Shown here: positions 1 through 64,000 of the stretch, one piece after another
How positions within the stretch are numbered: position 1 is the stretch's first letter
Layout: each line of letters opens with the position of its first letter
From: Raja brachyura
Taxonomy: Eukaryota
Length of the DNA: 64,000 bases
Direction: 5' to 3'
Assembly (NCBI GenBank): GCA_963514005.1
Contig: OY740798.1
Coordinates: 51,646,001-51,710,000, forward strand
Program-made: the position numbers and the translations under genes
Notes under the pieces: generated by a model
What the model saw: only the letters and a program-made list of their open reading frames with translations
What the model was told of the DNA's origin: nothing
Databases searched by the model: none

Positions 1-112
1 TCTGTGTAAATTGGGAGAAAACCCACGCGGTCACAGGGAGAACGTATAAACTCCGTACAGACAGCACCCAAGGTCAGGATTGAACCCGGTGTCTGGTGGT
101 GTGAAGTAGCAG
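1..112 (-). mobile_element. tRNA-derived SINE fragment (V-SINE/HE1-like)
   Basis: 'aaacccacgcggtcacagggagaacgt..aaactcc.tacagacagcaccc..ggtcaggattgaacccgg' recurs at about 23410-23520 and in every array unit; it contains the reverse complement of a tRNA B-box-like GGTTCAA. Confidence 0.55.
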
Positions 113-114
113 TT

Positions 115-1985
115 TTGGCGCCAACTCTCGGACACCTCCTCCTATTTCCCCTGGACCATGGCCCCAGCTATGAGCACCAGGCCACTATCTCTAGCACCAT
201 CACTGACTTCATCAACTCCCACTCCCTGCCCCCCCCCCAGAGCCTCCAACCTCATCGTTCCCCAGCCCCGTACGGCCCGATTTTACCTTCTCCCCAAAAT
301 CCACAAACCTGATTGTCCTGGTAGACCCATTGTCTCTGCCTGTTCGTGCCCCAGCGAACACATTTCCACATACCTTGACTCCATCCTATCCACCGTGGTT
401 AAAACCCTCCAGACACCTCAGCCACTCTCCGTCGGCTCTACGCATTCTATTCTCTAGGCCCCCATCCCCTCATCTTCACCATGGATGTACAGTCACTCTA
501 CACCTCCATCCCCCACCAGGAGGGTCTCAAAGCCCTCCGGTTCTTCCTCGACCGGAGAACAAACCAATCCCCGTCCACTGATATTCTCCTCCGCTGGTCC
601 TTACCCTTGATAACTTTTCGTTTGACTCCTCCCATTTCCTCCAAACACAAGGCGTAGCTATGGGCACTGCATGGGCCCCAGCTACGCTTGCCTCTTTGTC
701 GAGTACGTCGAACAATCCTTGTTCGAGATGTACCAGGGGCCCATCCCTGACCTCTACCTCCGCTACATCGACGACTGCTTTGGTGCTACCTCCAGCACCC
801 ACACACAACTCACTAACTTCATCAACTTCACCACTAACTTCCATCCGGCACTCAAATACACCTGGACTATTTCCGACACTTCCCTACAATTTCTTGACCT
901 CACTATCTCCATCGCAGGTGATAGACTTTTGACCGACATCCACTATAAACCCATTGACTCCCACGGCTATCTAGACTACATTTCCTCCCACCCTGCTTCC
1001 TGTAAGGACTCCATCCCCTACTCCCAATTCCTCTGTCAACGCCGCATCTGCTCCCAGGATGAGGTGTTCCACACCAGGGCATCGGAAATATCCTCATTCT
1101 TCAGAGAACGGGTGTTCCCCATCCCTACTATAGATGATGCTCTCACCAGGGTCTCTTCCATACCCCGTAACACTGCTCTCTCTCCCCATACCCCCACTCG
1201 GAACAAGGGCAGAGTCCCCCTAGTCCTCATCTTCCACCCCACTAGCCGTCACATACAACAAAAAGTCATTTTTGCCACATCCAACGTGACCACTCGCCAC
1301 ATCTTCCCATCTCCCCCTCTGTCTTCTTTCCGCAAAGACCGCTCCCTCCGTAACTCCCTGGTCAATTCTTCCCTTCCCTCCCGCACCACCCCCTCCCCGG
1401 GCACTTGCCCTTGCAACCGCAAGAGATGTTACAACTGTCGCTTTACCACCCCCCTCGACTCCATTCAAGGACCCAAGCAGTCGTTCCAGGTCCGATAGAG
1501 GTTCACCTGCACCTCCTCCAACCTCATCTATTGCATCCGCTGCTCTAGATGCCAGCTGATCTACATCAGTGAGAACAGCGCAGGCTTGGTGATCGTTCTG
1601 CCAAACATCTCCGCATCAACCAACCTGATCTCCCTGTGGCTCGGCACTTCAACTCCCCCTCCCATTCCAAATCTGACCTTTCTGTCCTGGGCCTCCTCCA
1701 TGGCCAGAGTGAGCACCACCGCAATTTGGAGAAGCAGCACCTCATATTCCGCTTGCACCAATGGCATGAACATTGAATTCTCCAATTTCCGGTCGCCCTT
1801 GCTGTCTCCTCCCCTTCTTAGTTCTCCCTCAGCCCTCAGGCTCCTCCTCTTCCTTTCTTCTTCCCGCCCCCCCCCCCCCCCCCATCAGTTTGAAGAAGGG
1901 TTTGGGCCCGAAACTTTGCCTTTTCCCTTCGCTCCATAGATGCTGCCGCACCCGCTGAGTTTTTCCAGCACTTTTGTCTACCAAT
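115..1985 (+). mobile_element. Degenerate Penelope-like retroelement (RT + GIY-YIG endonuclease, 3' terminal repeat)
   Basis: Frameshifted ORFs with [18 protein letters not shown]...PSYACLFV, YLRYIDD and YKPIDSHGYLDY.SSHP; a NLIYCIRCSRCQLIYI (GIY-YIG-like) segment at about 1520-1570; the 3' tail has a hammerhead-like motif. Confidence 0.85.
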
Positions 1986-2171
1986 GAACTGCAGATGCTG
2001 GTTTACACTGAAGATAGACACAAAATGCTGGAGTTACTCAGCGGGTCTGGCAGCATCTCTGGAGAAAAGGAATAGGCGACGTTTTGGGTCAAGACCCTTC
2101 TTCAGACCCTTGTATCTTCAGAAAGACCATTTAGATTGCCAAGTTCTAATTACCTGCTTTGTTTTGACTAG

Positions 2172-2603
2172 TTCCTCCAGAGATCAATGGACCCAATGGA
2201 CGTCAAACCATGAAACATCAGGAAAAAGAAAAGGCCACTTGGTGGGTGCGTTCATTCCGACCTCGTGAAATTACAATTCACTTATACCTAAAGAGGAAGG
2301 GGGATCAGGTGAGAAATAAAATTTTAAATTGGAACAGCAAAGAGTATATTCCACACAGAAATGGAATGATCAATGGAGAGGGTCGCAATGAAGCGAAGAT
2401 TCTTATGAATTCAAACTGCGTCGATGCATCTTTTACACCATTGGATCACGAATATAACAGTAATGCAGATGGGACTTACAGTGTGACGATCAATGTAGAA
2501 ATATATCCAGATGTTAACAAGGATGCAGGGGCTGAATTAACCATTGAAGTTCAACATAAATCACTGAAACAAACAAAGACTTTGATACTGGATGTAAAAG
2601 GAG
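2172..2603 (+). CDS. Ig-like exon 1 (C1-set-like, both canonical cysteines replaced) of a multi-Ig-domain gene
   Basis: AG acceptor 2170-2171 and GT donor 2604 (G|GTAAAG). Open 432-nt phase 1-1 exon: xPPEING...WVRSFRPREITIHL...NADGTYSVTINVEIYPDVNKDAGAELTIEVQHKSLKQTKTLILDVKG. The FxPxxI, DGTYS and VxHxSL C1 motifs are present. Confidence 0.8.
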
Positions 2604-2671
2604 GTAAAGTATAAATGTTTTCTTTAATCATTAATGTCTATATATTGTGATTTAATTCTCAATGTCTTCAG

Positions 2672-5600
2672 TCATAGTGATACAGCGTAGAAACAGGCCC
2701 TTCAGCCCAACTTGCCCAAGCCGACCAACATGTCAGTCAGTCTGGACACTTCACCCCATCTGCCCGCGTTTGGTCCATATCCCTCTAAACCTGTTCTATT
2801 CATCTACCTGTCAAAATATTTATTTAAAATTGTGATAGTACCTACCTCAACTACCTCGTCTGGCAGCTTGTTCCACACACTCACCACCTTTGTATGAAAA
2901 GGTTACCCCTCAGATTCCGATAAAATCTACCCACCTTCCTCATCTTAAATCTATGTCCTCTGGTCCTCGATTCACCTACTCAGGGTAAAAGACTCTGTGC
3001 ATCTACTCGATCTAGTCCTCTGATAATCTTCTACACCTCTATTTGATCACTCCTCATCGTCCTGTGCTCCAAGGAATAGAGTCCTAGCCTGCTCAACCTC
3101 TCCCTATAGCTCAGACCCTCAGTTCCTGGCAAGATCCTCGTAAATCTTCTCTGCACTCTTTCCAGCTTGACAGCTGTGGCTAAGGGGATCAGGGGGTATG
3201 GAGAGAAGGCAGGTACAGGATACTGAGTTGGATGATCAGCCATGATCATATTGAATTCCTGCCTTCTCTCCATACCCCCTGATCCCTTTAGCCGCAAGGC
3301 CACATCTAACTCCCTCTTAAATATAGCCAATGAACTGGCCTCAACTACCTTCTGTGGCAGAGAATTCCAGAGATTCACCACTCTCTGTGTGAAAAATGTT
3401 TTCCTCATCTCAGTCCTAAAAGATTTCCCCCTTATCCTTAAACTGTAACCCCTTGTCCTGGAGTTCCTCAACATCGGGAACAATCTTCCTGCATGTAGCT
3501 TGTCCAACCCCTTAAGAATTTTGTAAATTTCTAGAAGATTCCCCCTCAATCTTATAAATTCCAGCAAGTACAAGCCGTGTCTATCCAGTGTTTCTTCATA
3601 TGAAAGTCCTGACATCCCAGGAATCAGTCTGGTGAATCTTCTCTGTACTCCCTCTATGTCAAGAATGTCTTTCCTCAGATTTGGATCAATCTCGTGAACC
3701 TACGCTGCTCTGCCTCAATCACAAGGATGTCCTTCCTCAAATTAGGAAACCAAAACTGTACACAATACTCCAGATGTGGTCTCACCAGAGCCCTATACAA
3801 CTGCAGAAGAACCTCTTTACTCCTCTACTGAAATCCCCTTGTTATGAAGGCCAACATTCCATTAGCTTTCTTCACTGCCTGCTGTACCTGCACGCCAACT
3901 TTCAGTGACCGGTGTACAAGGACACCCAAGTCTGGCTGCACCACCCGCTTAACTAACCTAACCCCATTGATATAATAATCTGCCCCCTTGTTTTTGCTGC
4001 CAAAGTGAATAACCTCACATTTATCTATATTATACTGCATCTGCCACGCATCTGCCCACTCACTCAACCTGTCCAGGTCACCCTGCAACCTCCTAACATC
4101 CTCTTCACAGCTCACACTGCCACCCAGCATTGTGTCATTCGCAAATGTGCTAGTGTTGCTCCTAATTCCCTCTTCCAAATCATTAATATATATGGTAAAC
4201 AGTTGCGGCCCCAACACCGAGCCTTGCGGCACTCCACTCGCCACTGCCTGCCATTCTGATCCGGTCTGCCAACCAATTTTCTATCCATGTCAACGCCCTA
4301 CCCCCAATACCATGTGCTCTAATTTTAGTCACCAGTCTCCCGTGCAGGACCTTATCAAAGGCTTTCTGAAAGTCTAGATACACTACATCCACTGGCACCG
4401 CTTCATCCATTTTACATGTCACATCCTCAAAAAATTCCAGAAGATTAGTCAAGCATGATTTCCCTTTCATAAATCCATGTTGACTTGGACTAATCCTTTT
4501 ACTGCTATCCAAATGCCCCGTTATTACCTCTTTAATAATTGACTCCAGCATCTTTCCCACTACCGAAGTCAGGCTAACTGGTCTGTAATTCCCCGTTTTC
4601 TCTCTCGCTCCTTTCTTGAAAAGTGGCGTAACATTAGCTATCCTCCAATCCACAGGAACTGATCCTAAATCTATTGAACATTGGAAAATGATCACCAATG
4701 CGTCCACTATTTCTAGAGCCACCTTCCTGAGGACCCTGGGATGCAGACCAACAGGCCCAGGGGATTTATCATCCTTCAGTCCCATTAGCCTACCCAATAC
4801 TATTTCTCGCCTAATGACAATTTCTTTCAGTTCCTCTACCCCCTTAGATCTTCTGTCCTCCAGTACATCTGGGAGATTGTTTGTGTCCTCCTTAGTGAAG
4901 ACAGATCCGAAGTACCTATTCAACTCTTCTGCCATTTCCTTGTTGCCCATAATAATTTCACCCGTGTCTGCCTTCAAGGGACCCACATTTGACTTTGCTA
5001 CTCTTTTTCCCTTAACATATCTCAAGAAGCTTTTACTGTCCTTCTTTATATTCCTGGCCAGCTTCCCTTCATATTTCATCTTTTCAGCCCGTATTGCCTG
5101 TTTTGTTTCCTTCTGTTGTCCTATGAAAGTTTCCCAATCCTCTGCCTTCCGGCTACTCTTTGCTGTGTTATACATCTTTTCTTTTAGTTTTATTCTATCC
5201 CTAACCTCTCTTGTAAGCCACGGTTGCCTCCTACTCCCCTTAGAATCTTTCTTCCTTTTTGGAATGAAATGATCCTGCGTCTTCCGGATTATGCCCAGAA
5301 ATTCCTGCCATTGCTGTTCCACCGTCATTCCTGCTAGGATCCCTTTCCAGTCTACTTTGGTCAGCTCCCCTCTCATGCCTTCATAGTCCCCTTTGTTCAA
5401 CTGCATCACTGACACTTCCGATTCAACCTTCTCCTTCTCAAATTGCAGATTAAAACTAATCATATTATGATCTCTGCCTCCAAGCGGTTCCTTTACCTCG
5501 AGTTCTCTTATCATATCTGGTGCATAGGACAACACTACAAGCTGCTCTAAGAATCCATTACGGAGGCATTCTACAAACTCTCTTTCTTGGGGCCCTGAAC

Positions 5601-5895
5601 CAACCTGATTTTCCCAGTCTACCTGCATATTGAAATCCCCCATCACCACAGTGACATTACCTTTGTTACATGCCAGTTTTAACTCCTGCTGCAACGTACA
5701 CCCGACATCCGGGCTACTATTTTGGGGTCTGTAGATAACACCAATTAGTGTCTTCTTGCCGTTACAATTTCTCAACTCAATCCACAGTGACTCTACCTCG
5801 TCAGTCCCCATGTCTTCCCTCGCAAGGGACTGGATTCCATCCCTCACCAGCAGAGCTACCCCCCCCCCCCCCCCCCCCCCCACTCCTCTGCCCAC
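2672..5895 (-). mobile_element. Nested/fragmented CR1-type LINEs (APE endonuclease + RT)
   Basis: ORF 4183-5895 has GDFN, DHNMI, KSPGPVG, NYRPVSLTS, QHGF and YLDFQKAFDKV; 3825-4244 has GVPQGSVLGP; 3' fragments have LEFxRLRG and FFTQRVVNLWNSLP. Internal deletions and frameshifts. Confidence 0.92.
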
Positions 5896-6019
5896 CTTAT
5901 CTTGACCTTTAGGAGATTCATCAGTTGACTCAAGTCACGGAATATTCACACAGTAATGTAATATTTTCTTGCTTTTGTGAATTTCAACTAGGTGATTTGT
6001 TTGTTTTCTTTTCTCAAAG

Positions 6020-6397
6020 TGCCACCCAAGGTTTTAAACATCTTCAAACCCTCTTGCATCATTCACAATGAATCTGCATCTTTGATCTGTTCAATCACTG
6101 GGTTTAAACCGAGACCGTTACGTATCACGTGGCAACGAAAGAGAAAGAACATGGAGGCGGAAGAAATAGTTCGAATGGAGGAGGACAACAGGACAATTAT
6201 TCCCGGTGGTGACGGGGAGATGTCCAAATATAAACATTACATCAGTGAGATGAAGCATGATGATGAATCCTACAGCATCACCAGTGTACTCGTGATAGTG
6301 CCTGATATACAGCAAGATCAACACTCGCTTTACACGTGTAAAGTACATCACAGCGGCACCGGTGACCAGGAGAGAGAAATCGAGTTAATGATTGCAG
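6020..6397 (+). CDS. Ig C1-set exon 2
   Basis: Polypyrimidine tract + AAG acceptor (6018-6019); GCAG|GTATAT donor. Open 378-nt phase 1-1 exon: VPPKV...LICSITGFKPRPLRITW...SYSITSVLVIVP...YTCKVHH, with canonical C, W and C and a long C-D insertion. Confidence 0.9.
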
Positions 6398-6499
6398 GTA
6401 TATAATACTTCCATCTAAGCTTTGCATTGACAGAGGATGCAGAGTGCCTACTTATTTGGAACGGTGTCTTAAATATCATACCACAACCATTAATGTACG

Positions 6500-6915
6500 C
6501 AGTGCGTTTGAAGGCTCTGGGTCTGTACTCGCTGGAGTTTAGAAGGACGAGGGGGGGATCTCATTGAACCTACTGAATAATGAAAGGCCTGGATAGAGTG
6601 GATGTAGAAAAGATGTTTCCACTAATGTGAGACTCCAGGACCAGGCTCAGAGTAAAAGGATGTACCTTTACAATGGAGATGAGGAGTTTCTTTAGTCAGA
6701 GGTTGGTGACTCGGTGGAGTTCATTGCTACAGGCAGCTGTGGAAGCCAAGTCATTGGGTTTTTCAAAGCGGAGATTTATAGGTTCTTGATTAGTAAGAAT
6801 GTCAAAGGTTAAGTGGAGAAGGCAGGAGAATGGGGTTGAGAGGGAAAAATAGATCTACCATGATTGAATGGCGGAATTGAGTCAATGGACCGAATGGCCT
6901 AATTCTACACTGCCT
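6500..6915 (+). mobile_element. CR1 3' fragment
   Basis: LGLYSLEFRR..G.L-like remnant and the 3' UTR 'gaatggcctaattct' shared with other CR1 copies in the window. Confidence 0.7.
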
Positions 6916-7288
6916 TTTACAAGGGGAATGATTTTGAATGGTTTTGAAAAAAACACAATAATAGGATACAATTGTATTGGGGTTAATGAAGTCATTCATT
7001 TTTCAAAAATTATATGTGTCTTTTGCATAGTTTTCAAAAACATGGGTGATTGCGTTTCTGGCCATTGATCACGGAAAGGCCAAACATCTATTCCTTAGTT
7101 TTGCAAAACTGCTTGTGTTTGAATATAGAAACAAGGAACTGCAGATGCTGGTTTATACCAAAGATAGACACAATGTGCTGGAGTAACTCAGCGGGTCAGG
7201 CAGCATCTCTGGAGAAAAGGATGGGTGACGTTTTGGGTCGGGGCCCTGCTATCTTGACTTGTGTTTGAAGTCTTGTTTTTTATTTCAG

Positions 7289-7588
7289 CCATTCCAAAAG
7301 TGGACTTAATAAAGTGCTGCGCAGAGAAGATAATTGATGGTGTACCCATGACGATGAGCTGTGAAATACATGCGTTTTACCCCAGAGACATCACAGTGAA
7401 ATGGCTGAAAAATGAAGAGACGTTGCAGAATTTCAAAGTTGCTGAGCCAGTAATTGGTCAGGATAGTCTCTATCATGTGACAAGTGATGTGGAGATAGTC
7501 CCCACCAGGGCTGGGGCAACAGACAAATACACGTGCCACGTGTCCCATCTGAGCCTGACTGAGCCATTACACACTTCTTGTGTTGCAG
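7289..7588 (+). CDS. Ig C1-set exon 3
   Basis: TTTTTATTTCAG acceptor; GCAG|GTGAAA donor. Open 300-nt phase 1-1 exon: AIPKV...MSCEIHAFYPRDITVKWLKN...LYHVTSDVEIVP...YTCHVSHLSLTEP, a textbook C1 signature (YxCxVxH). Confidence 0.93.
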
Positions 7589-7667
7589 GTGAAATGGGTA
7601 CGTAACAACGTTTACGCCAAGACTGCTTTCATCTGAACTTCTTAAACAGTCTTCAGTTGGTAATTCA

Positions 7668-8435
7668 TTATGGATAGAGTGAAAGTGGAGAGGATGTTTC
7701 CACTAGTGGGAAAGTCGAGGACCAGTGGCCACAGCCTAAGAATAAAAGCACATACCTTTAGGAAGGAGATGAGGAGGAATTTCTTTAGTCAGAGGGTGGT
7801 GAATCTGTGGAATTCATTGCCACCGATGGTCGTGAAGGTCAATTCAATGGATATTTTTAAAGCGGAGATTGGCAGATTCTTCATTAGTAAGGATGGTGGA
7901 TTAGTACGGGTGTCAGGGGTTATGGGGAGAAGGCAGCAGAAATGGGTTGAGAGGGAAAGATAGATCAACTATGATTGTATGGCAAAGTAGACTTGATGGG
8001 CCAAATGGCCTAATTGTGCTCCTATAACTTATGAACGTATGAATTATCTAATGATATAGAACGTAGAACAGTACGGCACAACCACTCGACCCACAATGTC
8101 TGACCAACACTCATCTGCCTGCACATAATCCATATCCCTCCATATCCATGTGCCTATCCAACAGTCTATTAAATGCCACTATCCTTTCTGCCTCGACCAC
8201 CATCCCTGATAACACGTTCCAGACACTCACCCCCTTCTATATTAAAAAAATGGACCCACACATCTTCTTTAAAATTTGCCTCTCTCACCTTAAAACTATG
8301 GCCTCTAGTATTTGATTTTTCTATCCTTTTTTTTCCAGACAGAGGCTCTGACTGGCTACCCTATCCAGGCCTCTCCTGATATAATGTACCTCCATCAGGT
8401 CTCCCCACAATCACTGCCATTCCCGAGAAAACCAC
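7668..8435. mobile_element. Two CR1 3' fragments (plus 7668-8040, minus about 8055-8435)
   Basis: ORF 7670-7963 reads RMFPLVGKSRTSGHSLRIK...FFSQRVVNLWNSLP; a reverse-oriented CR1 3' remnant follows. Confidence 0.7.
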
Positions 8436-8587
8436 TACATTTATCTACTGTATTATTTTTATTCACAGTCTTTGAAAAGTGAAGCACAAAGTGCTTGAGT
8501 AACCCAACGGGTCACACAGCATCTGTGGAGGGAATGGACAGGGCACTTTGTGGGTCAGAAGCCTTCTTCAGACAGATTAATCTGTAA

Positions 8588-8683
8588 TGTGTGCGTGTGG
8601 CTGTGTGTGTGTGGCATTGTGCGTGTGTGTGGCATTGTGCGTGTGTGTGTGGCTATCTGTGTGTGGCTGTGTGTGTGTGTGCG

Positions 8684-8733
<50 letters not shown>
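8588..8733. repeat. (GT)n microsatellite, imperfect at its 5' end
   Basis: Directly visible GT dinucleotide run. Confidence 0.95.
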
Positions 8734-8734
<1 letters not shown>

Positions 8735-8855
8735 ACCCCTGGTATTCAGAGTGAAATCTCAAATATTATTAATATTGATGTTTGTTGTTTTGTTTATTAT
8801 GTTACTTATTGAGTACTGGGTTTACGGACCTGTTATGCTGCTGCACAAACAGTAA

Positions 8856-9653
8856 AGGGGCTGTCCCACTGCAGCGACCTAATCCGCGAGTTAAGAAGAG
8901 TGCCTTCGACCTTCAAGCTCGAGGGCACTCGTCTGGGAAACCTCGAGCTGGATCGACCGCCAGCGATGAAACCTCGNNNNNNNNNNNNNNNNNNNNNNNN
9001 NNNNNNNNNNNNNNNNNNNNNNNNNNNNNNNNNNNNNNNNNNNNNNNNNNNNNNNNNNNNNNNNNNNNNNNNNNNNNNNNNNNNNNNNNNNNNNNNNNNN
9101 NNNNNNNNNNNNNNNNNNNNNNNNNNNNNNNNNNNNNNNNNNNTCTGAAATTCACACCTGCGATGAAGAGGCAGGTAAAAGACGGCTGCACAGTGTACGG
9201 TAAGTCCTTTAGATAGCACGGGGGGGGGGGGGGGGGGAGAAGACGAGAGAAGGAGTGGAGACACTTTAAAGAATTATAATAAAGTTTAGCGGGCATTTAA
9301 CCTACCGGTTAGTTTTCCCTGGTCCTGAAAACTCCAATGAGCCAATCAAAATGCTCGGTCAGTGAAGGGCTGCCCTCAACTGCCTATAACAAAATAGCAA
9401 GCCCACTCCACTGCACTACGAGTTAAGAACCATGCCGAACAAATTTTACTCGCGGAACATTTTTCAACATGCTGAAAAGTTTCCGCGGCCTACCTGGGCC
9501 CGCGAGTATTCGGGAACTTCCCTCGAGCATGAAGGAGAGTTCCAGTGAACTCATAGGACCTCCTAGGACCATGTGTTGACCATGCTGCGTATTTGAGTTG
9601 AGGGCAAACTCGTCTAAACTCGCAGATTAGGTCGCCGCAGTGGGACAGCCCCT
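8856..9653. mobile_element. Non-autonomous PIF/Harbinger-like DNA transposon (MITE) spanning an assembly gap
   Basis: TIR AGGGGCTGTCCCACTGC(A/G)GCGACCTAATC(C/T)GCGAGTT at both ends; TAA flanks at 8853-8855 and 9654-9656 (3-bp TAA TSD is typical of Harbinger). Confidence 0.8.
8977..9143. other. Assembly gap (167 N)
   Basis: Run of N. Confidence 1.
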
Positions 9654-9714
9654 TAAGTCTTTCCATTTTGGTACATATGACAATCACTCTCTTGACTCTT
9701 GAAAAGCCATTCCA

Positions 9715-11415
9715 TGAGATAGAGTCATAGAGTGATACAGCTTGGAAGCAGGCTCTTTGGCCCAACTTGCCCACACTGACCAACATGTCCCAGCTACACT
9801 GGTCCCGCTAGTCTGCGTATGGTCCATATCCCTCTTAACCTGTCCCATCCATGTACTTGTACAATTATTTCTTAAACGTTGCAATAGTACCTACCACAAC
9901 TAGCTCCTCTGGCAGCCACCACCCTTTGTGTGAAAAGGTTACCCCTCAGATTCCTATTAAATCATTTCCCCTTCATCTTAAACCTATGTCCTCTGGTCCT
10001 CGATTCCCATACTCTGGGCAAGAGACTCTGTGCATCTACCCGATTTATTCCTCTCTTGATTTTATACTTATCGATAAGATCTCCCCTCATCCTCCTGCAC
10101 TCCAAGGAATAAAGTCCCAGCCTGCTCAATATCTCCCTATAGCTCAGACCCTCTAGTTGTGGCAACATCCTCGTAAATCTTCTCTGTACCCTTTCCAACT
10201 TGCCAACATTTTTCCTGTAACATGGTGCCCAGAACAGAACACAATACTCTAATTGTGGCCTCACCAACGTATACAACTGCAACATGTCCTACCAACTTCT
10301 ATATTCAATACTGACTAATGAAGGCCAATCTGTCAAAAGCCTTTTTGACCACACAATCTACCTGTGACTCCATCTTCAAGTATCCATGCACCTGAACTCC
10401 TAGATCACTCTGCTCTACAACACTCCTCAGAGTCCGACCATTCACTGTGTTGGTCCTGCCCGCGTTATACTTCCCAAAATGCAACAACACATTTCTCCAT
10501 CAACCATTCCTCAGCCCACCTGGCCAATCGATCAAGAACCTGCTGCAAAACCACCAACTTTTGTATCATCTGCAAACTTGCTGATCTTGCTATGTGTTCT
10601 CCTCTAAATCATTGATATAGATGACAAACAGCAACAGGCCCAGCATCTGCACTCCAAGGAATAGAGTCCCAGCCTAATCAACCTCTCCCTATAGCTCACA
10701 CCCTCTAGTCCTGGCAACATCCTCACAAATCTCTCTGAATCCTTTCAAGCTTGATAATATCTTTCCTATAACATGGTGCCCAGAACTGAACACCATCCTC
10801 AAAATGCGGCCTCACCAACTGCACGACTGCACGGCTATATTTAAGAGGGCGTTAGATGTGGCACTTGTGGCTAAAGGGATCAGGGGGTATGGAGAGAAGG
10901 CAGGTACGGGATACTGAGTTGGATGATCAGCCATGATCACATTGAATGGCGGTGCAGGCTCGAAGGGCCGAATGGCCTACTCCTGCACCTATTTTCTATG
11001 TTTCTATGTTTACAACTTACTCAACACTTAGACTGATGAAGGCCAATGGGCCAATGACATTTTTGACCAACTGATCTACCTGCGTTTTGTAGTAACCATA
11101 TAATAACCATATAACAATTACAGCACGGAAACAGGCCTTCTCGGCCTTCCAGTCCGTGCCGACCATTTATTTTCCCCTAGTCCCATCTACCTGCACTCAG
11201 ACCATACCCCACCATTCCCTTCCCGTCCATATACCTATCCACTTTACTTTTAAGTATTAAAATCGATCCTGCCTCCACCACTTCTACAGGAAGATCATTC
11301 CACACATTCCAGATCATTCCTCTCTCTATTTTGTTGACATCCTTCCTATAATTAGGCGACCAAAATTGAACACCATACTCCAGAATTGGTCTCACCAATC
11401 ACTTGTACAATTTTG
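9715..11415. mobile_element. Cluster of 5'-truncated CR1 fragments (mostly minus; one plus 3' end at about 10835-11010)
   Basis: LVRPQLEYCVLFWAP, LERVQRRFTRML and LGLYSLECRRMRGDLI ORF fragments; 8-bp tandem tails (CTATGTTT)n and (CCATATAA)n. Confidence 0.85.
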
Positions 11416-11718
11416 GTACAAAACAGATAGATGGTTCCTCAGAACTTTCAATCTTTCATCCCTTGTTTTCTTAATTTTTTGTTAATATTTCTCTGAATTC
11501 TAGTGTTCTTTAAATTACACGTTCAGATTAACCTTTTTTTCCCCTTTTCTCCAGCTTCATGTCCAGAGCTTACAGCAATTGAGGTCGATCCACTTTGCCC
11601 CGAAATGGGAAAGGAAGTAACACTCTCCTGCAAAGCTTACGGGTTCTATCCTGAAGGAAATTCAATATTCTGGTTCAAAGGAATACAACAAATCGTAGGT
11701 CTATTGGAACCAGGAATT

Positions 11719-14700
11719 TCATTTCGGAGTCACGTGAGTGACTTCGTGAAGAGCCCGCCGGCGCGCATGCTCGACATATCGTCGTACCGCGTTGCTGCGA
11801 CGGCTGGCGGTGGAGCGCGCTCCTCGCCAGCCCTTCAGAAGGGGCCACGGAGGTAAGTATTCTACCTTTAGTTGGTGGTCCTTGTTGTTGGTTTTGTCTT
11901 GCAGCAAGGACATGGATGGGAGTTCCAAGGGCCGGAGGACGTCAGGACGAGTTCGCCGGTCAACAGTTCCGGGGCCTTTACCATCGGCAGTACCTGCATC
12001 GCAGGCCGGGACTCAGGCGGAGATGTGGGTAAGCCCTGTGTTTACAGGTCCAGATCCGCCAGCACACCACAGCTCGGAGGAGTTCGACGAGGAGGAGTGT
12101 GGTGTGCCGCCAGAGCAGGGGGACCCTGCCATGGCAGTCAGGTCGTCAGCGGGCTCGCTGGCGACCTCGAGCTGGGTGCGTGCGGCTGCACGGCCTGTTC
12201 CACTCCGAGAAGGGGAAGGGCAGGAGCCCAGAAGCCTAACCCTACCAGGGCTAAGGCATTGCCTGACACGGAGGAGCGGTCAGGTTCCAGGGAAAGACCC
12301 GGGGCGGCTGTGAGGTCCAGCCGGCACGCCCCGACTCTCGACGCCGGGACGGGTCGGTCGAGTCGGGTCTCGTCACGGTCGCCGAGCCCCCCATGGATGG
12401 GTGGGCGAGACCATGCGTCGGCAACGTCCACGATGTGGGCAGCCGGCAAGACTGCGCGGGCCCCAGGCAGCCATGCTTCGGCTGGTGCCGACACCTCGCC
12501 GCAAGTGCCCTTAGTGGCAGCGGCTTCAGCTCCCGCTAAACGGAGGCGGTTGAACACGCCCGCGCAGGAATCGCGCAGTTCGCCTCGGCGGCTGTTAGCG
12601 ACAACTACCGGCACCGGCAGGGCCTCGACGAGGTGCGGGCCGATGACAGGAGCCCGGTTTTCTTTTCAGAGCCGGAGGACTCCGACCACCTGAGTGTTCA
12701 GGGTGAAGGGCGTATTGACCGTATGGAGCGGCTGCTGGAGCTCCTGCTTCAACGTCAACAACAGCAGGGCAGCAACAGGCACAGGGCGTCTTCACAAACA
12801 TCTACCATCAGCCTGGAGCAGCAGGAAGAAGTCCTCATCCAGGCAATGAGCCGTCACAAGGCTCCATCCAATTGCAACTCCCTCAACGTGCCTGTGGTCA
12901 ATACGCCGATATGGGGCAACATCAGTGCGGCTATCCGTCAACAGGAGGTAAAACTGCAGCGGATCCTGAAGCTCCTCACGGCCGGTATTACCGCCTTTGT
13001 GCGGTCGGTGGACGGGGACGAATTGAATTTGGACCAGGGAGATGCCCTGGCCCTCCTGTGCGCGACCCAGCACGAAATTAACGGGTTTCGCAAAACCAGC
13101 ATCCGCCCAGCGCTCAATCCAAAGTTTGCAGGAGTGTGCAAACCACCGCCGCCGCCCCCGCCCCGTCAGCTCTTTGGGAAGGACCTCTCGAAGAGAGTCA
13201 AAGAGCTTGACGAGCAAGCCAAAACGGTGGGGATCATGCGCCCTCAGAGTGCCCCCACACCGTCAGGCTCAAAGTCTCCATACATTCGATCACGAGGGTC
13301 TGCCAGTACCTCGACGAGGACCCAGCCTCAAGCTCCACAACGACAGCAACATCAGACCCAGCACCAGGGGTCTTTTTTAGGACAGGGTCGGCAGAGACCC
13401 TGGTGGAAAACGAAGACGCAGCGCCCTCAAGCCAACCCAGCACCTCCACGTCCACACACGCGTGTCAAGGACCGCCGGTAACCACGGAGGTGAGGGGGTC
13501 TGGTTCTCTCTTTTCTCTCTGTTTAACTTCACATGTTGGTGGTCACCTTCGGTGGTTTTTTGGGTGCATGAGGTAATTTCACTGGTGACGAGTATGTGTT
13601 GCAGAATATTCAGGGGCATAAAATTGAGTTTATTAATGGCGACATTCCTCCATCCCAGCACATGCCCGCTCGAACATTTAAAATTATCTGCTGCAGAACA
13701 GGCAGCCGGCTATAAGGAATTGTTAAGTCTTGAGCAAAGGAGTGATTAAGAGAGTGGTGCATGAGCCAGTTGAATTTGTTTCGAACATATTCACCAGACC
13801 TAAGAAGGATGGAAGTTGTCGTGTCATTATTGATCTAACCCGTTTGAATACTTTTGTAACATATTCTCATTTTAAAATGGATACGATGAAACAACCAAAT
13901 CATTGATTTCTCATGGTTGTTTTATGGCATGCATCGGTTTAAAAGACGCATATTATTCCGTATCCGTCCAGAAATGTGACAGAAGGTTTTAAAAATTCAT
14001 CTGGATGGGGCAACTCTGGCAGTACAAGGCTTTGCCTAATGAGCTCACCACAGCCCTAGATTGTTCACTAAATTAGTGAAGCCAATTATGGCTTATTTGA
14101 GACAACGACACCATATAGTATGGCCTATTTAGATGATGTCTTAATTGTGGGCCACACCCTGGAATTGGCTGAGCAGGGTGTTGCAGCTGCTGTCAATATA
14201 TTTCAACAATTGGGGTTTATTGTCCATCCAGAGAAATCAAAGTTCTACCCTGCCCAGGTGATTAATTACCTAGGGTTCACGGTGAACTCTATAAGCATGA
14301 GGGTTACCATTCCAATTAACAAGATTGAGGAGGTTACCCAGGTGTGTCAAGATTTAATCCGCACCAATATACCATCGATTCGGCACTTAGCTACAATAAT
14401 TGGGAAGCTGGTAGCTTTGTTTTCGGCAGCGCGATATGGACCTTTGCATTATCAGAATTTGCAAAGAGCTAAAATTGCTGCGTTAAAACAGAACGTTGGT
14501 TATTATGATCGGTCCATGCAGCTGCCGCCCGAAGCGATAAATGAGTTGCAATGGTGGGTGTGTCACATTAGCAACTCATTCAAGCCTATTAGGGAGGCTA
14601 ATCCGGTGGTATATTTGCAAACTGATGCAAGCTCCAATGGTTGGGGATCCACGAATAATTGCTCTAGTTGTGGTGGCAGATGGGACACCCTTGAATCAAC

Positions 14701-16858
14701 GATGTTGTTAGCTCAAGGGATTAACTATTTGGAGTTGCTGGCAGCATTCCACGGACTTCGTGCGTATTGTTCTAAGCTTGTGGAGCACATGTCCGTCTCC
14801 AAATAGACAACACCACAGCAGTAGCATATTTAAACCATATGGGTGGTACCAGGCCTGTTTCGTGTGACAAATTGGCAAACTCAATTTGGCTCTGGTGTGT
14901 TCAAAGAGACATTTGGATTTCAGCTACCTATTTGCCAGGTGAGCTTAATACTGTGGCGGACACCAGGTCACGCAAATTTAATGACAACATTGAATGGATG
15001 TTGCATCCTGAGATCTTTTCTAAAGTCACAGCCAAATTTGGTAAACCGGACATTGACCTCTTTGCGTCACGGTGGAACCATCAGGTACCAACCTACGTTT
15101 CATGGGAACCAGATCCTGGGGCAATAGCGCTAGATGCATTCTCGCTGGACTGGGGGAAGTGGTTTTTCTATGCCTTCCCCCCATTTTGCCTCATCAGTCG
15201 GGTATTGGGAAAGATTCAGGCAGATGCTGCCAAGGGCATCCTTATTATACCCGACTGGCCCACACAGCCTTGGTATCCGGTGGTCTTTGACATGCTCAAC
15301 GAACCTTGGGTCCTTTTGAAGGGTTGCCCACAATTGGTTACTCACCCTGTGTCAGGGGAGCCGCATCCCTGCCATGGCTATTTAAATTTGTTGGCTTGCA
15401 GGTTCTGAACAGGCCGTTAGTCCAATACGGCCTCTCGGCTCGGACCATGGATACCACCGGGGCGTCGTGTCGAGAGTCTACAAGGCGAAGATACCGCTCG
15501 CATATTAAGAAGTGGGAAGCCTACTGCAGCCGCTCTCGCATCACGTACGATGACGTGACAACAACCGACGTCCTGGAATTCCTCGCGGGGTTGCACCATG
15601 ATGAACACTTAAGTTACAGTGCCATCAACAGCGCCAGAAGTGCGCTATCATTCTACCTCAGTTTGGAGGTAGGATCCAACAGGCTAGTGTCCAGACTCAT
15701 GCGGGGTATATTCAATATGAATCCGCCTACACCACGCTATAATATCACCTGGGATGTCAGGGACGTATTAACCCTGCTCAGGACGTGGTCACCCATGGAA
15801 GGGCTCCAACTGGACCAACGCACCATGAAGCTGGTGATGTTACTAGCGCTGACTTCAGCTCAGAGGGTACAGACACTACACAAACTTCGTGTCGACAGAA
15901 TGACGTCTACCCCCACAGAAGTAGTCTTTTTCATTGACGAGCTACTAAAGCAGCATAGACCTGGGTGCACAGGGCTGCAGCTGAAGTTCCCGGCATACCC
16001 CGCAGATGCTAGGCTATGTGTAGCCTCACATATCCGCCACTATGTCAAGGTGACGGCACGCATCAGAGGAATGGAGCGATACCTGCTTGTCACTCATAAG
16101 AGACCTCATCATCGAGTGACAGTCCAGACGATATCCATGTGGCTTCCAGTCGTTTTGGGTAAGTCAGGTATCGACACTAATGTGTTCAAGTCTCTTTCCA
16201 ACAGGGCTGCATCGACGTCATCGGCGAGGGTCATGGAGGTGCCCATGGACAAAATTCTCGCTACAGCAGGATGGGCTAATGAAGCTGTGTTCCAGCGTTT
16301 TTATAACAAGCCTGTTGCTGCTCCTCTACAGTTTACAGAAGCCGTGCTGAATGCAGGTCACGAACGTGGAGATGTCCCCGCATGAGGGGTTTTGATTTGT
16401 TATTAATAACTCTGCTCTTGTTTTGCAGTATGAACTATTGAGCAAGTTTGTTCCTCCCATCCATCCCTGGTAGTGGTGTGTCAGCATGGACGTGGTCCAG
16501 GGCGTGTAATCACAGAAGCTTTGAAGTCTTCACGAAGTCACTCACGTGACTCCGAAATGAAATAGTAAGATTGAACGAGAACTTACCAGTTCGAAGGTTG
16601 ATCATTATTTCATGAGGAGTCGAAGTGAGGGATTTCGTGCCCTCCTCGCCCAACCCTCAATCACCTTCATCTGGTAATCTTAGTCACTTCAATCTTACTA
16701 TGCGAAGTCATTTCTTTGTTGGTTTCTGTGATTCCACGCCGCTACTTTGAAGTATGTCGAGCATGCGCGCCGGCGGGCTCTTCACGAAATCCCTCACTTC
16801 GACTCCTCATGAAATAATGATCAACCTTCGAACTGGTAAGTTCTCGTTCAATCTTACT
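11719..16858 (+). mobile_element. DIRS1-type tyrosine-recombinase retrotransposon, copy A (degenerate)
   Basis: Left ITR from 11719; right ITR plus extension at 16753-16858; internal complementary region at about 16527-16639. The gag, RT (YLDD), RNaseH, MT (DLFAS, YAFPPF) and YR ORFs are recognisable but frameshifted. gag lacks about 50 aa relative to copy B, and the YR motif HSTR has become LSNR. ATT flanks both ends. Confidence 0.95.
15402..16385 (+). CDS. Tyrosine recombinase of DIRS copy A (catalytic His altered)
   Basis: SAQRVQTL, LLKQHRP, AGW and FQRFY motifs are present; the HxxR motif reads LSNR. Confidence 0.85.
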   Translation, partial: VLNRPLVQYGLSARTMDTTGASCRESTRRRYRSHIKKWEAYCSRSRITYDDVTTTDVLEFLAGLHHDEHLSYSAINSARSALSFYLSLEVGSNRLVSRLMRGIFNMNPPTPRYNITWDVRDVLTLLRTWSPMEGLQLDQRTMKLVMLLALTSAQRVQTLHKLRVDRMTSTPTEVVFFIDELLKQHRPGCTGLQLKFPAYPADARLCVASHIRHYVKVTARIRGMERYLLVTHKRPHHRVTVQTISMWLPVVLGKSGIDTNVFKSLSNRAASTSSARVMEVPMDKILATAGWANEAVFQRFYNKPVAAPLQFTEAVLNAGHERGDVPA

Positions 16859-17430
16859 ATTACTCTGGAACCAACCAAACAGGACACTAAGAATGGTTGC
16901 TATTCTCGTTTATCCAAGTGGAAATTCACACCAGCTGCTGATGACCATGGAAGAGAATAGTAAGATTGAACGAGAACTTACCAGTTCGAAGGTTGATCAT
17001 TATTTCATGAGGAGTCGAAGTGAGGGATTTCGTGAAGAGCCCGCCGGCGCGCATGCTCGACATACTTCAAAGTAGCGGCGTGGAATCACAGAAACCAATC
17101 AAGAAATGACTTCACATAGTAAGAATGAAACGACTAAGATTACCAGCTGAAGGTGATTGAGGGTTGGGCGAGGAGGGCACGAAATCCCTCACTTCGACTC
17201 CTCATGAAATAATGATCAACCTTCGAACTGGTAAGTTCTCGTTCAATCTTACTATTTCATTTCGGAGTCACGTGAGTGACTTCGTGAAGACTTCAAAGCT
17301 TCTGTGATGACACGCCCTGGACCACGTCCATGCTGTCACACCACTACCAGGGATGGATGGGAGGAATAACTTGCTGACTAGTCCATACTGCAAAACAAAG
17401 CATATTTATTAACAAACAAATCAAAACCCC

Positions 17431-18420
17431 TCATTCGGGGACATCTCCACGTTCTTGCCCCGCATCTAGCACGGCTTCTGCGAACTGTAGAGGCGCAGCA
17501 ACGGGCCGGTTGTAAAACCGCTGGAACACCGTCTCATTAGCCCATCCTGCTGTGGCGAGAATATGGTCCATGGGCACCTCCATGACCCTCGCCGCCGACG
17601 TCGATGCAGCCCTGGTGGAATGAGATTTGAACACATTAGTGTCGATACCTGACTTACCCAAGACGACTCGAAGCCACCTGGATATCGTCTGTGTTGTCAC
17701 TCGATGGTGAGGTCTCTTATGAGTGACAAGCAGGTATCTCTCCATTCCTCTGATGCTTGCCGTCACCTTGACGTAGTAACGGATATGGGAGGCTAAGCAT
17801 AGCCTAGCATCGGCGGGGTATGCCGGGAACTTCAGCTGCAGCCCTGTGCACCCAGGTCTGTGTTGCTTCAGTAGTTCGTCAACAAAGAAAACTACTTCTG
17901 TGGGGGTAGACATCATTCTGTCGACACGTAGTTTGTGGAGTGTCTGTACCCTCTGTGCTGAAGTCAGCGCTAGTAACATCACCAGCTTCATGGTGAGTTT
18001 GTCCAGCTGGAGCCCTTCCATGGGGGACCACGTCCTGAGCAGAGATAAAACGTCCCTGACATCCCAGGTGATACTGTAACGTGGTGTAGGCGGATTCGTA
18101 TTGAAAATACCCCGCATGAGCCTGGACACTAGCCTGTTGGATCCCACCTCAATATTGAGGTGGAATGATAGAGCGCTCCTGGCGCTGTTGATGGCACTGT
18201 AGCTTAAGTGTTCATCATGGTGCAACCCCGCGAGGAATTCCAGGACGTCGGTTATAGTCACGGCATCGTACGTGATGCGAGAGCGGCTGCAGAAGGCTTC
18301 CCACTTCCTGATGTGAGAGCGGTATCTTCGCCTTGTAGACTCTCGGCACGACGCCGCAATGGTATCCATGGTCCGGGTAGAAAGGCCGTATTGTTCTAAA
18401 GGCCGATTCAGAATCTGCAA
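17431..18420 (-). CDS. DIRS tyrosine recombinase (YR)
   Basis: Complete catalytic set: R (SAQR), K (LLKQ), HSTR, AGW, Y (FQRFY). Confidence 0.95.
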   Translation of the reverse strand: MQILNRPLEQYGLSTRTMDTIAASCRESTRRRYRSHIRKWEAFCSRSRITYDAVTITDVLEFLAGLHHDEHLSYSAINSARSALSFHLNIEVGSNRLVSRLMRGIFNTNPPTPRYSITWDVRDVLSLLRTWSPMEGLQLDKLTMKLVMLLALTSAQRVQTLHKLRVDRMMSTPTEVVFFVDELLKQHRPGCTGLQLKFPAYPADARLCLASHIRYYVKVTASIRGMERYLLVTHKRPHHRVTTQTISRWLRVVLGKSGIDTNVFKSHSTRAASTSAARVMEVPMDHILATAGWANETVFQRFYNRPVAAPLQFAEAVLDAGQERGDVPE

Positions 18421-20417
18421 GCCAACAAATTTAAATAGCCATGGCAGGGATGTGGCTCCCCTGAAACAGGGTGAGTAACTAATTCTGGGCTACCCTGCAA
18501 ACGGACCCAAGGTTCACTGAGCGTGTCAAAGACCATCGGATACCATGGCTGTGTAGGCCAGTCGGGTATGATAAGGATGCCCTTGGCACCGTCCATCTGA
18601 ATTTTACGTAATACCCGACTGATGAGGCAAAACGGGGGGAATGCATAGAAAAAGCAATTCCCCCAGTCTAGCGAGAATGCATCTAACGCTATAGCCCCAG
18701 GATCTGGTTCCCACGCGACGTAGGTTGGTACCTGATGGTTCAACCGGGACGCAAAAAGGTCAATGTCCGGTTTCCCAAATTTGGCTGTGATTTTTGCAAA
18801 AATTTCAGGATGTAACATCCATTCAATATTATCATTGAACTTGCGTGACCTGGCGTCCGCCACAATATTAAGCTCACCTGGCAAATAGGTAGCTGAAATC
18901 CAAATGTCTCTCTTGACACACCAGAGCCAAATTGAATTAGCCAATTTATCACATGAAACTGACCTGGTACCGCCCATGTGGTTTAAATATGCCACCGCTG
19001 TGGTATTGTCTATTTGGAGCCGGACATGTGCTCCAATGATCTTGGAACAATATGCACGAAGTCCGTGAAACGCTGCAAGCAGCTCCAAATAGTTGATCCC
19101 TTGTGATACCAACATCGTATTCTCAAGGGTATCCCATCGGCCCCCACAACTAGAGAATTGATTCGTAGCTCCCCAGCCATCAGAGCTCGCATCAGTTTGT
19201 AAGTATATCATCGGTTTCGCCTCAATAATAGTTTTGAACGAGTTACTAATGTGGCAAACCCACCATCGTAATTCATCCAATGCTGCAGGCGGCAGCCGCA
19301 TTGATCGATCATAATGACCAGCATGCCGTCGCAACGCAGCGATCTTGGCTCTCTGCAAGTTTTGATAATGCAGAGGTCCATACCGGGCTGCCGGAAACAA
19401 AGCCACAATCTTGCCAATGACAGTAGCTGAGTGACGAATCGATGGTATACGAGTATTAATCAAGTCTGTACACACCTGTGTTACCTCCTCAATTTTGTTA
19501 ATTGGTATGGTGACTCTCATGCTAATGGAATTCACCTGGAACCCCAGATAATTAATTACCTGGGTGGGGCAGAACTTAGATTTTTCTGGATGAACAATGA
19601 ACCCAAGCTGTTGGAACAAATTGACCGCAGCTGCAACCCCTTGTTGTGCTAATTCCAAGGTGTGGCCGACAATTAAAATATCATCTAAATAGGCCATAAC
19701 AATATGATGTCTTTGTCTTAAATAAGCCATAATTGGCTTCACCAATTTAGTAAATAAGCGAGGGGCTGTGGTGAGCCCATTAGGCAACGCCCTATATTGC
19801 CACAGCTGATCCATCCAGATAAATTTTAAGAACCTTCTGTAATATTTTTTCATAGGTACGGTATAGTACGCATCCTGTAAATCGATGCATGCCATAAAGC
19901 ACCCTTGTGAAATCAATGATTTGGCCGTTTCAAACGTGTCCATTTTAAAATGAGTATATGTTACAAAGTTATTCAGAGTGGTTAGATCAATAATGACTCT
20001 ACAGCCTCCATCCTTCTTAGGTCTAGTAAAAATATTGGAAACAAATTCAACGGGCTCATGAACCGTTCTCTCTATGACCCCTTTCTGTTCCAACCTTAAA
20101 ATTTCCTTATAGCCAACTGACTGTTCCGCAGCCGTTAGTTTGAAAGTACGACCCGGTCTATGCTGAGGTGGAGGGATGTCCCCATTAATAAACTCAATAC
20201 TATGGCCCTGAATATTCCGTAACACATACTCATCGCTGGTAATGTCACCCCATGCACCCGCAAACAACCGCAAACGCCCACCAACATGTGGAGTTAAACA
20301 AAGAGAAAAAAGAGAACCAGATCGCCTCACCTCTGTGGTTACCGGCGGTCCCTGACACGGGTGGGTGGTCGTGGAGGTGCTGGGTTGGTTTGAGGTCGTG
20401 GCGTCCTCATTTTCCAC
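18408..20417 (-). CDS. DIRS pol: reverse transcriptase + RNase H + DNA N6-adenine methyltransferase-like domain
   Basis: PKKDGGCRVIIDL, IDLQDAY, LPNGL and YLDD (RT); TDAS, NYLELLA, DNTTAV and NIVADARSR (RNase H); DIDLFAS and YAFPPF (MT). Confidence 0.96.
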   Translation of the reverse strand: MENEDATTSNQPSTSTTTHPCQGPPVTTEVRRSGSLFSLCLTPHVGGRLRLFAGAWGDITSDEYVLRNIQGHSIEFINGDIPPPQHRPGRTFKLTAAEQSVGYKEILRLEQKGVIERTVHEPVEFVSNIFTRPKKDGGCRVIIDLTTLNNFVTYTHFKMDTFETAKSLISQGCFMACIDLQDAYYTVPMKKYYRRFLKFIWMDQLWQYRALPNGLTTAPRLFTKLVKPIMAYLRQRHHIVMAYLDDILIVGHTLELAQQGVAAAVNLFQQLGFIVHPEKSKFCPTQVINYLGFQVNSISMRVTIPINKIEEVTQVCTDLINTRIPSIRHSATVIGKIVALFPAARYGPLHYQNLQRAKIAALRRHAGHYDRSMRLPPAALDELRWWVCHISNSFKTIIEAKPMIYLQTDASSDGWGATNQFSSCGGRWDTLENTMLVSQGINYLELLAAFHGLRAYCSKIIGAHVRLQIDNTTAVAYLNHMGGTRSVSCDKLANSIWLWCVKRDIWISATYLPGELNIVADARSRKFNDNIEWMLHPEIFAKITAKFGKPDIDLFASRLNHQVPTYVAWEPDPGAIALDAFSLDWGNCFFYAFPPFCLISRVLRKIQMDGAKGILIIPDWPTQPWYPMVFDTLSEPWVRLQGSPELVTHPVSGEPHPCHGYLNLLACRF

Positions 20418-22072
20418 CTCGGCTTCTGCCGAGCCTGTCCTAAAAAAGACCCCTGGGGTTGGGGTGGCTGATATCGGTTTGGAGCTGGAGGGTAATTCCT
20501 GGTGGAAGTGCTGACAAACCCTCGTGAACGGCCAAGTGGGGCTTTCGAGCTTGATGGCGTGGGGGCACTGTGAGAGCGCATGAGCCCCACGGTCTTGGCT
20601 TGTTCATCCAGCTCTCTGACCCTTTTGGAGAGGTCTTCGCCAAAGAGCTGACGGGGCGGCGGCGGCGGCGGTGGTTTGCACAACCCTGCAAACTTAGGGT
20701 TGAGCGCTGGGCGGATGCTGTGTTTGCGAAAGCCGTTTATTTCGTTTTGAGTAGCGCACAGAAGCGCCAGAGCATCCTCCTGGTCCAAATTAAGCTCCTC
20801 TCCGTCGACCGACCGCACAAAGGCAGTAATCCCGGCCATGAGGAGTTTCAGGATCCGCTGAATTTTCAGCTCCTGCTGACGGATAGCCGCACTGATGTTG
20901 CCCCATATTGGCGTATTGACCACAGGCACGTTCAGGGAATTGCAGTTTGATGGAGCCTTGTGGCGGCTCATGGCTTGTAGCAGGACTTCCTCCTGAAGCT
21001 GGTGATTATTTAGGAAGTCCACTGTGGCTGCCAACTTCGTATTGATGGGAAGCCCCAACGAATGAGGGGCTGCAAATTTGGTAGCCACATCGAGGAGGTC
21101 CTCCGCCGGTAATTCAGGCGGGGGTGGGATGGGGTCAACCACGGCCTCCTCGTCCTGCTGCTCCAGGCTGGTGTACGAAGCTGGTGATGAAGCCCTGTGC
21201 CTGTCGCTGCTGGATGCCTGTTGTTGTTGACCTTGTAGGAGAAGCTCCAGCAGCCGCTCCATCCGGTCAATACGCCCTTCACCCTGAACACTCAGGTGGT
21301 CGGAGTCCTCCGGCTCTGAAAATTGGCCGGGGCTCCTGTCATCGGCCCGCACCTCGTCGAGGCCCTGCCGGTGCCGGTAGTTGTCGTCGACAGCCGCCGA
21401 GGCGAAACTGCGCGATTCCTGCACGGGCGTGTTCAACCGCCTCCGTTTAGCGGGAGCGGAAGCCGTTGCCTCTATGGACAGGTGCGGCATGGTGTCGGCA
21501 CCAGCCGAAGCCTGGATACCTTGAGCCCGTGCAGGCTTGCCAGCTGCCCACATCGTGGACCTTGCCGACGCATGGTCTCGCCCACCCATCCATGGGGGGC
21601 TCGGCGACCGTGACGGGACCCCCAACTGACTCGTCCCGGCGTCGAAAGTTGGGGGGCGACGGCTGGACCTCACAGCTGCCCCGGGTCCCGTCCTGGAACC
21701 TGACCGCTCCTGGGCGGCAGGCAGAGCCTTAGCCCCGACAGGGTTAGGCGTCTGGGCTCCTGCCCTTCCCCTTCTCAGAGGGCTGCGTGAAACGGGCCGT
21801 GCAGCCGCACGGACCCTTCTGCTCGAAGCCGTCAGCAAGCCTGCTGACGACCTGGCTGCCATGGCAGGGTCGTCCTGCTCTGGCGGCACACCACACTCCT
21901 CCTCGTCGGACTCCTCCGAGCTGTGGTGTGCGGGCGGGTCCGGACCTGAAAAGACAGAGCTCACCGACATCTCCGCCCTCGTTCCGGTCTGCGTTGCAGG
22001 TACCCCCGACAACTCTCGCTCCGGAACCGCTGGCCGGCGACTTCTCCTCGAACTCCGGCCTCTCCCATCCAT
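20339..22072 (-). CDS. DIRS gag-like ORF1
   Basis: Long open frame from the ATG at 22072; low-complexity N-terminus, then PSNCNSLNVPVVNTPIW...IRPALNPKF...LFGEDL. Collinear with the broken ORFs of copy A and overlaps the pol start. Confidence 0.85.
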   Translation of the reverse strand: MDGRGRSSRRSRRPAVPERELSGVPATQTGTRAEMSVSSVFSGPDPPAHHSSEESDEEECGVPPEQDDPAMAARSSAGLLTASSRRVRAAARPVSRSPLRRGRAGAQTPNPVGAKALPAAQERSGSRTGPGAAVRSSRRPPTFDAGTSQLGVPSRSPSPPWMGGRDHASARSTMWAAGKPARAQGIQASAGADTMPHLSIEATASAPAKRRRLNTPVQESRSFASAAVDDNYRHRQGLDEVRADDRSPGQFSEPEDSDHLSVQGEGRIDRMERLLELLLQGQQQQASSSDRHRASSPASYTSLEQQDEEAVVDPIPPPPELPAEDLLDVATKFAAPHSLGLPINTKLAATVDFLNNHQLQEEVLLQAMSRHKAPSNCNSLNVPVVNTPIWGNISAAIRQQELKIQRILKLLMAGITAFVRSVDGEELNLDQEDALALLCATQNEINGFRKHSIRPALNPKFAGLCKPPPPPPPRQLFGEDLSKRVRELDEQAKTVGLMRSHSAPTPSSSKAPLGRSRGFVSTSTRNYPPAPNRYQPPQPQGSFLGQARQKPRWKMRTPRPQTNPAPPRPPTRVRDRR

Positions 22073-22427
22073 GTTCTTGCTGTGAAACAAACACAACAAG
22101 AACCACCAACTTAAGGTAGCATACTTACCTGCGTGGTTCCCTTATGAAGGGCTGGCGAGGAGCACGCTCCTCCGTCAGCCGTCGCAGCAACGCGATACGA
22201 CGATATGTCGAGCATGCGCGCCGGCGGGCTCTTCACGAAGTCACTCACGTGACTCCGAAATGAAATTTAAGATGAAAGTCCTTCATTCTGCAACTTCAAG
22301 CAATGCCATCGCTACCAGTTACACTTTAAAATTAAAAGGTGAATATTGTTGCAGCAAAATCTGCAGCCACATCATACCATAAGACGGATGTGGAAAAGGC
22401 GCAGAAGAGGTTTATCAAAATGCTTAG

Positions 22428-22610
22428 GAAGGAACTGCAGATGCTGGTTTACACCGAAGATAGACACAAAATACTGGAGTAACTCAGTGGGACAGGCAGC
22501 ATCTCTGGAGAGGAGGAATGGGTGACATTTCGGATGGAGACCCTTCTTCAGTCCTTCTCTCCAGAGATGCTGCCTGTCTCACTGAGTTACTCCAGCATTT
22601 TGTGTCTTTT
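22428..22610. mobile_element. Short Penelope-derived fold-back element with a hammerhead-like core
   Basis: Arms 'gacacaaaatactggagtaactcagtgggacaggcagcatctctggagag' and 'ctctccagagatgctgcctgtctcactgagttactccagcattttgtgtc' are inverted; the minus strand has CTGAAGA-A-GGGT-CTCC-ATCC-GAAA. Confidence 0.7.
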
Positions 22611-22619
22611 TTATCAATA

Positions 22620-23905
22620 TATTGCTTGGTTTAGTGGGTTTCTGCTACAGGGAGAGGTTGGACCAACTTGAATTGTATTCTCTGGTACGCCAGAGTCTGA
22701 AGGGAGACCTGATAGAAGTATATAAAATAATAATGGGGTAGACAGTCAGAACCTTTTTCCCAGGGTGGAAATGTGAAAGACTAGAGGGTATAGCTTTAAA
22801 GGTGATGGGGGCTAGGTTTAACGGTGATGTGCAGGGCAAGTTTTCTACATGGGTACCTGGAACATGGAGGTACAATAGTGGCTTTCATGAAGCTTTTGAA
22901 TAGGCACAGGGAATGGAGGAATATGGATCACATGCAGGCAAAGGAGACTCGTTTATCAGTGCGTCAAGTTCAGCACAGACATTGTGGGCCGAAGGGACAG
23001 TCCCTGTAGTGTATTGTTGTTTGTACAGTAAACAGGCCCGTCGGGTCACCGAGTCCGCGCTGACCAGCGATCACCCCGTACCTTAGCACTATTCTACACT
23101 GGCGACTATTTACAATTTTACTGCAGCCAATTAACCGACTAACCTGTACGTCTTTAGAGCGTGGGAAGAAACCGGAGCACCCGGAAAAAACCTTTTCTAT
23201 TTTATATTTATATGTTGCACTACATTTCTACATTGGTTGATGCCGCATTGAAATCAGCCCTTCGGCCCTCCGAGTCCACGCCGGCCATCGATCACCCGTT
23301 CACACCAGTTCTATGTTATCCCACTTTCTCATCCACTCCCTACACACTAGGGACAATTTACAGAGGGACAATTACCCTACAAACCTGTACATCTTTGGGA
23401 TGTGGGAGGAAACCCACGCGATCACAGGGAGAACGTGCAAACTCCACACAGACTGCAGCCTAGGTCAGGATGGAACCCAGGACTGTGGTGCTGTGAGGCA
23501 GCAGCTCTACCCGCTGTGGCACTGTGCTGACTTCATGATTGATAAAAGAAGAATATTTTCAAAATGGCTGGATTCTGTACAGCACCAACTGTGCGAGATG
23601 CTGGATTCTATTCCACTTTTATTGCCAGCTGTACCGAGGCACAGGCGGCAGGGGCACAGCGCCAGAATCCTGCCTTTGATCCTGACTACGGGTGCTTTGT
23701 GTACAGAGTTTGTACACTCTACTTGTGATCGTGTGGCTTTTCCCAGGGTGCTCCAGTTTTCTCCCTCACTCGAAAGATGTGCAGATTTGAAGATTAATTG
23801 GCATCAATAAAAATTGTAAATTGTCACTAGTGTGCAGGACAGTGTTAGTGTACAGGGATTGCTGGTCGGTGCGGACACTCGCTGGGCCAAAGGGTCTGTT
23901 TCCAT
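22620..23905. mobile_element. CR1 3' fragment followed by SINE fragments in both orientations
   Basis: CR1 remnants ('ctgaagggagacctgatagaagtatataaaat', 'gggccgaaggg'); SINE motifs match 1-112 (minus at about 23030-23525, plus at about 23640-23905). Confidence 0.6.
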
Positions 23906-24075
23906 CCTTATAATAACAGTGGCCTTACATCAACATAAGGCTAGTTGTATTGGCTACAAAGCAATACAACTTCTCTCTCAAGAGTTCCACTTAAAACTAG
24001 CGGAATGCAGCAGACAAACTAGTGGGTGTAACGACAAATGGATGACTTATAACATGAGTCACTGATCTACACCAG

Positions 24076-24393
24076 CTTTGCCTCCTACCTTATCTCCTAT
24101 CACAAGTGATCCGGCTCCAAGGCTACTGAAAGTGAAGCAAGCTGATAATCTCTGTGTCTCCTTGACATCCTGTGTTCCTGCTCAAATCCAAGTCAAGTGG
24201 CTCCTAGATGGGAAGCTTTGCCAAGGAAGGTGTGAATGCTCTCCTGAGATCACAGATGATGGTTTGTTTTAATCTAATGTGAGCATAATGTTGGAGGCAG
24301 GAATAAATGATCACAGAGGTTGCATCAAATGTCAGGTGCTTCATGTGAAGACCGGAAACATTCAGGAGAAGGAATTCTAATTACTCTCTGAGG
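24076..24393 (+). pseudogene. Ig C1-set-like exon 5 with two in-frame stop codons
   Basis: CCAG acceptor (24075) and GAG G|GTGAAT donor. 318-nt phase 1-1 exon: ALPPTLSPITSDP...LTSCVPAQIQVKWLLDG...DDGLF*SNVSIML...IKCQVLHVKTGNIQEKEF*LLSE, with TAA at 24270-24272 and 24378-24380. Confidence 0.85.
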
Positions 24394-24509
24394 GTGAATC
24401 TTACTCTGTAGTGTTATGTTCAGCATGACATTTCATTAAAGTTAGAACTGCAATGCTGATGTTAGTGTAGAGATACAGCATGGAAACAAGCCCTTGGCCC
24501 ACTGTGTTA

Positions 24510-27500
24510 TCTCCGGTTTGCTTCCAGTTCCTCGTGCTGGCGAGAGCAGGAACAGGGAAATACGGGACCTGAATGTGTGGCTGAGGAACATTTGCAGGGG
24601 GCAGGGATTTAGATTCTTAGATCACTGGAATCTGTTTTGAAGTAAGGGGGAACTGTACAAAAGGGACGGATTGCATCTTAACCATATAACCATATAACAA
24701 TTACAGCACGGAAACAGGCCATCTCGGCCCTTCAAGTCCGTGCCGAACAACTTTTTTCCCTTAGTCCCACCTGCCTGCACTCATACCATAACCCTCCATA
24801 CCCTTCTCATCCATATGCCTATCCAATTTATTTTTAAATGATACCAACGAACCTGCCGCCACCACTTCCACTGGAAGCTCATTCCACACCGCTGCCACTC
24901 TCTGAGTAAAGAAGTTCCCCCTCATGTTACCCCTAAACTTCTGTCCCTTAATTCTAAAGTAATGTCCTCTTGTTTGAATCTTCCCTATTCTCAAAGGGAA
25001 AAGTTTGTCCACATCAACTCTGTCTATTCCTCTCATCATTTTAAAGACCTCTATCAAGTCCCCCCTTAACCTTCTGCGCTCCAGAGAATAAAGACCTAAC
25101 TTATTCAACCTATCTTTGTAACTTAGCTGTTGAAACCCAGGCAACATTCTAGTAAATCTCCTCTGTACCCTCTCTATTTTGTTGACATCCTTCCTATAAT
25201 TGGGCGACCAAAATTGTACACCATACTCCAGATTTGGTCTCACCAATGCCTTGTACAATTTTAACATTACATCCCAGCTTCTATACTCAATGCTCTGATT
25301 TATAAAGGCTAGCATACCAAAAGCTTTCTTTACCACCCTATCTATATGAGATTCCACCTTCAAGGAACTATGCACGGTTATTCCCAGATCCCTCTGTTCA
25401 ACTGTATTCTTCAATTCCCTACCATTTACCATGTACGTCCTATTTTGATTTGTCCTGCCAAGGTGTAGCACCTCACATTTATCAGCATTAAATTCCATCT
25501 GCCATCTTTCAGCCCATTTTTCCAACTGGCCTAAATCACTCTGTAGACTTTGGAAATCCTCTTTATTATCCACAACACCCCCTATCTTGGTATCATCTGC
25601 ATACTTACTAATCCAATTTACCACCCCTTCATCCAGATCATTGATGTACATGACAAACAACAAAGGACCCAACACAGATCCCTGAGGCACCCTACTAGTC
25701 ACCTGCCTCCAACCCGACAAACAGCCATCCACCATTACCCTCTGGCTTCTCCCATTCAGCCACTGTTGAATCCATCTTGCTATTCCTGCATTTATACCCA
25801 ACAGTTGAACCTTCTTAACCAACCTTCCATGAGGAACCTTGTCAAAGGCCTTACTGAAGTCCATATAGACAACATCCACTGCTTTACCCTCGTCAATTTC
25901 CCTAGTAACCTCTTCAAAAAATTCAAGAAGATTAGTCAAACATGACCTTCCAGGCATAAATCCATGTTGACTGTTCCTAATTAGACCCTGTTTATCCAGA
26001 TGCTTATATATATTATCTCTAAGTATCCTTTCCATTAATTTGCCCACCACTGAAGTCAAACTAACCGGTCTATAATTGCTTGGTTTACTTTTAGAACCCT
26101 TTTTAAACAATGGAACAACATGCGCAGTACGCCAATCCTCGGGGACTATTCCCGTTTCTAATGACATTTGAAATATTTTTGTCATAGCCCCGGCTATTTC
26201 TACACTAACTTCCCTCAATGTCCTAGGGAATATCCTGTCAGGACCTGGAGACTTATCCACTTTTATATTTTTCAAAAGTGTCAGTACTTCTTTTACTTTG
26301 AAACTCATAGTATCCATAGCTACTCTACTAGTTTCCCTTACCTCACATAATTCAATATCCTTCTCCTTGGTGAATACTGAAGAAAAGAAATTGTTCAATA
26401 TCTACCCCATCTCTTTTGGCTCTGCCGATAGCTGTCCACTCGGTCTCTCCAATGGACCAATTTTATCCCTTGTTATCTTTTTGCTATTAATATAGCTGTA
26501 GAAACCCTTTGGATTTACTTTCACCTTACTTGCCAAAGCAACCTCATATCTTCTTTTAGCTTTTCTAATTTCTTTCTTAAGATTCTTTTTACATTCCTTA
26601 TACTCCTCTTAACGGGTGGGGGACCAGCATTCTGGCCTGCAGGTTTGCCACTGCTACACGGGTGGTTTTAAACTGAATAAGGGGGGTGGGGTGTCAAATG
26701 GGATGGTCGAGGACAGAGTTAAAGGGAAAGAGAGTAAAGGGATGGTTAATGACCCCAGAATTAATGAGACAGGAAGCTCACAAAGGGATAGGAGAGTATG
26801 GCCAAGTGTAATAGGGATCGATGTGAAAGGTGAGTTGTGAAAGGAACTAAAAGTATTGTATATGAATGCGCAAAGTATAAGAAGTAAAGTAGATGAGCTT
26901 GAGGCTCAGTTGGAGGTTGGTAGATATGACATCGTGGGGATTACTGAGACGTGGCTGCAGGAGGATCGGGTCTGGGGACTTAATATTCAGGGTTATACAT
27001 CCTATAGGAAGGACAGGCAGGTGGGCAGATGGGGGGGGGGGGGGGGGGGGGGGGTAGCACTGCTGGTGAGGGATGGAATTCAGTCCCTTGCGAGGGAAGA
27101 CATAGGGACACGAGGTAGAGTCACTGTGGATTGAGTTGAGGAATTGTAAAGGCAAGAAGACACTAATTGGTGTTATTTACAGACTCCCAAATAGTAGCCC
27201 GGATGTAGGGTGTAAGTTGCAGCAGGAGTTACAACTGGCATGTAACAAAGATAATGCCACTGTGGTGATGGGGGATTTCAATATGCAGGTAGTCTGGGAA
27301 AATCAGGTTGGTTCAGGACCCCAAGAAAGAGAGTTGGTAGAGTGCCTCCGAGATGGATTCTTAGAGCAGCTTGTAATGGAGCCGACCAGAAAAAAGGCAA
27401 TTCTGAATTTAGTGTTGTCCAATGAACCAGATATGATTAGATAACTCGAGGTAAAGGAACCGCTTGGAGGTAGTGATCATAATATGATTTGTTTTAATCT

Positions 27501-27650
27501 GCAATTTGAGAAGGAGAACGTTAAATCGGAAGTGTCAATGATGCAGTTGTATAAAGGGGACTATTGAGGCATGAGAGGGGAGCTGGCCAAGGTAGACTCG
27601 AAAGGGATCCTAGCAGGAATGATGGTGGAACAGCAATGGCAGGAATTTCC
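24510..27650 (+). mobile_element. CR1 fragment (end of SGNH-esterase-like ORF1 + APE start of ORF2) interrupted by another CR1
   Basis: ...LYKRDGLHLN|GWGTSILA... is continuous across the insert; then YMNAQSIRSK, GITETWL, GGVALLV and GDFN. Confidence 0.8.
24683..26606 (-). mobile_element. Young 5'-truncated CR1 LINE with an open RT frame
   Basis: 545-aa ORF 24761-26398 (YMDFSKAFDKV, VPQGSVLGP, YADD); (CCATATAA)n tail; TCTTAAC target-site duplication at 24676-24682 and 26607-26613. Confidence 0.93.
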
Positions 27651-29266
27651 TTATATATCCTTACATATTCATTTAAGGTGAGGGGGTTTAATAGGAACTC
27701 GAGGGGTAACTTTCTCACACAAACGTTGCAATCAGAGGTAGTTGAGGCACGGGCTATTGCAACGTTTAAGAAACATTTAGACAGGTATTTGGATAGGATA
27801 GGTTTAGAGGGGTAAGGGCTAAATGCGGGCAGGTGGGTCTAGTGCAGATGCGGCATGTTGGTCGGAGAGGACAAGTTGGTCCAAAGGGCCTGTTTCCACA
27901 CTGTATGACTACGACTCTGTCTTTGGGATGTAGGAAGAAACCCGCACGTTCACAGGGGGGGAACGTGCAAACGCCACACAGACAGCACCCGGTGGTCAGG
28001 ATCGAAACCGGGTCTCTGGCGCCGCGCCACTGCGCCGACCCTTTCACTTCAAACTTTACACTAGATTGATTTGATTGTCTCACAACAAAGTTTCACGTTG
28101 AATAAATTAGTTTTATTTTTTTACTGGTGTTGAGAATAGATGATTTGGGATGTTCAGTTGTTTAAATCTGCTTGGGTGAGACACTTAGTCAAAGATCACT
28201 GAAACAGGCCCTTCGGCCCAACTTGCCGTTGTCAACCAAGGTGCCCCATCTAAACTAGTCCCACCTGCCCGTGATTGGCCCATTTCCATCAATCTATGCT
28301 TTTACTAAAACTCTCATCTTGACCACTTCCGGTCTGCGTTGTAATTAAATATGCGCAAAAACGATCCCCCATAGCGCTAACATTTTTCGCCACCTTACTC
28401 ACCGTTCTCCTCTGCTGCAAGTCAAATAAGTTTTGTCCCGATCGGTGAAATATTATAAAAGTTATTGGTCTGTTATTCGCCAGGACGGCGACACCCCTTC
28501 CGGCACTCGCTGTCAATCACCGGCCGCGAGAATAAAGCTGAGGGAGCGTTGTGAGCAGAGTGCGAGCTGTGTTCTGTGTTCTACGAGCGGGCGCCCACAC
28601 CACCCCTTCCCACATACACCCCCTCCCCTATCCCCACAACCCCCTCTCCTCTGCACCCCCCCCCACACCCCCCTCCCCTACACCCCACCTTCCCCTCAAC
28701 CACCCCCTCCCCCACACTCCCTCCTACCACACACGCCCCTCCTCACTACCACACCCCCCCCCATCCACACACCTCCCCTACTCCCACCCCCACCATCCCC
28801 CGTACCCCCCCACCCCCCCCCCCCCACCCATGAGGTTGGAGGAGGTGCAGGTAAACCTCTGCCTCTGCTTGGGTCCTTGGATGGAGTCGAGGGGGGAGGT
28901 AAAGCGACATTTGTAGCATTTCCTGTGGTTGCAAATGAAAGTACCAGAGGAAGGGGGTGATTTGTGTGGGAAGGGACGAATTGACCAGGGAATTGGTTCA
29001 GGTAGTCCTTGCTTTCGCCATCCTTCCCGTCCCCTTCACAGCTCTCCCACAGCCTACTCTCTCTGCCTCTTCCTTTTTTTCCCCTCCCCACCGCCCCACA
29101 TCAGTGTGAAGAAGGTCTCGACCCGAAACGTCCCCTATTCCTTCGCTCCATAGATGTTGCCTCACCCGCTGAGTTTCTCCAGCATTTTTGTCTACCGTCG
29201 GTTTTTCCAGCATCTGCAGTTCCTTCTTAAACATCAGGTTTAATTAAGCTCTTTTTTATTCTGCAG

Positions 29267-29311
29267 GTTTTGACAAAATAGAAAATGAAGTCAATGAAAA
29301 TGTCGATAAAG
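29267..29311 (+). CDS. 45-bp micro-exon, copy 1 (GFDKIENEVNENVDK)
   Basis: CTTTTTTATTCTGCAG acceptor and AAG|GTAAAA donor; only the phase-1 frame is open. Confidence 0.75.
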
Positions 29312-29399
29312 GTAAAAGTCTTCATTTCCAATAGTTACTGTATTTTGAATGTTTGCTTCAAGTAGAAATTTAGATCATTACACATGATCCAAATGTTCT

Positions 29400-30085
29400 C
29401 AAAACACAAAGCATCTGGGTATTCAATTATCTGGATATTCAAATTACTAGAAAATATAAATCTTTATTCAATGCAAACTATATGCCCTTACTTACTAAAT
29501 TAAATGCTTTGATTACATTTTGGAAACACTATTGATGTCTTTAATAGGCAGAATAAATGCCATAAAAATGATTTTTCTGCCACAAATCTTATATCTATTT
29601 CAATCAATACCAATATATTGACCTACATTTTTTTTTAAACTTGACTCTGATATCACAAATTTCATATGGGACTATAAGTACTTGTTGGACAATTCTGCCC
29701 AGCAGGTAGATTGGATAGCAATGGAGAGAGAGGACTGCTCTCCTTTTAATATAGGAGCGATCCTTCTCTCACCGATAAAACTGAATAATATAATATACAA
29801 GAAAAATCCAATTATTCATCGTACAATACGAACGAGGAGACAAATAAAATCAACTTTCAAATTAAGAAATCTATCACGTCGCTCTCCTATTGTTAATAAT
29901 CCGCCGTTTAAACCATCTACTGTCAATAAAATGTTTACACACTGGGAAAGAATAGAAATATTTTTTACAAAAGTATTTAAAACAGAAAAGACCCCCATTG
30001 CAGAATTGATTATCTTTGGAACAATGGAGACCTGCTCTGAGCTGACTTCGTTCCAAGAGAGTTTCCTTAACTATGGCTTAATAAC
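29400..30085 (+). mobile_element. Decayed L1-type LINE ORF2 fragment (repeated in each array unit)
   Basis: Translates as YLDIQIT...NYMPLLTKL...SLIGRINAIKMIFLPQILYLFQSIPI...ITNFIW, typical of the region downstream of the RT core in L1-clade elements. Confidence 0.75.
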
Positions 30086-30352
30086 GAGAGGACAAGTTGG
30101 TCCAAAGGGCCTGTTTCCACACTGTATGACTACGACTCTGTCTTTGGCATGTAGGAAGAAACCCGCACGTTCACAGGGGGGGGAACGTGCAAACGCCACA
30201 CAGACATCACCCGGTGGTCAGGATCGAAACCGGGTCTCTGGCGCTGCGCCGCTGCGCCGACCCTTTCACTTCAAACTTTATACTAGATTTATTTCATTGT
30301 CTCATTCACAACAAAGTTTCACGTTGAATAAATTAGTTTTATTTTTTTACTG

Positions 30353-32649
30353 TAGCAATGTTACAAAATTTTGAGATTTTAAAAATCAAGTCTGCAATTT
30401 ATCCCATCAGATAAAGCATAAAAAGAAGTTGAATTTGACACCTAATTCACTTTCATATCTTCAGTATTAAGAAAGTTATGGCCATTTTCATACTCGGAAA
30501 TTAGCATCTTGTTCCCCATTGCCTTTCAATTGACAACTCAAAAGCTGTGATCTGGAACAGTTAAAAGCCCATAACTTTCTTAAAAATTAAGAAAAGCAAT
30601 GAAATTTTCAGTTATTATAGATTGAAGCATTCTGAAACAAATATTAAACAATCTTACTTGGATGACCTGAAATTAAAGCATATAATTAGTTAGTTATCTA
30701 ATTGTAGCTAATTACAAAATTCAATGAGTAGATCTAAACATTTATCCATTTCTTAAGAAAAGAAAAACTTTTTTTAAATTGCCTAAGTGTCCAAATAACA
30801 TTCACACAATAATCCACAATATAACATAATTTTTAAATCTCATTTTCATGAATTTCTGGGCCAAATGGAAGGAATTTAGTGTTTGATTCCTGTAAATTAA
30901 TGGCCATTTAAATCAACTAGCGAGTGGGTTTTAGTGGAATGCGGTGAATTGGAACGTTGCGGTTCAGGCACGTGCCGTGAGTAATTACTCAGGGTAGGCA
31001 CTCGTCCGCTTTAAAAAAAAAATTAAACCACGCATGCGCAATTTGTTCTCCCCGTTAAATAAATAAATAAATAAAAACGGTGACATTTCAATTTGCCCAA
31101 GGCTTCCTAGTCCTAGACCAATTGGGGAACAGTTCCTTTCACAGCGTGTGGAGAGTCTGTGCCAGGGGTAAAGTTGTGGGGAGGGCACGAGTATTGAGAA
31201 GGAGGGTGTCGGGGATACTGCCAGTAACTCACTCACCGCTACCGCAGCTCTCCGGGCGCGAAGCCACGCACTGTAGCTGGGGATAGAAGCAGCTCGGGGA
31301 GCTACGAGCGGCCACCGGGACCTGACAGCAGAACTGGCCGCCACTTCAGCGCCTTCTGCCGGCCCGCTCACCTTTGGCAGTGCTCTCCGTCGGAACACCT
31401 GTCACCTGCCGTTCGCCGACTTCGCTCATGTCAGCGGCTTCCTGCAAATCCTTAAATTCGCACAGCCCAGTAACCTCAATCGCGCTGTCGGAATTTAAGG
31501 ACATGAGTGAGGCCAGCGAGCGGCAGGAGAGAGGTTTTTAGACGGAGAGCTGCCTGAGGTGAGCGACTGGCAGAAGGAGCTAAGGTGGCGGCTGGTTCCG
31601 CTGTCCGGCCCGGCGGCCGCTCAGCCACCCGAGCTAATTCTCTCTCTTCTCCCCCCCCCCCCGGCCTCAGAGCGGTGGCATCCCACGCCTCCGTGCAAGG
31701 AGCATCGCAAGTGGATGCTCCCGACCCCTCATTCATAACATTCGTGCCCTCCCCGCAACTTTACCCCGGGCCAGACTCCCCAAACGCTGTGAAAGAAGCG
31801 CTCCCCCCACCCACACACCCCGGGAAATACGGTATTTAAAAACGTAAACACAAAATGTACTTACCACATTATTGGTACACGACAAACCATAGATGAAAAC
31901 CCCGCCAAGAAACTTGCGCTGCGCATACGCATCAGTCTACTGCGCATGCGCAGTGCAGCAAAGGCAGAATTTCTGCTGCCTTCAGCCCTGCTTGAAACTG
32001 ACGGCTTCAGGCAGTGCTGACGGCACGTGGGCTGCACAGAGCTTCCCGTGTTACAAGCGCTGCGGATGAAAGGCACGGAGAATTATGCCTACCTAAGAGA
32101 TCGATCTTTTACATAGGCATAATTCTCCCATGCCTTTATTATTCATATTTAATTATTACTATGTTATAATTTTAGTCAGGGTAGGCAGTGCCTACCTTGC
32201 CTACCCTGACGGCACGTGCCTGTTGCGGTTAGCGGTGAAGTCGGGAGGAAAAATACTGTTTTTTCATACATTTTTTTGGACCCCATTTCGCAACATGAAA
32301 AAGTTATTAAAGCCTCCCGAAAAACCAACTTTTAATATAAAAATAAACGATTTACCTTTTTTTCTCCCCTACGCAAAATCCTTCCGGTTGTCTGTGCTCA
32401 CGGCTTTTGAAGGTGATTTTTAAATTACTCTAGTTAATAAATAATTTAGAGTAATTTAAAAACACCTTCATTCATGAAATGTCGGAGCGATTTTTCTTCC
32501 GCAACGAAATTGCCCGACATTCATTGATTATCCCTGCCTGTGGAAAAACGGCACTTTAAGCCCGCCCCCCTCTGAAAGGCGCCAAAGTCACGCACACGGG
32601 GAGCGGCAGAACTGCAGCGCTGCTCAAGGTAAGTTTTGTAACATACCTA
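30353..32649. mobile_element. Non-autonomous hAT-like DNA transposon (also at 49999-52297 and 58614-60912)
   Basis: Imperfect TIRs (TAGCAATGTTACAAAATTT versus reverse complement TAGGTATGTTACAAAACTT); TTTACTG duplicated on both sides; the empty site is visible in other units. Confidence 0.75.
30965..32222. mobile_element. Nested non-autonomous hAT element (also at 50613-51870 and 59228-60485)
   Basis: Perfect 14-bp TIR CAGGCACGTGCCGT; perfect 8-bp TSD TTGCGGTT (30957-30964 and 32223-32230); subterminal CAGGGTAGGCA repeats. Confidence 0.88.
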
Positions 32650-33799
32650 TTTACTGGTGTTTAGAATAGATGATTTGGGATGTTCAGTTGTTTAAAATCT
32701 GCTTGGGTGAGACACTTAGTCAAAGATCACTGAAACAGGCCCTTCGGCCCAACTTGCCGTTGTCAACCAAGGTGCCCCATCTAAACTAGTCCCACCTGCC
32801 CGTGATTGGCCCATTTCCATCAATCTATGCTTTTACTAAAACTCTCATTTTGACCACTTCCGGTCTGCGTTGTAATTAAATATGCGCAAAAACGATCCCC
32901 CATAGCGCTAACATTTTTCGCCACCTTACTCACCGTTCTCCTCTGCTGCAAGTCAAATAAGTTTTGTCCCGATCGGTGAAATATTATAAAAGTTATTGGT
33001 CTGTTATTCGCCAGGACGGCGACACCCCTTCCGGCACCCACTGTCAATCACCGGCCGCGAGAATAAAGCTGAGGGAGCGTTGTGAGCAGAGTGCGAGCTG
33101 TGTTCTGTGTTCTACGAGCGGGGGACCACACCACCCCTTCCCACATACACCCCCTCCCCTATCCCCACAACCCCCTCTCCTCTGCACCCCCCCCCCACAC
33201 CCCCCTCCCCTACACCCCACCTTCCCCTCAACCACCCCCTCCCCCACACTCCCTCCTACCACACACGCCCCTCCTCCCTATCAACCACCCCCATCCACAC
33301 ACCACCCCTACTCCCACCCCCACCATCCCCCCTACCCCCCCCCCCCACCCATGAGGTTGGAGGAGGTGCAGGTGAACCTCTGCCTCAGCTGGAAAGACTG
33401 CTTGGGTCCTTGGATGGAGTCGAGGGGGGAGGTAAAGCGACATTTGTAGCATTTCCTGTGGTTGCAAGGGAAAGTACCAGAGGAAGGGGGTGATTTGTGT
33501 GGGAAGGGACGAATTGACCAGGGAATTGGTTCAGGTAGTCCTTGCTTTCGCCATCCTTCCCGTCCCCTTCACAGCTCTCCCACAGCCTACTCTCTCTGCC
33601 TCTTCCTTTTTTTCCCCTCCCCACCGCCCCACATCAGTGTGAAGAAGGTCTCGACCCGAAACGTCCCCTATTCCTTCGCTCCATAGATGTTGCCTCACCC
33701 GCTGAGTTTCTCCAGCATTTTTGTCTACCGTCGGTTTTTCCAGCATCTGCAGTTCCTTCTTAAACATCAGGTTTAATTAAGTTCTTTTTTATTCTGCAG

Positions 33800-33844
33800 G
33801 TTTTGGCAAAATAGAAAATGTTGTCAATGAAAATGTCGATAAAG
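33800..33844 (+). CDS. 45-bp micro-exon, copy 2 (GFGKIENVVNENVDK)
   Basis: Same acceptor and donor as copy 1; phase 1-1. Confidence 0.75.
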
Positions 33845-34191
33845 GTAAAAGTCTTCATTTCCAATAGTTACTGTATTTTGAATGTTTGCTTCAAGTAGAA
33901 ATTTAGATCATTACACATGATCCAAATGTTCTCAAAACACAAAGCATCTGGGTATTCAATTATCTGGATATTCAAATTACTAGAAAATATAAATCTTTAT
34001 TCAATGCAAACTATATGCCCTTACTTACTAAATTAAATGCTTTGATTACATTTTGGAAACACTATTGATGTCTTTAATAGGCAGAATAAATGCCATAAAA
34101 ATGATTTTTCTGCCACAAATCTTATATCTATTTCAATCAATACCAATATATTGACCTAAATTTTTTTTAAAAACTTGACTCTGATATCACA

Positions 34192-34833
34192 TAGAAACAT
34201 AGAAATTAGGTGCAGGAGTAGGCACCTTCGAGCCTGCACCGCCATTCAATATGATCATGGCTGATCATCCAACTACCTGCCTTCTCTCCATACCCCCTGA
34301 TCCCCTTAGCCACAAGGGCCACATCTAACTCCCTCTTAAATATAGCCAATGAACTGGCCTCAACTACCCTCTGTGGCAGAGAGTTCCAGAGACACACCAC
34401 TCTCTGTGTGAAAAAAGTCCTTCTCATCTCGGTCCTAAAGGATTTCCCCCTTATCCTTAAGCTGTGACCCCTTGTCCTGGACCTCCCCAACATCGGGAAC
34501 AATCTTCCTGCATCTGGCCTGTCCAACCCCTTAAGAATTTTGTAAGTTTTTATAAGATCCCCTCTCAATCTCCTAAATTCTAGAGAGTATAAACCGAGTT
34601 TATACAGTCTTTGTTCATAAGACAGTCCTGACATCCCAGGAATCAGTCTGGTGAACCTTCTCTGCACTCCCTCTATGGCAATAATGTCCTTCCTCAGATT
34701 TGGAGACCAGAACTGTACGCAATACTCCAGGTGTGGCCTCACCAAGACCCTATACAACTGAAGTAGAACCTCCCTGCTCCTATACTCAAATCCTTTTGCT
34801 ATGAAGCTATCACAATGATATCGCTATGATTGC
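34192..34833 (-). mobile_element. 5'-truncated CR1 inserted in the L1 fragment (also at about 38.3, 42.3, 46.4, 55.0 and 62.5 kb)
   Basis: [15 protein letters not shown]...LEFRRLRGDLI ORF; (CATAGAAA)n tail; TATCACA TSD. The empty site 'ctgatatcacaaatttc' is seen at about 29650, 49295 and 57910. Confidence 0.9.
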
Positions 34834-37800
34834 TATCACAAATTTCATATGGGACTATAAGTACTTGTTGGACAATTCTGCCCAGCAGGTAGATTGGATA
34901 GCAATGGAGAGAGAGGACTGCTCTCCTTTTAATATAGGAGCGATCCTTCTCTCACCAATACAACTGAATAATATAATATACAAGAAAAATCCAATTATTC
35001 ATCGTACAATACGAACGAGGAGACAAATAAAATCAACTTTCAAATTAAGAAATCTATCACGTCACTCTCCTATTGTTAATAATCCGCCGTTTAAACCATC
35101 TACTGTCAATAAAATGTTTACACACTGGGAAAGAATAGAAATATTTTTTACAAAAGTATTTAAAACAGAAAAGAACCCCAATGCAGAATTGATTATCTTT
35201 GGAACAATGGAGACCGGCTCTGAGCTGACTTCGTTCCAAGAGAGTTTCCTTAACTATGGCTTAATAACGAGAGGACAAGTTGGTCCAAAGGGCCTGTTTC
35301 CACACTGTATGACTACGACTCTGTCTTTGGGATGTAGGAAGAAACCCGCACGTTCACAGGGGGGGAACGTGCAAACGCCACACAGACAGCACCCGGTGGT
35401 CAGGATCGAAACCGGGTCTCTGGCGCCGCGCCACTGCGCCGACCCTTTCACTTCAAACTTTACACTAGATTTATTTGATTGTCTCTTTCACAACAAAGTT
35501 TCACGTTGAATAAATTAGTTTTATTTTTTTACTGGTGTTGAGAATAGATGATTTGGGATGTTCAGTTGTTTAAAATCAGCTTGGGTGAGACACTTAGTCA
35601 AAGATCACTGAAACAGGCCCTTCGGCCCAACTTGCCGTTGTCAACCAAGGTGCCCCATCTAAACTAGTCCCACCTGCCCGTGATTGGCCCATTTCCATCA
35701 ATCTATGCTTTTACTAAAACTCTCATCTTGACCACTTCCGGTCTGCGTTGTTATTAAATATGCGCAAAAACGATCCCCCATAGCGCTAACATTTTTCGCC
35801 ACCTTACTCACCGTTCTCCTCTGCTGCAAGTCAAATAAGTTTTGTCCCGATCGGTGAAATATTATAAAAGTTATTGGTCTGTTATTCGCCAGGAAGGCGA
35901 CACCCCTTCCGGCACCTGCTGTCAATCACCGGCCGCGAGAATAAAGCTGAGGGAGCGTTGTGAGCAGAGTGCGAGCTGTGTTCTGTGTTCTACGAGCGGG
36001 GGCCCACACCACCCCTTCCCACATACACCCCCTCCCCTATCCTCACAACCCCCTCTCCTCTGCACCCCCCCACACCCCCCTCCCTTACACCCCACCTTCC
36101 CCTCAACCACCCCCTCCCCCACACTCCCTCCTACCACACACGCCCCTCCTCCCTACCAACCGCCCCCATTCACAAACCTCCCCTACTCCCACCCCCACCA
36201 TCCCCGTCTCCCCGTCCACCCCCCCCCCCCCCCCCCCCCCCCACCCATGAGGTTGGAGGAGGTGCAGGTGAACCTCTGCCTCAGCTGGAAAGACTACTTG
36301 GGTCCTTGGATGGAGTCGAGGGGGAAGGTAAAGCGACATTTGTAGCATTTCCTGTGGTTGCAAGGGAAAGTACCAGAGGAAGGGGGTGATTTGTGTAGGA
36401 AGGGGCGAATTGACCAGGGAATTGGTTCAGGTAGTCCTTGCTTTCGCCATCCTTCCCATCCCCTTCACAGAGGACAAGTTGGTCCAAAGGGCCTGTTTCC
36501 ACACTGTATGACTACGACTCTGTCTTTGGCATGTAGGAAGAAACCCGCACGTTCACAGGGGGGGAACGTGCAAACGCCACACAGACAGCAACCGGTGGTC
36601 AGGATCGAAACCGGGTCTCTGGCGCTGCGCCACTGCGCCGACCCTTTCACTTCAAACTTTACACTAGATTTATTTGATTGTCTCTTTCACAACAAAGTTT
36701 CACGTTGAATAAATTAGTTTTATTTTTTTACTGGTGTTGAGAATAGATGATTTGGGATGTTCAGTTGTTTAAAATCTGCTTGGGTGAGACACTTAATCAA
36801 AGATCACTGAAACAGGCCCTTCGGCCCAACTTGCCGTTGTCAACCAAGGTGCCCCATCTAAACTAGTCCCACCTGCCCGTGATTGGCCCATTTCCATCAA
36901 TCTATGCTTTTACTAAAACTCTCATCTTGACCACTTCCGGTCTGCGTTGTAATTAAATATGCGCAAAAACGATCCCCCATAGCGCTAACATTTTTCGCCA
37001 CCTTACTCACCGTTCTCCTCTGCTGCAAGTCAAATAGGTTTTGTCCCGATTGGTGAAATATTATAAAAGTTATTGGTCTGTTATTCGCCAGGACGGCGAC
37101 ACCCCTTCCGGCACTCGCTGTCAATCACCGGCCGCGAGAATAAAGCTGAGGGAGCGTTGTGAGCAGAGTGCGAGCTGTGTTCTGTGTTCTACGAGCGGGC
37201 GCCCACACACCCCCTTCCCACATACACCCCCTCCCCTATCCCCACAACCCCCTCTCCTCTGCACCCCCCCCCCCCACACCCCCCTCCCCTACACCCCACC
37301 TTCCCCTCAACCACCCCCTCCCCCACACTCCCTCCTACCACACACGCCCCTCCTCACTACCACACCCCCCCCATCCACACACCTCCCCTACTCCCACCCC
37401 CACCATCCCCCGTACCCCCCCACCCCCCCCCCCCCACCCATGAGGTTGGAGGAGGTGCAGGTAAACCTCTGCCTCTGCTTGGGTCCTTGGATGGAGTCGA
37501 GGGGGAGGTAAAGCGACATTTGTAGCATTTCCTGTGGTTGCAAGGGAAAGTACCAGAGGAAGGGGGTGATTTGTGTGGGAAGGGACGAATTGACCAGGGA
37601 ATTGGTTCAGGTAGTCCTTGCTTTCGCCATCCTTCCCGTCCCCTTCACAGCTCTCCCACAGCCTACTCTCTCTGCCTCTTCCTTTTTTTCCCCTCCCCAC
37701 CGCCCCACATCAGTGTGAAGAAGGTCTCGACCCGAAACGTCCCCTATTCCTTCGCTCCATAGATGTTGCCTCACCCGCTGAGTTTCTCCAGCATTTTTGT

Positions 37801-37875
37801 CTACCGTCGGTTTTTCCAGCATCTGCAGTTCCTTCTTAAACATCAGGTTTAATTAAGTTCTTTTTTATTCTGCAG

Positions 37876-37920
37876 GTTTTGGCAAAATAGAAAATGTTGT
37901 CAATGAAAATGTCGATAAAG
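37876..37920 (+). CDS. 45-bp micro-exon, copy 3
   Basis: Identical to copy 2, with intact AG/GT. Confidence 0.75.
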
Positions 37921-40900
37921 GTAAAAGTCTTCATTTCCAATAGTTACTGTATTTTGAATGTTTGCTTCAAGTAGAAATTTAGATCATTACACATGATCCA
38001 AATGTTCTCAAAACACAAAGCATCTGGGTATTCAATTATCTGGATATTCAAATTACTAGAAAATATAAATCTTTATTCAATGCAAACTATATGCCCTTAC
38101 TTACTAAATTAAATGCTTTGATTACATTTTGGAAACACTATTGATGTCTTTAATAGGCAGAATAAATGCCATAAAAATGATTTTTCTGCCACAAATCTTA
38201 TATCTATTTCAATCAATACCAATATATTGACCTAAATTTTTTTTAAAAACTTGACTCTGATATCACATAGAAACATAGAAATTAGGTGCAGGAGTAGGCA
38301 CCTTCGAGCCTGCACCGCCATTCAATATGATCATGGCTGATCATCCAACTACCTGCCTTCTCTCCATACCCCCTGATCCCCTTAGCCACAAGGGCCACAT
38401 CTAACTCCCTCTTAAATATAGCCAATGAACTGGCCTCAACTACCCTCTGTGGCAGAGAGTTCCAGAGACACACACTCTCTGTGTGAAAAAAGTCCTTCTC
38501 ATCTCGGTCCTAAAGGATTTCCCCCTTATCCTTAAGCTGTGACCCCTTGTCCTGGACCTCCCCAACATCGGGAACAATCTTCCTGCATCTGGCCTGTCCA
38601 ACCCCTTAAGAATTTTGTAAGTTTTTATAAGATCCCCTCTCAATCTCCTAAATTCTAGAGAGTATAAACCGAGTTTATACAGTCTTTGTTCATAAGACAG
38701 TCCTGACATCCCAGGAATCAGTCTGGTGAACCTTCTCTGCACTCCCTCTATGGCAATAATGTCCTTCCTCAGATTTGGAGACCAGAACTGTACGCAATAC
38801 TCCAGGTGTGGCCTCACCAAGACCCTATACAACTGAAGTAGAACCTCCCTGCTCCTATACTCAAATCCTTTTGCTATGAAGCTATCACAATGATATCGCT
38901 ATGATTGCTATCACAAATTTCATATGGGACTATAAGTACTTGTTGGACAATTCTGCCCAGCAGGTAGATTGGATAGCAATGGAGAGAGAGGACTGCTCTC
39001 CTTTTAATATAGGAGCGATCCTTCTCTCACCAATACAACTGAATAATATAATATACAAGAAAAATCCAATTATTCATCGTACAATACGAACGAGGAGACA
39101 AATAAAATCAACTTTCAAATTAAGAAATCTATCACGTCGCTCTCCTATTGTTAATAATCCGCCGTTTAAACCATCTACTGTCAATAAAATGTTTACACAC
39201 TGGGAAAGAATAGAAATATTTTTTACAAAAGTATTTAAAACAGAAAAGAACCCCAATGCAGAATTGATTATCTTTGGAACAATGGAGACCGGCTCTGAGC
39301 TGACTTCGTTCCAAGAGAGTTTCCTTAACTATGGCTTAATAACGAGAGGACAAGTTGGTCCAAAGGGCCTGTTTCCACACTGTATGACTACGACTCTGTC
39401 TTTGGGATGTAGGAAGAAACCCGCACGTTCACAGGGGGGGAACGTGCAAACGCCACACAGACAGCACCCGGTGGTCAGGATCGAAACCGGGTCTCTGGCG
39501 CCGCGCCACTGCGCCGACCCTTTCACTTCAAACTTTACACTAGATTTATTTGATTGTCTCTTTCACAACAAAGTTTCACGTTGAATAAATTAGTTTTATT
39601 TTTTTACTGGTGTTGAGAATAGATGATTTGGGATGTTCAGTTGTTTAAAATCAGCTTGGGTGAGACACTTAGTCAAAGATCACTGAAACAGGCCCTTCGG
39701 CCCAACTTGCCGTTGTCAACCAAGGTGCCCCATCTAAACTAGTCCCACCTGCCCGTGATTGGCCCATTTCCATCAATCTATGCTTTTACTAAAACTCTCA
39801 TCTTGACCACTTCCGGTCTGCGTTGTTATTAAATATGCGCAAAAACGATCCCCCATAGCGCTAACATTTTTCGCCACCTTACTCACCGTTCTCCTCTGCT
39901 GCAAGTCAAATAAGTTTTGTCCCGATCGGTGAAATATTATAAAAGTTATTGGTCTGTTATTCACCAGGAAGGCGACACCCCTTCCGGCACCTGCTGTCAA
40001 TCACCGGCCGCGAGAATAAAGCTGAGGGAGCGTTGTGAGCAGAGTGCGAGCTGTGTTCTGTGTTCTACGAGCGGGGGCCCACACCACCCCTTCCCACATA
40101 CACCCCCTCCCCTATCCTCACAACCCCCTCTCCTCTGCACCCCCCCACACCCCCCTCCCTTACACCCCACCTTCCCCTCAACCACCCCCTCCCCCACACT
40201 CCCTCCTACCACACACGCCCCTCCTCCCTACCAACCGCCCCCATTCACAAACCTCCCCTACTCCCACCCCCACCATCCCCGTCTCCCCGTCCACCCCCCC
40301 CCCACCCATGAGGTTGGAGGAGGTGCAGGTGAACCTCTGCCTCAGCTGGAAAGACTACTTGGGTCCTTGGATGGAGTCGAGGGGGAAGGTAAAGCGACAT
40401 TTGTAGCATTTCCTGTGGTTGCAAGGGAAAGTACCAGAGGAAGGGGGTGATTTGTGTAGGAAGGGGCGAATTGACCAGGGAATTGGTTCAGATAGTCCTT
40501 GCTTTCGCCATCCTCCCCATCCCCTTCACAGAGGACAAGTTGGTCCAAAGGGCCTGTTTCCACACTGTATGACTACGACTCTGTCTTTGGCATGTAGGAA
40601 GAAACCCGCACGTTCACAGGGGGGGAACGTGCAAACGCCACACAGACAGCAACCGGTGGTCAGGATCGAAACCGGGTCTCTGGCGCTGCGCCACTGCGCC
40701 GACCCTTTCACTTCAAACTTTACACTAGATTTATTTGATTGTCTCTTTCACAACAAAGTTTCACGTTGAATAAATTAGTTTTATTTTTTTACTGGTGTTG
40801 AGAATAGATGATTTGGGATGTTCAGTTGTTTAAAATCTGCTTGGGTGAGACACTTAATCAAAGATCACTGAAACAGGCCCTTCGGCCCAACTTGCCGTTG

Positions 40901-41936
40901 TCAACCAAGGTGCCCCATCTAAACTAGTCCCACCTGCCCGTGATTGGCCCATTTCCATCAATCTATGCTTTTACTAAAACTCTCATCTTGACCACTTCCG
41001 GTCTGCGTTGTAATTAAATATGCGCAAAAACGATCCCCCATAGCGCTAACATTTTTCGCCACCTTACTCACCGTTCTCCTCTGCTGCAAGTCAAATAGGT
41101 TTTGTCCCGATTGGTGAAATATTATAAAAGTTATTGGTCTGTTATTCGCCAGGACGGCGACACCCCTTCCGGCACTCGCTGTCAATCACCGGCCGCGAGA
41201 ATAAAGCTGAGGGAGCGTTGTGAGCAGAGTGCGAGCTGTGTTCTGTGTTCTACGAGCGGGCGCCCACACCACCCCTTCCCACATACACCCCCTCCCCTAT
41301 CCCCACAACCCCCTCTCCTCTGCACCCCCCCCCCCACACCCCCCTCCCCTACACCCCACCTTCCCCTCAACCACCCCCTCCCCCACACTCCCTCCTACCA
41401 CACACGCCCCTCCTCACTACCACACCCCCCCCATCCACACACCTCCCCTACTCCCACCCCCACCATCCCCCGTACCCCCCCACCCCCCCCCCCCCACCCA
41501 TGAGGTTGGAGGAGGTGCAGGTAAACCTCTGCCTCTGCTTGGGTCCTTGGATGGAGTCGAGGGGGGAGGTAAAGCGACATTTGTAGCATTTCCTGTGGTT
41601 GCAAGGGAAAGTACCAGAGGAAGGGGGTGATTTGTGTGGGAAGGGACGAATTGACCAGGGAATTGGTTCAGGTAGTCCTTGCTTTCGCCATCCTTCCCGT
41701 CCCCTTCACAGCTCTCCCACAGCCTACTCTCTCTGCCTCTTCCTTTTTTTCCCCTCCCCACCGCCCCACATCAGTGTGAAGAAGGTCTCGACCCGAAACG
41801 TCCCCTATTCCTTCGCTCCATAGATGTTGCCTCACCCGCTGAGTTTCTCCAGCATTTTTGTCTACCGTCGGTTTTTCCAGCATCTGCAGTTCCTTCTTAA
41901 ACATCAGGTTTAATTAAGCTCTTTTTTATTCTGCAG

Positions 41937-41981
41937 GTTTTGGCAAAATAGAAAATGTTGTCAATGAAAATGTCGATAAAG
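41937..41981 (+). CDS. 45-bp micro-exon, copy 4
   Basis: Identical to copy 2, with intact AG/GT. Confidence 0.75.
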
Positions 41982-44900
41982 GTAAAAGTCTTCATTTCCA
42001 ATAGTTACTGTATTTTGAATGTTTGCTTCAAGTAGAAATTTAGATCATTACACATGATCCAAATGTTCTCAAAACACAAAGCATCTGGGTATTCAATTAT
42101 CTGGATATTCAAATTACTAGAAAATATAAATCTTTATTCAATGCAAACTATATGCCCTTACTTACTAAATTAAATGCTTTGATTACATTTTGGAAACACT
42201 ATTGATGTCTTTAATAGGCAGAATAAATGCCATAAAAATGATTTTTCTGCCACAAATCTTATATCTATTTCAATCAATACCAATATATTGACCTAAATTT
42301 TTTTTAAAAACTTGACTCTGATATCACATAGAAACATAGAAATTAGGTGCAGGAGTAGGCACCTTCGAGCCTGCACCGCCATTCAATATGATCATGGCTG
42401 ATCATCCAACTACCTGCCTTCTCTCCATACCCCCTGATCCCCTTAGCCACAAGGGCCACATCTAACTCCCTCTTAAATATAGCCAATGAACTGGCCTCAA
42501 CTACCCTCTGTGGCAGAGAGTTCCAGAGACACACCACTCTCTGTGTGAAAAAAGTCCTTCTCATCTCGGTCCTAAAGGATTTCCCCCTTATCCTTAAGCT
42601 GTGACCCCTTGTCCTGGACCTCCCCAACATCGGGAACAATCTTCCTGCATCTGGCCTGTCCAACCCCTTAAGAATTTTGTAAGTTTTTATAAGATCCCCT
42701 CTCAATCTCCTAAATTCTAGAGAGTATAAACCGAGTTTATACAGTCTTTGTTCATAAGACAGTCCTGACATCCCAGGAATCAGTCTGGTGAACCTTCTCT
42801 GCACTCCCTCTATGGCAATAATGTCCTTCCTCAGATTTGGAGACCAGAACTGTACGCAATACTCCAGGTGTGGCCTCACCAAGACCCTATACAACTGAAG
42901 TAGAACCTCCCTGCTCCTATACTCAAATCCTTTTGCTATGAAGCTATCACAATGATATCGCTATGATTGCTATCACAAATTTCATATGGGACTATAAGTA
43001 CTTGTTGGACAATTCTGCCCAGCAGGTAGATTGGATAGCAATGGAGAGAGAGGACTGCTCTCCTTTTAATATAGGAGCGATCCTTCTCTCACCAATACAA
43101 CTGAATAATATAATATACAAGAAAAATCCAATTATTCATCGTACAATACGAACGAGGAGACAAATAAAATCAACTTTCAAATTAAGAAATCTATCACGTC
43201 GCTCTCCTATTGTTAATAATCCGCCGTTTAAACCATCTACTGTCAATAAAATGTTTACACACTGGGAAAGAATAGAAATATTTTTTACAAAAGTATTTAA
43301 AACAGAAAAGAACCCCAATGCAGAATTGATTATCTTTGGAACAATGGAGACCGGCTCTGAGCTGACTTCGTTCCAAGAGAGTTTCCTTAACTATGGCTTA
43401 ATAACGAGAGGACAAGTTGGTCCAAAGGGCCTGTTTCCACACTGTATGACTACGACTCTGTCTTTGGGATGTAGGAAGAAACCCGCACGTTCACAGGGGG
43501 GGAACGTGCAAACGCCACACAGACAGCACCCGGTGGTCAGGATCGAAACCGGGTCTCTGGCGCCGCGCCACTGCGCCGACCCTTTCACTTCAAACTTTAC
43601 ACTAGATTTATTTGATTGTCTCTTTCACAACAAAGTTTCACGTTGAATAAATTAGTTTTATTTTTTTACTGGTGTTGAGAATAGATGATTTGGGATGTTC
43701 AGTTGTTTAAAATCAGCTTGGGTGAGACACTTAGTCAAAGATCACTGAAACAGGCCCTTCGGCCCAACTTGCCGTTGTCAACCAAGGTGCCCCATCTAAA
43801 CTAGTCCCACCTGCCCGTGATTGGCCCATTTCCATCAATCTATGCTTTTACTAAAACTCTCATCTTGACCACTTCCGGTCTGCGTTGTTATTAAATATGC
43901 GCAAAAACGATCCCCCATAGCGCTAGCATTTTTCGCCACCTTACTCACCGTTCTCCTCTGCTGCAAGTCAAATAAGTTTTGTCCCGATCGGTGAAATATT
44001 ATAAAAGTTATTGGTCTGTTATTCACCAGGAAGGCGACACCCCTTCCGGCACCTGCTGTCAATCACCGGCCGCGAGAATAAAGCTGAGGGAGCGTTGTGA
44101 GCAGAGTGCGAGCTGTGTTCTGTGTTCTACGAGCGGGGGCCCACACCACCCCTTCCCACATACACCCCCTCCCCTATCCTCACAACCCCCTCTCCTCTGC
44201 ACCCCCCCACACCCCCCTCCCTTACACCCCACCTTCCCCTCAACCACCCCCTCCCCCACACTCCCTCCTACCACACACGCCCCTCCTCCCTACCAACCGC
44301 CCCCATTCACAAACCTCCCCTACTCCCACCCCCACCATCCCCGTCTCCCCGTCCACCCCCCCCCCCCCCCCCCCCACCCATGAGGTTGGAGGAGGTGCAG
44401 GTGAACCTCTGCCTCAGCTGGAAAGACTACTTGGGTCCTTGGATGGAGTCGAGGGGGAAGGTAAAGCGACATTTGTAGCATTTCCTGTGGTTGCAAGGGA
44501 AAGTACCAGAGGAAGGGGGTGATTTGTGTAGGAAGGGGCGAATTGACCAGGGAATTGGTTCAGATAGTCCTTGCTTTCGCCATCCTTCCCATCCCCTTCA
44601 CAGAGGACAAGTTGGTCCAAAGGGCCTGTTTCCACACTGTATGACTACGACTCTGTCTTTGGCATGTAGGAAGAAACCCGCACGTTCACAGGGGGGGGAA
44701 CGTGCAAACGCCACACAGACAGCAACCGGTGGTCAGGATCGAAACCGGGTCTCTGGCGCTGCGCCACTGCGCCGACCCTTTCACTTCAAACTTTACACTA
44801 GATTTATTTGATTGTCTCTTTCACAACAAAGTTTCACGTTGAATAAATTAGTTTTATTTTTTTACTGGTGTTGAGAATAGATGATTTGGGATGTTCAGTT

Positions 44901-46008
44901 GTTTAAAATCTGCTTGGGTGAGACACTTAATCAAAGATCACTGAAACAGGCCCTTCGGCCCAACTTGCCGTTGTCAACCAAGGTGCCCCATCTAAACTAG
45001 TCCCACCTGCCCGTGATTGGCCCATTTCCATCAATCTATGCTTTTACTAAAACTCTCATCTTGACCACTTCCGGTCTGCGTTGTAATTAAATATGCGCAA
45101 AAACGATCCCCCATAGCGCTAACATTTTTCGCCACCTTACTCACCGTTCTCCTCTGCTGCAAGTCAAATAGGTTTTGTCCCGATTGGTGAAATATTATAA
45201 AAGTTATTGGTCTGTTATTCGCCAGGACGGCGACACCCCTTCCGGCACTCGCTGTCAATCACCGGCCGCGAGAATAAAGCTGAGGGAGCGTTGTGAGCAG
45301 AGTGCGAGCTGTGTTCTGTGTTCTACGAGCGGGCGCCCACACCACCCCTTCCCACATACACCCCCTCCCCTATCCCCACAACCCCCTCTCCTCTGCACCC
45401 CCCCCCCACACCCCCCTCCCCTACACCCCACCTTCCCTTCAACCACCCCCTCCCCCACACTCCCTCCTACCACACACGCCCCTCCTCACTACCACACCCC
45501 CCCCATCCACACACCTCCCCTACTCCCACCCCCACCATCCCCCGTACCCCCCCACCCCCCCCCCCCCACCCATGAGGTTGGAGGAGGTGCAGGTAAACCT
45601 CTGCCTCTGCTTGGGTCCTTGGATGGAGTCGAGGGGGGAGGTAAAGCGACATTTGTAGCATTTCCTGTGGTTGCAAGGGAAAGTACCAGAGGAAGGGGGT
45701 GATTTGTGTGGGAAGGGACGAATTGACCAGGGAATTGGTTCAGGTAGTCCTTGCTTTCGCCATCCTTCCCGTCCCCTTCACAGCTCTCCCACAGCCTACT
45801 CTCTCTGCCTCTTCCTTTTTTTCCCCTCCCCACCGCCCCACATCAGTGTGAAGAAGGTCTCGACCCGAAACGTCCCCTATTCCTTCGCTCCATAGATGTT
45901 GCCTCACCCGCTGAGTTTCTCCAGCATTTTTGTCTACCGTCGGTTTTTCCAGCATCTGCAGTTCCTTCTTAAACATCAGGTTTAATTAAGTTCTTTTTTA
46001 TTCTGCAG

Positions 46009-46053
46009 GTTTTGGCAAAATAGAAAATGTTGTCAATGAAAATGTCGATAAAG
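46009..46053 (+). CDS. 45-bp micro-exon, copy 5
   Basis: Identical to copy 2, with intact AG/GT. Confidence 0.75.
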
Positions 46054-48412
46054 GTAAAAGTCTTCATTTCCAATAGTTACTGTATTTTGAATGTTTGCTT
46101 CAAGTAGAAATTTAGATCATTACACATGATCCAAATGTTCTCAAAACACAAAGCATCTGGGTATTCAATTATCTGGATATTCAAATTACTAGAAAATATA
46201 AATCTTTATTCAATGCAAACTATATGCCCTTACTTACTAAATTAAATGCTTTGATTACATTTTGGAAACACTATTGATGTCTTTAATAGGCAGAATAAAT
46301 GCCATAAAAATGATTTTTCTGCCACAAATCTTATATCTATTTCAATCAATACCAATATATTGACCTAAATTTTTTTTTAAACTTGACTCTGATATCACAT
46401 AGAAACATAGAAATTAGGTGCAGGAGTAGGCACCTTCGAGCCTGCACCGCCATTCAATATGATCATGGCTGATCATCCAACTACCTGCCTTCTCTCCATA
46501 CCCCCTGATCCCCTTAGCCACAAGGGCCACATCTAACTCCCTCTTAAATATAGCCAATGAACTGGCCTCAACTACCCTCTGTGGCAGAGAGTTCCAGAGA
46601 CACACCACTCTCTGTGTGAAAAAAGTCCTTCTCATCTCGGTCCTAAAGGATTTCCCCCTTATCCTTAAGCTGTGACCCCTTGTCCTGGACCTCCCCAACA
46701 TCGGGAACAATCTTCCTGCATCTGGCCTGTCCAACCCCTTAAGAATTTTGTAAGTTTTTATAAGATCCCCTCTCAATCTCCTAAATTCTAGAGAGTATAA
46801 ACCGAGTTTATACAGTCTTTGTTCATAAGACAGTCCTGACATCCCAGGAATCAGTCTGGTGAACCTTCTCTGCACTCCCTCTATGGCAATAATGTCCTTC
46901 CTCAGATTTGGAGACCAGAACTGTACGCAATACTCCAGGTGTGGCCTCACCAAGACCCTATACAACTGAAGTAGAACCTCCCTGCTCCTATACTCAAATC
47001 CTTTTGCTATGAAGCTATCACAATGATATCGCTATGATTGCTATCACAAATTTCATATGGGACTATAAGTACTTGTTGGACAATTCTGCCCAGCAGGTAG
47101 ATTGGATAGCAATGGAGAGAGAGGACTGCTCTCCTTTTAATATAGGAGCGATCCTTCTCTCACCAATACAACTGAATAATATAATATACAAGAAAAATCC
47201 AATTATTCATCGTACAATACGAACGAGGAGACAAATAAAATCAACTTTCAAATTAAGAAATCTATCACGTCGCTCTCCTATTGTTAATAATCCGTCGTTT
47301 AAACCATCTACTGTCAATAAAATGTTTACACACTGGGAAAGAATAGAAATATTTTTTACAAAAGTATTTAAAACAGAAAAGAACCCCAATGCAGAATTGA
47401 TTATCTTTGGAACAATGGAGACCGGCTCTGAGCTGACTTCGTTCCAAGAGAGTTTCCTTAACTATGGCTTAATAACGAGAGGACAAGTTGGTCCAAAGGG
47501 CCTGTTTCCACACTGTATGACTACGACTCTGTCTTTGGGATGTAGGAAGAAACCCGCACGTTCACAGGGGGGGAACGTGCAAACGCCACACAGACAGCAC
47601 CCGGTGGTCAGGATCGAAACCGGGTCTCTGGCGCCGCGCCACTGCGCCGACCCTTTCACTTCAAACTTTACACTAGATTTATTTGATTGTCTCTTTCACA
47701 ACAAAGTTTCACGTTGAATAAATTAGTTTTATTTTTTTACTGGTGTTGAGAATAGATGATTTGGGATGTTCAGTTGTTTAAAATCAGCTTGGGTGAGACA
47801 CTTAGTCAAAGATCACTGAAACAGGCCCTTCGGCCCAACTTGCCGTTGTCAACCAAGGTGCCCCATCTAAACTAGTCCCACCTGCCCGTGATTGGCCCAT
47901 TTCCATCAATCTATGCTTTTACTAAAACTCTCATCTTGACCACTTCCGGTCTGCGTTGTTATTAAATATGCGCAAAAACGATCCCCCATAGCGCTAACAT
48001 TTTTCGCCACCTTACTCACCGTTCTCCTCTGCTGCAAGTCAAATAAGTTTTGTCCCGATCGGTGAAATATTATAAAAGTTATTGGTCTGTTATTCGCCAG
48101 GAAGGCGACACCCCTTCCGGCACCTGCTGTCAATCACCGGCCGCGAGAATAAAGCTGAGGGAGCGTTGTGAGCAGAGTGCGAGCTGTGTTCTGTGTTCTA
48201 CGAGCGGGGGCCCACACCACCCCTTCCCACATACACCCCCTCCCCTATCCTCACAACCCCCTCTCCTCTGCACCCCCCCACACCCCCCTCCCCTACACCC
48301 CACCTTCCCCTCAACCACCCCCTCCCTCCCCCACACTCCCTCCTACCACACACGCCCCTCCTCCCTACCAACCGCCCCTATTCACAAACCTCCCCTACTC
48401 CCACCCCCACCA

Positions 48413-48459
<47 letters not shown>

Positions 48460-48912
48460 ACCCATGAGGTTGGAGGAGGTGCAGGTGAACCTCTGCCTCA
48501 GCTGGAAAGACTGCTTGGGTCCTTGGATGGAGTCGAGGGGGGAGGTAAAGCGACATTTGTAGCATTTCCTGTGGTTGCAAGGGAAAGTACCAGAGGAAGG
48601 GGGTGATTTGTGTGGAAAGGGACGAATTGACCAGGGAATTGGTTCAGGTAGTCCTTGCTTTCGCCATCCTTCCCGTCCCCTTCACAGCTCTCCCACAGCC
48701 TACTCTCTCTGCCTCTTCCTTTTTTTCCCCTCCCCACCGCCCCACATCAGTGTGAAGAAGGTCTCGACCCGAAACGTCCCCTATTCCTTCGCTCCATAGA
48801 TGTTGCCTCACCCGCTGAGTTTCTCCAGCATTTTTGTCTACCGTCGGTTTTTCCAGCATCTGCAGTTCCTTCTTAAACATCAGGTTTAATTAAGCTCTTT
48901 TTTATTCTGCAG

Positions 48913-48957
48913 GTTTTGGCAAAATAGAAAATGTTGTCAATGAAAATGTCGATAAAG
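48913..48957 (+). CDS. 45-bp micro-exon, copy 6
   Basis: Identical to copy 2, with intact AG/GT. Confidence 0.75.
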
Positions 48958-51900
48958 GTAAAAGTCTTCATTTCCAATAGTTACTGTATTTTGAATGTTT
49001 GCTTCAAGTAGAACTTTAGATCATTACACATGATCCAAATGTTCTCAAAACACAAAGCATCTGGGTATTCAATTATCTGGATATTCAAATTACTAGAAAA
49101 TATAAATCTTTATTCAATGCAAACTATATGCCCTTACTTACTAAATTAAATGCTTTGATTACATTTTGGAAACACTATTGATGTCTTTAATAGGCAGAAT
49201 AAATGCCATAAAAATGATTTTTCTGCCACAAATCTTATATCTATTTCAATCAATACCAATATATTGACCTACATTTTTTTTTAAACTTGACTCTGATATC
49301 ACAAATTTCATATGGGACTATAAGTACTTGTTGGACAATTCTGCCCAGCAGGTAGATTGGATAGCAATGGAGAGAGAGGACTGCTCTCCTTTTAATATAG
49401 GAGCGATCCTTCTCTCACCGATAAAACTGAATAATATAATATACAAGAAAAATCCAATTATTCATCGTACAATACGAACGAGGAGACAAATAAAATCAAC
49501 TTTCAAATTAAGAAATCTATCACGTCGCTCTCCTATTGTTAATAATCCGCCGTTTAAACCATCTACTGTCAATAAAATGTTTACACACTGGGAAAGAATA
49601 GAAATATTTTTTACAAAAGTATTTAAAACAGAAAAGACCCCCATTGCAGAATTGATTATCTTTGGAACAATGGAGACCGGCTCTGAGCTGACTTTGTTCC
49701 AAGAGAGTTTCCTTAACTATGGCTTAATAACGAGAGGACAAGTTGGTCCAAAGGGCCTGTTTCCACACTGTATGACTACGACTCTGTCTTTGGGATGTAG
49801 GAAGAAACCCGCACGTTCACAGGGGGGGGAACGTGCAAACGCCACACAGACATCACCCGGTGGTCAGGATCGAAACCGGGTCTCTGGCGCTGCGCCGCTG
49901 CGCCGACCCTTTCACTTCAAACTTTACACTAGATTTATTTCATTGTCTCATTCACAACAAAGTTTCACGTTGAATAAATTAGTTTTATTTTTTTACTGTA
50001 GCAATGTTACAAAATTTTGAGATTTTAAAAATCAAGTCTGCAATTTATCCCATCAGATAAAGCATAAAAAGAAGTTGAATTTGACACCTAATTCACTTTC
50101 ATATCTTCAGTATTAAGAAAATTATGGCCATTTTCATACTCGGAAATTAGCATCTTGTTCCCCATTGCCTTTCAATTGACTTAACTCAAAAGCTGTGATC
50201 TGGAACAGTTAAAAGCCCATAACTTTCTTAAAAATTAAGAAAAGCAATGAAATTTTCAGTTATTATAGATTGAAGCATTCTGAAACAAATATTAAACAAT
50301 CTTACTTGGATGACCTGAAATTAAAGCATATAATTAGTTAGTTATCTAATTGTAGCTAATTACAAAATTCAATGAGTAGATCTAAACATTTATCCATTTC
50401 TTAAGAAAAGAAAAACTTTTTTTAAATTGCCTAAGTGTCCAAATAACATTCACACAATAATCCACAATATAACATAATTTTTAAATCTCATTTTCATGAA
50501 TTTCTGGGCCAAATGGAAGGAATTTAGTGTTTGATTCCTGTAAATTAATGGCCATTTAAATCAACTAGCGAGTGGGTTTTAGTGGAATGCGGTGAATTGG
50601 AACGTTGCGGTTCAGGCACGTGCCGTGAGTAATTACTCAGGGTAGGCACTCGTCCGCTTTGAAAAAAAAATTAAACCACGCATGCGCAATTTGTTCTCCC
50701 CGTTAAATAAATAAATAAATAAAAACGGTGACATTTCAATTTGCCCAAGGCTTCCTAGTCCTAGACCAATTGGGGAACAGTTCCTTTCACAGCGTGTGGA
50801 GAGTCTGTGCCAGGGGTAAAGTTGTGGGGAGGGCACGAGTATTGAGAAGGAGGGTGTCGGGGATACTGCCAGTAACTCACTCACCGCTACCGCAGCTCTC
50901 CGGGCGCGAAGCCACGCACTGTAGCTGGGGATAGAAGCAGCTCGGGGAGCTACGAGCGGCCACCGGGACCTGACAGCAGAACTGGCCGCCACTTCAGCGC
51001 CTTCTGCCGGCCCGCTCACCTTTGGCAGTGCTCTCCGTCGGAACACCTGTCACCTGCCGTTCGCCGACTTCGCTCATGTCAGCGGCTTCCTGCAAATCCT
51101 TAAATTCGCACAGCCCAGTAACCTCAATCGCGCTGTCGGAATTTAAGGACATGAGTGAGGCCAGCGAGCGGCAGGAGAGAGGTTTTTAGACGGAGAGCTG
51201 CCTGAGGTGAGCGACTGGCAGAAGGAGCTAAGGTGGCGGCTGGTTCCGCTGTCCGGCCCGGCGGCCGCTCAGCCACCCGAGCTAATTCTCTCTCTTCTCC
51301 CCCCCCCCCCGGCCTCAGAGCGGTGGCATCCCACGCCTCCGTGCAAGGAGCATCGCAAGTGGATGCTCCCGACCCCTCATTCATAACATTCGTGCCCTCC
51401 CCGCAACTTTACCCCGGGCCAGACTCCCCAAACGCTGTGAAAGAAGCGCTCCCCCCACCCACACACCCCGGGAAATACGGTATTTAAAAACGTAAACACA
51501 AAATGTACTTACCACATTATTGGTACACGACAAACCATAGATGAAAACCCCGCCAAGAAACTTGCGCTGCGCATACGCATCAGTCTACTGCGCATGCGCA
51601 GTGCAGCAAAGGCAGAATTTCTGCTGCCTTCAGCCCTGCTTGAAACTGACGGCTTCAGGCAGTGCTGACGGCACGTGGGCTGCACAGAGCTTCCCGTGTT
51701 ACAAGCGCTGCGGATGAAAGGCACGGAGAATTATGCCTACCTAAGAGATCGATCTTTTACATAGGCATAATTCTCCCATGCCTTTATTATTCATATTTAA
51801 TTATTACTATGTTATAATTTTAGTCAGGGTAGGCAGTGCCTACCTTGCCTACCCTGACGGCACGTGCCTGTTGCGGTTAGCGGTGAAGTCGGGAGGAAAA

Positions 51901-54632
51901 ATACTGTTTTTTCATACATTTTTTTGGACCCCATTTCGCAACATGAAAAAGTTATTAAAGCCTCCCGAAAAACCAACTTTTAATATAAAAATAAACGATT
52001 TACCTTTTTTTCTCCCCTACGCAAAATCCTTCCGGTTGTCTGTGCTCACGGCTTTTGAAGGTGATTTTTAAATTACTCTAGTTAATAAATAATTTAGAGT
52101 AATTTAAAAACACCTTCATTCATGAAATGTCGGAGCGATTTTTCTTCCGCAACGAAATTGCCCGACATTCATTGATTATCCCTGCCTGTGGAAAAACGGC
52201 ACTTTAAGCCCGCCCCCCTCTGAAAGGCGCCAAAGTCACGCACACGGGGAGCGGCAGAACTGCAGCGCTGCTCAAGGTAAGTTTTGTAACATACCTATTT
52301 ACTGGTGTTTAGAATAGATGATTTGGGATGTTCAGTTGTTTAAAATCTGCTTGGGTGAGACACTTAGTCAAAGATCACTGAAACAGGCCCTTCGGCCCAA
52401 CTTGCCGTTGTCAACCAAGGTGCCCCATCTAAACTAGTCCCACCTGCCCGTGATTGGCCCATTTCCATCAATCTATGCTTTTACTAAAACTCTCATTTTG
52501 ACCACTTCCGGTCTGCGTTGTAATTAAATATGCGCAAAAACGATCCCCCATAGCGCTAACATTTTTCGCCACCTTACTCACCGTTCTCCTCTGCTGCAAG
52601 TCAAATAAGTTTTGTCCCGATCGGTGAAATATTATAAAAGTTATTGGTCTGTTATTCGCCAGGACGGCGACACCCCTTCCGGCACCCACTGTCAATCACC
52701 GGCCGCGAGAATAAAGCTGAGGGAGCGTTGTGAGCAGAGTGCGAGCTGTGTTCTGTGTTCTACGAGCGGGGGACCACACCACCCCTTCCCACATACACCC
52801 CCTCCCCTATCCCCACAACCCCCTCTCCTCTGCACCCCCCCACACCCCCCTCCCCTACACCCCACCTTCCCCTCAACCACCCCCTCCCCCACACTCCCTC
52901 CTACCACACACGCCCCTCCTCCCTATCAACCACCCCCATCCACACACCACCCCTACTCCCACCCCCACCATCCCCCCTACCCCCCCCCCCCCCCCCACCC
53001 ATGAGGTTGGAGGAGGTGCAGGTGAACCTCTGCCTCAGCTGGAAAGACTACTTGGGTCCTTGGATGGAGTCGAGGGGGAAGGTAAAGCGACATTTGTAGC
53101 ATTTCCTGTGGTTGCAAGGGAAAGTACCAGAGGAAGGGGGTGATTTGTGTAGGAAGGGGCGAATTGACCAGGGAATTGGTTCAGATAGTCCTTGCTTTCG
53201 CCATCCTTCCCATCCCCTTCACAGAGGACAAGTTGGTCCAAAGGGCCTGTTTCCACACTGTATGACTACGACTCTGTCTTTGGCATGTAGGAAGAAACCC
53301 GCACGTTCACAGGGGGGGAACGTGCAAACGCCACACAGACAGCAACCGGTGGTCAGGATCGAAACCGGGTCTCTGGCGCTGCGCCACTGCGCCGACCCTT
53401 TCACTTCAAACTTTACACTAGATTTATTTGATTGTCTCTTTCACAACAAAGTTTCACGTTGAATAAATTAGTTTTATTTTTTTACTGGTGTTGAGAATAG
53501 ATGATTTGGGATGTTCAGTTGTTTAAAATCTGCTTGGGTGAGACACTTAATCAAAGATCACTGAAACAGGCCCTTCGGCCCAACTTGCCGTTGTCAACCA
53601 AGGTGCCCCATCTAAACTAGTCCCACCTGCCCGTGATTGGCCCATTTCCATCAATCTATGCTTTTACTAAAACTCTCATCTTGACCACTTCCGGTCTGCG
53701 TTGTAATTAAATATGCGCAAAAACGATCCCCCATAGCGCTAACATTTTTCGCCACCTTACTCACCGTTCTCCTCTGCTGCAAGTCAAATAGGTTTTGTCC
53801 CGATTGGTGAAATATTATAAAAGTTATTGGTCTGTTATTCGCCAGGACGGCGACACCCCTTCCGGCACTCGCTGTCAATCACCGGCCGCGAGAATAAAGC
53901 TGAGGGAGCGTTGTGAGCAGAGTGCGAGCTGTGTTCTGTGTTCTACGAGCGGGCGCCCACACCACCCCTTCCCACATACACCCCCTCCCCTATCCCCACA
54001 ACCCCCTCTCCTCTGCACCCCCCCCCCACACCCCCCTCCCCTACACCCCACCTTCCCCTCAACCACCCCCTCCCCCACACTCCCTCCTACCACACACGCC
54101 CCTCCTCACTACCACACCCCCCCCATCCACACACCTCCCCTACTCCCACCCCCACCATCCCCCGTACCCCCCCACCCCCCCCCCCCCCCCCACCCATGAG
54201 GTTGGAGGAGGTGCAGGTAAACCTCTGCCTCTGCTTGGGTCCTTGGATGGAGTCGAGGGGGGAGGTAAAGCGACATTTGTAGCATTTCCTGTGGTTGCAA
54301 GGGAAAGTACCAGAGGAAGGGGGTTATTTGTGTGGGAAGGGACGAATTGACCAGGGAATTGGTTCAGGTAGTCCTTGCTTTCGCCATCCTTCCCGTCCCC
54401 TTCACAGCTCTCCCACAGCCTACTCTCTCTGCCTCTTCCTTTTTTTCCCCTCCCCACCGCCCCACATCAGTGTGAAGAAGGTCTCGACCCGAAACGTCCC
54501 CTATTCCTTCGCTCCATAGATGTTGCCTCACCCGCTGAGTTTCTCCAGCATTTTTGTCTACTGTCGGTTTTTCCAGCATCTGCAGTTCCTTCTTAAACAT
54601 CAGGTTTAATTAAGTTCTTTTTTATTCTGCAG

Positions 54633-54677
54633 GTTTTGGCAAAATAGAAAATGTTGTCAATGAAAATGTCGATAAAG
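54633..54677 (+). CDS. 45-bp micro-exon, copy 7
   Basis: Identical to copy 2, with intact AG/GT. Confidence 0.75.
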
Positions 54678-57527
54678 GTAAAAGTCTTCATTTCCAATAG
54701 TTACTGTATTTTGAATGTTTGCTTCAAGTAGAAATTTAGATCATTACACATGATCCAAATGTTCTCAAAACACAAAGCATCTGGGTATTCAATTATCTGG
54801 ATATTCAAATTACTAGAAAATATAAATCTTTATTCAATGCAAACTATATGCCCTTACTTACTAAATTAAATGCTTTGATTACATTTTGGAAACACTATTG
54901 ATGTCTTTAATAGGCAGAATAAATGCCATAAAAATGATTTTTCTGCCACAAATCTTATATCTATTTCAATCAATACCAATATATTGACCTAAATTTTTTT
55001 TAAAAACTTGACTCTGATATCACATAGAAACATAGAAATTAGGTGCAGGAGTAGGCACCTTCGAGCCTGCACCGCCATTCAATATGATCATGGCTGATCA
55101 TCCAACTACCTGCCTTCTCTCCATACCCCCTGATCCCCTTAGCCACAAGGGCCACATCTAACTCCCTCTTAAATATAGCCAATGAACTGGCCTCAACTAC
55201 CCTCTGTGGCAGAGAGTTCCAGAGACACACCACTCTCTGTGTGAAAAAAGTCCTTCTCATCTCGGTCCTAAAGGATTTCCCCCTTATCCTTAAGCTGTGA
55301 CCCCTTGTCCTGGACCTCCCCAACATCGGGAACAATCTTCCTGCATCTGGCCTGTCCAACCCCTTAAGAATTTTGTAAGTTTTTATAAGATCCCCTCTCA
55401 ATCTCCTAAATTCTAGAGAGTATAAACCGAGTTTATACAGTCTTTGTTCATAAGACAGTCCTGACATCCCAGGAATCAGTCTGGTGAACCTTCTCTGCAC
55501 TCCCTCTATGGCAATAATGTCCTTCCTCAGATTTGGAGACCAGAACTGTACGCAATACTCCAGGTGTGGCCTCACCAAGACCCTATACAACTGAAGTAGA
55601 ACCTCCCTGCTCCTATACTCAAATCCTTTAGCTATCACAATGATATCGCTATGATTGCTATCACAAATTTCATATGGGACTATAAGTACTTGTTGGACAA
55701 TTCTGCCCAGCAGGTAGATTGGATAGCAATGGAGAGAGAGGACTGCTCTCCTTTTAATATAGGAGCGATCCTTCTCTCACCAATACAACTGAATAATATA
55801 ATATACAAGAAAAATCCAATTATTCATCGTACAATACGAACGAGGAGACAAATAAAATCAACTTTCAAATTAAGAAATCTATCACGTCGCTCTCCTATTG
55901 TTAATAATCCGTCGTTTAAACCATCTACTGTCAATAAAATGTTTACACACTGGGAAAGAATAGAAATATTTTTTACAAAAGTATTTAAAACAGAAAAGAA
56001 CCCCAATGCAGAATTGATTATCTTTGGAACAATGGAGACCGGCTCTGAGCTGACTTCGTTCCAAGAGAGTTTCCTTAACTATGGCTTAATAACGAGAGGA
56101 CAAGTTGGTCCAAAGGGCCTGTTTCCACACTGTATGACTACGACTCTGTCTTTGGGATGTAGGAAGAAACCCGCACGTTCACAGGGGGGGAACGTGCAAA
56201 CGCCACACAGACAGCACCCGGTGGTCAGGATCGAAACCGGGTCTCTGGCGCCGCGCCACTGCGCCGACCCTTTCACTTCAAACTTTACACTAGATTTATT
56301 TGATTGTCTCTTTCACAACAAAGTTTCACGTTGAATAAATTAGTTTTATTTTTTTACTGGTGTTGAGAATAGATGATTTGGGATGTTCAGTTGTTTAAAA
56401 TCAGCTTGGGTGAGACACTTAGTCAAAGATCACTGAAACAGGCCCTTCGGCCCAACTTGCCGTTGTCAACCAAGGTGCCCCATCTAAACTAGTCCCACCT
56501 GCCCGTGATTGGCCCATTTCCATCAATCTATGCTTTTACTAAAACTCTCATCTTGACCACTTCCGGTCTGCGTTGTTATTAAATATGCGCAAAAACGATC
56601 CCCCATAGCGCTAACATTTTTCGCCACCTTACTCACCGTTCTCCTCTGCTGCAAGTCAAATAAGTTTTGTCCCGATCGGTGAAATATTATAAAAGTTATT
56701 GGTCTGTTATTCGCCAGGAAGGCGACACCCCTTCCGGCACCTGCTGTCAATCACCGGCCGCGAGAATAAAGCTGAGGGAGCGTTGTGAGCAGAGTGCGAG
56801 CTGTGTTCTGTGTTCTACGAGCGGGGGCCCACACCACCCCTTCCCACATACACCCCCTCCCCTATCCTCACAACCCCCTCTCCTCTGCACCCCCCCACAC
56901 CCCCCTCCCCTACACCCCACCTTCCCCTCAACCACCCCCTCCCTCCCCCACACTCCCTCCTACCACACACGCCCCTCCTCCCTACCAACCGCCCCTATTC
57001 ACAAACCTCCCCTACTCCCACCCCCACCATCCCCGTCTCCCCGTCCACCCCCCCCCCCCCCCCCCCCCCCCCCCACCCATGAGGTTGGAGGAGGTGCAGG
57101 TGAACCTCTGCCTCAGCTGGAAAGACTGCTTGGGTCCTTGGATGGAGTCGAGGGGGGAGGTAAAGCAACATTTGTAGCATTTCCTGTGGTTGCAAGGGAA
57201 AGTACCAGAGGAAGGGGGTGATTTGTGTGGAAAGGGACGAATTGACCAGGGAATTGGTTCAGGTAGTCCTTGCTTTCGCCATCCTTCCCGTCCCCTTCAC
57301 AGCTCTCCCACAGCCTACTCTCTCTGCCTCTTCCTTTTTTTCCCCTCCCCACCGCCCCACATCAGTGTGAAGAAGGTCTCGACCCGAAACGTCCCCTATT
57401 CCTTCGCTCCATAGATGTTGCCTCACCCGCTGAGTTTCTCCAGCATTTTTGTCTACCGTCGGTTTTTCCAGCATCTGCAGTTCCTTCTTAAACATCAGGT
57501 TTAATTAAGTTCTTTTTTATTCTGCAG

Positions 57528-57572
57528 GTTTTGGCAAAATAGAAAATGTTGTCAATGAAAATGTCGATAAAG
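57528..57572 (+). CDS. 45-bp micro-exon, copy 8
   Basis: Identical to copy 2, with intact AG/GT. Confidence 0.75.
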
Positions 57573-60500
57573 GTAAAAGTCTTCATTTCCAATAGTTACT
57601 GTATTTTGAATGTTTGCTTCAAGTAGAAATTTAGATCATTACACATGATCCAAATGTTCTCAAAACACAAAGCATCTGGGTATTCAATTATCTGGATATT
57701 CAAATTACTAGAAAATATAAATCTTTATTCAATGCAAACTATATGCCCTTACTTACTAAATTAAATGCTTTGATTACATTTTGGAAACACTATTGATGTC
57801 TTTAATAGGCAGAATAAATGCCATAAAAATGATTTTTCTGCCACAAATCTTATATCTATTTCAATCAATACCAATATATTGACCTACATTTTTTTTTAAA
57901 CTTGACTCTGATATCACAAATTTCATATGGGACTATAAGTACTTGTTGGACAATTCTGCCCAGCAGGTAGATTGGATAGCAATGGAGAGAGAGGACTGCT
58001 CTCCTTTTAATATAGGAGCGATCCTTCTCTCACCGATAAAACTGAATAATATAATATACAAGAAAAATCCAATTATTCATCGTACAATACGAACGAGGAG
58101 ACAAATAAAATCAACTTTCAAATTAAGAAATCTATCACGTCGCTCTCCTATTGTTAATAATCCGCCGTTTAAACCATCTACTGTCAATAAAATGTTTACA
58201 CACTGGGAAAGAATAGAAATATTTTTTACAAAAGTATTTAAAACAGAAAAGACCCCCATTGCAGAATTGATTATCTTTGGAACAATGGAGACCGGCTCTG
58301 AGCTGACTTCGTTCCAAGAGAGTTTCCTTAACTATGGCTTAATAACGAGAGGACAAGTTGGTCCAAAGGGCCTGTTTCCACACTGTATGACTACGACTCT
58401 GTCTTTGGGATGTAGGAAGAAACCCGCACGTTCACAGGGGGGGGAACGTGCAAACGCCACACAGACATCACCCGGTGGTCAGGATCGAAACCGGGTCTCT
58501 GGCGCTGCGCCGCTGCGCCGACCCTTTCACTTCAAACTTTACACTAGATTTATTTCATTGTCTCATTCACAACAAAGTTTCACGTTGAATAAATTAGTTT
58601 TATTTTTTTACTGTAGCAATGTTACAAAATTTTGAGATTTTAAAAATCAAGTCTGCAATTTATCCCATCAGATAAAGCATAAAAAGAAGTTGAATTTGAC
58701 ACCTAATTCACTTTCATATCTTCAGTATTAAGAAAATTATGGCCATTTTCATACTCGGAAATTAGCATCTTGTTCCCCATTGCCTTTCAATTGACTTAAC
58801 TCAAAAGCTGTGATCTGGAACAGTTAAAAGCCCATAACTTTCTTAAAAATTAAGAAAAGCAATGAAATTTTCAGTTATTATAGATTGAAGCATTCTGAAA
58901 CAAATATTAAACAATCTTACTTGGATGACCTGAAATTAAAGCATATAATTAGTTAGTTATCTAATTGTAGCTAATTACAAAATTCAATGAGTAGATCTAA
59001 ACATTTATCCATTTCTTAAGAAAAGAAAAACTTTTTTTAAATTGCCTAAGTGTCCAAATAACATTCACACAATAATCCACAATATAACATAATTTTTAAA
59101 TCTCATTTTCATGAATTTCTGGGCCAAATGGAAGGAATTTAGTGTTTGATTCCTGTAAATTAATGGCCATTTAAATCAACTAGCGAGTGGGTTTTAGTGG
59201 AATGCGGTGAATTGGAACGTTGCGGTTCAGGCACGTGCCGTGAGTAATTACTCAGGGTAGGCACTCGTCCGCTTTAAAAAAAAAATTAAACCACGCATGC
59301 GCAATTTGTTCTCCCCGTTAAATAAATAAATAAATAAAAACGGTGACATTTCAATTTGCCCAAGGCTTCCTAGTCCTAGACCAATTGGGGAACAGTTCCT
59401 TTCACAGCGTGTGGAGAGTCTGTGCCAGGGGTAAAGTTGTGGGGAGGGCACGAGTATTGAGAAGGAGGGTGTCGGGGATACTGCCAGTAACTCACTCACC
59501 GCTACCGCAGCTCTCCGGGCGCGAAGCCACGCACTGTAGCTGGGGATAGAAGCAGCTCGGGGAGCTACGAGCGGCCACCGGGACCTGACAGCAGAACTGG
59601 CCGCCACTTCAGCGCCTTCTGCCGGCCCGCTCACCTTTGGCAGTGCTCTCCGTCGGAACACCTGTCACCTGCCGTTCGCCGACTTCGCTCATGTCAGCGG
59701 CTTCCTGCAAATCCTTAAATTCGCACAGCCCAGTAACCTCAATCGCGCTGTCGGAATTTAAGGACATGAGTGAGGCCAGCGAGCGGCAGGAGAGAGGTTT
59801 TTAGACGGAGAGCTGCCTGAGGTGAGCGACTGGCAGAAGGAGCTAAGGTGGCGGCTGGTTCCGCTGTCCGGCCCGGCGGCCGCTCAGCCACCCGAGCTAA
59901 TTCTCTCTCTTCTCCCCCCCCCCCCGGCCTCAGAGCGGTGGCATCCCACGCCTCCGTGCAAGGAGCATCGCAAGTGGATGCTCCCGACCCCTCATTCATA
60001 ACATTCGTGCCCTCCCCGCAACTTTACCCCGGGCCAGACTCCCCAAACGCTGTGAAAGAAGCGCTCCCCCCACCCACACACCCCGGGAAATACGGTATTT
60101 AAAAACGTAAACACAAAATGTACTTACCACATTATTGGTACACGACAAACCATAGATGAAAACCCCGCCAAGAAACTTGCGCTGCGCATACGCATCAGTC
60201 TACTGCGCATGCGCAGTGCAGCAAAGGCAGAATTTCTGCTGCCTTCAGCCCTGCTTGAAACTGACGGCTTCAGGCAGTGCTGACGGCACGTGGGCTGCAC
60301 AGAGCTTCCCGTGTTACAAGCGCTGCGGATGAAAGGCACGGAGAATTATGCCTACCTAAGAGATCGATCTTTTACATAGGCATAATTCTCCCATGCCTTT
60401 ATTATTCATATTTAATTATTACTATGTTATAATTTTAGTCAGGGTAGGCAGTGCCTACCTTGCCTACCCTGACGGCACGTGCCTGTTGCGGTTAGCGGTG

Positions 60501-62064
60501 AAGTCGGGAGGAAAAATACTGTTTTTTCATACATTTTTTTGGACCCCATTTCGCAACATGAAAAAGTTATTAAAGCCTCCCGAAAAACCAACTTTTAATA
60601 TAAAAATAAACGATTTACCTTTTTTTCTCCCCTACGCAAAATCCTTCCGGTTGTCTGTGCTCACGGCTTTTGAAGGTGATTTTTAAATTACTCTAGTTAA
60701 TAAATAATTTAGAGTAATTTAAAAACACCTTCATTCATGAAATGTCGGAGCGATTTTTCTTCCGCAACGAAATTGCCCGACATTCATTGATTATCCCTGC
60801 CTGTGGAAAAACGGCACTTTAAGCCCGCCCCCCTCTGAAAGGCGCCAAAGTCACGCACACGGGGAGCGGCAGAACTGCAGCGCTGCTCAAGGTAAGTTTT
60901 GTAACATACCTATTTACTGGTGTTTAGAATAGATGATTTGGGATGTTCAGTTGTTTAAAATCTGCTTGGGTGAGACACTTAGTCAAAGATCACTGAAACA
61001 GGCCCTTCGGCCCAACTTGCCGTTGTCAACCAAGGTGCCCCATCTAAACTAGTCCCACCTGCCCGTGATTGGCCCATTTCCATCAATCTATGCTTTTACT
61101 AAAACTCTCATTTTGACCACTTCCGGTCTGCGTTGTAATTAAATATGCGCAAAAACGATCCCCCATAGCGCTAACATTTTTCGCCACCTTACTCACCGTT
61201 CTCCTCTGCTGCAAGTCAAATAAGTTTTGTCCCGATCGGTGAAATATTATAAAAGTTATTGGTCTGTTATTCGCCAGGACGGCGACACCCCTTCCGGCAC
61301 CCACTGTCAATCACCGGCCGCGAGAATAAAGCTGAGGGAGCGTTGTGAGCAGAGTGCGAGCTGTGTTCTGTGTTCTACGAGCGGGGGACCACACCACCCC
61401 TTCCCACATACACCCCCTCCCCTATCCCCACAACCCCCTCTCCTCTGCACCCCCCCACACCCCCCTCCCCTACACCCCACCTTCCCCTCAACCACCCCCT
61501 CCCCCACACTCCCTCCTACCACACACGCCCCTCCTCCCTATCAACCACCCCCATCCACACACCACCCCTACTCCCACCCCCACCATCCCCCCTACCCCCC
61601 CCCCCCCCCCCACCCATGAGGTTGGAGGAGGTGCAGGTGAACCTCTGCCTCAGCTGGAAAGACTGCTTGGGTCCTTGGATGGAGTCGAGGGGGGAGGTAA
61701 AGCGACATTTGTAGCATTTCCTGTGGTTGCAAGGGAAAGTACCAGAGGAAGGGGGTGATTTGTGTGGGAAGGGACGAATTGACCAGGGAATTGGTTCAGG
61801 TAGTCCTTGCTTTCGCCATCCTTCCCGTCCCCTTCACAGCTCTCCCACAGCCTACTCTCTCTGCCTCTTCCTTTTTTTCCCCTCCCCACCGCCCCACATC
61901 AGTGTGAAGAAGGTCTCGACCCGAAACGTCCCCTATTCCTTCGCTCCATAGATGTTGCCTCACCCGCTGAGTTTCTCCAGCATTTTTGTCTACCGTCGGT
62001 TTTTCCAGCATCTGCAGTTCCTTCTTAAACATCAGGTTTAATTAAGTTCTTTTTTATTCTGCAG

Positions 62065-62109
62065 GTTTTGGCAAAATAGAAAATGTTGTCAATGAAAATG
62101 TCGATAAAG
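62065..62109 (+). CDS. 45-bp micro-exon, copy 9
   Basis: Identical to copy 2, with intact AG/GT. Confidence 0.75.
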
Positions 62110-64000
62110 GTAAAAGTCTTCATTTCCAATAGTTACTGTATTTTGAATGTTTGCTTCAAGTAGAAATTTAGATCATTACACATGATCCAAATGTTCTCAA
62201 AACACAAAGCATCTGGGTATTCAATTATCTGGATATTCAAATTACTAGAAAATATAAATCTTTATTCAATGCAAACTATATGCCCTTACTTACTAAATTA
62301 AATGCTTTGATTACATTTTGGAAACACTATTGATGTCTTTAATAGGCAGAATAAATGCCATAAAAATGATTTTTCTGCCACAAATCTTATATCTATTTCA
62401 ATCAATACCAATATATTGACCTACATTTTTTTTAAAAACTTGACTCTGATATCACATAGAAACATAGAAATTAGGTGCAGGAGTAGGCACCTTCGAGCCT
62501 GCACCGCCATTCAATATGATCATGGCTGATCATCCAACTACCTGCCTTCTCTCCATACCCCCTGATCCCCTTAGCCACAAGGGCCACATCTAACTCCCTC
62601 TTAAATATAGCCAATGAACTGGCCTCAACTACCCTCTGTGGCAGAGAGTTCCAGAGACACACCACTCTCTGTGTGAAAAAAGTCCTTCTCATCTCGGTCC
62701 TAAAGGATTTCCCCCTTATCCTTAAGCTGTGACCCCTTGTCCTGGACCTCCCCAACATCGGGAACAATCTTCCTGCATCTGGCCTGTCCAACCCCTTAAG
62801 AATTTTGTAAGTTTTTATAAGATCCCCTCTCAATCTCCTAAATTCTAGAGAGTATAAACCGAGTTTATACAGTCTTTGTTCATAAGACAGTCCTGACATC
62901 CCAGGAATCAGTCTGGTGAACCTTCTCTGCACTCCCTCTATGGCAATAATGTCCTTCCTCAGATTTGGAGACCAGAACTGTACGCAATACTCCAGGTGTG
63001 GCCTCACCAAGACCCTATACAACTGAAGTAGAACCTCCCTGCTCCTATACTCAAATCCTTTTGCTATGAAGCTATCACAATGATATCGCTATGATTGCTA
63101 TCACAAATTTCATATGGGACTATAAGTACTTGTTGGACAATTCTGCCCAGCAGGTAGATTGGATAGCAATGGAGAGAGAGGACTGCTCTCCTTTTAATAT
63201 AGGAGCGATCCTTCTCTCACCAATACAACTGAATAATATAATATACAAGAAAAATCCAATTATTCATCGTACAATACGAACGAGGAGACAAATAAAATCA
63301 ACTTTCAAATTAAGAAATCTATCACGTCGCTCTCCTATTGTTAATAATCCGCCGTTTAAACCATCTACTGTCAATAAAATGTTTACACACTGGGAAAGAA
63401 TAGAAATATTTTTTACAAAAGTATTTAAAACAGAAAAGAACCCCAATGCAGAATTGATTATCTTTGGAACAATGGAGACCGGCTCTGAGCTGACTTCGTT
63501 CCAAGAGAGTTTCCTTAACTATGGCTTAATAACGAGAGGACAAGTTGGTCCAAAGGGCCTGTTTCCACACTGTATGACTACGACTCTGTCTTTGGGATGT
63601 AGGAAGAAACCCGCACGTTCACAGGGGGGGAACGTGCAAACGCCACACAGACAGCACCCGGTGGTCAGGATCGAAACCGGGTCTCTGGCGCCGCGCCACT
63701 GCGCCGACCCTTTCACTTCAAACTTTACACTAGATTTATTTGATTGTCTCTTTCACAACAAAGTTTCACGTTGAATAAATTAGTTTTATTTTTTTACTGG
63801 TGTTGAGAATAGATGATTTGGGATGTTCAGTTGTTTAAAATCAGCTTGGGTGAGACACTTAGTCAAAGATCACTGAAACAGGCCCTTCGGCCCAACTTGC
63901 CGTTGTCAACCAAGGTGCCCCATCTAAACTAGTCCCACCTGCCCGTGATTGGCCCATTTCCATCAATCTATGCTTTTACTAAAACTCTCATCTTGACCAC

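Follow-up and report, generated by a model that had tools for sequence, protein, structure and literature searches.

Exon content of the window

The window, a 64,000-nucleotide stretch of DNA from the skate Raja brachyura, carries part of a gene with the exon order leader-V-C1-TM-D1 to D7 (Table 1). A preliminary description had reported five plus-strand Ig exons between positions 2172 and 24393, all in phase 1-1. These exons are real, and D1, D2, and D3 are open, with AG..GT ends, phase 1-1, and lengths divisible by 3; the fourth exon is split by two DIRS-type retrotransposons, and the fifth contains two TAA codons. The tandem Ig run was confirmed as well, but its position C-terminal of a transmembrane (TM) helix had been missed. 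Because the TM exon lies upstream of the five Ig exons, these exons represent the part behind the membrane anchor. The TM exon occupies the same place between C1 and D1 in the window copy (W), in its duplicate (W'), and in paralogues X and Y. The leader exon is present in five tandem copies.

The three pieces of D4 join into 333 nt with a single open frame and 71-78% identity to orthologues. Loss of the middle of this exon by deletion was ruled out, as the middle piece sits between the two DIRS elements. The acceptor of D6 is at 24076. D5, which lies between D4 and D6 in orthologues, was not found in genome searches, and a genome search with D5 of paralogue Y gave matches only in X and Y. The short acidic spacer exons found 5' of D7 in relatives were not found here, and an Rfam search returned nothing.

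Table 1. Exons of the gene and inserted elements, by window position or, outside the window, by C18 coordinate.
Feature	Coordinates	Strand	Remarks
Leader exon	C18:51632124-265		Outside window, upstream
V exon	C18:51639853-40188		Outside window, upstream
C1 exon	C18:51642949-43269		Outside window, upstream
TM exon	C18:51645116-229		Outside window; ends ~770 bases before window start
D1, tail Ig domain	2172..2603	+	First exon 3' of TM exon; canonical Cys pair absent; contains a long disordered insertion
D2, tail C1-set domain	6020..6397	+	Both Cys present; Pfam C1-set E 1.4e-12
D3, tail C1-set domain	7289..7597	+	Both Cys present; Pfam C1-set E 7.1e-16
D4 exon, piece 1	11555..11718	+
DIRS-type retrotransposon 1	11719..16861	+	ORFs for RT and tyrosine recombinase; insertion site an ATT in D4
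D4 exon, middle piece	16862..16958	+
DIRS-type retrotransposon 2	16959..22266	-	Opposite orientation; ~86% identity to DIRS 1
D4 exon, last piece	22267..22338	+	GT donor
D6 pseudo-exon	24076..24393	+	Two in-frame TAA; D5 missing 5' of D6
Tandem array, window portion	27865..64000		~190 kb in all, within last intron, reaching ~C18:51867300
D7, intact terminal Ig exon	C18:51879495-796		Outside window, 3' of tandem array

C1 hallmarks had been proposed for every exon. Searches with the Pfam C1-set profile placed D2 and D3 above the cut-off, D4 piece 1 below it (E 0.011), and D7 not above it, with no match for D1 or for the 5' part of the fifth exon (D6). In paralogues X and Y, 11 of 12 tail exons scored above the cut-off. 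Although D1 lacks both canonical cysteines, its predicted structure is an Ig sandwich (pLDDT 85.9). The best hit in a fold search had a Z score of 12.1 and an rmsd of 1.8 over 99 residues, with C2/I-, V-, and C1-type domains mixed within 1-2 Z units among the top rows. D1 shares 69-80% identity with the three skate orthologues compared, and D2 shares 91-93% with those of Leucoraja and Amblyraja. The Ig fold of D1, together with its orthologue identity, indicates that the five-exon array is not due to chance. A fold search with the full-length model gave generic multi-Ig matches only, and a complex prediction for a D2-D3 homodimer, run without an alignment, scored 0.00, which speaks neither for nor against such pairing.

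Intron-free contigs from related species join V, C1, 110 letters, and D1 in three runs of one study, and a contig from run X2 continues through D2 and D3, ending at window position 7596. The gap between C1 and D1 is of TM size, the TM piece itself not being among the matched parts. The runs, labelled "RNA?" (two "probably DNA"), come from relatives and are not evidence that the window copy is expressed.

B7-H6 identity and gene neighborhood

The ectodomain consists of one IgV and one IgC domain, and human B7-H6 is the best PDB match for both the V exon (E 1.8e-10) and the first C1 exon (E 1.6e-15). Orthologues are annotated as NCR3LG1 or as "uncharacterized." The earlier assignment of the domains to the C1 types around B7-H6, tapasin, and SIRP was therefore borne out. 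With a leader and one TM segment after IgC, the protein is predicted to be a type I membrane protein, as is human B7-H6, whose gene is described at 11p15.1 (PMC6514059). The FG loop of human B7-H6 is described as fitting the groove of NKp30 (PMC3972465), and the loop reads VTPEKA in the skate and VTPLKA in human. Human B7-H6 thus shares with the skate gene the leader-V-C1-TM type I layout, the V FG loop, and the gene neighborhood. SIRP (V-C1-C1-TM with an ITIM tail) and tapasin (N-domain-V-C1-TM with a short ER-retention tail) were not matched by the skate gene, which has one outer C1, a long Ig tail, and no conserved ITIM.

The flanks had been proposed as the place to look for leader, V, and TM exons and for linkage to the MHC. 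Leader, V, C1, and TM exons do lie upstream; MHC linkage was not shown, and the neighborhood is instead that of NCR3LG1. KCNJ11 lies 19 kb after paralogue X, and RPS13 (50.80 Mb) and PIK3C2A (50.87 Mb) lie 0.8 Mb before the W cluster, in agreement with the human gene order around NCR3LG1 (KCNJ11/PIK3C2A/RPS13). NUCB2 did not turn up when 180 kb (51.15-51.33 Mb) were scanned with a crude motif. Cartilaginous fish carry three or more ancient paralogues, including W, X, and Y, and the paralogue cluster is split on C18 between 25.3 Mb and 51.4-51.9 Mb.

The Ig tail is conserved across jawed vertebrates

The architecture V-C1-TM-(Ig)6-7 was found in chimaera, sharks, rays, coelacanth, lungfish, bichirs, amphibians, turtles, and geckos, in several cases in proteins that carry the name NCR3LG1. 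The earlier idea of a lineage-specific family does not hold, and conservation of the tail is pan-gnathostome. Bombina XP_053576613, Rhinophrynus KAM4723194, Callorhinchus LOC103174895, and Latimeria LOC102345720 have the layout V-C1-TM-D1 to D7 as in the skate, but the window copy, unlike these four, lacks working D4-D6. The amphibian, turtle, gecko, and other listed relatives are homologous to the skate protein domain by domain, except that the scanned turtle and gecko proteins lack D2. Many such genes are present in Xenopus.

The TM segment lies between C1 and D1 in 11/11 orthologues, and the C-TM-tail order was found in 34/35 further matches. In 84 of 162 profile matches, a V domain and at least two Ig domains precede a single TM, and at least two further Ig domains come after it. 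Basic residues follow the TM segment, and net charge is higher after it in 69 of these 84 proteins, which are related and not independent, consistent with the positive-inside rule. Across the 84 related proteins, the ratio of observed to expected sequons reaches 1.72 outside but only 1.10 for the tail, with a reversed-sequon control also raised in the ectodomain (1.23). No second TM-like segment was detected in 19/20 tails. These sequence features suggest that the tail Ig domains very probably reside in the cytosol. Tail domains (0.28-0.38) are about as conserved as V (0.35) and C (0.38).

The canonical disulfide between strands B and F was lost in most D1, D4, D5, D6, and D7 domains. In a hand-picked set of 20 proteins ranging from chimaera to gecko, V (20/20) and C (20/20) always retain the cysteine pair, but it is rare or missing in D1 (2/20), D4 (0/20), D5 (5/19), D6 (2/19), and D7 (0/11, the F-strand column being uncertain). 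This loss in five of the seven tail domains is a further point for a cytosolic tail. D2 (17/17) and D3 (20/20) keep the pair family-wide, as extracellular C1 domains do, which argues against a cytosolic tail. The intracellular Ig chains of the titin, obscurin, and MyBP-C type, and also IGSF1, likewise have Ig domains in tandem away from the usual ectodomain site, many of them lacking the disulfide. In contrast to the skate tail, these are I-set domains, and the titin group is not membrane-anchored.

No enzyme domain was found in the tail, and no ITIM is conserved, an ITIM-like motif occurring in 2/7 proteins and not at a shared place. A basic cluster acting as a nuclear or lipid-binding signal was rejected, as only 4/20 D1 and 2/17 D2 domains have one.

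Alternative readings and the role of the family

The preliminary description had judged the exons not to be heavy-chain constant exons, and we give an Ig heavy-chain-like gene (IgW, IgM, IgNAR, or UrIg2) practically no weight. For D3 alone, the best PDB matches are indeed Ig heavy chains and MHC, UrIg2 is reported to have a V and nine C1 domains (PMC12227049), and shark UrIg2 and IgW resemble the skate gene in joining a single V to a long row of C1 domains, each with an exon of its own. However, their C1 run is extracellular and N-terminal of the TM, with a VJ-type V and an antigen-receptor locus, whereas here the TM precedes the run, V and C1 are B7-H6-like, and the neighbors are KCNJ11, PIK3C2A, and RPS13; exon order and orthologues exclude this reading. 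A secreted V-(C1)7 protein, our first reading from the Ig exons alone, was dropped after the orthologues and the TM exon were found. In a related version, the array would matter mainly in a product made by skipping of the phase 1-1 TM exon, a long soluble V-(C1)n decoy for NKp30, and the membrane form would merely carry it. In Bombina isoform X2 precisely the TM segment is missing, two other proteins (P0021 and P0069) pass from C1 directly to D1, D2 and D3 have both cysteines, and soluble human B7-H6 is reported to blunt NK cells (PMC6514059). We nonetheless regard a decoy as unlikely, given the loss of the cysteine pair in 5/7 tail domains across taxa, the lack of sequon enrichment in the tail, the retention of the TM in nearly all models, and the TM-sized spacer kept in assembled contigs. 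Even less probable is re-translocation of the tail into the ER lumen, as through the internal signal of IGSF1, which would make the C1 domains extracellular. The invariant cysteines of D2 and D3 would fit this, and C1-set domains of other proteins are not known to occur beyond the secretory pathway. Against it stand the basic residues after the TM, the type I topology of human B7-H6, and the single hydrophobic segment after the leader in 19/20 proteins; in IGSF1, a second such segment brings the C-terminal Ig run back into the lumen, and the skate family lacks one.

The state of the window copy is a separate matter. Its lesions are two DIRS insertions in D4, the absence of D5, and two TAA codons in D6. 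All five fall within D4-D6, which make up 963 of 3292 coding nt (p ~0.002 if evenly spread; p ~0.01 without D6). An open frame and AG..GT ends are kept in leader, V, C1, TM, D1-D3, and D7, which together give 777 aa when D4-D6 are skipped, and Hypanus, Hemitrygon, and Mobula naturally lack D5-D6, as Leucoraja and Amblyraja lack D6. We lean toward W still making a shortened D1-D2-D3-D7 form with the dead exons skipped. That W is a dead pseudogene, with function resting on X and Y, is less probable but a serious contender; this estimate concerns W only and is compatible with our preferred reading of the family. Besides the lesions, the five leader-exon copies and the 190-kb array inside the gene favor it, as do near-neutral differences between W and W', with 12 nonsynonymous and 4 synonymous changes for V and 14 and 4 for D1. 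D2, D3, and D7 show no excess change, a point for the shortened form. Paralogues X and Y are intact and W is the least intact of the three; X or Y are therefore better subjects for study.

We propose, with a probability of about 0.72, that the window exons encode the post-TM part of a skate B7-H6 (NCR3LG1) type I protein with a predicted cytosolic C1-type tail, likely an NKp30 ligand and possibly a scaffold. The outer V-C1 pair would be the ligand of this NK receptor, and from its sequence the skate V-C1 probably binds NKp30. Behind the membrane, the predicted cytosolic chain of C1-type domains may be a scaffold that binds proteins to anchor, cluster, or traffic the ligand; we hold such a role at about even odds. 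The human tail is a Gag-related segment with tyrosine motifs and has no Ig array, whereas intact members of the skate family have six to seven Ig domains after the TM. It is an evenly balanced possibility that the ancestral jawed-vertebrate B7-H6 had a cytosolic C1-set array, an undescribed intracellular scaffold or sensor coupling cell state to NKp30-ligand display, kept for ~450 million years from chimaeras to lizards and replaced in mammals. Our literature search turned up no account of a B7-H6 tail with Ig domains; the main B7H6 evolution studies lay outside its coverage, and an earlier description is possible.

C1-set domains are the hallmark of antibodies, TCR, and MHC and are regarded as extracellular, disulfide-bonded modules. 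If our reading is correct, jawed vertebrates put the C1 fold to use within the cell early in their history, and D1 and D4-D7 would be natural disulfide-free C1 domains suited to work on folding and to the design of intracellular antibodies. Such a tail would also hint at a so far unrecognized inside-out or reverse-signaling arm of the NKp30-B7-H6 axis.

A partly broken B7-H6 copy

The window, most of which consists of repeats, contains a partly broken copy (W) of a B7-H6 (NCR3LG1) gene. A preliminary description had proposed an uncharacterised gene with at least five tandem C1-set-like Ig exons here. Exons 1 to 3, encoding tail domains D1 to D3, are open, but exon 4 (D4) is split by two DIRS-type elements and exon 5 (D6) carries two in-frame TAA codons. 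Pfam C1-set matches support the domain type for D2 (E = 1.4e-12) and D3 (E = 7.1e-16) but not for D1, which has no such match yet is predicted to fold as an Ig sandwich carrying a disordered insertion (Z up to 12.1 in fold comparison, the matched Ig domains belonging to several sets).

When the flanks were checked for leader, V, and TM exons, all were present upstream of the window. The suspected likeness to B7-H6 was borne out, with human B7-H6 the best PDB match of both V and C1. On sequence grounds, W thus belongs to the known B7-H6 family.

Exons of W inside and outside the window
Feature	Position	Strand	Remarks
Leader exon	upstream of window		five tandem copies
V exon	upstream of window		
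C1 exon	upstream of window		
TM exon	ends about 770 bases before window		114 nt, phase 1-1
D1 exon	2172-2603	+	AG/GT borders, open, length divisible by three
D2 exon	6020-6397	+	AG/GT borders, open, length divisible by three
D3 exon	7289-7597	+	AG/GT borders, open, length divisible by three
Last Ig exon (D7)	about 170 kb past window end		beyond tandem array

The leader copies lie within a 2773-bp tandem repeat (G000:C18:51621032-51632265, loci L028-L029), possibly reflecting copy-number variation or an assembly artefact. The last intron holds a higher-order tandem array of roughly 190 kb (window 27865-64000 on to G000:C18:51867300), with units of about 1.2, 2.9, and 7.4 kb that are 98-99% alike and composed of retroelement fragments.

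The elements in D4 are oppositely oriented, have reverse transcriptase (RT) and recombinase Pfam matches, and are about 86% alike; both insertion sites are ATT/AAT, and the two elements are independent. The elements (about 5.1 and 5.3 kb; window 11719-22266) retain long RT/recombinase ORFs, with 97 bases between the insertions. Joined, the three D4 pieces form an open 333-nt exon with 71-78% identity to orthologues.

This damage could mark a dying gene or, more likely, a shortened working form. Without D4-D6, the frame of W is open over 777 residues, and all five lesions fall in D4-D6 (post hoc, P is about 0.002 if evenly spread and about 0.01 without D6). Compared with Amblyraja, changes were not in excess in D2, D3, and D7 (3:4, 6:10, and 3:5). 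With Rhinoraja as the outgroup, they were in excess for the D4 pieces (6:2 and 6:1) and D1 (20:4); with Pristis, those in D1 were not (7:7). Between W and its duplicate W', V and D1 are near neutral.

Paralogues, transcripts, and distribution

W' lies on the same chromosome and is near-identical but partial (leader to D2). Two paralogues are intact, Y at 51.89 Mb and X at 25.33 Mb, each with a TM, six Ig exons, and a stop; the frame of X is open from V onward. An inverted, 93% identical copy of the Y C1 exon lies at G000:C18:51928655-51928326 (L045) without neighbouring exons. A fourth, short B7-H6-like type, Z, has a single tail domain before its stop (V-C1-TM-tail; G000:C18:51454575-51431084, minus), and additional D1 copies lie at 51347542 and 51528320; its tail domain is repeated up to seven times in related proteins (P0035). 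In a tree of D2-D3 (25 rows), the W, X, and Y clades were distinct, elasmobranch cores had support of 99-100, and chimaera genes fell with W (94/95) and Y (100/99).

KCNJ11 lies 19 kb beyond X on the opposite strand, and W is preceded, at a distance of 0.8 Mb, by RPS13 and PIK3C2A; all three are neighbours of human NCR3LG1. A passage of PMC6514059 places the human gene at 11p15.1. The cluster is in two parts, X with KCNJ11 (25.33-25.37 Mb) and W/Y/Z with RPS13-PIK3C2A (50.8-51.9 Mb of G000:C18), a split that suggests an inversion through it.

In sequencing runs X2-X4 of a related species (one study), intron-free contigs of 2514-2529 letters comprise V, C1, a TM-sized 110-letter stretch, and D1, the TM piece itself not being among the listed matches; the X2 contig extends through D2 and D3. 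Run X1 has a contig comprising V-C1 and 143 other letters, and a second that links D1-D2. These contigs, from runs without an RNA record, show spliced transcripts of orthologues, not of W itself.

The D2 exon matched 11 of 63 candidates, all 'uncharacterized' skate or ray proteins (closest, Leucoraja and Amblyraja, 91-93%); in all 11, one TM separates V-C1 from 3 to 10 more Ig domains. A profile of nine proteins recovered 392 representatives at E < 1e-30, and 84 of 162 examined had the layout required by a filter: V and two or more Ig domains, one TM only, and two or more Ig domains behind it. The 30 matches that were named came from chimaera, sawfish, coelacanth, lungfish, bichirs, caecilian, newts, and frogs, together with two teleosts whose tails are shorter; two of these 30 clusters carried an NCR3LG1 annotation. 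A Bombina tail query gave 40 matches, among them numerous Xenopus genes and sequences from whale shark, two turtles, and four geckos; NCR3LG1 was the name of several, and 34 of the 35 new matches had the C-TM-tail order. Neither match list contained a bird or mammal, though the searches were not aimed at ruling these out. Frogs and bichirs also have a second, more remote set of proteins, possibly related to B7-H6 (P0041, P0054, P0073, and P0099; up to 2158 aa), with V-C(-C)-TM followed by 6-12 low-scoring Ig domains.

Predicted topology of the tail

Given a leader and a single TM, the C1-type Ig array behind the TM is predicted to be cytosolic. In 69 of the 84 layout-filtered proteins, the stretch directly following the TM carried the higher net charge (means -0.7 and +2.2). 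In the same 84, sequons exceeded expectation in the outer part (observed/expected 1.72, against 1.23 for the reversed control); the tail showed no such enrichment (1.10, against 1.14). Among 20 proteins hand-chosen to cover taxa, every one had the full Cys pair in V and in C1 (20/20 each), and most had lost it from D1 (2/20), D4 (0/20), D5 (5/19), and D6 (2/19); D7 gave 0/11 in an uncertain alignment column. Its retention in D2 (17/17) and D3 (20/20) counts against a cytosolic tail, or for buried reduced cysteines. Of 20 tails, 1 had a second, weak hydrophobic stretch. A secreted isoform of the B7-H6-type protein is possible, as TM-skipped forms occur in the family.

Proposed role of the family

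A full-text literature search found no description of an Ig tail behind the B7-H6 membrane anchor, although work on Xenopus B7H6 may hold one: Flajnik 2012 reportedly analysed the Xenopus cluster, and the tail may already appear in that paper or in its supplement. The tail is apparently uncharacterised; the family itself is not specific to this lineage and runs from chimaera to geckos.

Human B7-H6 binds NKp30 (PMC6514059), and a passage of PMC3972465 describes its FG loop as relevant to this binding. The FG loop of skate V nearly equals the human one, and V would, by analogy, bind NKp30 on NK-like cells. The tail begins a few residues from the membrane, and its conservation is close to that of the ectodomain, yet we found in it no enzyme domain and no conserved ITIM or basic cluster; together, these features favour a protein-binding scaffold that would anchor, cluster, or traffic the ligand. 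The family carries an unusual, ancient, and apparently uncharacterised C1-type Ig array, predicted to lie in the cytosol.

What the first reader, a model, noticed from the sequence alone, without database searches (positions are those of the whole stretch)
11555..22338. One Ig exon hit twice by DIRS elements, 97 bp apart in opposite orientation, and perfectly reconstructable
Seen: host-element junctions are CCAGGA-ATT|TCATTTCGG...CTTACT|ATT-ACTCTG (copy A) and GGAAGAG-AAT|AGTAAG...CCGAAATGA|AAT-TTAAG (copy B, reversed). Removing each element plus one ATT gives ...P-G-I-T-L-E... and ...G-R-E-F-K-M..., an open 111-codon exon with intact splice sites. The copies differ at many positions, so they look like independent insertions rather than a local duplication. 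Inference: two hits in a 333-bp exon amid kilobases of intron suggest a local hotspot, homing next to a resident element end, or tolerated/selected knockout of this domain.
Basis: partly seen in the sequence, partly recalled or inferred. Interest (0 to 1): 0.8.

Follow-up and report, generated by a model that had tools for sequence, protein, structure and literature searches.

The report
Two jumping genes in one exon
Two different copies of a DIRS jumping gene sit 97 bases apart, back to back, inside one immunoglobulin-domain exon of a skate-like fish gene whose later exons already look decayed, so this is most likely a tolerated double hit rather than a new mechanism.

Summary
A phase 1-1 exon of 333 nt (11555-22338) lies in three pieces of 164, 97 and 72 nt. 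It is split by two DIRS1-like retroelements, A (11719-16858, +) and B (16959-22263, -), placed right end to right end. Each is flanked by ATT.

- **Independent insertions.** A and B are about 86% identical, and their differences favour third codon positions.
- **Collinear pieces.** The pieces align to adjacent residues of uninterrupted homologues in seven cartilaginous fishes.
- **Empty sites.** Contigs of 2 of 4 public runs join piece 2 to piece 3, skipping exactly B plus 3 nt. They also stop matching exactly at A's boundary.
- **Decayed gene copy.** The next recognisable exon has two in-frame stops, and the exon expected before it is missing. A knockout here was probably tolerated.
- **No sequence hotspot.** The target flanks look like any other ATT site.
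- **Not tested.** Homing to a resident copy remains open. No reads confirm the double-insert allele.

Other notes of this scan reported the ATT crossover elsewhere in this genome.

The parts
11555..11718 (+). Exon piece 1 (164 nt, 54 whole codons after 2 leading bases). AG acceptor at 11553-11554. Its last codon ATT (11716-11718) is the crossover trinucleotide of copy A.
   Evidence: Aligns to A. radiata P0001 residues 898-951, 43 of 54 identical. Pfam C1-set 18.4 bits, below the cut-off of 21.
11719..16858 (+). DIRS1-like copy A, 5140 nt. gag and pol are broken; the recombinase ORF (15306-16385) is open. Left terminus starts at 11719, the internal complementary region (ICR) is 16527-16639, and the right terminus ends at 16858.
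   Evidence: Against B it has 9 length changes not divisible by 3 and 2 stops in gag/pol columns, and none in the 329 recombinase codons. Termini and ICR are 100% complementary over 37 and 79 nt (I20 and I14).
16859..16861 (+). ATT at the right boundary of copy A, the second copy of the crossover trinucleotide.
   Evidence: The contigs of X1 and X8 begin to match the window exactly here (tables 5 and 8).
16862..16958 (+). Exon piece 2 (97 nt). Its last three bases, AAT (16956-16958), are the crossover trinucleotide of copy B.
   Evidence: Aligns to P0001 residues 952-983, 24 of 32 identical.
16959..22263 (-). DIRS1-like copy B, 5305 nt, with all three ORFs open: gag-like 20339-22099 (586 aa), RT plus Dam-like methyltransferase 18408-20417 (669 aa), tyrosine recombinase 17431-18420 (329 aa). 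ICR at 17178-17290.
   Evidence: RVT_1 77.1 bits; Dam 19.2 bits (below cut-off); Phage_int_SAM_4 29.4 bits; Phage_integrase 26.2 bits (cut-off 27.1). Termini and ICR are 100% complementary (I15 and I21).
22264..22266 (+). AAT at the outer boundary of copy B, the second copy of its crossover trinucleotide.
   Evidence: Joint 16955->22264, skipping 5308 nt with 3 ambiguous letters, in X1 and X8 (table 5).
22267..22338 (+). Exon piece 3 (72 nt), followed by a GTGAAT donor at 22339.
   Evidence: Aligns to P0001 residues 985-1007, 18 of 23 identical. One residue (F984) stands for the codon split between pieces 2 and 3.
16448..17369 (.). Inner part of the 10.5-kb inverted repeat. The two right-end arms of 414 nt are 98% complementary (10 mismatches) around a 94-nt spacer.
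   Evidence: (I4). Seven of the 10 mismatches lie in 16670-16718.
2171..7602 (+). Three upstream open exons of the same gene, at about 2171-2602, 6019-6402 and 7267-7602. The latter two look C1-set-like by their sequence motifs (no Pfam scan was run on them).
   Evidence: They are 80%, 92% and 73% identical to P0001 residues 522-667, 668-795 and 787-898.
24075..24392 (+). Next recognisable exon of the gene, with two in-frame TAA codons (24270-24272 and 24378-24380).
   Evidence: The stretches either side of the first stop are 48 of 64 and 23 of 35 identical to R. longicauda P0162. The stops align to S962 and Q998.

Best explanation
Two DIRS1-like tyrosine-recombinase retroelements from different sub-lineages of one abundant family integrated separately into one Ig-domain exon. 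A is a defective copy, probably moved by the proteins of others. B is intact. Each integration was a recombinase crossover between the ATT of the element's circular junction and an ATT in the host DNA. That leaves ATT on both sides of the element and no other change.

The exon belongs to a long multi-Ig-domain gene that is conserved in cartilaginous fishes. The 3' part of the copy in this assembly is damaged in other ways, so exon hits were not removed by selection. On this reading the closeness of the two hits is chance, not targeting.

Shown: the junctions, the element anatomy, the independence of the two copies, the empty sites elsewhere, and the other lesions of the gene. Inferred: the circular intermediate, the order and dates of the two events, the tolerance, and that closeness is chance.
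For: **Anatomy fits the published DIRS1 model.**
- Both copies have inverted termini.
- The ICR reads as the reverse complement of the left end, then AAT, then the reverse complement of the right end.
- Domains run gag, then RT, then a weak Dam-like match, then tyrosine recombinase.
- ATT flanks both copies.
- Passages of PMC3266345 and PMC7192593 describe integration at a 3-nt junction sequence without target duplication, with ATT the commonest trinucleotide.

**Independence of the two copies.**
- Identity is about 86%.
- Differences are biased to the third codon position.

**Both insertions are young.** In each copy the termini match the ICR with 0 mismatches over 37 + 79 nt.

**Empty sites.**
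- In 2 of 4 runs (X1 and X8) one contig joins 16955 to 22264, skipping 5308 nt, which is B plus 3 nt.
- On the left these contigs match only from 16859 and carry 278 and 345 further letters. Those letters do not fit A's right end, although 159 nt of it were on offer.

**Collinearity.** Pieces 1, 2 and 3 align to adjacent residues in 3 of 3 skates and in the same order in all 7 homologues.

**Tolerance.**
- Exon 24075-24392 has two in-frame stops.
- The exon for the domain that follows in 5 of 6 homologues compared with A. radiata was not found in 22339-27800; the best E-value was 0.24.
- The window differs at residues invariant in three skates in 20 of 109, 3 of 103, 8 of 71 and 10 of 79 positions (exons at 2171, 6019 and 7267, and the interrupted exon).

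**Abundant family.**
- 31,185, 15,094 and 14,742 contigs of X1, X2 and X8 were laid on the 5.7 kb.
- Summed word depth is 10^3 to 10^4 times that of the single-copy contig. The tool warns that this is not a copy number.
Against: - Under random placement a second hit this close is unlikely. Two random ATT/AAT sites in this window lie within 100 nt with P = 0.005 and both in the exon with P = 5.6e-5.
- The other 53.5 kb hold no copy of the family.
- One X1 contig shows a DIRS left end and a DIRS right end only 36 letters apart at another locus (table 5c), which hints that close pairs recur.
- Dictyostelium DIRS-1 is reported to enter pre-existing copies preferentially (PMC7192593, passage).
- No read or contig shown to me carries the double-insert allele. 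X2 and X11 had no contig on the exon pieces at all.
- The other damage lies in exons that the A. radiata and L. erinacea models also lack or that vary between species, so it does not prove the gene was dead before the insertions.
- The contigs' unlaid left parts were not printed, so A's empty site is inferred from where the match stops.
Confidence: 0.72

Rival explanations
1. Local targeting. A resident DIRS copy attracts the next one. Recombinase bound to the resident's ICR and right end would tether an incoming circle, which then crosses over at a nearby ATT. Close pairs, here right end to right end with 395 nt from A's ICR junction to B's site, would then be a regular product.
For: - Closeness is improbable under random placement (P = 0.005).
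- Both right ends, which carry the ICR, face the spacer.
- A second close pair of DIRS ends, 36 letters apart, appears in an X1 contig (table 5c).
- DIRS-1 preferentially enters pre-existing DIRS-1 (PMC7192593, passage).
Against: - This is one case found after the fact in a scan.
- With roughly 10^3 to 10^4 copies per genome, a few pairs within 100 nt are expected by chance (my arithmetic on the rough figure).
- The known preference is for insertion into DIRS sequence, not beside it.
- The target flanks resemble neither the junction nor each other.
Confidence: 0.17
2. Assembly artefact. The two insertions are not in cis, for example one per haplotype merged into one path, or one of them is a mis-join in repeated DNA.
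For: - No read-level check was possible. All 4 runs laid were contigs, and none of the 32 listed pieces bridges an exon piece and a DIRS end.
- X1, the best holder, carries only the empty exon. At the five piece-2 positions listed, total depth equals that one contig, 70.2.
Against: - All four junctions fall exactly on ATT crossovers.
- The three host pieces are collinear, in frame and not duplicated. A random mis-join would not do that.
- A haplotype switch would need an overlap inside 97 nt.
- Even in trans it would still be two hits in one exon.
Confidence: 0.06
3. One insertion followed by a local inverted duplication, with divergence in place.
For: The two copies form a 10.5-kb inverted repeat whose inner 414 nt are 98% alike.
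Against: - The differences are strongly biased to the third codon position, which decay in place would not produce.
- B keeps three open ORFs.
- No host sequence is duplicated or inverted.
- Each copy has its own pair of ATT flanks at a different exon position.
Confidence: 0.01

Closest known systems
DIRS1-like retrotransposons of vertebrates and other eukaryotes, as surveyed in PMC3266345 (passages read)
   Same: - Inverted terminal repeats.
- Two internal complementary regions that meet at a 3-nt circular junction.
- RT, methyltransferase and tyrosine-recombinase domains.
- Elements beginning and ending next to ATT.
- Integration without target duplication.
   Different: - The host is a skate-like cartilaginous fish. 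'Chondrichthyes' does not occur in that paper's text (0 hits).
- The family looks very abundant, roughly 10^3 to 10^4, against 2091 copies in zebrafish, the highest count given there.
- Two copies from different sub-lineages sit in one exon.
Dictyostelium DIRS-1 clusters (PMC7192593, passage)
   Same: New copies end up at or in resident copies.
   Different: - There the insertion is into DIRS-1 sequence, in centromeric heterochromatin.
- Here the second copy is in host coding DNA 97 nt from the first, not nested.
Other notes of this scan on the same genome: s1-881250, s1-881040 and s1-881400 (ATT crossover, filled and empty sites) and s1-881169 (this same stretch read as a giant inverted repeat)
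   Same: ATT core identical to the ICR junction; filled versus empty sites.
   Different: - Here the empty sites come from contigs of other sequencing runs and from homologous proteins.
- Two sites lie in one exon.

Membership tests
DIRS1-like retrotransposon | Reverse transcriptase domain | tested here: met
   B ORF2: RVT_1 at 77.1 bits, cut-off 29.6. In A only the last 55 profile positions match, 28.1 bits.
DIRS1-like retrotransposon | Methyltransferase domain after RT/RNase H | tested here: inconclusive
   Pfam Dam scores 19.2 bits in B and 20.2 bits in A at the corresponding place. Both are below the cut-off of 28.1.
DIRS1-like retrotransposon | RNase H domain | tested here: inconclusive
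   No RNase H family was listed for B ORF2 at E up to 1. No more sensitive test was run.
DIRS1-like retrotransposon | Tyrosine recombinase encoded 3' of pol, on the same strand | tested here: met
   B ORF3: Phage_int_SAM_4 at 29.4 bits (cut-off 27). The catalytic Phage_integrase domain scores 26.2 bits, just under 27.1. A ORF 15306-16385: Phage_int_SAM_4 at 33 bits.
DIRS1-like retrotransposon | Inverted terminal repeats | tested here: met
   Arms of 45 nt, 96% complementary, in each copy (I18 and I19).
DIRS1-like retrotransposon | Internal complementary regions matching both termini and meeting at a 3-nt circular junction | tested here: met
   37 nt and 79 nt including the trinucleotide, 100% complementary in both copies (I14, I15, I20, I21).
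DIRS1-like retrotransposon | Flanked by the junction trinucleotide with no further target duplication; the empty site holds one copy | tested here: met
   ATT/AAT at all four boundaries. The empty joint has 3 ambiguous letters in X1 and X8.
Immunoglobulin C1-set domain (the interrupted exon) | Match to the Pfam C1-set profile | tested here: inconclusive
   Piece 1 alone scores 18.4 bits, cut-off 21. Pieces 2 and 3 give no C1-set hit. The homologue P0001 has 7 C1-set stretches, 244.9 bits, but I did not see whether residues 898-1007 are one of them. The joined exon was not searched, by rule.
Immunoglobulin C1-set domain (the interrupted exon) | Canonical pair of cysteines | tested here: not met
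   The first Cys (…LSC…) is present. At the place of the second, the window and all 7 homologues have Met (…F/Y-K/T-M…). That this is the second-Cys position is my reading of the motif.
B7H6 (NKp30 ligand) gene | Orthology of the N-terminal V and C1 part to B7H6 | not tested
   The name comes only from scan note s1-880692 on DNA before this window. NCBI calls the homologues 'uncharacterized protein'.

The most novel reading that the evidence does not exclude
DIRS integration in this genome may be steered by resident copies. Recombinase assembled on a resident element's ICR and right end would capture an incoming circle and cross it over at the nearest ATT within a few hundred bases. Close pairs, especially right end to right end, would then be over-represented genome-wide. 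Such pairs create long near-palindromes, and the same recombinase could flip the short host segment caught between them.
Probability: 0.15. Interest if true: 0.6.

Novelty: new member of a known kind. Interest (0 to 1): 0.3.

Why it matters
This is a clean natural record of DIRS integration in a vertebrate. Four exact junctions, the matching circle junction inside each element and empty sites in other animals all agree with the crossover-at-ATT model, which has little direct evidence. It also shows a defective copy with perfect ends landing beside an intact one. That fits movement of dead copies by the proteins of live ones.

If close pairs prove commoner than chance, it would point to local targeting by a eukaryotic tyrosine-recombinase retroelement, whose target choice has not been tested experimentally (PMC7192593, passage). 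For the host it marks one Ig-domain exon of a conserved, unnamed multi-Ig gene of cartilaginous fishes as dispensable or already lost in this lineage.

Tried and rejected
**Paralogous exon in the window.** I looked for an intact paralogous copy of the exon in the window as an internal empty site. There is none.

**Sequence hotspot.** Rejected. The target flanks match the junction, and each other, no better than background ATT sites.

**Inverted duplication.** Rejected by the codon-position bias.

**Gene conversion between the inner arms.**
- I considered this as the reason for their 98-100% identity.
- It was not needed. The outer left ends, 10 kb apart, are also 96% alike over 129 nt (I12), and the mismatches avoid the ICR and ITR. 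Constraint on the ends explains it.
- It is not excluded.

**Splicing the elements out as introns.** By eye, the donor-like and acceptor-like sites near A's ends would not restore the frame. I did not pursue this.

**Searches that gave nothing.**
- The ORF 11503-11853, scored on residues 18-72, found no protein of 64-205 aa. This says nothing about longer proteins.
- Three word look-ups in the scan's notes for pairs, nesting or pseudogenes found nothing useful.
- PMC9210276 has none of six terms on insertion preference.
- The paper searches listed no paper on DIRS in skates or on double hits in an exon. I saw listings and abstracts only.

**Not seen.** The supplements of PMC3266345 (copy lists) were not opened and might hold insertion-site data.

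Full report
**What is there.**

The window is vertebrate DNA. Its closest annotated proteins come from skates.

An exon opens after an AG at 11555 and closes before GTGAAT at 22338. Two elements lie inside it:
- Copy A is 11719-16858 on the + strand (5140 nt).
- Copy B is 16959-22263 on the - strand (5305 nt).

The right ends of the two copies face each other. The host DNA reads ...CCAGGA-ATT | A | ATT-ACTCTGG...GGAAGAG-AAT | B | AAT-TTAAG....

The three host pieces are 164, 97 and 72 nt, 333 nt in all. Each is open in its own frame. Piece 1 ends on a whole codon. Piece 2 leaves one T, which makes a codon (F) with the first two bases of piece 3. Both exon ends are in phase 1. Every search and alignment was done piece by piece, so the whole domain was not scored as one sequence.

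**What the elements are.**

B has three open reading frames:
- a 586-aa frame without a Pfam match;
- a 669-aa frame with RVT_1 (77.1 bits) and a weak Dam-like match (19.2 bits, below the cut-off);
- a 329-aa frame with the SAM-like N-terminal domain of phage integrases (29.4 bits) and the catalytic integrase domain (26.2 bits, just under the cut-off of 27.1).

Each copy has 45-nt inverted terminal repeats. Each also has an internal region that reads as the reverse complement of the left end, then AAT, then the reverse complement of the right end. This region is 100% complementary to the termini over 37 and 79 nt.

This is the DIRS1-like plan described in PMC3266345 (passages). In that model the element circularises and integrates by recombination between the 3-nt junction and the same 3 nt in the genome, without target duplication, and ATT is the commonest trinucleotide. 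PMC7192593 (passage) says the same and notes that the recombinase's specificity has not been tested experimentally.

**Are they independent?**

A and B are 86.6% identical over 4052 nt and 85.9% over 1127 nt. In a global alignment of 5327 columns, identity per 200 columns runs from 0.77 in pol to 1.00 at the right end. The last 327 columns have 7 mismatches.

Differences by codon position 1/2/3:

| ORF | pos 1 | pos 2 | pos 3 |
|---|---|---|---|
| gag-like | 63 | 57 | 116 |
| pol | 77 | 40 | 206 |
| recombinase | 19 | 19 | 59 |

Most of the divergence therefore arose under selection in replicating lineages, before either copy arrived here. A local duplication followed by decay is excluded.

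Relative to B, A has nine length changes not divisible by three and two stops in gag/pol columns, plus an in-frame 162-nt gap. It has no gap or stop in the 329 recombinase codons. Yet A's termini match its own ICR perfectly.

I take this to mean that A probably arrived already defective and was moved by the proteins of other copies. This is inference. With 0 mismatches in about 220 nt, decay after insertion is below roughly 1.4% per site at 95%, which does not strictly exclude later breakage.

**Is the three-piece join real?**

Piece 1 was searched alone against 1.84 billion representatives and found 166 proteins at E ≤ 0.001. The best was P0001 (E = 7.3e-39). NCBI names it an uncharacterized protein of Amblyraja radiata. 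A second search, with P0001 residues 890-1010, added Leucoraja erinacea, Rhinoraja longicauda, Pristis pectinata and Carcharodon carcharias (6 proteins among 161 candidates).

Aligned separately, pieces 1, 2 and 3 fall as follows:
- A. radiata: residues 898-951, 952-983 and 985-1007, with F984 standing for the split codon.
- L. erinacea: residues 900-953, 954-985 and 987-1009.
- R. longicauda: adjacent likewise.
- All seven homologues, including Narcine bancroftii and Callorhinchus milii: the same order.

Identity to A. radiata is 43 of 54, 24 of 32 and 18 of 23.

**Empty sites in other animals.**

A search for sequencing runs listed 24 runs. Twenty of them, from ten coded organisms, hold part of 16300-23300. 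All are kept as contigs and none is on record as RNA. I laid four runs (X1, X2, X8, X11, four organisms) on 16700-22400 at 90% likeness.

In X1 and X8 one contig each joins 16955 to 22264. It skips 5308 nt, which is B plus 3 nt, and 3 letters fit either side. The contig depths are 70.2 (X1) and 12.8 (X8).

On the left these contigs match only from 16859, the ATT at A's edge. They carry 278 and 345 more letters that did not fit the 159 nt of A's right end that were on offer. So both sites appear empty in those two organisms. For A this is inferred from where the match stops, because the unlaid letters were not printed.

How the contigs differ from the window:
- X8 differs at five listed positions of piece 2. 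X1 shares the window's letter at all five.
- X1 has 3 other letters in the 97 nt and 1 in the next 137, so it is close to the window but not the same allele.
- X2 and X11 had no contig on the exon pieces, which proves nothing.
- No listed piece (32 of 61,774) bridges an exon piece into a DIRS end. The double-insert allele itself rests on the assembly alone.

**The host gene.**

Mapping the homologues on the window gives open exons at about 2171-2602, 6019-6402 and 7267-7602, which are 80%, 92% and 73% identical to A. radiata. Then come the interrupted exon and an exon at 24075-24392.

That last exon has two in-frame TAA codons. They align to S962 and Q998 of R. longicauda.

The domain that follows the interrupted one in A. 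radiata is also present in 5 of the 6 other homologues compared. It has no recognisable exon in 22339-27800; the best E-value was 0.24.

At residues invariant in the three skates, the window differs as follows:

| Exon | Window differs |
|---|---|
| 2171 | 20 of 109 |
| 6019 | 3 of 103 |
| 7267 | 8 of 71 |
| interrupted exon | 10 of 79 |

The 3' half of this gene copy is therefore damaged in ways unrelated to DIRS, and the interrupted exon is no more diverged than its neighbours.

Caveats:
- The A. radiata and L. erinacea models also lack the 24075-type domain. Domain content varies between species, so these lesions do not prove that the gene was dead first.
- Skipping the 333-nt phase 1-1 exon would keep the frame.

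**Chance or targeting?**

The host DNA of the window has 2421 ATT/AAT sites in 53,549 nt, 21 of them in the exon. Two random sites lie within 100 nt with P = 0.005 and both in the exon with P = 5.6e-5. No other copy of the family lies in the window.

Against reading much into this:
- It is one case picked after the fact.
- The family is very abundant. X1, X2 and X8 gave 31,185, 15,094 and 14,742 contigs on the stretch, and X11 gave 508. Summed word depth is about 10^3 to 10^4 times the single-copy contig. The tool warns that this is not a copy number.
- With some 10^4 copies in a genome of a few Gb (size from recall), a handful of pairs within 100 nt are expected by chance. This is my arithmetic.

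The target flanks give no sign of a sequence hotspot. They match the circle junction at 7 and 9 of 30 positions and each other at 7 of 30, against a background mean of 7.9 for 2406 ATT sites.

For targeting there are two hints:
- One X1 contig shows a DIRS left end and a DIRS right end 36 letters apart elsewhere in the genome (table 5c).
- Dictyostelium DIRS-1 is reported to enter resident copies preferentially (PMC7192593, passage).

I cannot decide this without a genome-wide map.

**Verdict.**

The reading of two independent insertions is well supported. The best explanation for their survival is a tolerated hit in a relaxed or decaying gene copy. A sequence hotspot is not supported, and homing to a resident copy stays open at about one chance in six. 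The mechanism is the known DIRS one.

Other notes of this scan reported the ATT crossover and filled and empty sites elsewhere in this genome (s1-881250, s1-881040, s1-881400). They also read this same stretch as a giant inverted repeat (s1-881169).

**Limits.**
- No raw reads or RNA runs were on offer.
- Supplements of papers were not opened.
- Organism names of the runs are coded, so I do not know whether X1 is the window's species.

Noticed in passing
window 27865-64000: A complex tandem array with units of about 4.07 kb and longer composite units, 95-99% identical. It fills the rest of the window. Each unit holds a short weak match (14 aa, 57% identity, E = 2.6) to the acidic repeat of the A. 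radiata homologue, for example at 33802, 37878, 41939, 46011, 48915, 54635, 57530 and 62067. It may be an amplified small exon of the same gene.
   Followed up: partly
window 24075-24392: An exon of the same gene with two in-frame TAA codons (24270-24272 and 24378-24380). They align to S962 and Q998 of Rhinoraja longicauda. It is a pseudo-exon in this assembly.
   Followed up: yes
window 22339-27800: The exon for the Ig domain that follows the interrupted one in A. radiata, L. erinacea, R. longicauda, Narcine, Carcharodon and Callorhinchus was not found here (best tblastn E = 0.24). It is probably lost from this gene copy.
   Followed up: partly
P0001, P0002, P0006, P0160-P0164 (homologues): A family of 1000-1270-aa proteins, unnamed in NCBI and conserved from elephant shark to skates. 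An N-terminal V plus C1 part and a hydrophobic, membrane-span-like stretch are followed by a row of further C1-set-like domains. Ig domains after a membrane span would be unusual, and the models may fuse two genes.
   Followed up: no
window 22267-22290 and homologues: The interrupted domain has Met where I would expect the second canonical Ig cysteine (…F/Y-K/T-M…). This holds in the window and in all 7 homologues, so it is an old conserved feature and not decay.
   Followed up: partly
window 11719-16858: Copy A has broken gag and pol but an open recombinase ORF, and its termini match its ICR perfectly. This fits a defective lineage that still moves, as scan note s1-899846 suggests for this genome.
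   Followed up: partly
run X1 contig (table 5c, joint 22267->16954): A contig of depth 118.6 holds a DIRS left end and a DIRS right end separated by 36 other letters. That would be two elements in the same orientation about 40 nt apart at another locus.
   Followed up: no
window 16818 and 16999: Both copies share a letter in the right terminus that is a minority among family contigs: about 33% of depth in X1, about 10% in X2 and X8, and 0 in X11. The two right ends may be closer kin to each other than to most of the family.
   Followed up: partly
window 8977-9143: A run of 167 N. I left it alone.
   Followed up: no

Follow-up and report, generated by a model that had tools for sequence, protein, structure and literature searches.

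The closest described analogues of the skate locus analysed here are kringle IV type 2 (KIV-2) of LPA and the hinge exons of IGHG3. LPA KIV-2 is a kb-scale tandem unit with coding exons, which undergoes unequal recombination and determines by its copy number how long the protein is. Very few genes are known whose spacer between Ig domains varies in length through exon amplification; the classic case is the IGHG3 hinge, where the change alters effector function. This hinge is built from tandemly duplicated exons of 45 bp (15 residues) between Ig-domain exons (PMC8674132), and hinges with two to five such exons measure 32, 47, 62 and 77 aa, the copy number being polymorphic (PMC8674132; PMC4202688).

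We analysed a 64-kb stretch of the genome of the skate Raja brachyura (the window). Its likeness to IGHG3 lies in what is probably a tandemly duplicated 45-bp exon of an immunoglobulin-superfamily gene, encoding a spacer between folded Ig domains. The IGHG3 unit is ~200 bp long, in contrast to the transposon-rich unit of 2.9-5.7 kb in the skate array. Pro and Cys are abundant in the rather rigid IGHG3 hinge; the skate linker is acidic/polar and predicted to be disordered, and its window copies lack both residues. IGHG3 reaches 5 copies at most, the skate window at least 9; the two share no sequence homology, and the skate array is known from one assembly. With LPA KIV-2 the locus has in common a kb-scale tandem genomic unit carrying coding exon(s), but the LPA unit comprises two exons for a whole folded kringle, whereas the skate unit would supply a 15-residue linker module, and LPA belongs neither to the immune genes nor to the Ig superfamily. 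Most probably, the array arose when a symmetrical cassette exon (45 bp, phase 1-1) of a skate B7-H6-like gene was amplified along with the transposon-rich intron around it. An unrelated, uncharacterised immune-type gene family of cartilaginous fish would then follow the same 45-bp, phase-1 logic at macrosatellite scale.

Micro-exon copies and the tandem macro-array

The original prediction listed nine copies of a 45-bp micro-exon, and all nine were confirmed (Table 1). The 15-nt acceptor motif TTTTTTATTCTGCAG has exactly 9 occurrences on the + strand, each ending 1 base before the exon, as compared to a chance expectation of 0.01 (0 of 100 shuffles reached 9). GTAAAAG stands 45 nt after every motif, and the AG acceptor with its polypyrimidine tract and the GT donor are intact in 9/9 copies (tcttttttattctgcag, 45 nt, gtaaaag). 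The 45 nt are invariant across copies 2-9; copy 1 departs from them at 3 bases, none of the changes being synonymous (G>D, V>E). No further diverged copies were found on either strand of the whole window.

Frames 0 and 1 of the micro-exon contain stops; the frame from the third base, which corresponds to phase 1 for both flanking introns, has none and translates as (G)FGKIENVVNENVDK, the peptide of copies 2-9 being GFGKIENVVNENVDK. A frame check thus upheld the claim that the only open frame is phase 1-1, in the strand and phase of the Ig exons: the unit length is a multiple of three, and strand and phase match Ig exons A, B and C. The open frame alone is uninformative: of 45-mers drawn at random from the array, 57% lack stops in that frame as well. 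The array contains 18 YAG-45nt-GTR sites, of which 9 are the micro-exon. Both counts would fit a splice-site-like motif next to a fortuitously open 45 nt in amplified intronic or transposon DNA, as would the location, with a SINE/LINE tail on one side and an L1 fragment on the other. Taken by itself, the window sequence argues only weakly for a micro-exon. Exon and flanks are equally conserved among the nine copies, so the copies themselves carry no sign of purifying selection.

Table 1. Coordinates of features in the 64-kb window.
Feature	Position	Strand	Basis or remark
Ig-like exon A, phase 1-1, intact	2172-2603	+	80% identity to A. radiata residues 522-667
C1-set exon B, phase 1-1, intact	6020-6397	+	92% to A. 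radiata
C1-set exon C, phase 1-1, intact	7289-7588	+	ortholog comparison
Ig exon D, three pieces (11555-11721, 16847-16957, 22206-22340)	11555-22340	+	split by two DIRS-like elements
Ig exon F, two in-frame TAA stops	24072-24392	+	ortholog comparison
Tandem macro-array	27865-64000, continues past window end	+	self-BLAST
3' tail of dispersed SINE/LINE-tail repeat	29101-29236	+	ends 30 nt before copy 1
Micro-exon copy 1, variant GFDKIENEVNENVDK	29267-29311	+	motif + frame
L1-type ORF2 fragment, intron after micro-exon	29428-30374	+	human ORF2p residues 768-830
Micro-exon copy 2, GFGKIENVVNENVDK	33800-33844	+	motif, frame, public contigs aligned here
Micro-exon copy 3	37876-37920	+	motif + frame
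Micro-exon copy 4	41937-41981	+	motif + frame
Micro-exon copy 5	46009-46053	+	motif + frame
Micro-exon copy 6	48913-48957	+	motif + frame
Micro-exon copy 7	54633-54677	+	motif + frame
Micro-exon copy 8	57528-57572	+	motif + frame
Micro-exon copy 9	62065-62109	+	motif + frame

Tandem Repeats Finder, whose longest detectable period is 500, reported nothing, and self-BLAST was used for the array because of this limit. It bore out the claim of more than 36 kb of tandem DNA carrying the nine micro-exons, with 95-99% identity between array units and a micro-exon spacing of 2895-5720 bp. The units are composed of segments A (1.2 kb), E (0.6 kb, with the micro-exon), L (0.7 kb, an L1-like fragment), C (a CR1-like fragment of 0.64 kb, in 6/9 units) and X (2.3 kb, in 3 units). 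Two unit subtypes are found, E-L-X-A' (3 units) and E-C-L-A(-A) (6 units).

A homologous linker repeat in other skates

Tandem units of 15 residues are present in three orthologs, LOC116984368 of Amblyraja radiata, LOC129705966 of Leucoraja erinacea and LOC144602191 of Rhinoraja longicauda, all of them automatic RefSeq protein models named "uncharacterized protein". The unit counts across isoforms are 3-4 in A. radiata, 4-6 in L. erinacea and 7-8 in R. longicauda, and the isoforms differ in steps of exactly 15 residues. The Rhinoraja isoforms also vary by one Ala at unit borders, which fits a tandem acceptor, as such an acceptor would give this difference. Compared with ortholog units, of which DYGKKENDVNEKVDE and CGKIENDVNEEVDE are examples, the window peptide is identical at 8-10 of 15 residues, at the equivalent protein position in all three skates, and has the core G-K-x-E-N-x-V-N-E-x-V-D in common with them. 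A conserved counterpart in related species is thus at hand; it supports homology of the 45-mer to a real cassette micro-exon and weighs against a fortuitously open stretch. Unit sequences are species-specific among the orthologs, suggesting independent or concerted amplification.

The original prediction had envisaged a stalk or tail following the C1 domains. The orthologs point instead to a linker: their repeat is located after the Ig-domain chain and just before the last Ig-like domain. In an AlphaFold2 model of the L. erinacea protein, linker residues 864-951 have pLDDT <50 and no secondary structure, and are flanked by confident Ig folds. Ortholog linkers and window array are both homologous 15-residue repeats (GK-EN-VNE-VD) before the last domain, but the orthologs have 3-8 annotated units against at least 9 in the window, the models show their upstream Ig exons undamaged, and the window units are the least acidic (net charge -1 vs -3 to -5). 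Near-identical repeats at the kb scale are hard to assemble, and in a real array both copy number and higher-order pattern may have been collapsed or inflated; against this, the array does not have the form that a simple assembly stutter would produce, the orthologs likewise have multiple units, and we consider such an artefact improbable.

Residues 27-231 of ortholog P0162 have human NCR3LG1 chains as their best solved-structure match (E = 1e-36), followed by generic C1 domains at 1e-19. Judged by this match at the ortholog N-terminus, the gene would be B7-H6 (NCR3LG1)-like; the window does not reach the N-terminal exons of this locus.

Neighbouring transposons and transcript-like contigs

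The SINE/LINE tail is present in every array unit upstream of the micro-exon, and the L1-type ORF2 fragment is repeated in every unit downstream of it. We aligned public Logan contigs to 33600-34100, around copy 2, and obtained a DNA run, X15, and three RNA-like runs, X1, X2 and X3; by run classification X1 is RNA as a guess and X2 and X3 are 'probably DNA', and the source species may differ from that of the window. Contig depth summed over the SINE/LINE tail (33634-33769) is in the millions, and the high-copy signal of the L1 fragment begins at ~33957, ~115 nt past the exon. The exon with 90 nt on each side is low-copy in X15 (depth 2-8), as compared to depths of thousands to millions in the neighbouring repeats, and 33787-33871 is low-copy in X15 between high-copy repeats. 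Within the window there is no copy of the 45-mer and its flanks outside the array. The case in which the 45-mer belongs to a dispersed transposon consensus, named as an alternative in the original prediction, was not borne out, and the exon does not belong to any high-copy transposon.

Two transposon origins were considered and rejected. The reading frame shared with the downstream ORF2 remnant, together with a weak 'FxK[IV]..N..K' resemblance, had suggested an L1-derived exon and would also suit a non-exon origin. The micro-exon itself has no L1 ORF2p match, though 29425-29618 does, the high-copy signal starts only after it, and the exon is common to other skates. Membership in the upstream SINE/LINE tail was ruled out: 5 other copies of this repeat lie in the window, and 0/5 extend into the micro-exon. 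The only PDB matches to the exon peptide are coronavirus S2 heptad-repeat constructs, a chance polar/valine likeness and not homology.

RNA-like coverage is confined to the exon (33804-33844 in X1; 33798-33844 in X2 and X3). These contigs end exactly at the predicted donor, leave the following 95 nt of intron uncovered, and carry no other letters within the exon; X15, in contrast, extends into both exon flanks. Together with the homologous ortholog units, the low copy number of the exon in X15, the missing ORF2p match and the SINE/LINE copies that stop short of the exon, this coverage leaves a mere splice-site-like motif in amplified DNA close to refuted.

Head-to-tail junctions of the micro-exon had also been predicted, and this was borne out in part. 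X2 and X3 contain one unit-to-unit junction, in which GTCGATAAAG is joined to ATTATGGCAAAATAG, but the expressed unit starts ATTAT (DYGK) and not, as do 9/9 window copies, GTTTT (GFGK). In X2 and X3 only, coverage of AG+GTTT at 33798-33803 hints at a GFGK-type start. The RNA-like contigs may derive from another species or another locus.

State of this gene copy and a model for the array

The micro-exon array sits 3' of Ig exons A-F, and the exon for the last Ig-like domain is not within the 64-kb window. Exon A corresponds to the first domain after the membrane anchor in the orthologs. The two DIRS-like elements in exon D have opposite orientations and long intact ORFs, and exon E is absent from this locus. 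In Rhinoraja and Narcine, exon F encodes the domain that immediately precedes the linker; Amblyraja and Leucoraja mRNA lacks it. A run of N occupies 8977-9143 of the window. All searches were run exon by exon, without a joined spliced model. The databases searched hold no protein of this locus, and a blank among short transcript-derived proteins, queried with the exon-B ORF, is uninformative.

The upstream damage raises the possibility that this gene copy is decaying. The 45-mers would then be a relic array in a decaying paralog, taken from real linker exons, untranslated, and perfect only through recent amplification. The splitting of exon D by two young DIRS elements, the loss of exon E and the two TAA in exon F point this way, and so do the equal conservation of exon and flanks, the DYGK start of the expressed units and the low acidity of the window units. 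Set against these, exons A, B and C are intact, and the damaged exons could be skipped in frame because all exons are phase 1-1; exon F is unused in Amblyraja and Leucoraja too. The splice signals are intact in 9/9 copies, and the AG+GTTT coverage in X2 and X3 fits a transcribed GFGK-type unit. We regard a relic array as possible though doubtful.

Under the preferred reading, that of an amplified cassette exon, each linker exon would lengthen, by 15 polar and mostly acidic residues as in the orthologous proteins, an unstructured linker that joins the last Ig-like domain to the preceding chain of C1-type Ig domains. Amplification in this genome would have included the flanking transposon-rich intron, and repeated unequal recombination between kb-sized units would have led to the present 36 kb with at least 9 exon copies, at least two types of unit and a higher-order arrangement. 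An exon of 3n length with phase 1 at both borders could be spliced in or skipped in any number of copies without loss of frame; with this tolerance linker length could be changed both by gene copy number and by splicing. We infer unequal crossover as the mechanism, as well as the use of all nine copies and of this locus.

A broader and rather unlikely extension is that skate B7-H6-like genes contain kb-scale 'exon amplifiers' of the macrosatellite kind, which have grown independently of one another in different paralogs and species (3-4, 4-6, 7-8 and at least 9 units), with cassette splicing as a further means of tuning. The spacer of an NK-ligand-type protein might then vary in length between individuals and cell states and set the reach or geometry of the last Ig-like domain. 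Unit numbers do differ between skate species. Should the exons be in use and their copy number vary between individuals, the locus would be a natural system for the effects of linker length on a B7-H6-type ligand and a clean case of concerted evolution of exons on transposon-rich repeats. For annotation, exons of 45 nt escape ORF-based methods, and the locus is hard to assemble.

Micro-exon copies and the repeats around them

Nine occurrences of the acceptor motif TTTTTTATTCTGCAG were counted on the plus strand and none elsewhere in the window (chance expectation 0.01; 0 of 100 shuffles reached nine). Each is followed by 45 nt and then GTAAAAG, bearing out the nine micro-exon copies originally noted. 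Two of the three frames of the 45-mer contain stops, and the open frame, which encodes (G)FGKIENVVNENVDK, has intron phase 1 on both sides; translation confirmed that this sole open frame shares strand and phase with the Ig-type exons upstream of the array. Copies 2 to 9 are identical, while copy 1 carries three substitutions (29273, 29288-29289; G>D, V>E), all non-synonymous. The phase-1 frame is open in 57% of random 45-mers taken from the array, and nine of the 18 YAG-45nt-GTR sites in the array are the micro-exon. Since only six columns vary among the nine copies in the exon and the ~300 bp either side of it, conservation of the micro-exon is no better than that of the introns, and the near-identity of the copies is due to young age, not selection. 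Three of these six columns lie inside the copy-1 exon, which exceeds the positional expectation (P ~0.005-0.04, with small numbers).

Positions in the window of the micro-exon copies, Ig-type exons and repeat fragments
Feature	Position	Strand	Description
Ig-type exon A	2172-2603	+	phase 1-1
Ig-type exon B	6020-6397	+	phase 1-1; C1-set E = 1e-12
Ig-type exon C	7289-7588	+	phase 1-1; C1-set E = 7e-16
Ig exon D	11555-11721, 16847-16957, 22206-22340	+	pieces split by two DIRS-like elements (tblastn of orthologs)
Ig exon F	24072-24392	+	two in-frame TAA (DDGLF*SN, EKEF*LL)
Micro-exon starts	29267, 33800, 37876, 41937, 46009, 48913, 54633, 57528, 62065	+	motif + 45 nt + GTAAAAG
Dispersed SINE/LINE tail			ends 30 nt before micro-exon; five other window copies stop short of exon
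L1-type ORF2 fragment	29428-30374		same place in every unit; matches human ORF2p residues 768-830 and onward
CR1-like reverse-transcriptase fragment	34192-34830, likewise in five other units	-	separates segment E from segment L in 6 of 9 units

We examined whether the 45-mer is instead part of a dispersed transposon consensus. The SINE copies stop short of the exon, protein comparison found no match between the exon region and ORF2p, and depth in the public DNA run X15 is 2-8 over the exon and ~90 nt on each side, compared with thousands in the L1-like part and millions in the SINE, climbing sharply only at ~33957. The 45-mer therefore lies outside any high-copy element, as a low-copy exon between high-copy repeats. 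The L1 ORF2 fragment lies ~115 nt past each micro-exon in the same reading frame; an L1 origin of the exon was rejected, and the shared frame appears coincidental. For the peptide of 33781-33864, the top solved-structure matches were coronavirus S2 heptad-repeat constructs (..ALGKLQDVVNQNAQ..), a short chance resemblance.

Tandem 15-residue units in related species

Window exons were searched singly. A phmmer search with exon B (full library) returned a family of long multi-Ig proteins, headed by Amblyraja radiata LOC116984368 (92% identity across exon B); Leucoraja erinacea LOC129705966 and Rhinoraja longicauda LOC144602191 were picked up by a further search. These three orthologs, automatic RefSeq models annotated as uncharacterized protein, begin with a signal peptide and one or two V-C1 parts; a TM helix and an Ig-like/C1-set chain follow, and the repeat linker then leads to one last Ig-like domain. 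Among solved structures, human NCR3LG1 (B7-H6) is by far the best match to the N-terminal V-C1 part of the Leucoraja protein (E = 1e-36, against 1e-19 for the next).

The linker consists of tandem 15-residue units: DYGKKENDVNE[D/K][A/V]DE in Amblyraja (3-4 units per isoform), DYGK[K/N]END[V/L]NEKVDE in Leucoraja (4-6) and [D/V]CGKIENDVN[GG/EE]VDE in Rhinoraja (7-8). The window peptide has 8-10 of 15 residues in common with the units of all three skates (core G-K-x-E-N-x-V-N-E-x-V-D), providing the counterpart sought in relatives. The originally proposed stalk or tail after the C1 domains needs correction: in the orthologs the units form a linker that joins the Ig chain to the last Ig-like domain. 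Isoform lengths step by exactly 15 residues (Amblyraja 1271/1256, Leucoraja 1303/1288/1273), with an extra one-Ala difference at unit borders in Rhinoraja that fits a tandem CAG acceptor. In the stingray Hemitrygon akajei, whose isoforms have 973 and 958 residues, other 15-residue units stand at the equivalent place. Units are more similar within than between species, which points to probable lineage-specific amplification or concerted evolution.

AlphaFold2 modeled the Leucoraja protein from a 27-sequence alignment (mean pLDDT 78.7), with confident Ig sandwiches flanking the linker on both sides. Over the six linker units (residues 864-951) pLDDT drops to 32-45 and the model shows no secondary structure; the last domain (952-1052) is again confident, with pLDDT 83-94. 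Polar, mostly acidic residues make up the units, and the net charge per unit is -3 to -5 in the orthologs, compared with -1 for the window copies. As modeled, the units most likely act as a flexible charged spacer whose length would set the reach of the last domain. The linker follows the sole predicted TM helix, which separates the B7-H6-like V-C1 part from the C1-set chain (orthologs P0162, P0001, P0175 and others); Ig cysteine pairs past this helix are kept in 23-27 of 27 relatives. The helix is missing from one catshark model.

Transcript evidence and the state of the locus

A run search baited with exons B and C retrieved RNA-like contig sets of two organisms (X1; X2-X5) and DNA sets X15-X20. 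Logan contigs of X1, X2, X3 and X15 were aligned to 33600-34100; contig depth is flat, and partly filled bins thus mark the borders of aligned pieces. Coverage spans 33804-33844 in X1 and 33798-33844 in X2 and X3, with the predicted donor as the exact end point in all three (multiplying 205.8, 44.2 and 106.2 by 7/17 yields the 84.7, 18.2 and 43.7 observed); there are no alternative letters in the exon and no coverage across the following 95 nt of intron. In X15, coverage extends into both flanks. Measured against the neighbouring L1-like repeat, X1-X3 represent the exon 100-10,000x better than X15 does, consistent with X1-X3 being RNA, although such depths are a poor measure according to the tool's warning and its labels are an RNA guess for X1 and "probably DNA" for X2 and X3.

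The X2/X3 contig reads ...GTCGATAAAG, then ATTA, then TGGCAAAATAG..., fusing a unit end directly to the next unit start (VDK|DYGKIEN). The stretch 33798-33803 (AG+GTTT), by which X2 and X3 extend six bases beyond X1, is what one expects from an ...AAAG|GTTTTGGC junction. The anticipated head-to-tail joint is thus present in X2/X3, but with a DYGK-type unit start and in runs labelled as above. At the X2/X3 joint, the left side ends at 33825, followed by GATAAAG, which suggests a 33-nt unit variant without AATGAAAATGTC in transcripts of the X2-X5 organism.

Because expressed units start DYGK whereas all nine window copies start GFGK, the transcripts could derive from another species or another locus. 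The same difference favors a serious rival reading, to which we assign a rather low probability: that the array belongs to a decaying paralog. Three successive domains (D, E, F) are lost at this locus. The two DIRS-like elements that split exon D have ~86% mutual identity, opposite orientation and long intact ORFs. All three skate orthologs have domain E, placed either ahead of the linker or between D and F, but tblastn with the ortholog proteins found no counterpart in the window from 22340 to 24072; exon E is apparently deleted here. Exon F is the homologue of the last pre-linker domain in Rhinoraja and Narcine. As Amblyraja and Leucoraja mRNAs do not contain this domain, exon F may be an old relic or a shared dead exon. 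Against decay, exons D, E and F are all phase 1-1, and in-frame skipping is possible. The last Ig-like domain falls outside the window, and a run of N occupies 8977-9143.

Array architecture and comparison with known systems

Among the papers searched, none reports such a linker in cartilaginous-fish B7-H6-like genes. The KIV-2 array of LPA also has a kb-scale repeat unit, but it encodes a folded domain. The closest known case is the IGHG3 hinge, in which 2-5 copies of 45-bp exons give hinges of 32/47/62/77 residues and the ~200-bp repeat unit is polymorphic in copy number in people (PMC8674132; PMC4202688). The two systems share exon length and logic but not unit size, peptide chemistry or gene family.

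By self-comparison, the tandem array extends from 27865 as far as the window end, and its units are 95-99% identical. The micro-exon sits within the 0.6-kb segment E, preceded by the 1.2-kb segment A. In six units, segment E is followed by CR1-like fragment C and L1-like fragment L, and in three by L and the 2.3-kb segment X. The two unit types are laid out in a higher-order pattern, and therefore several duplication rounds took place, not one. Of the two routes of length change originally proposed, cassette splicing shows up in relatives as stepwise isoform lengths and would act at the transcript level; at the gene level, the nested unit pattern suggests that length may change by unequal recombination between kb-sized units. 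The C-bearing units and the three X-bearing units without C represent two unit lineages and record the order in which the amplification proceeded. A long C-rich CCCTCC-like low-complexity tract, differing in length among units, is found at 28580-28830 and in all A segments, where it is the source of spurious proline-rich ORFs and could be a recombination-prone site.
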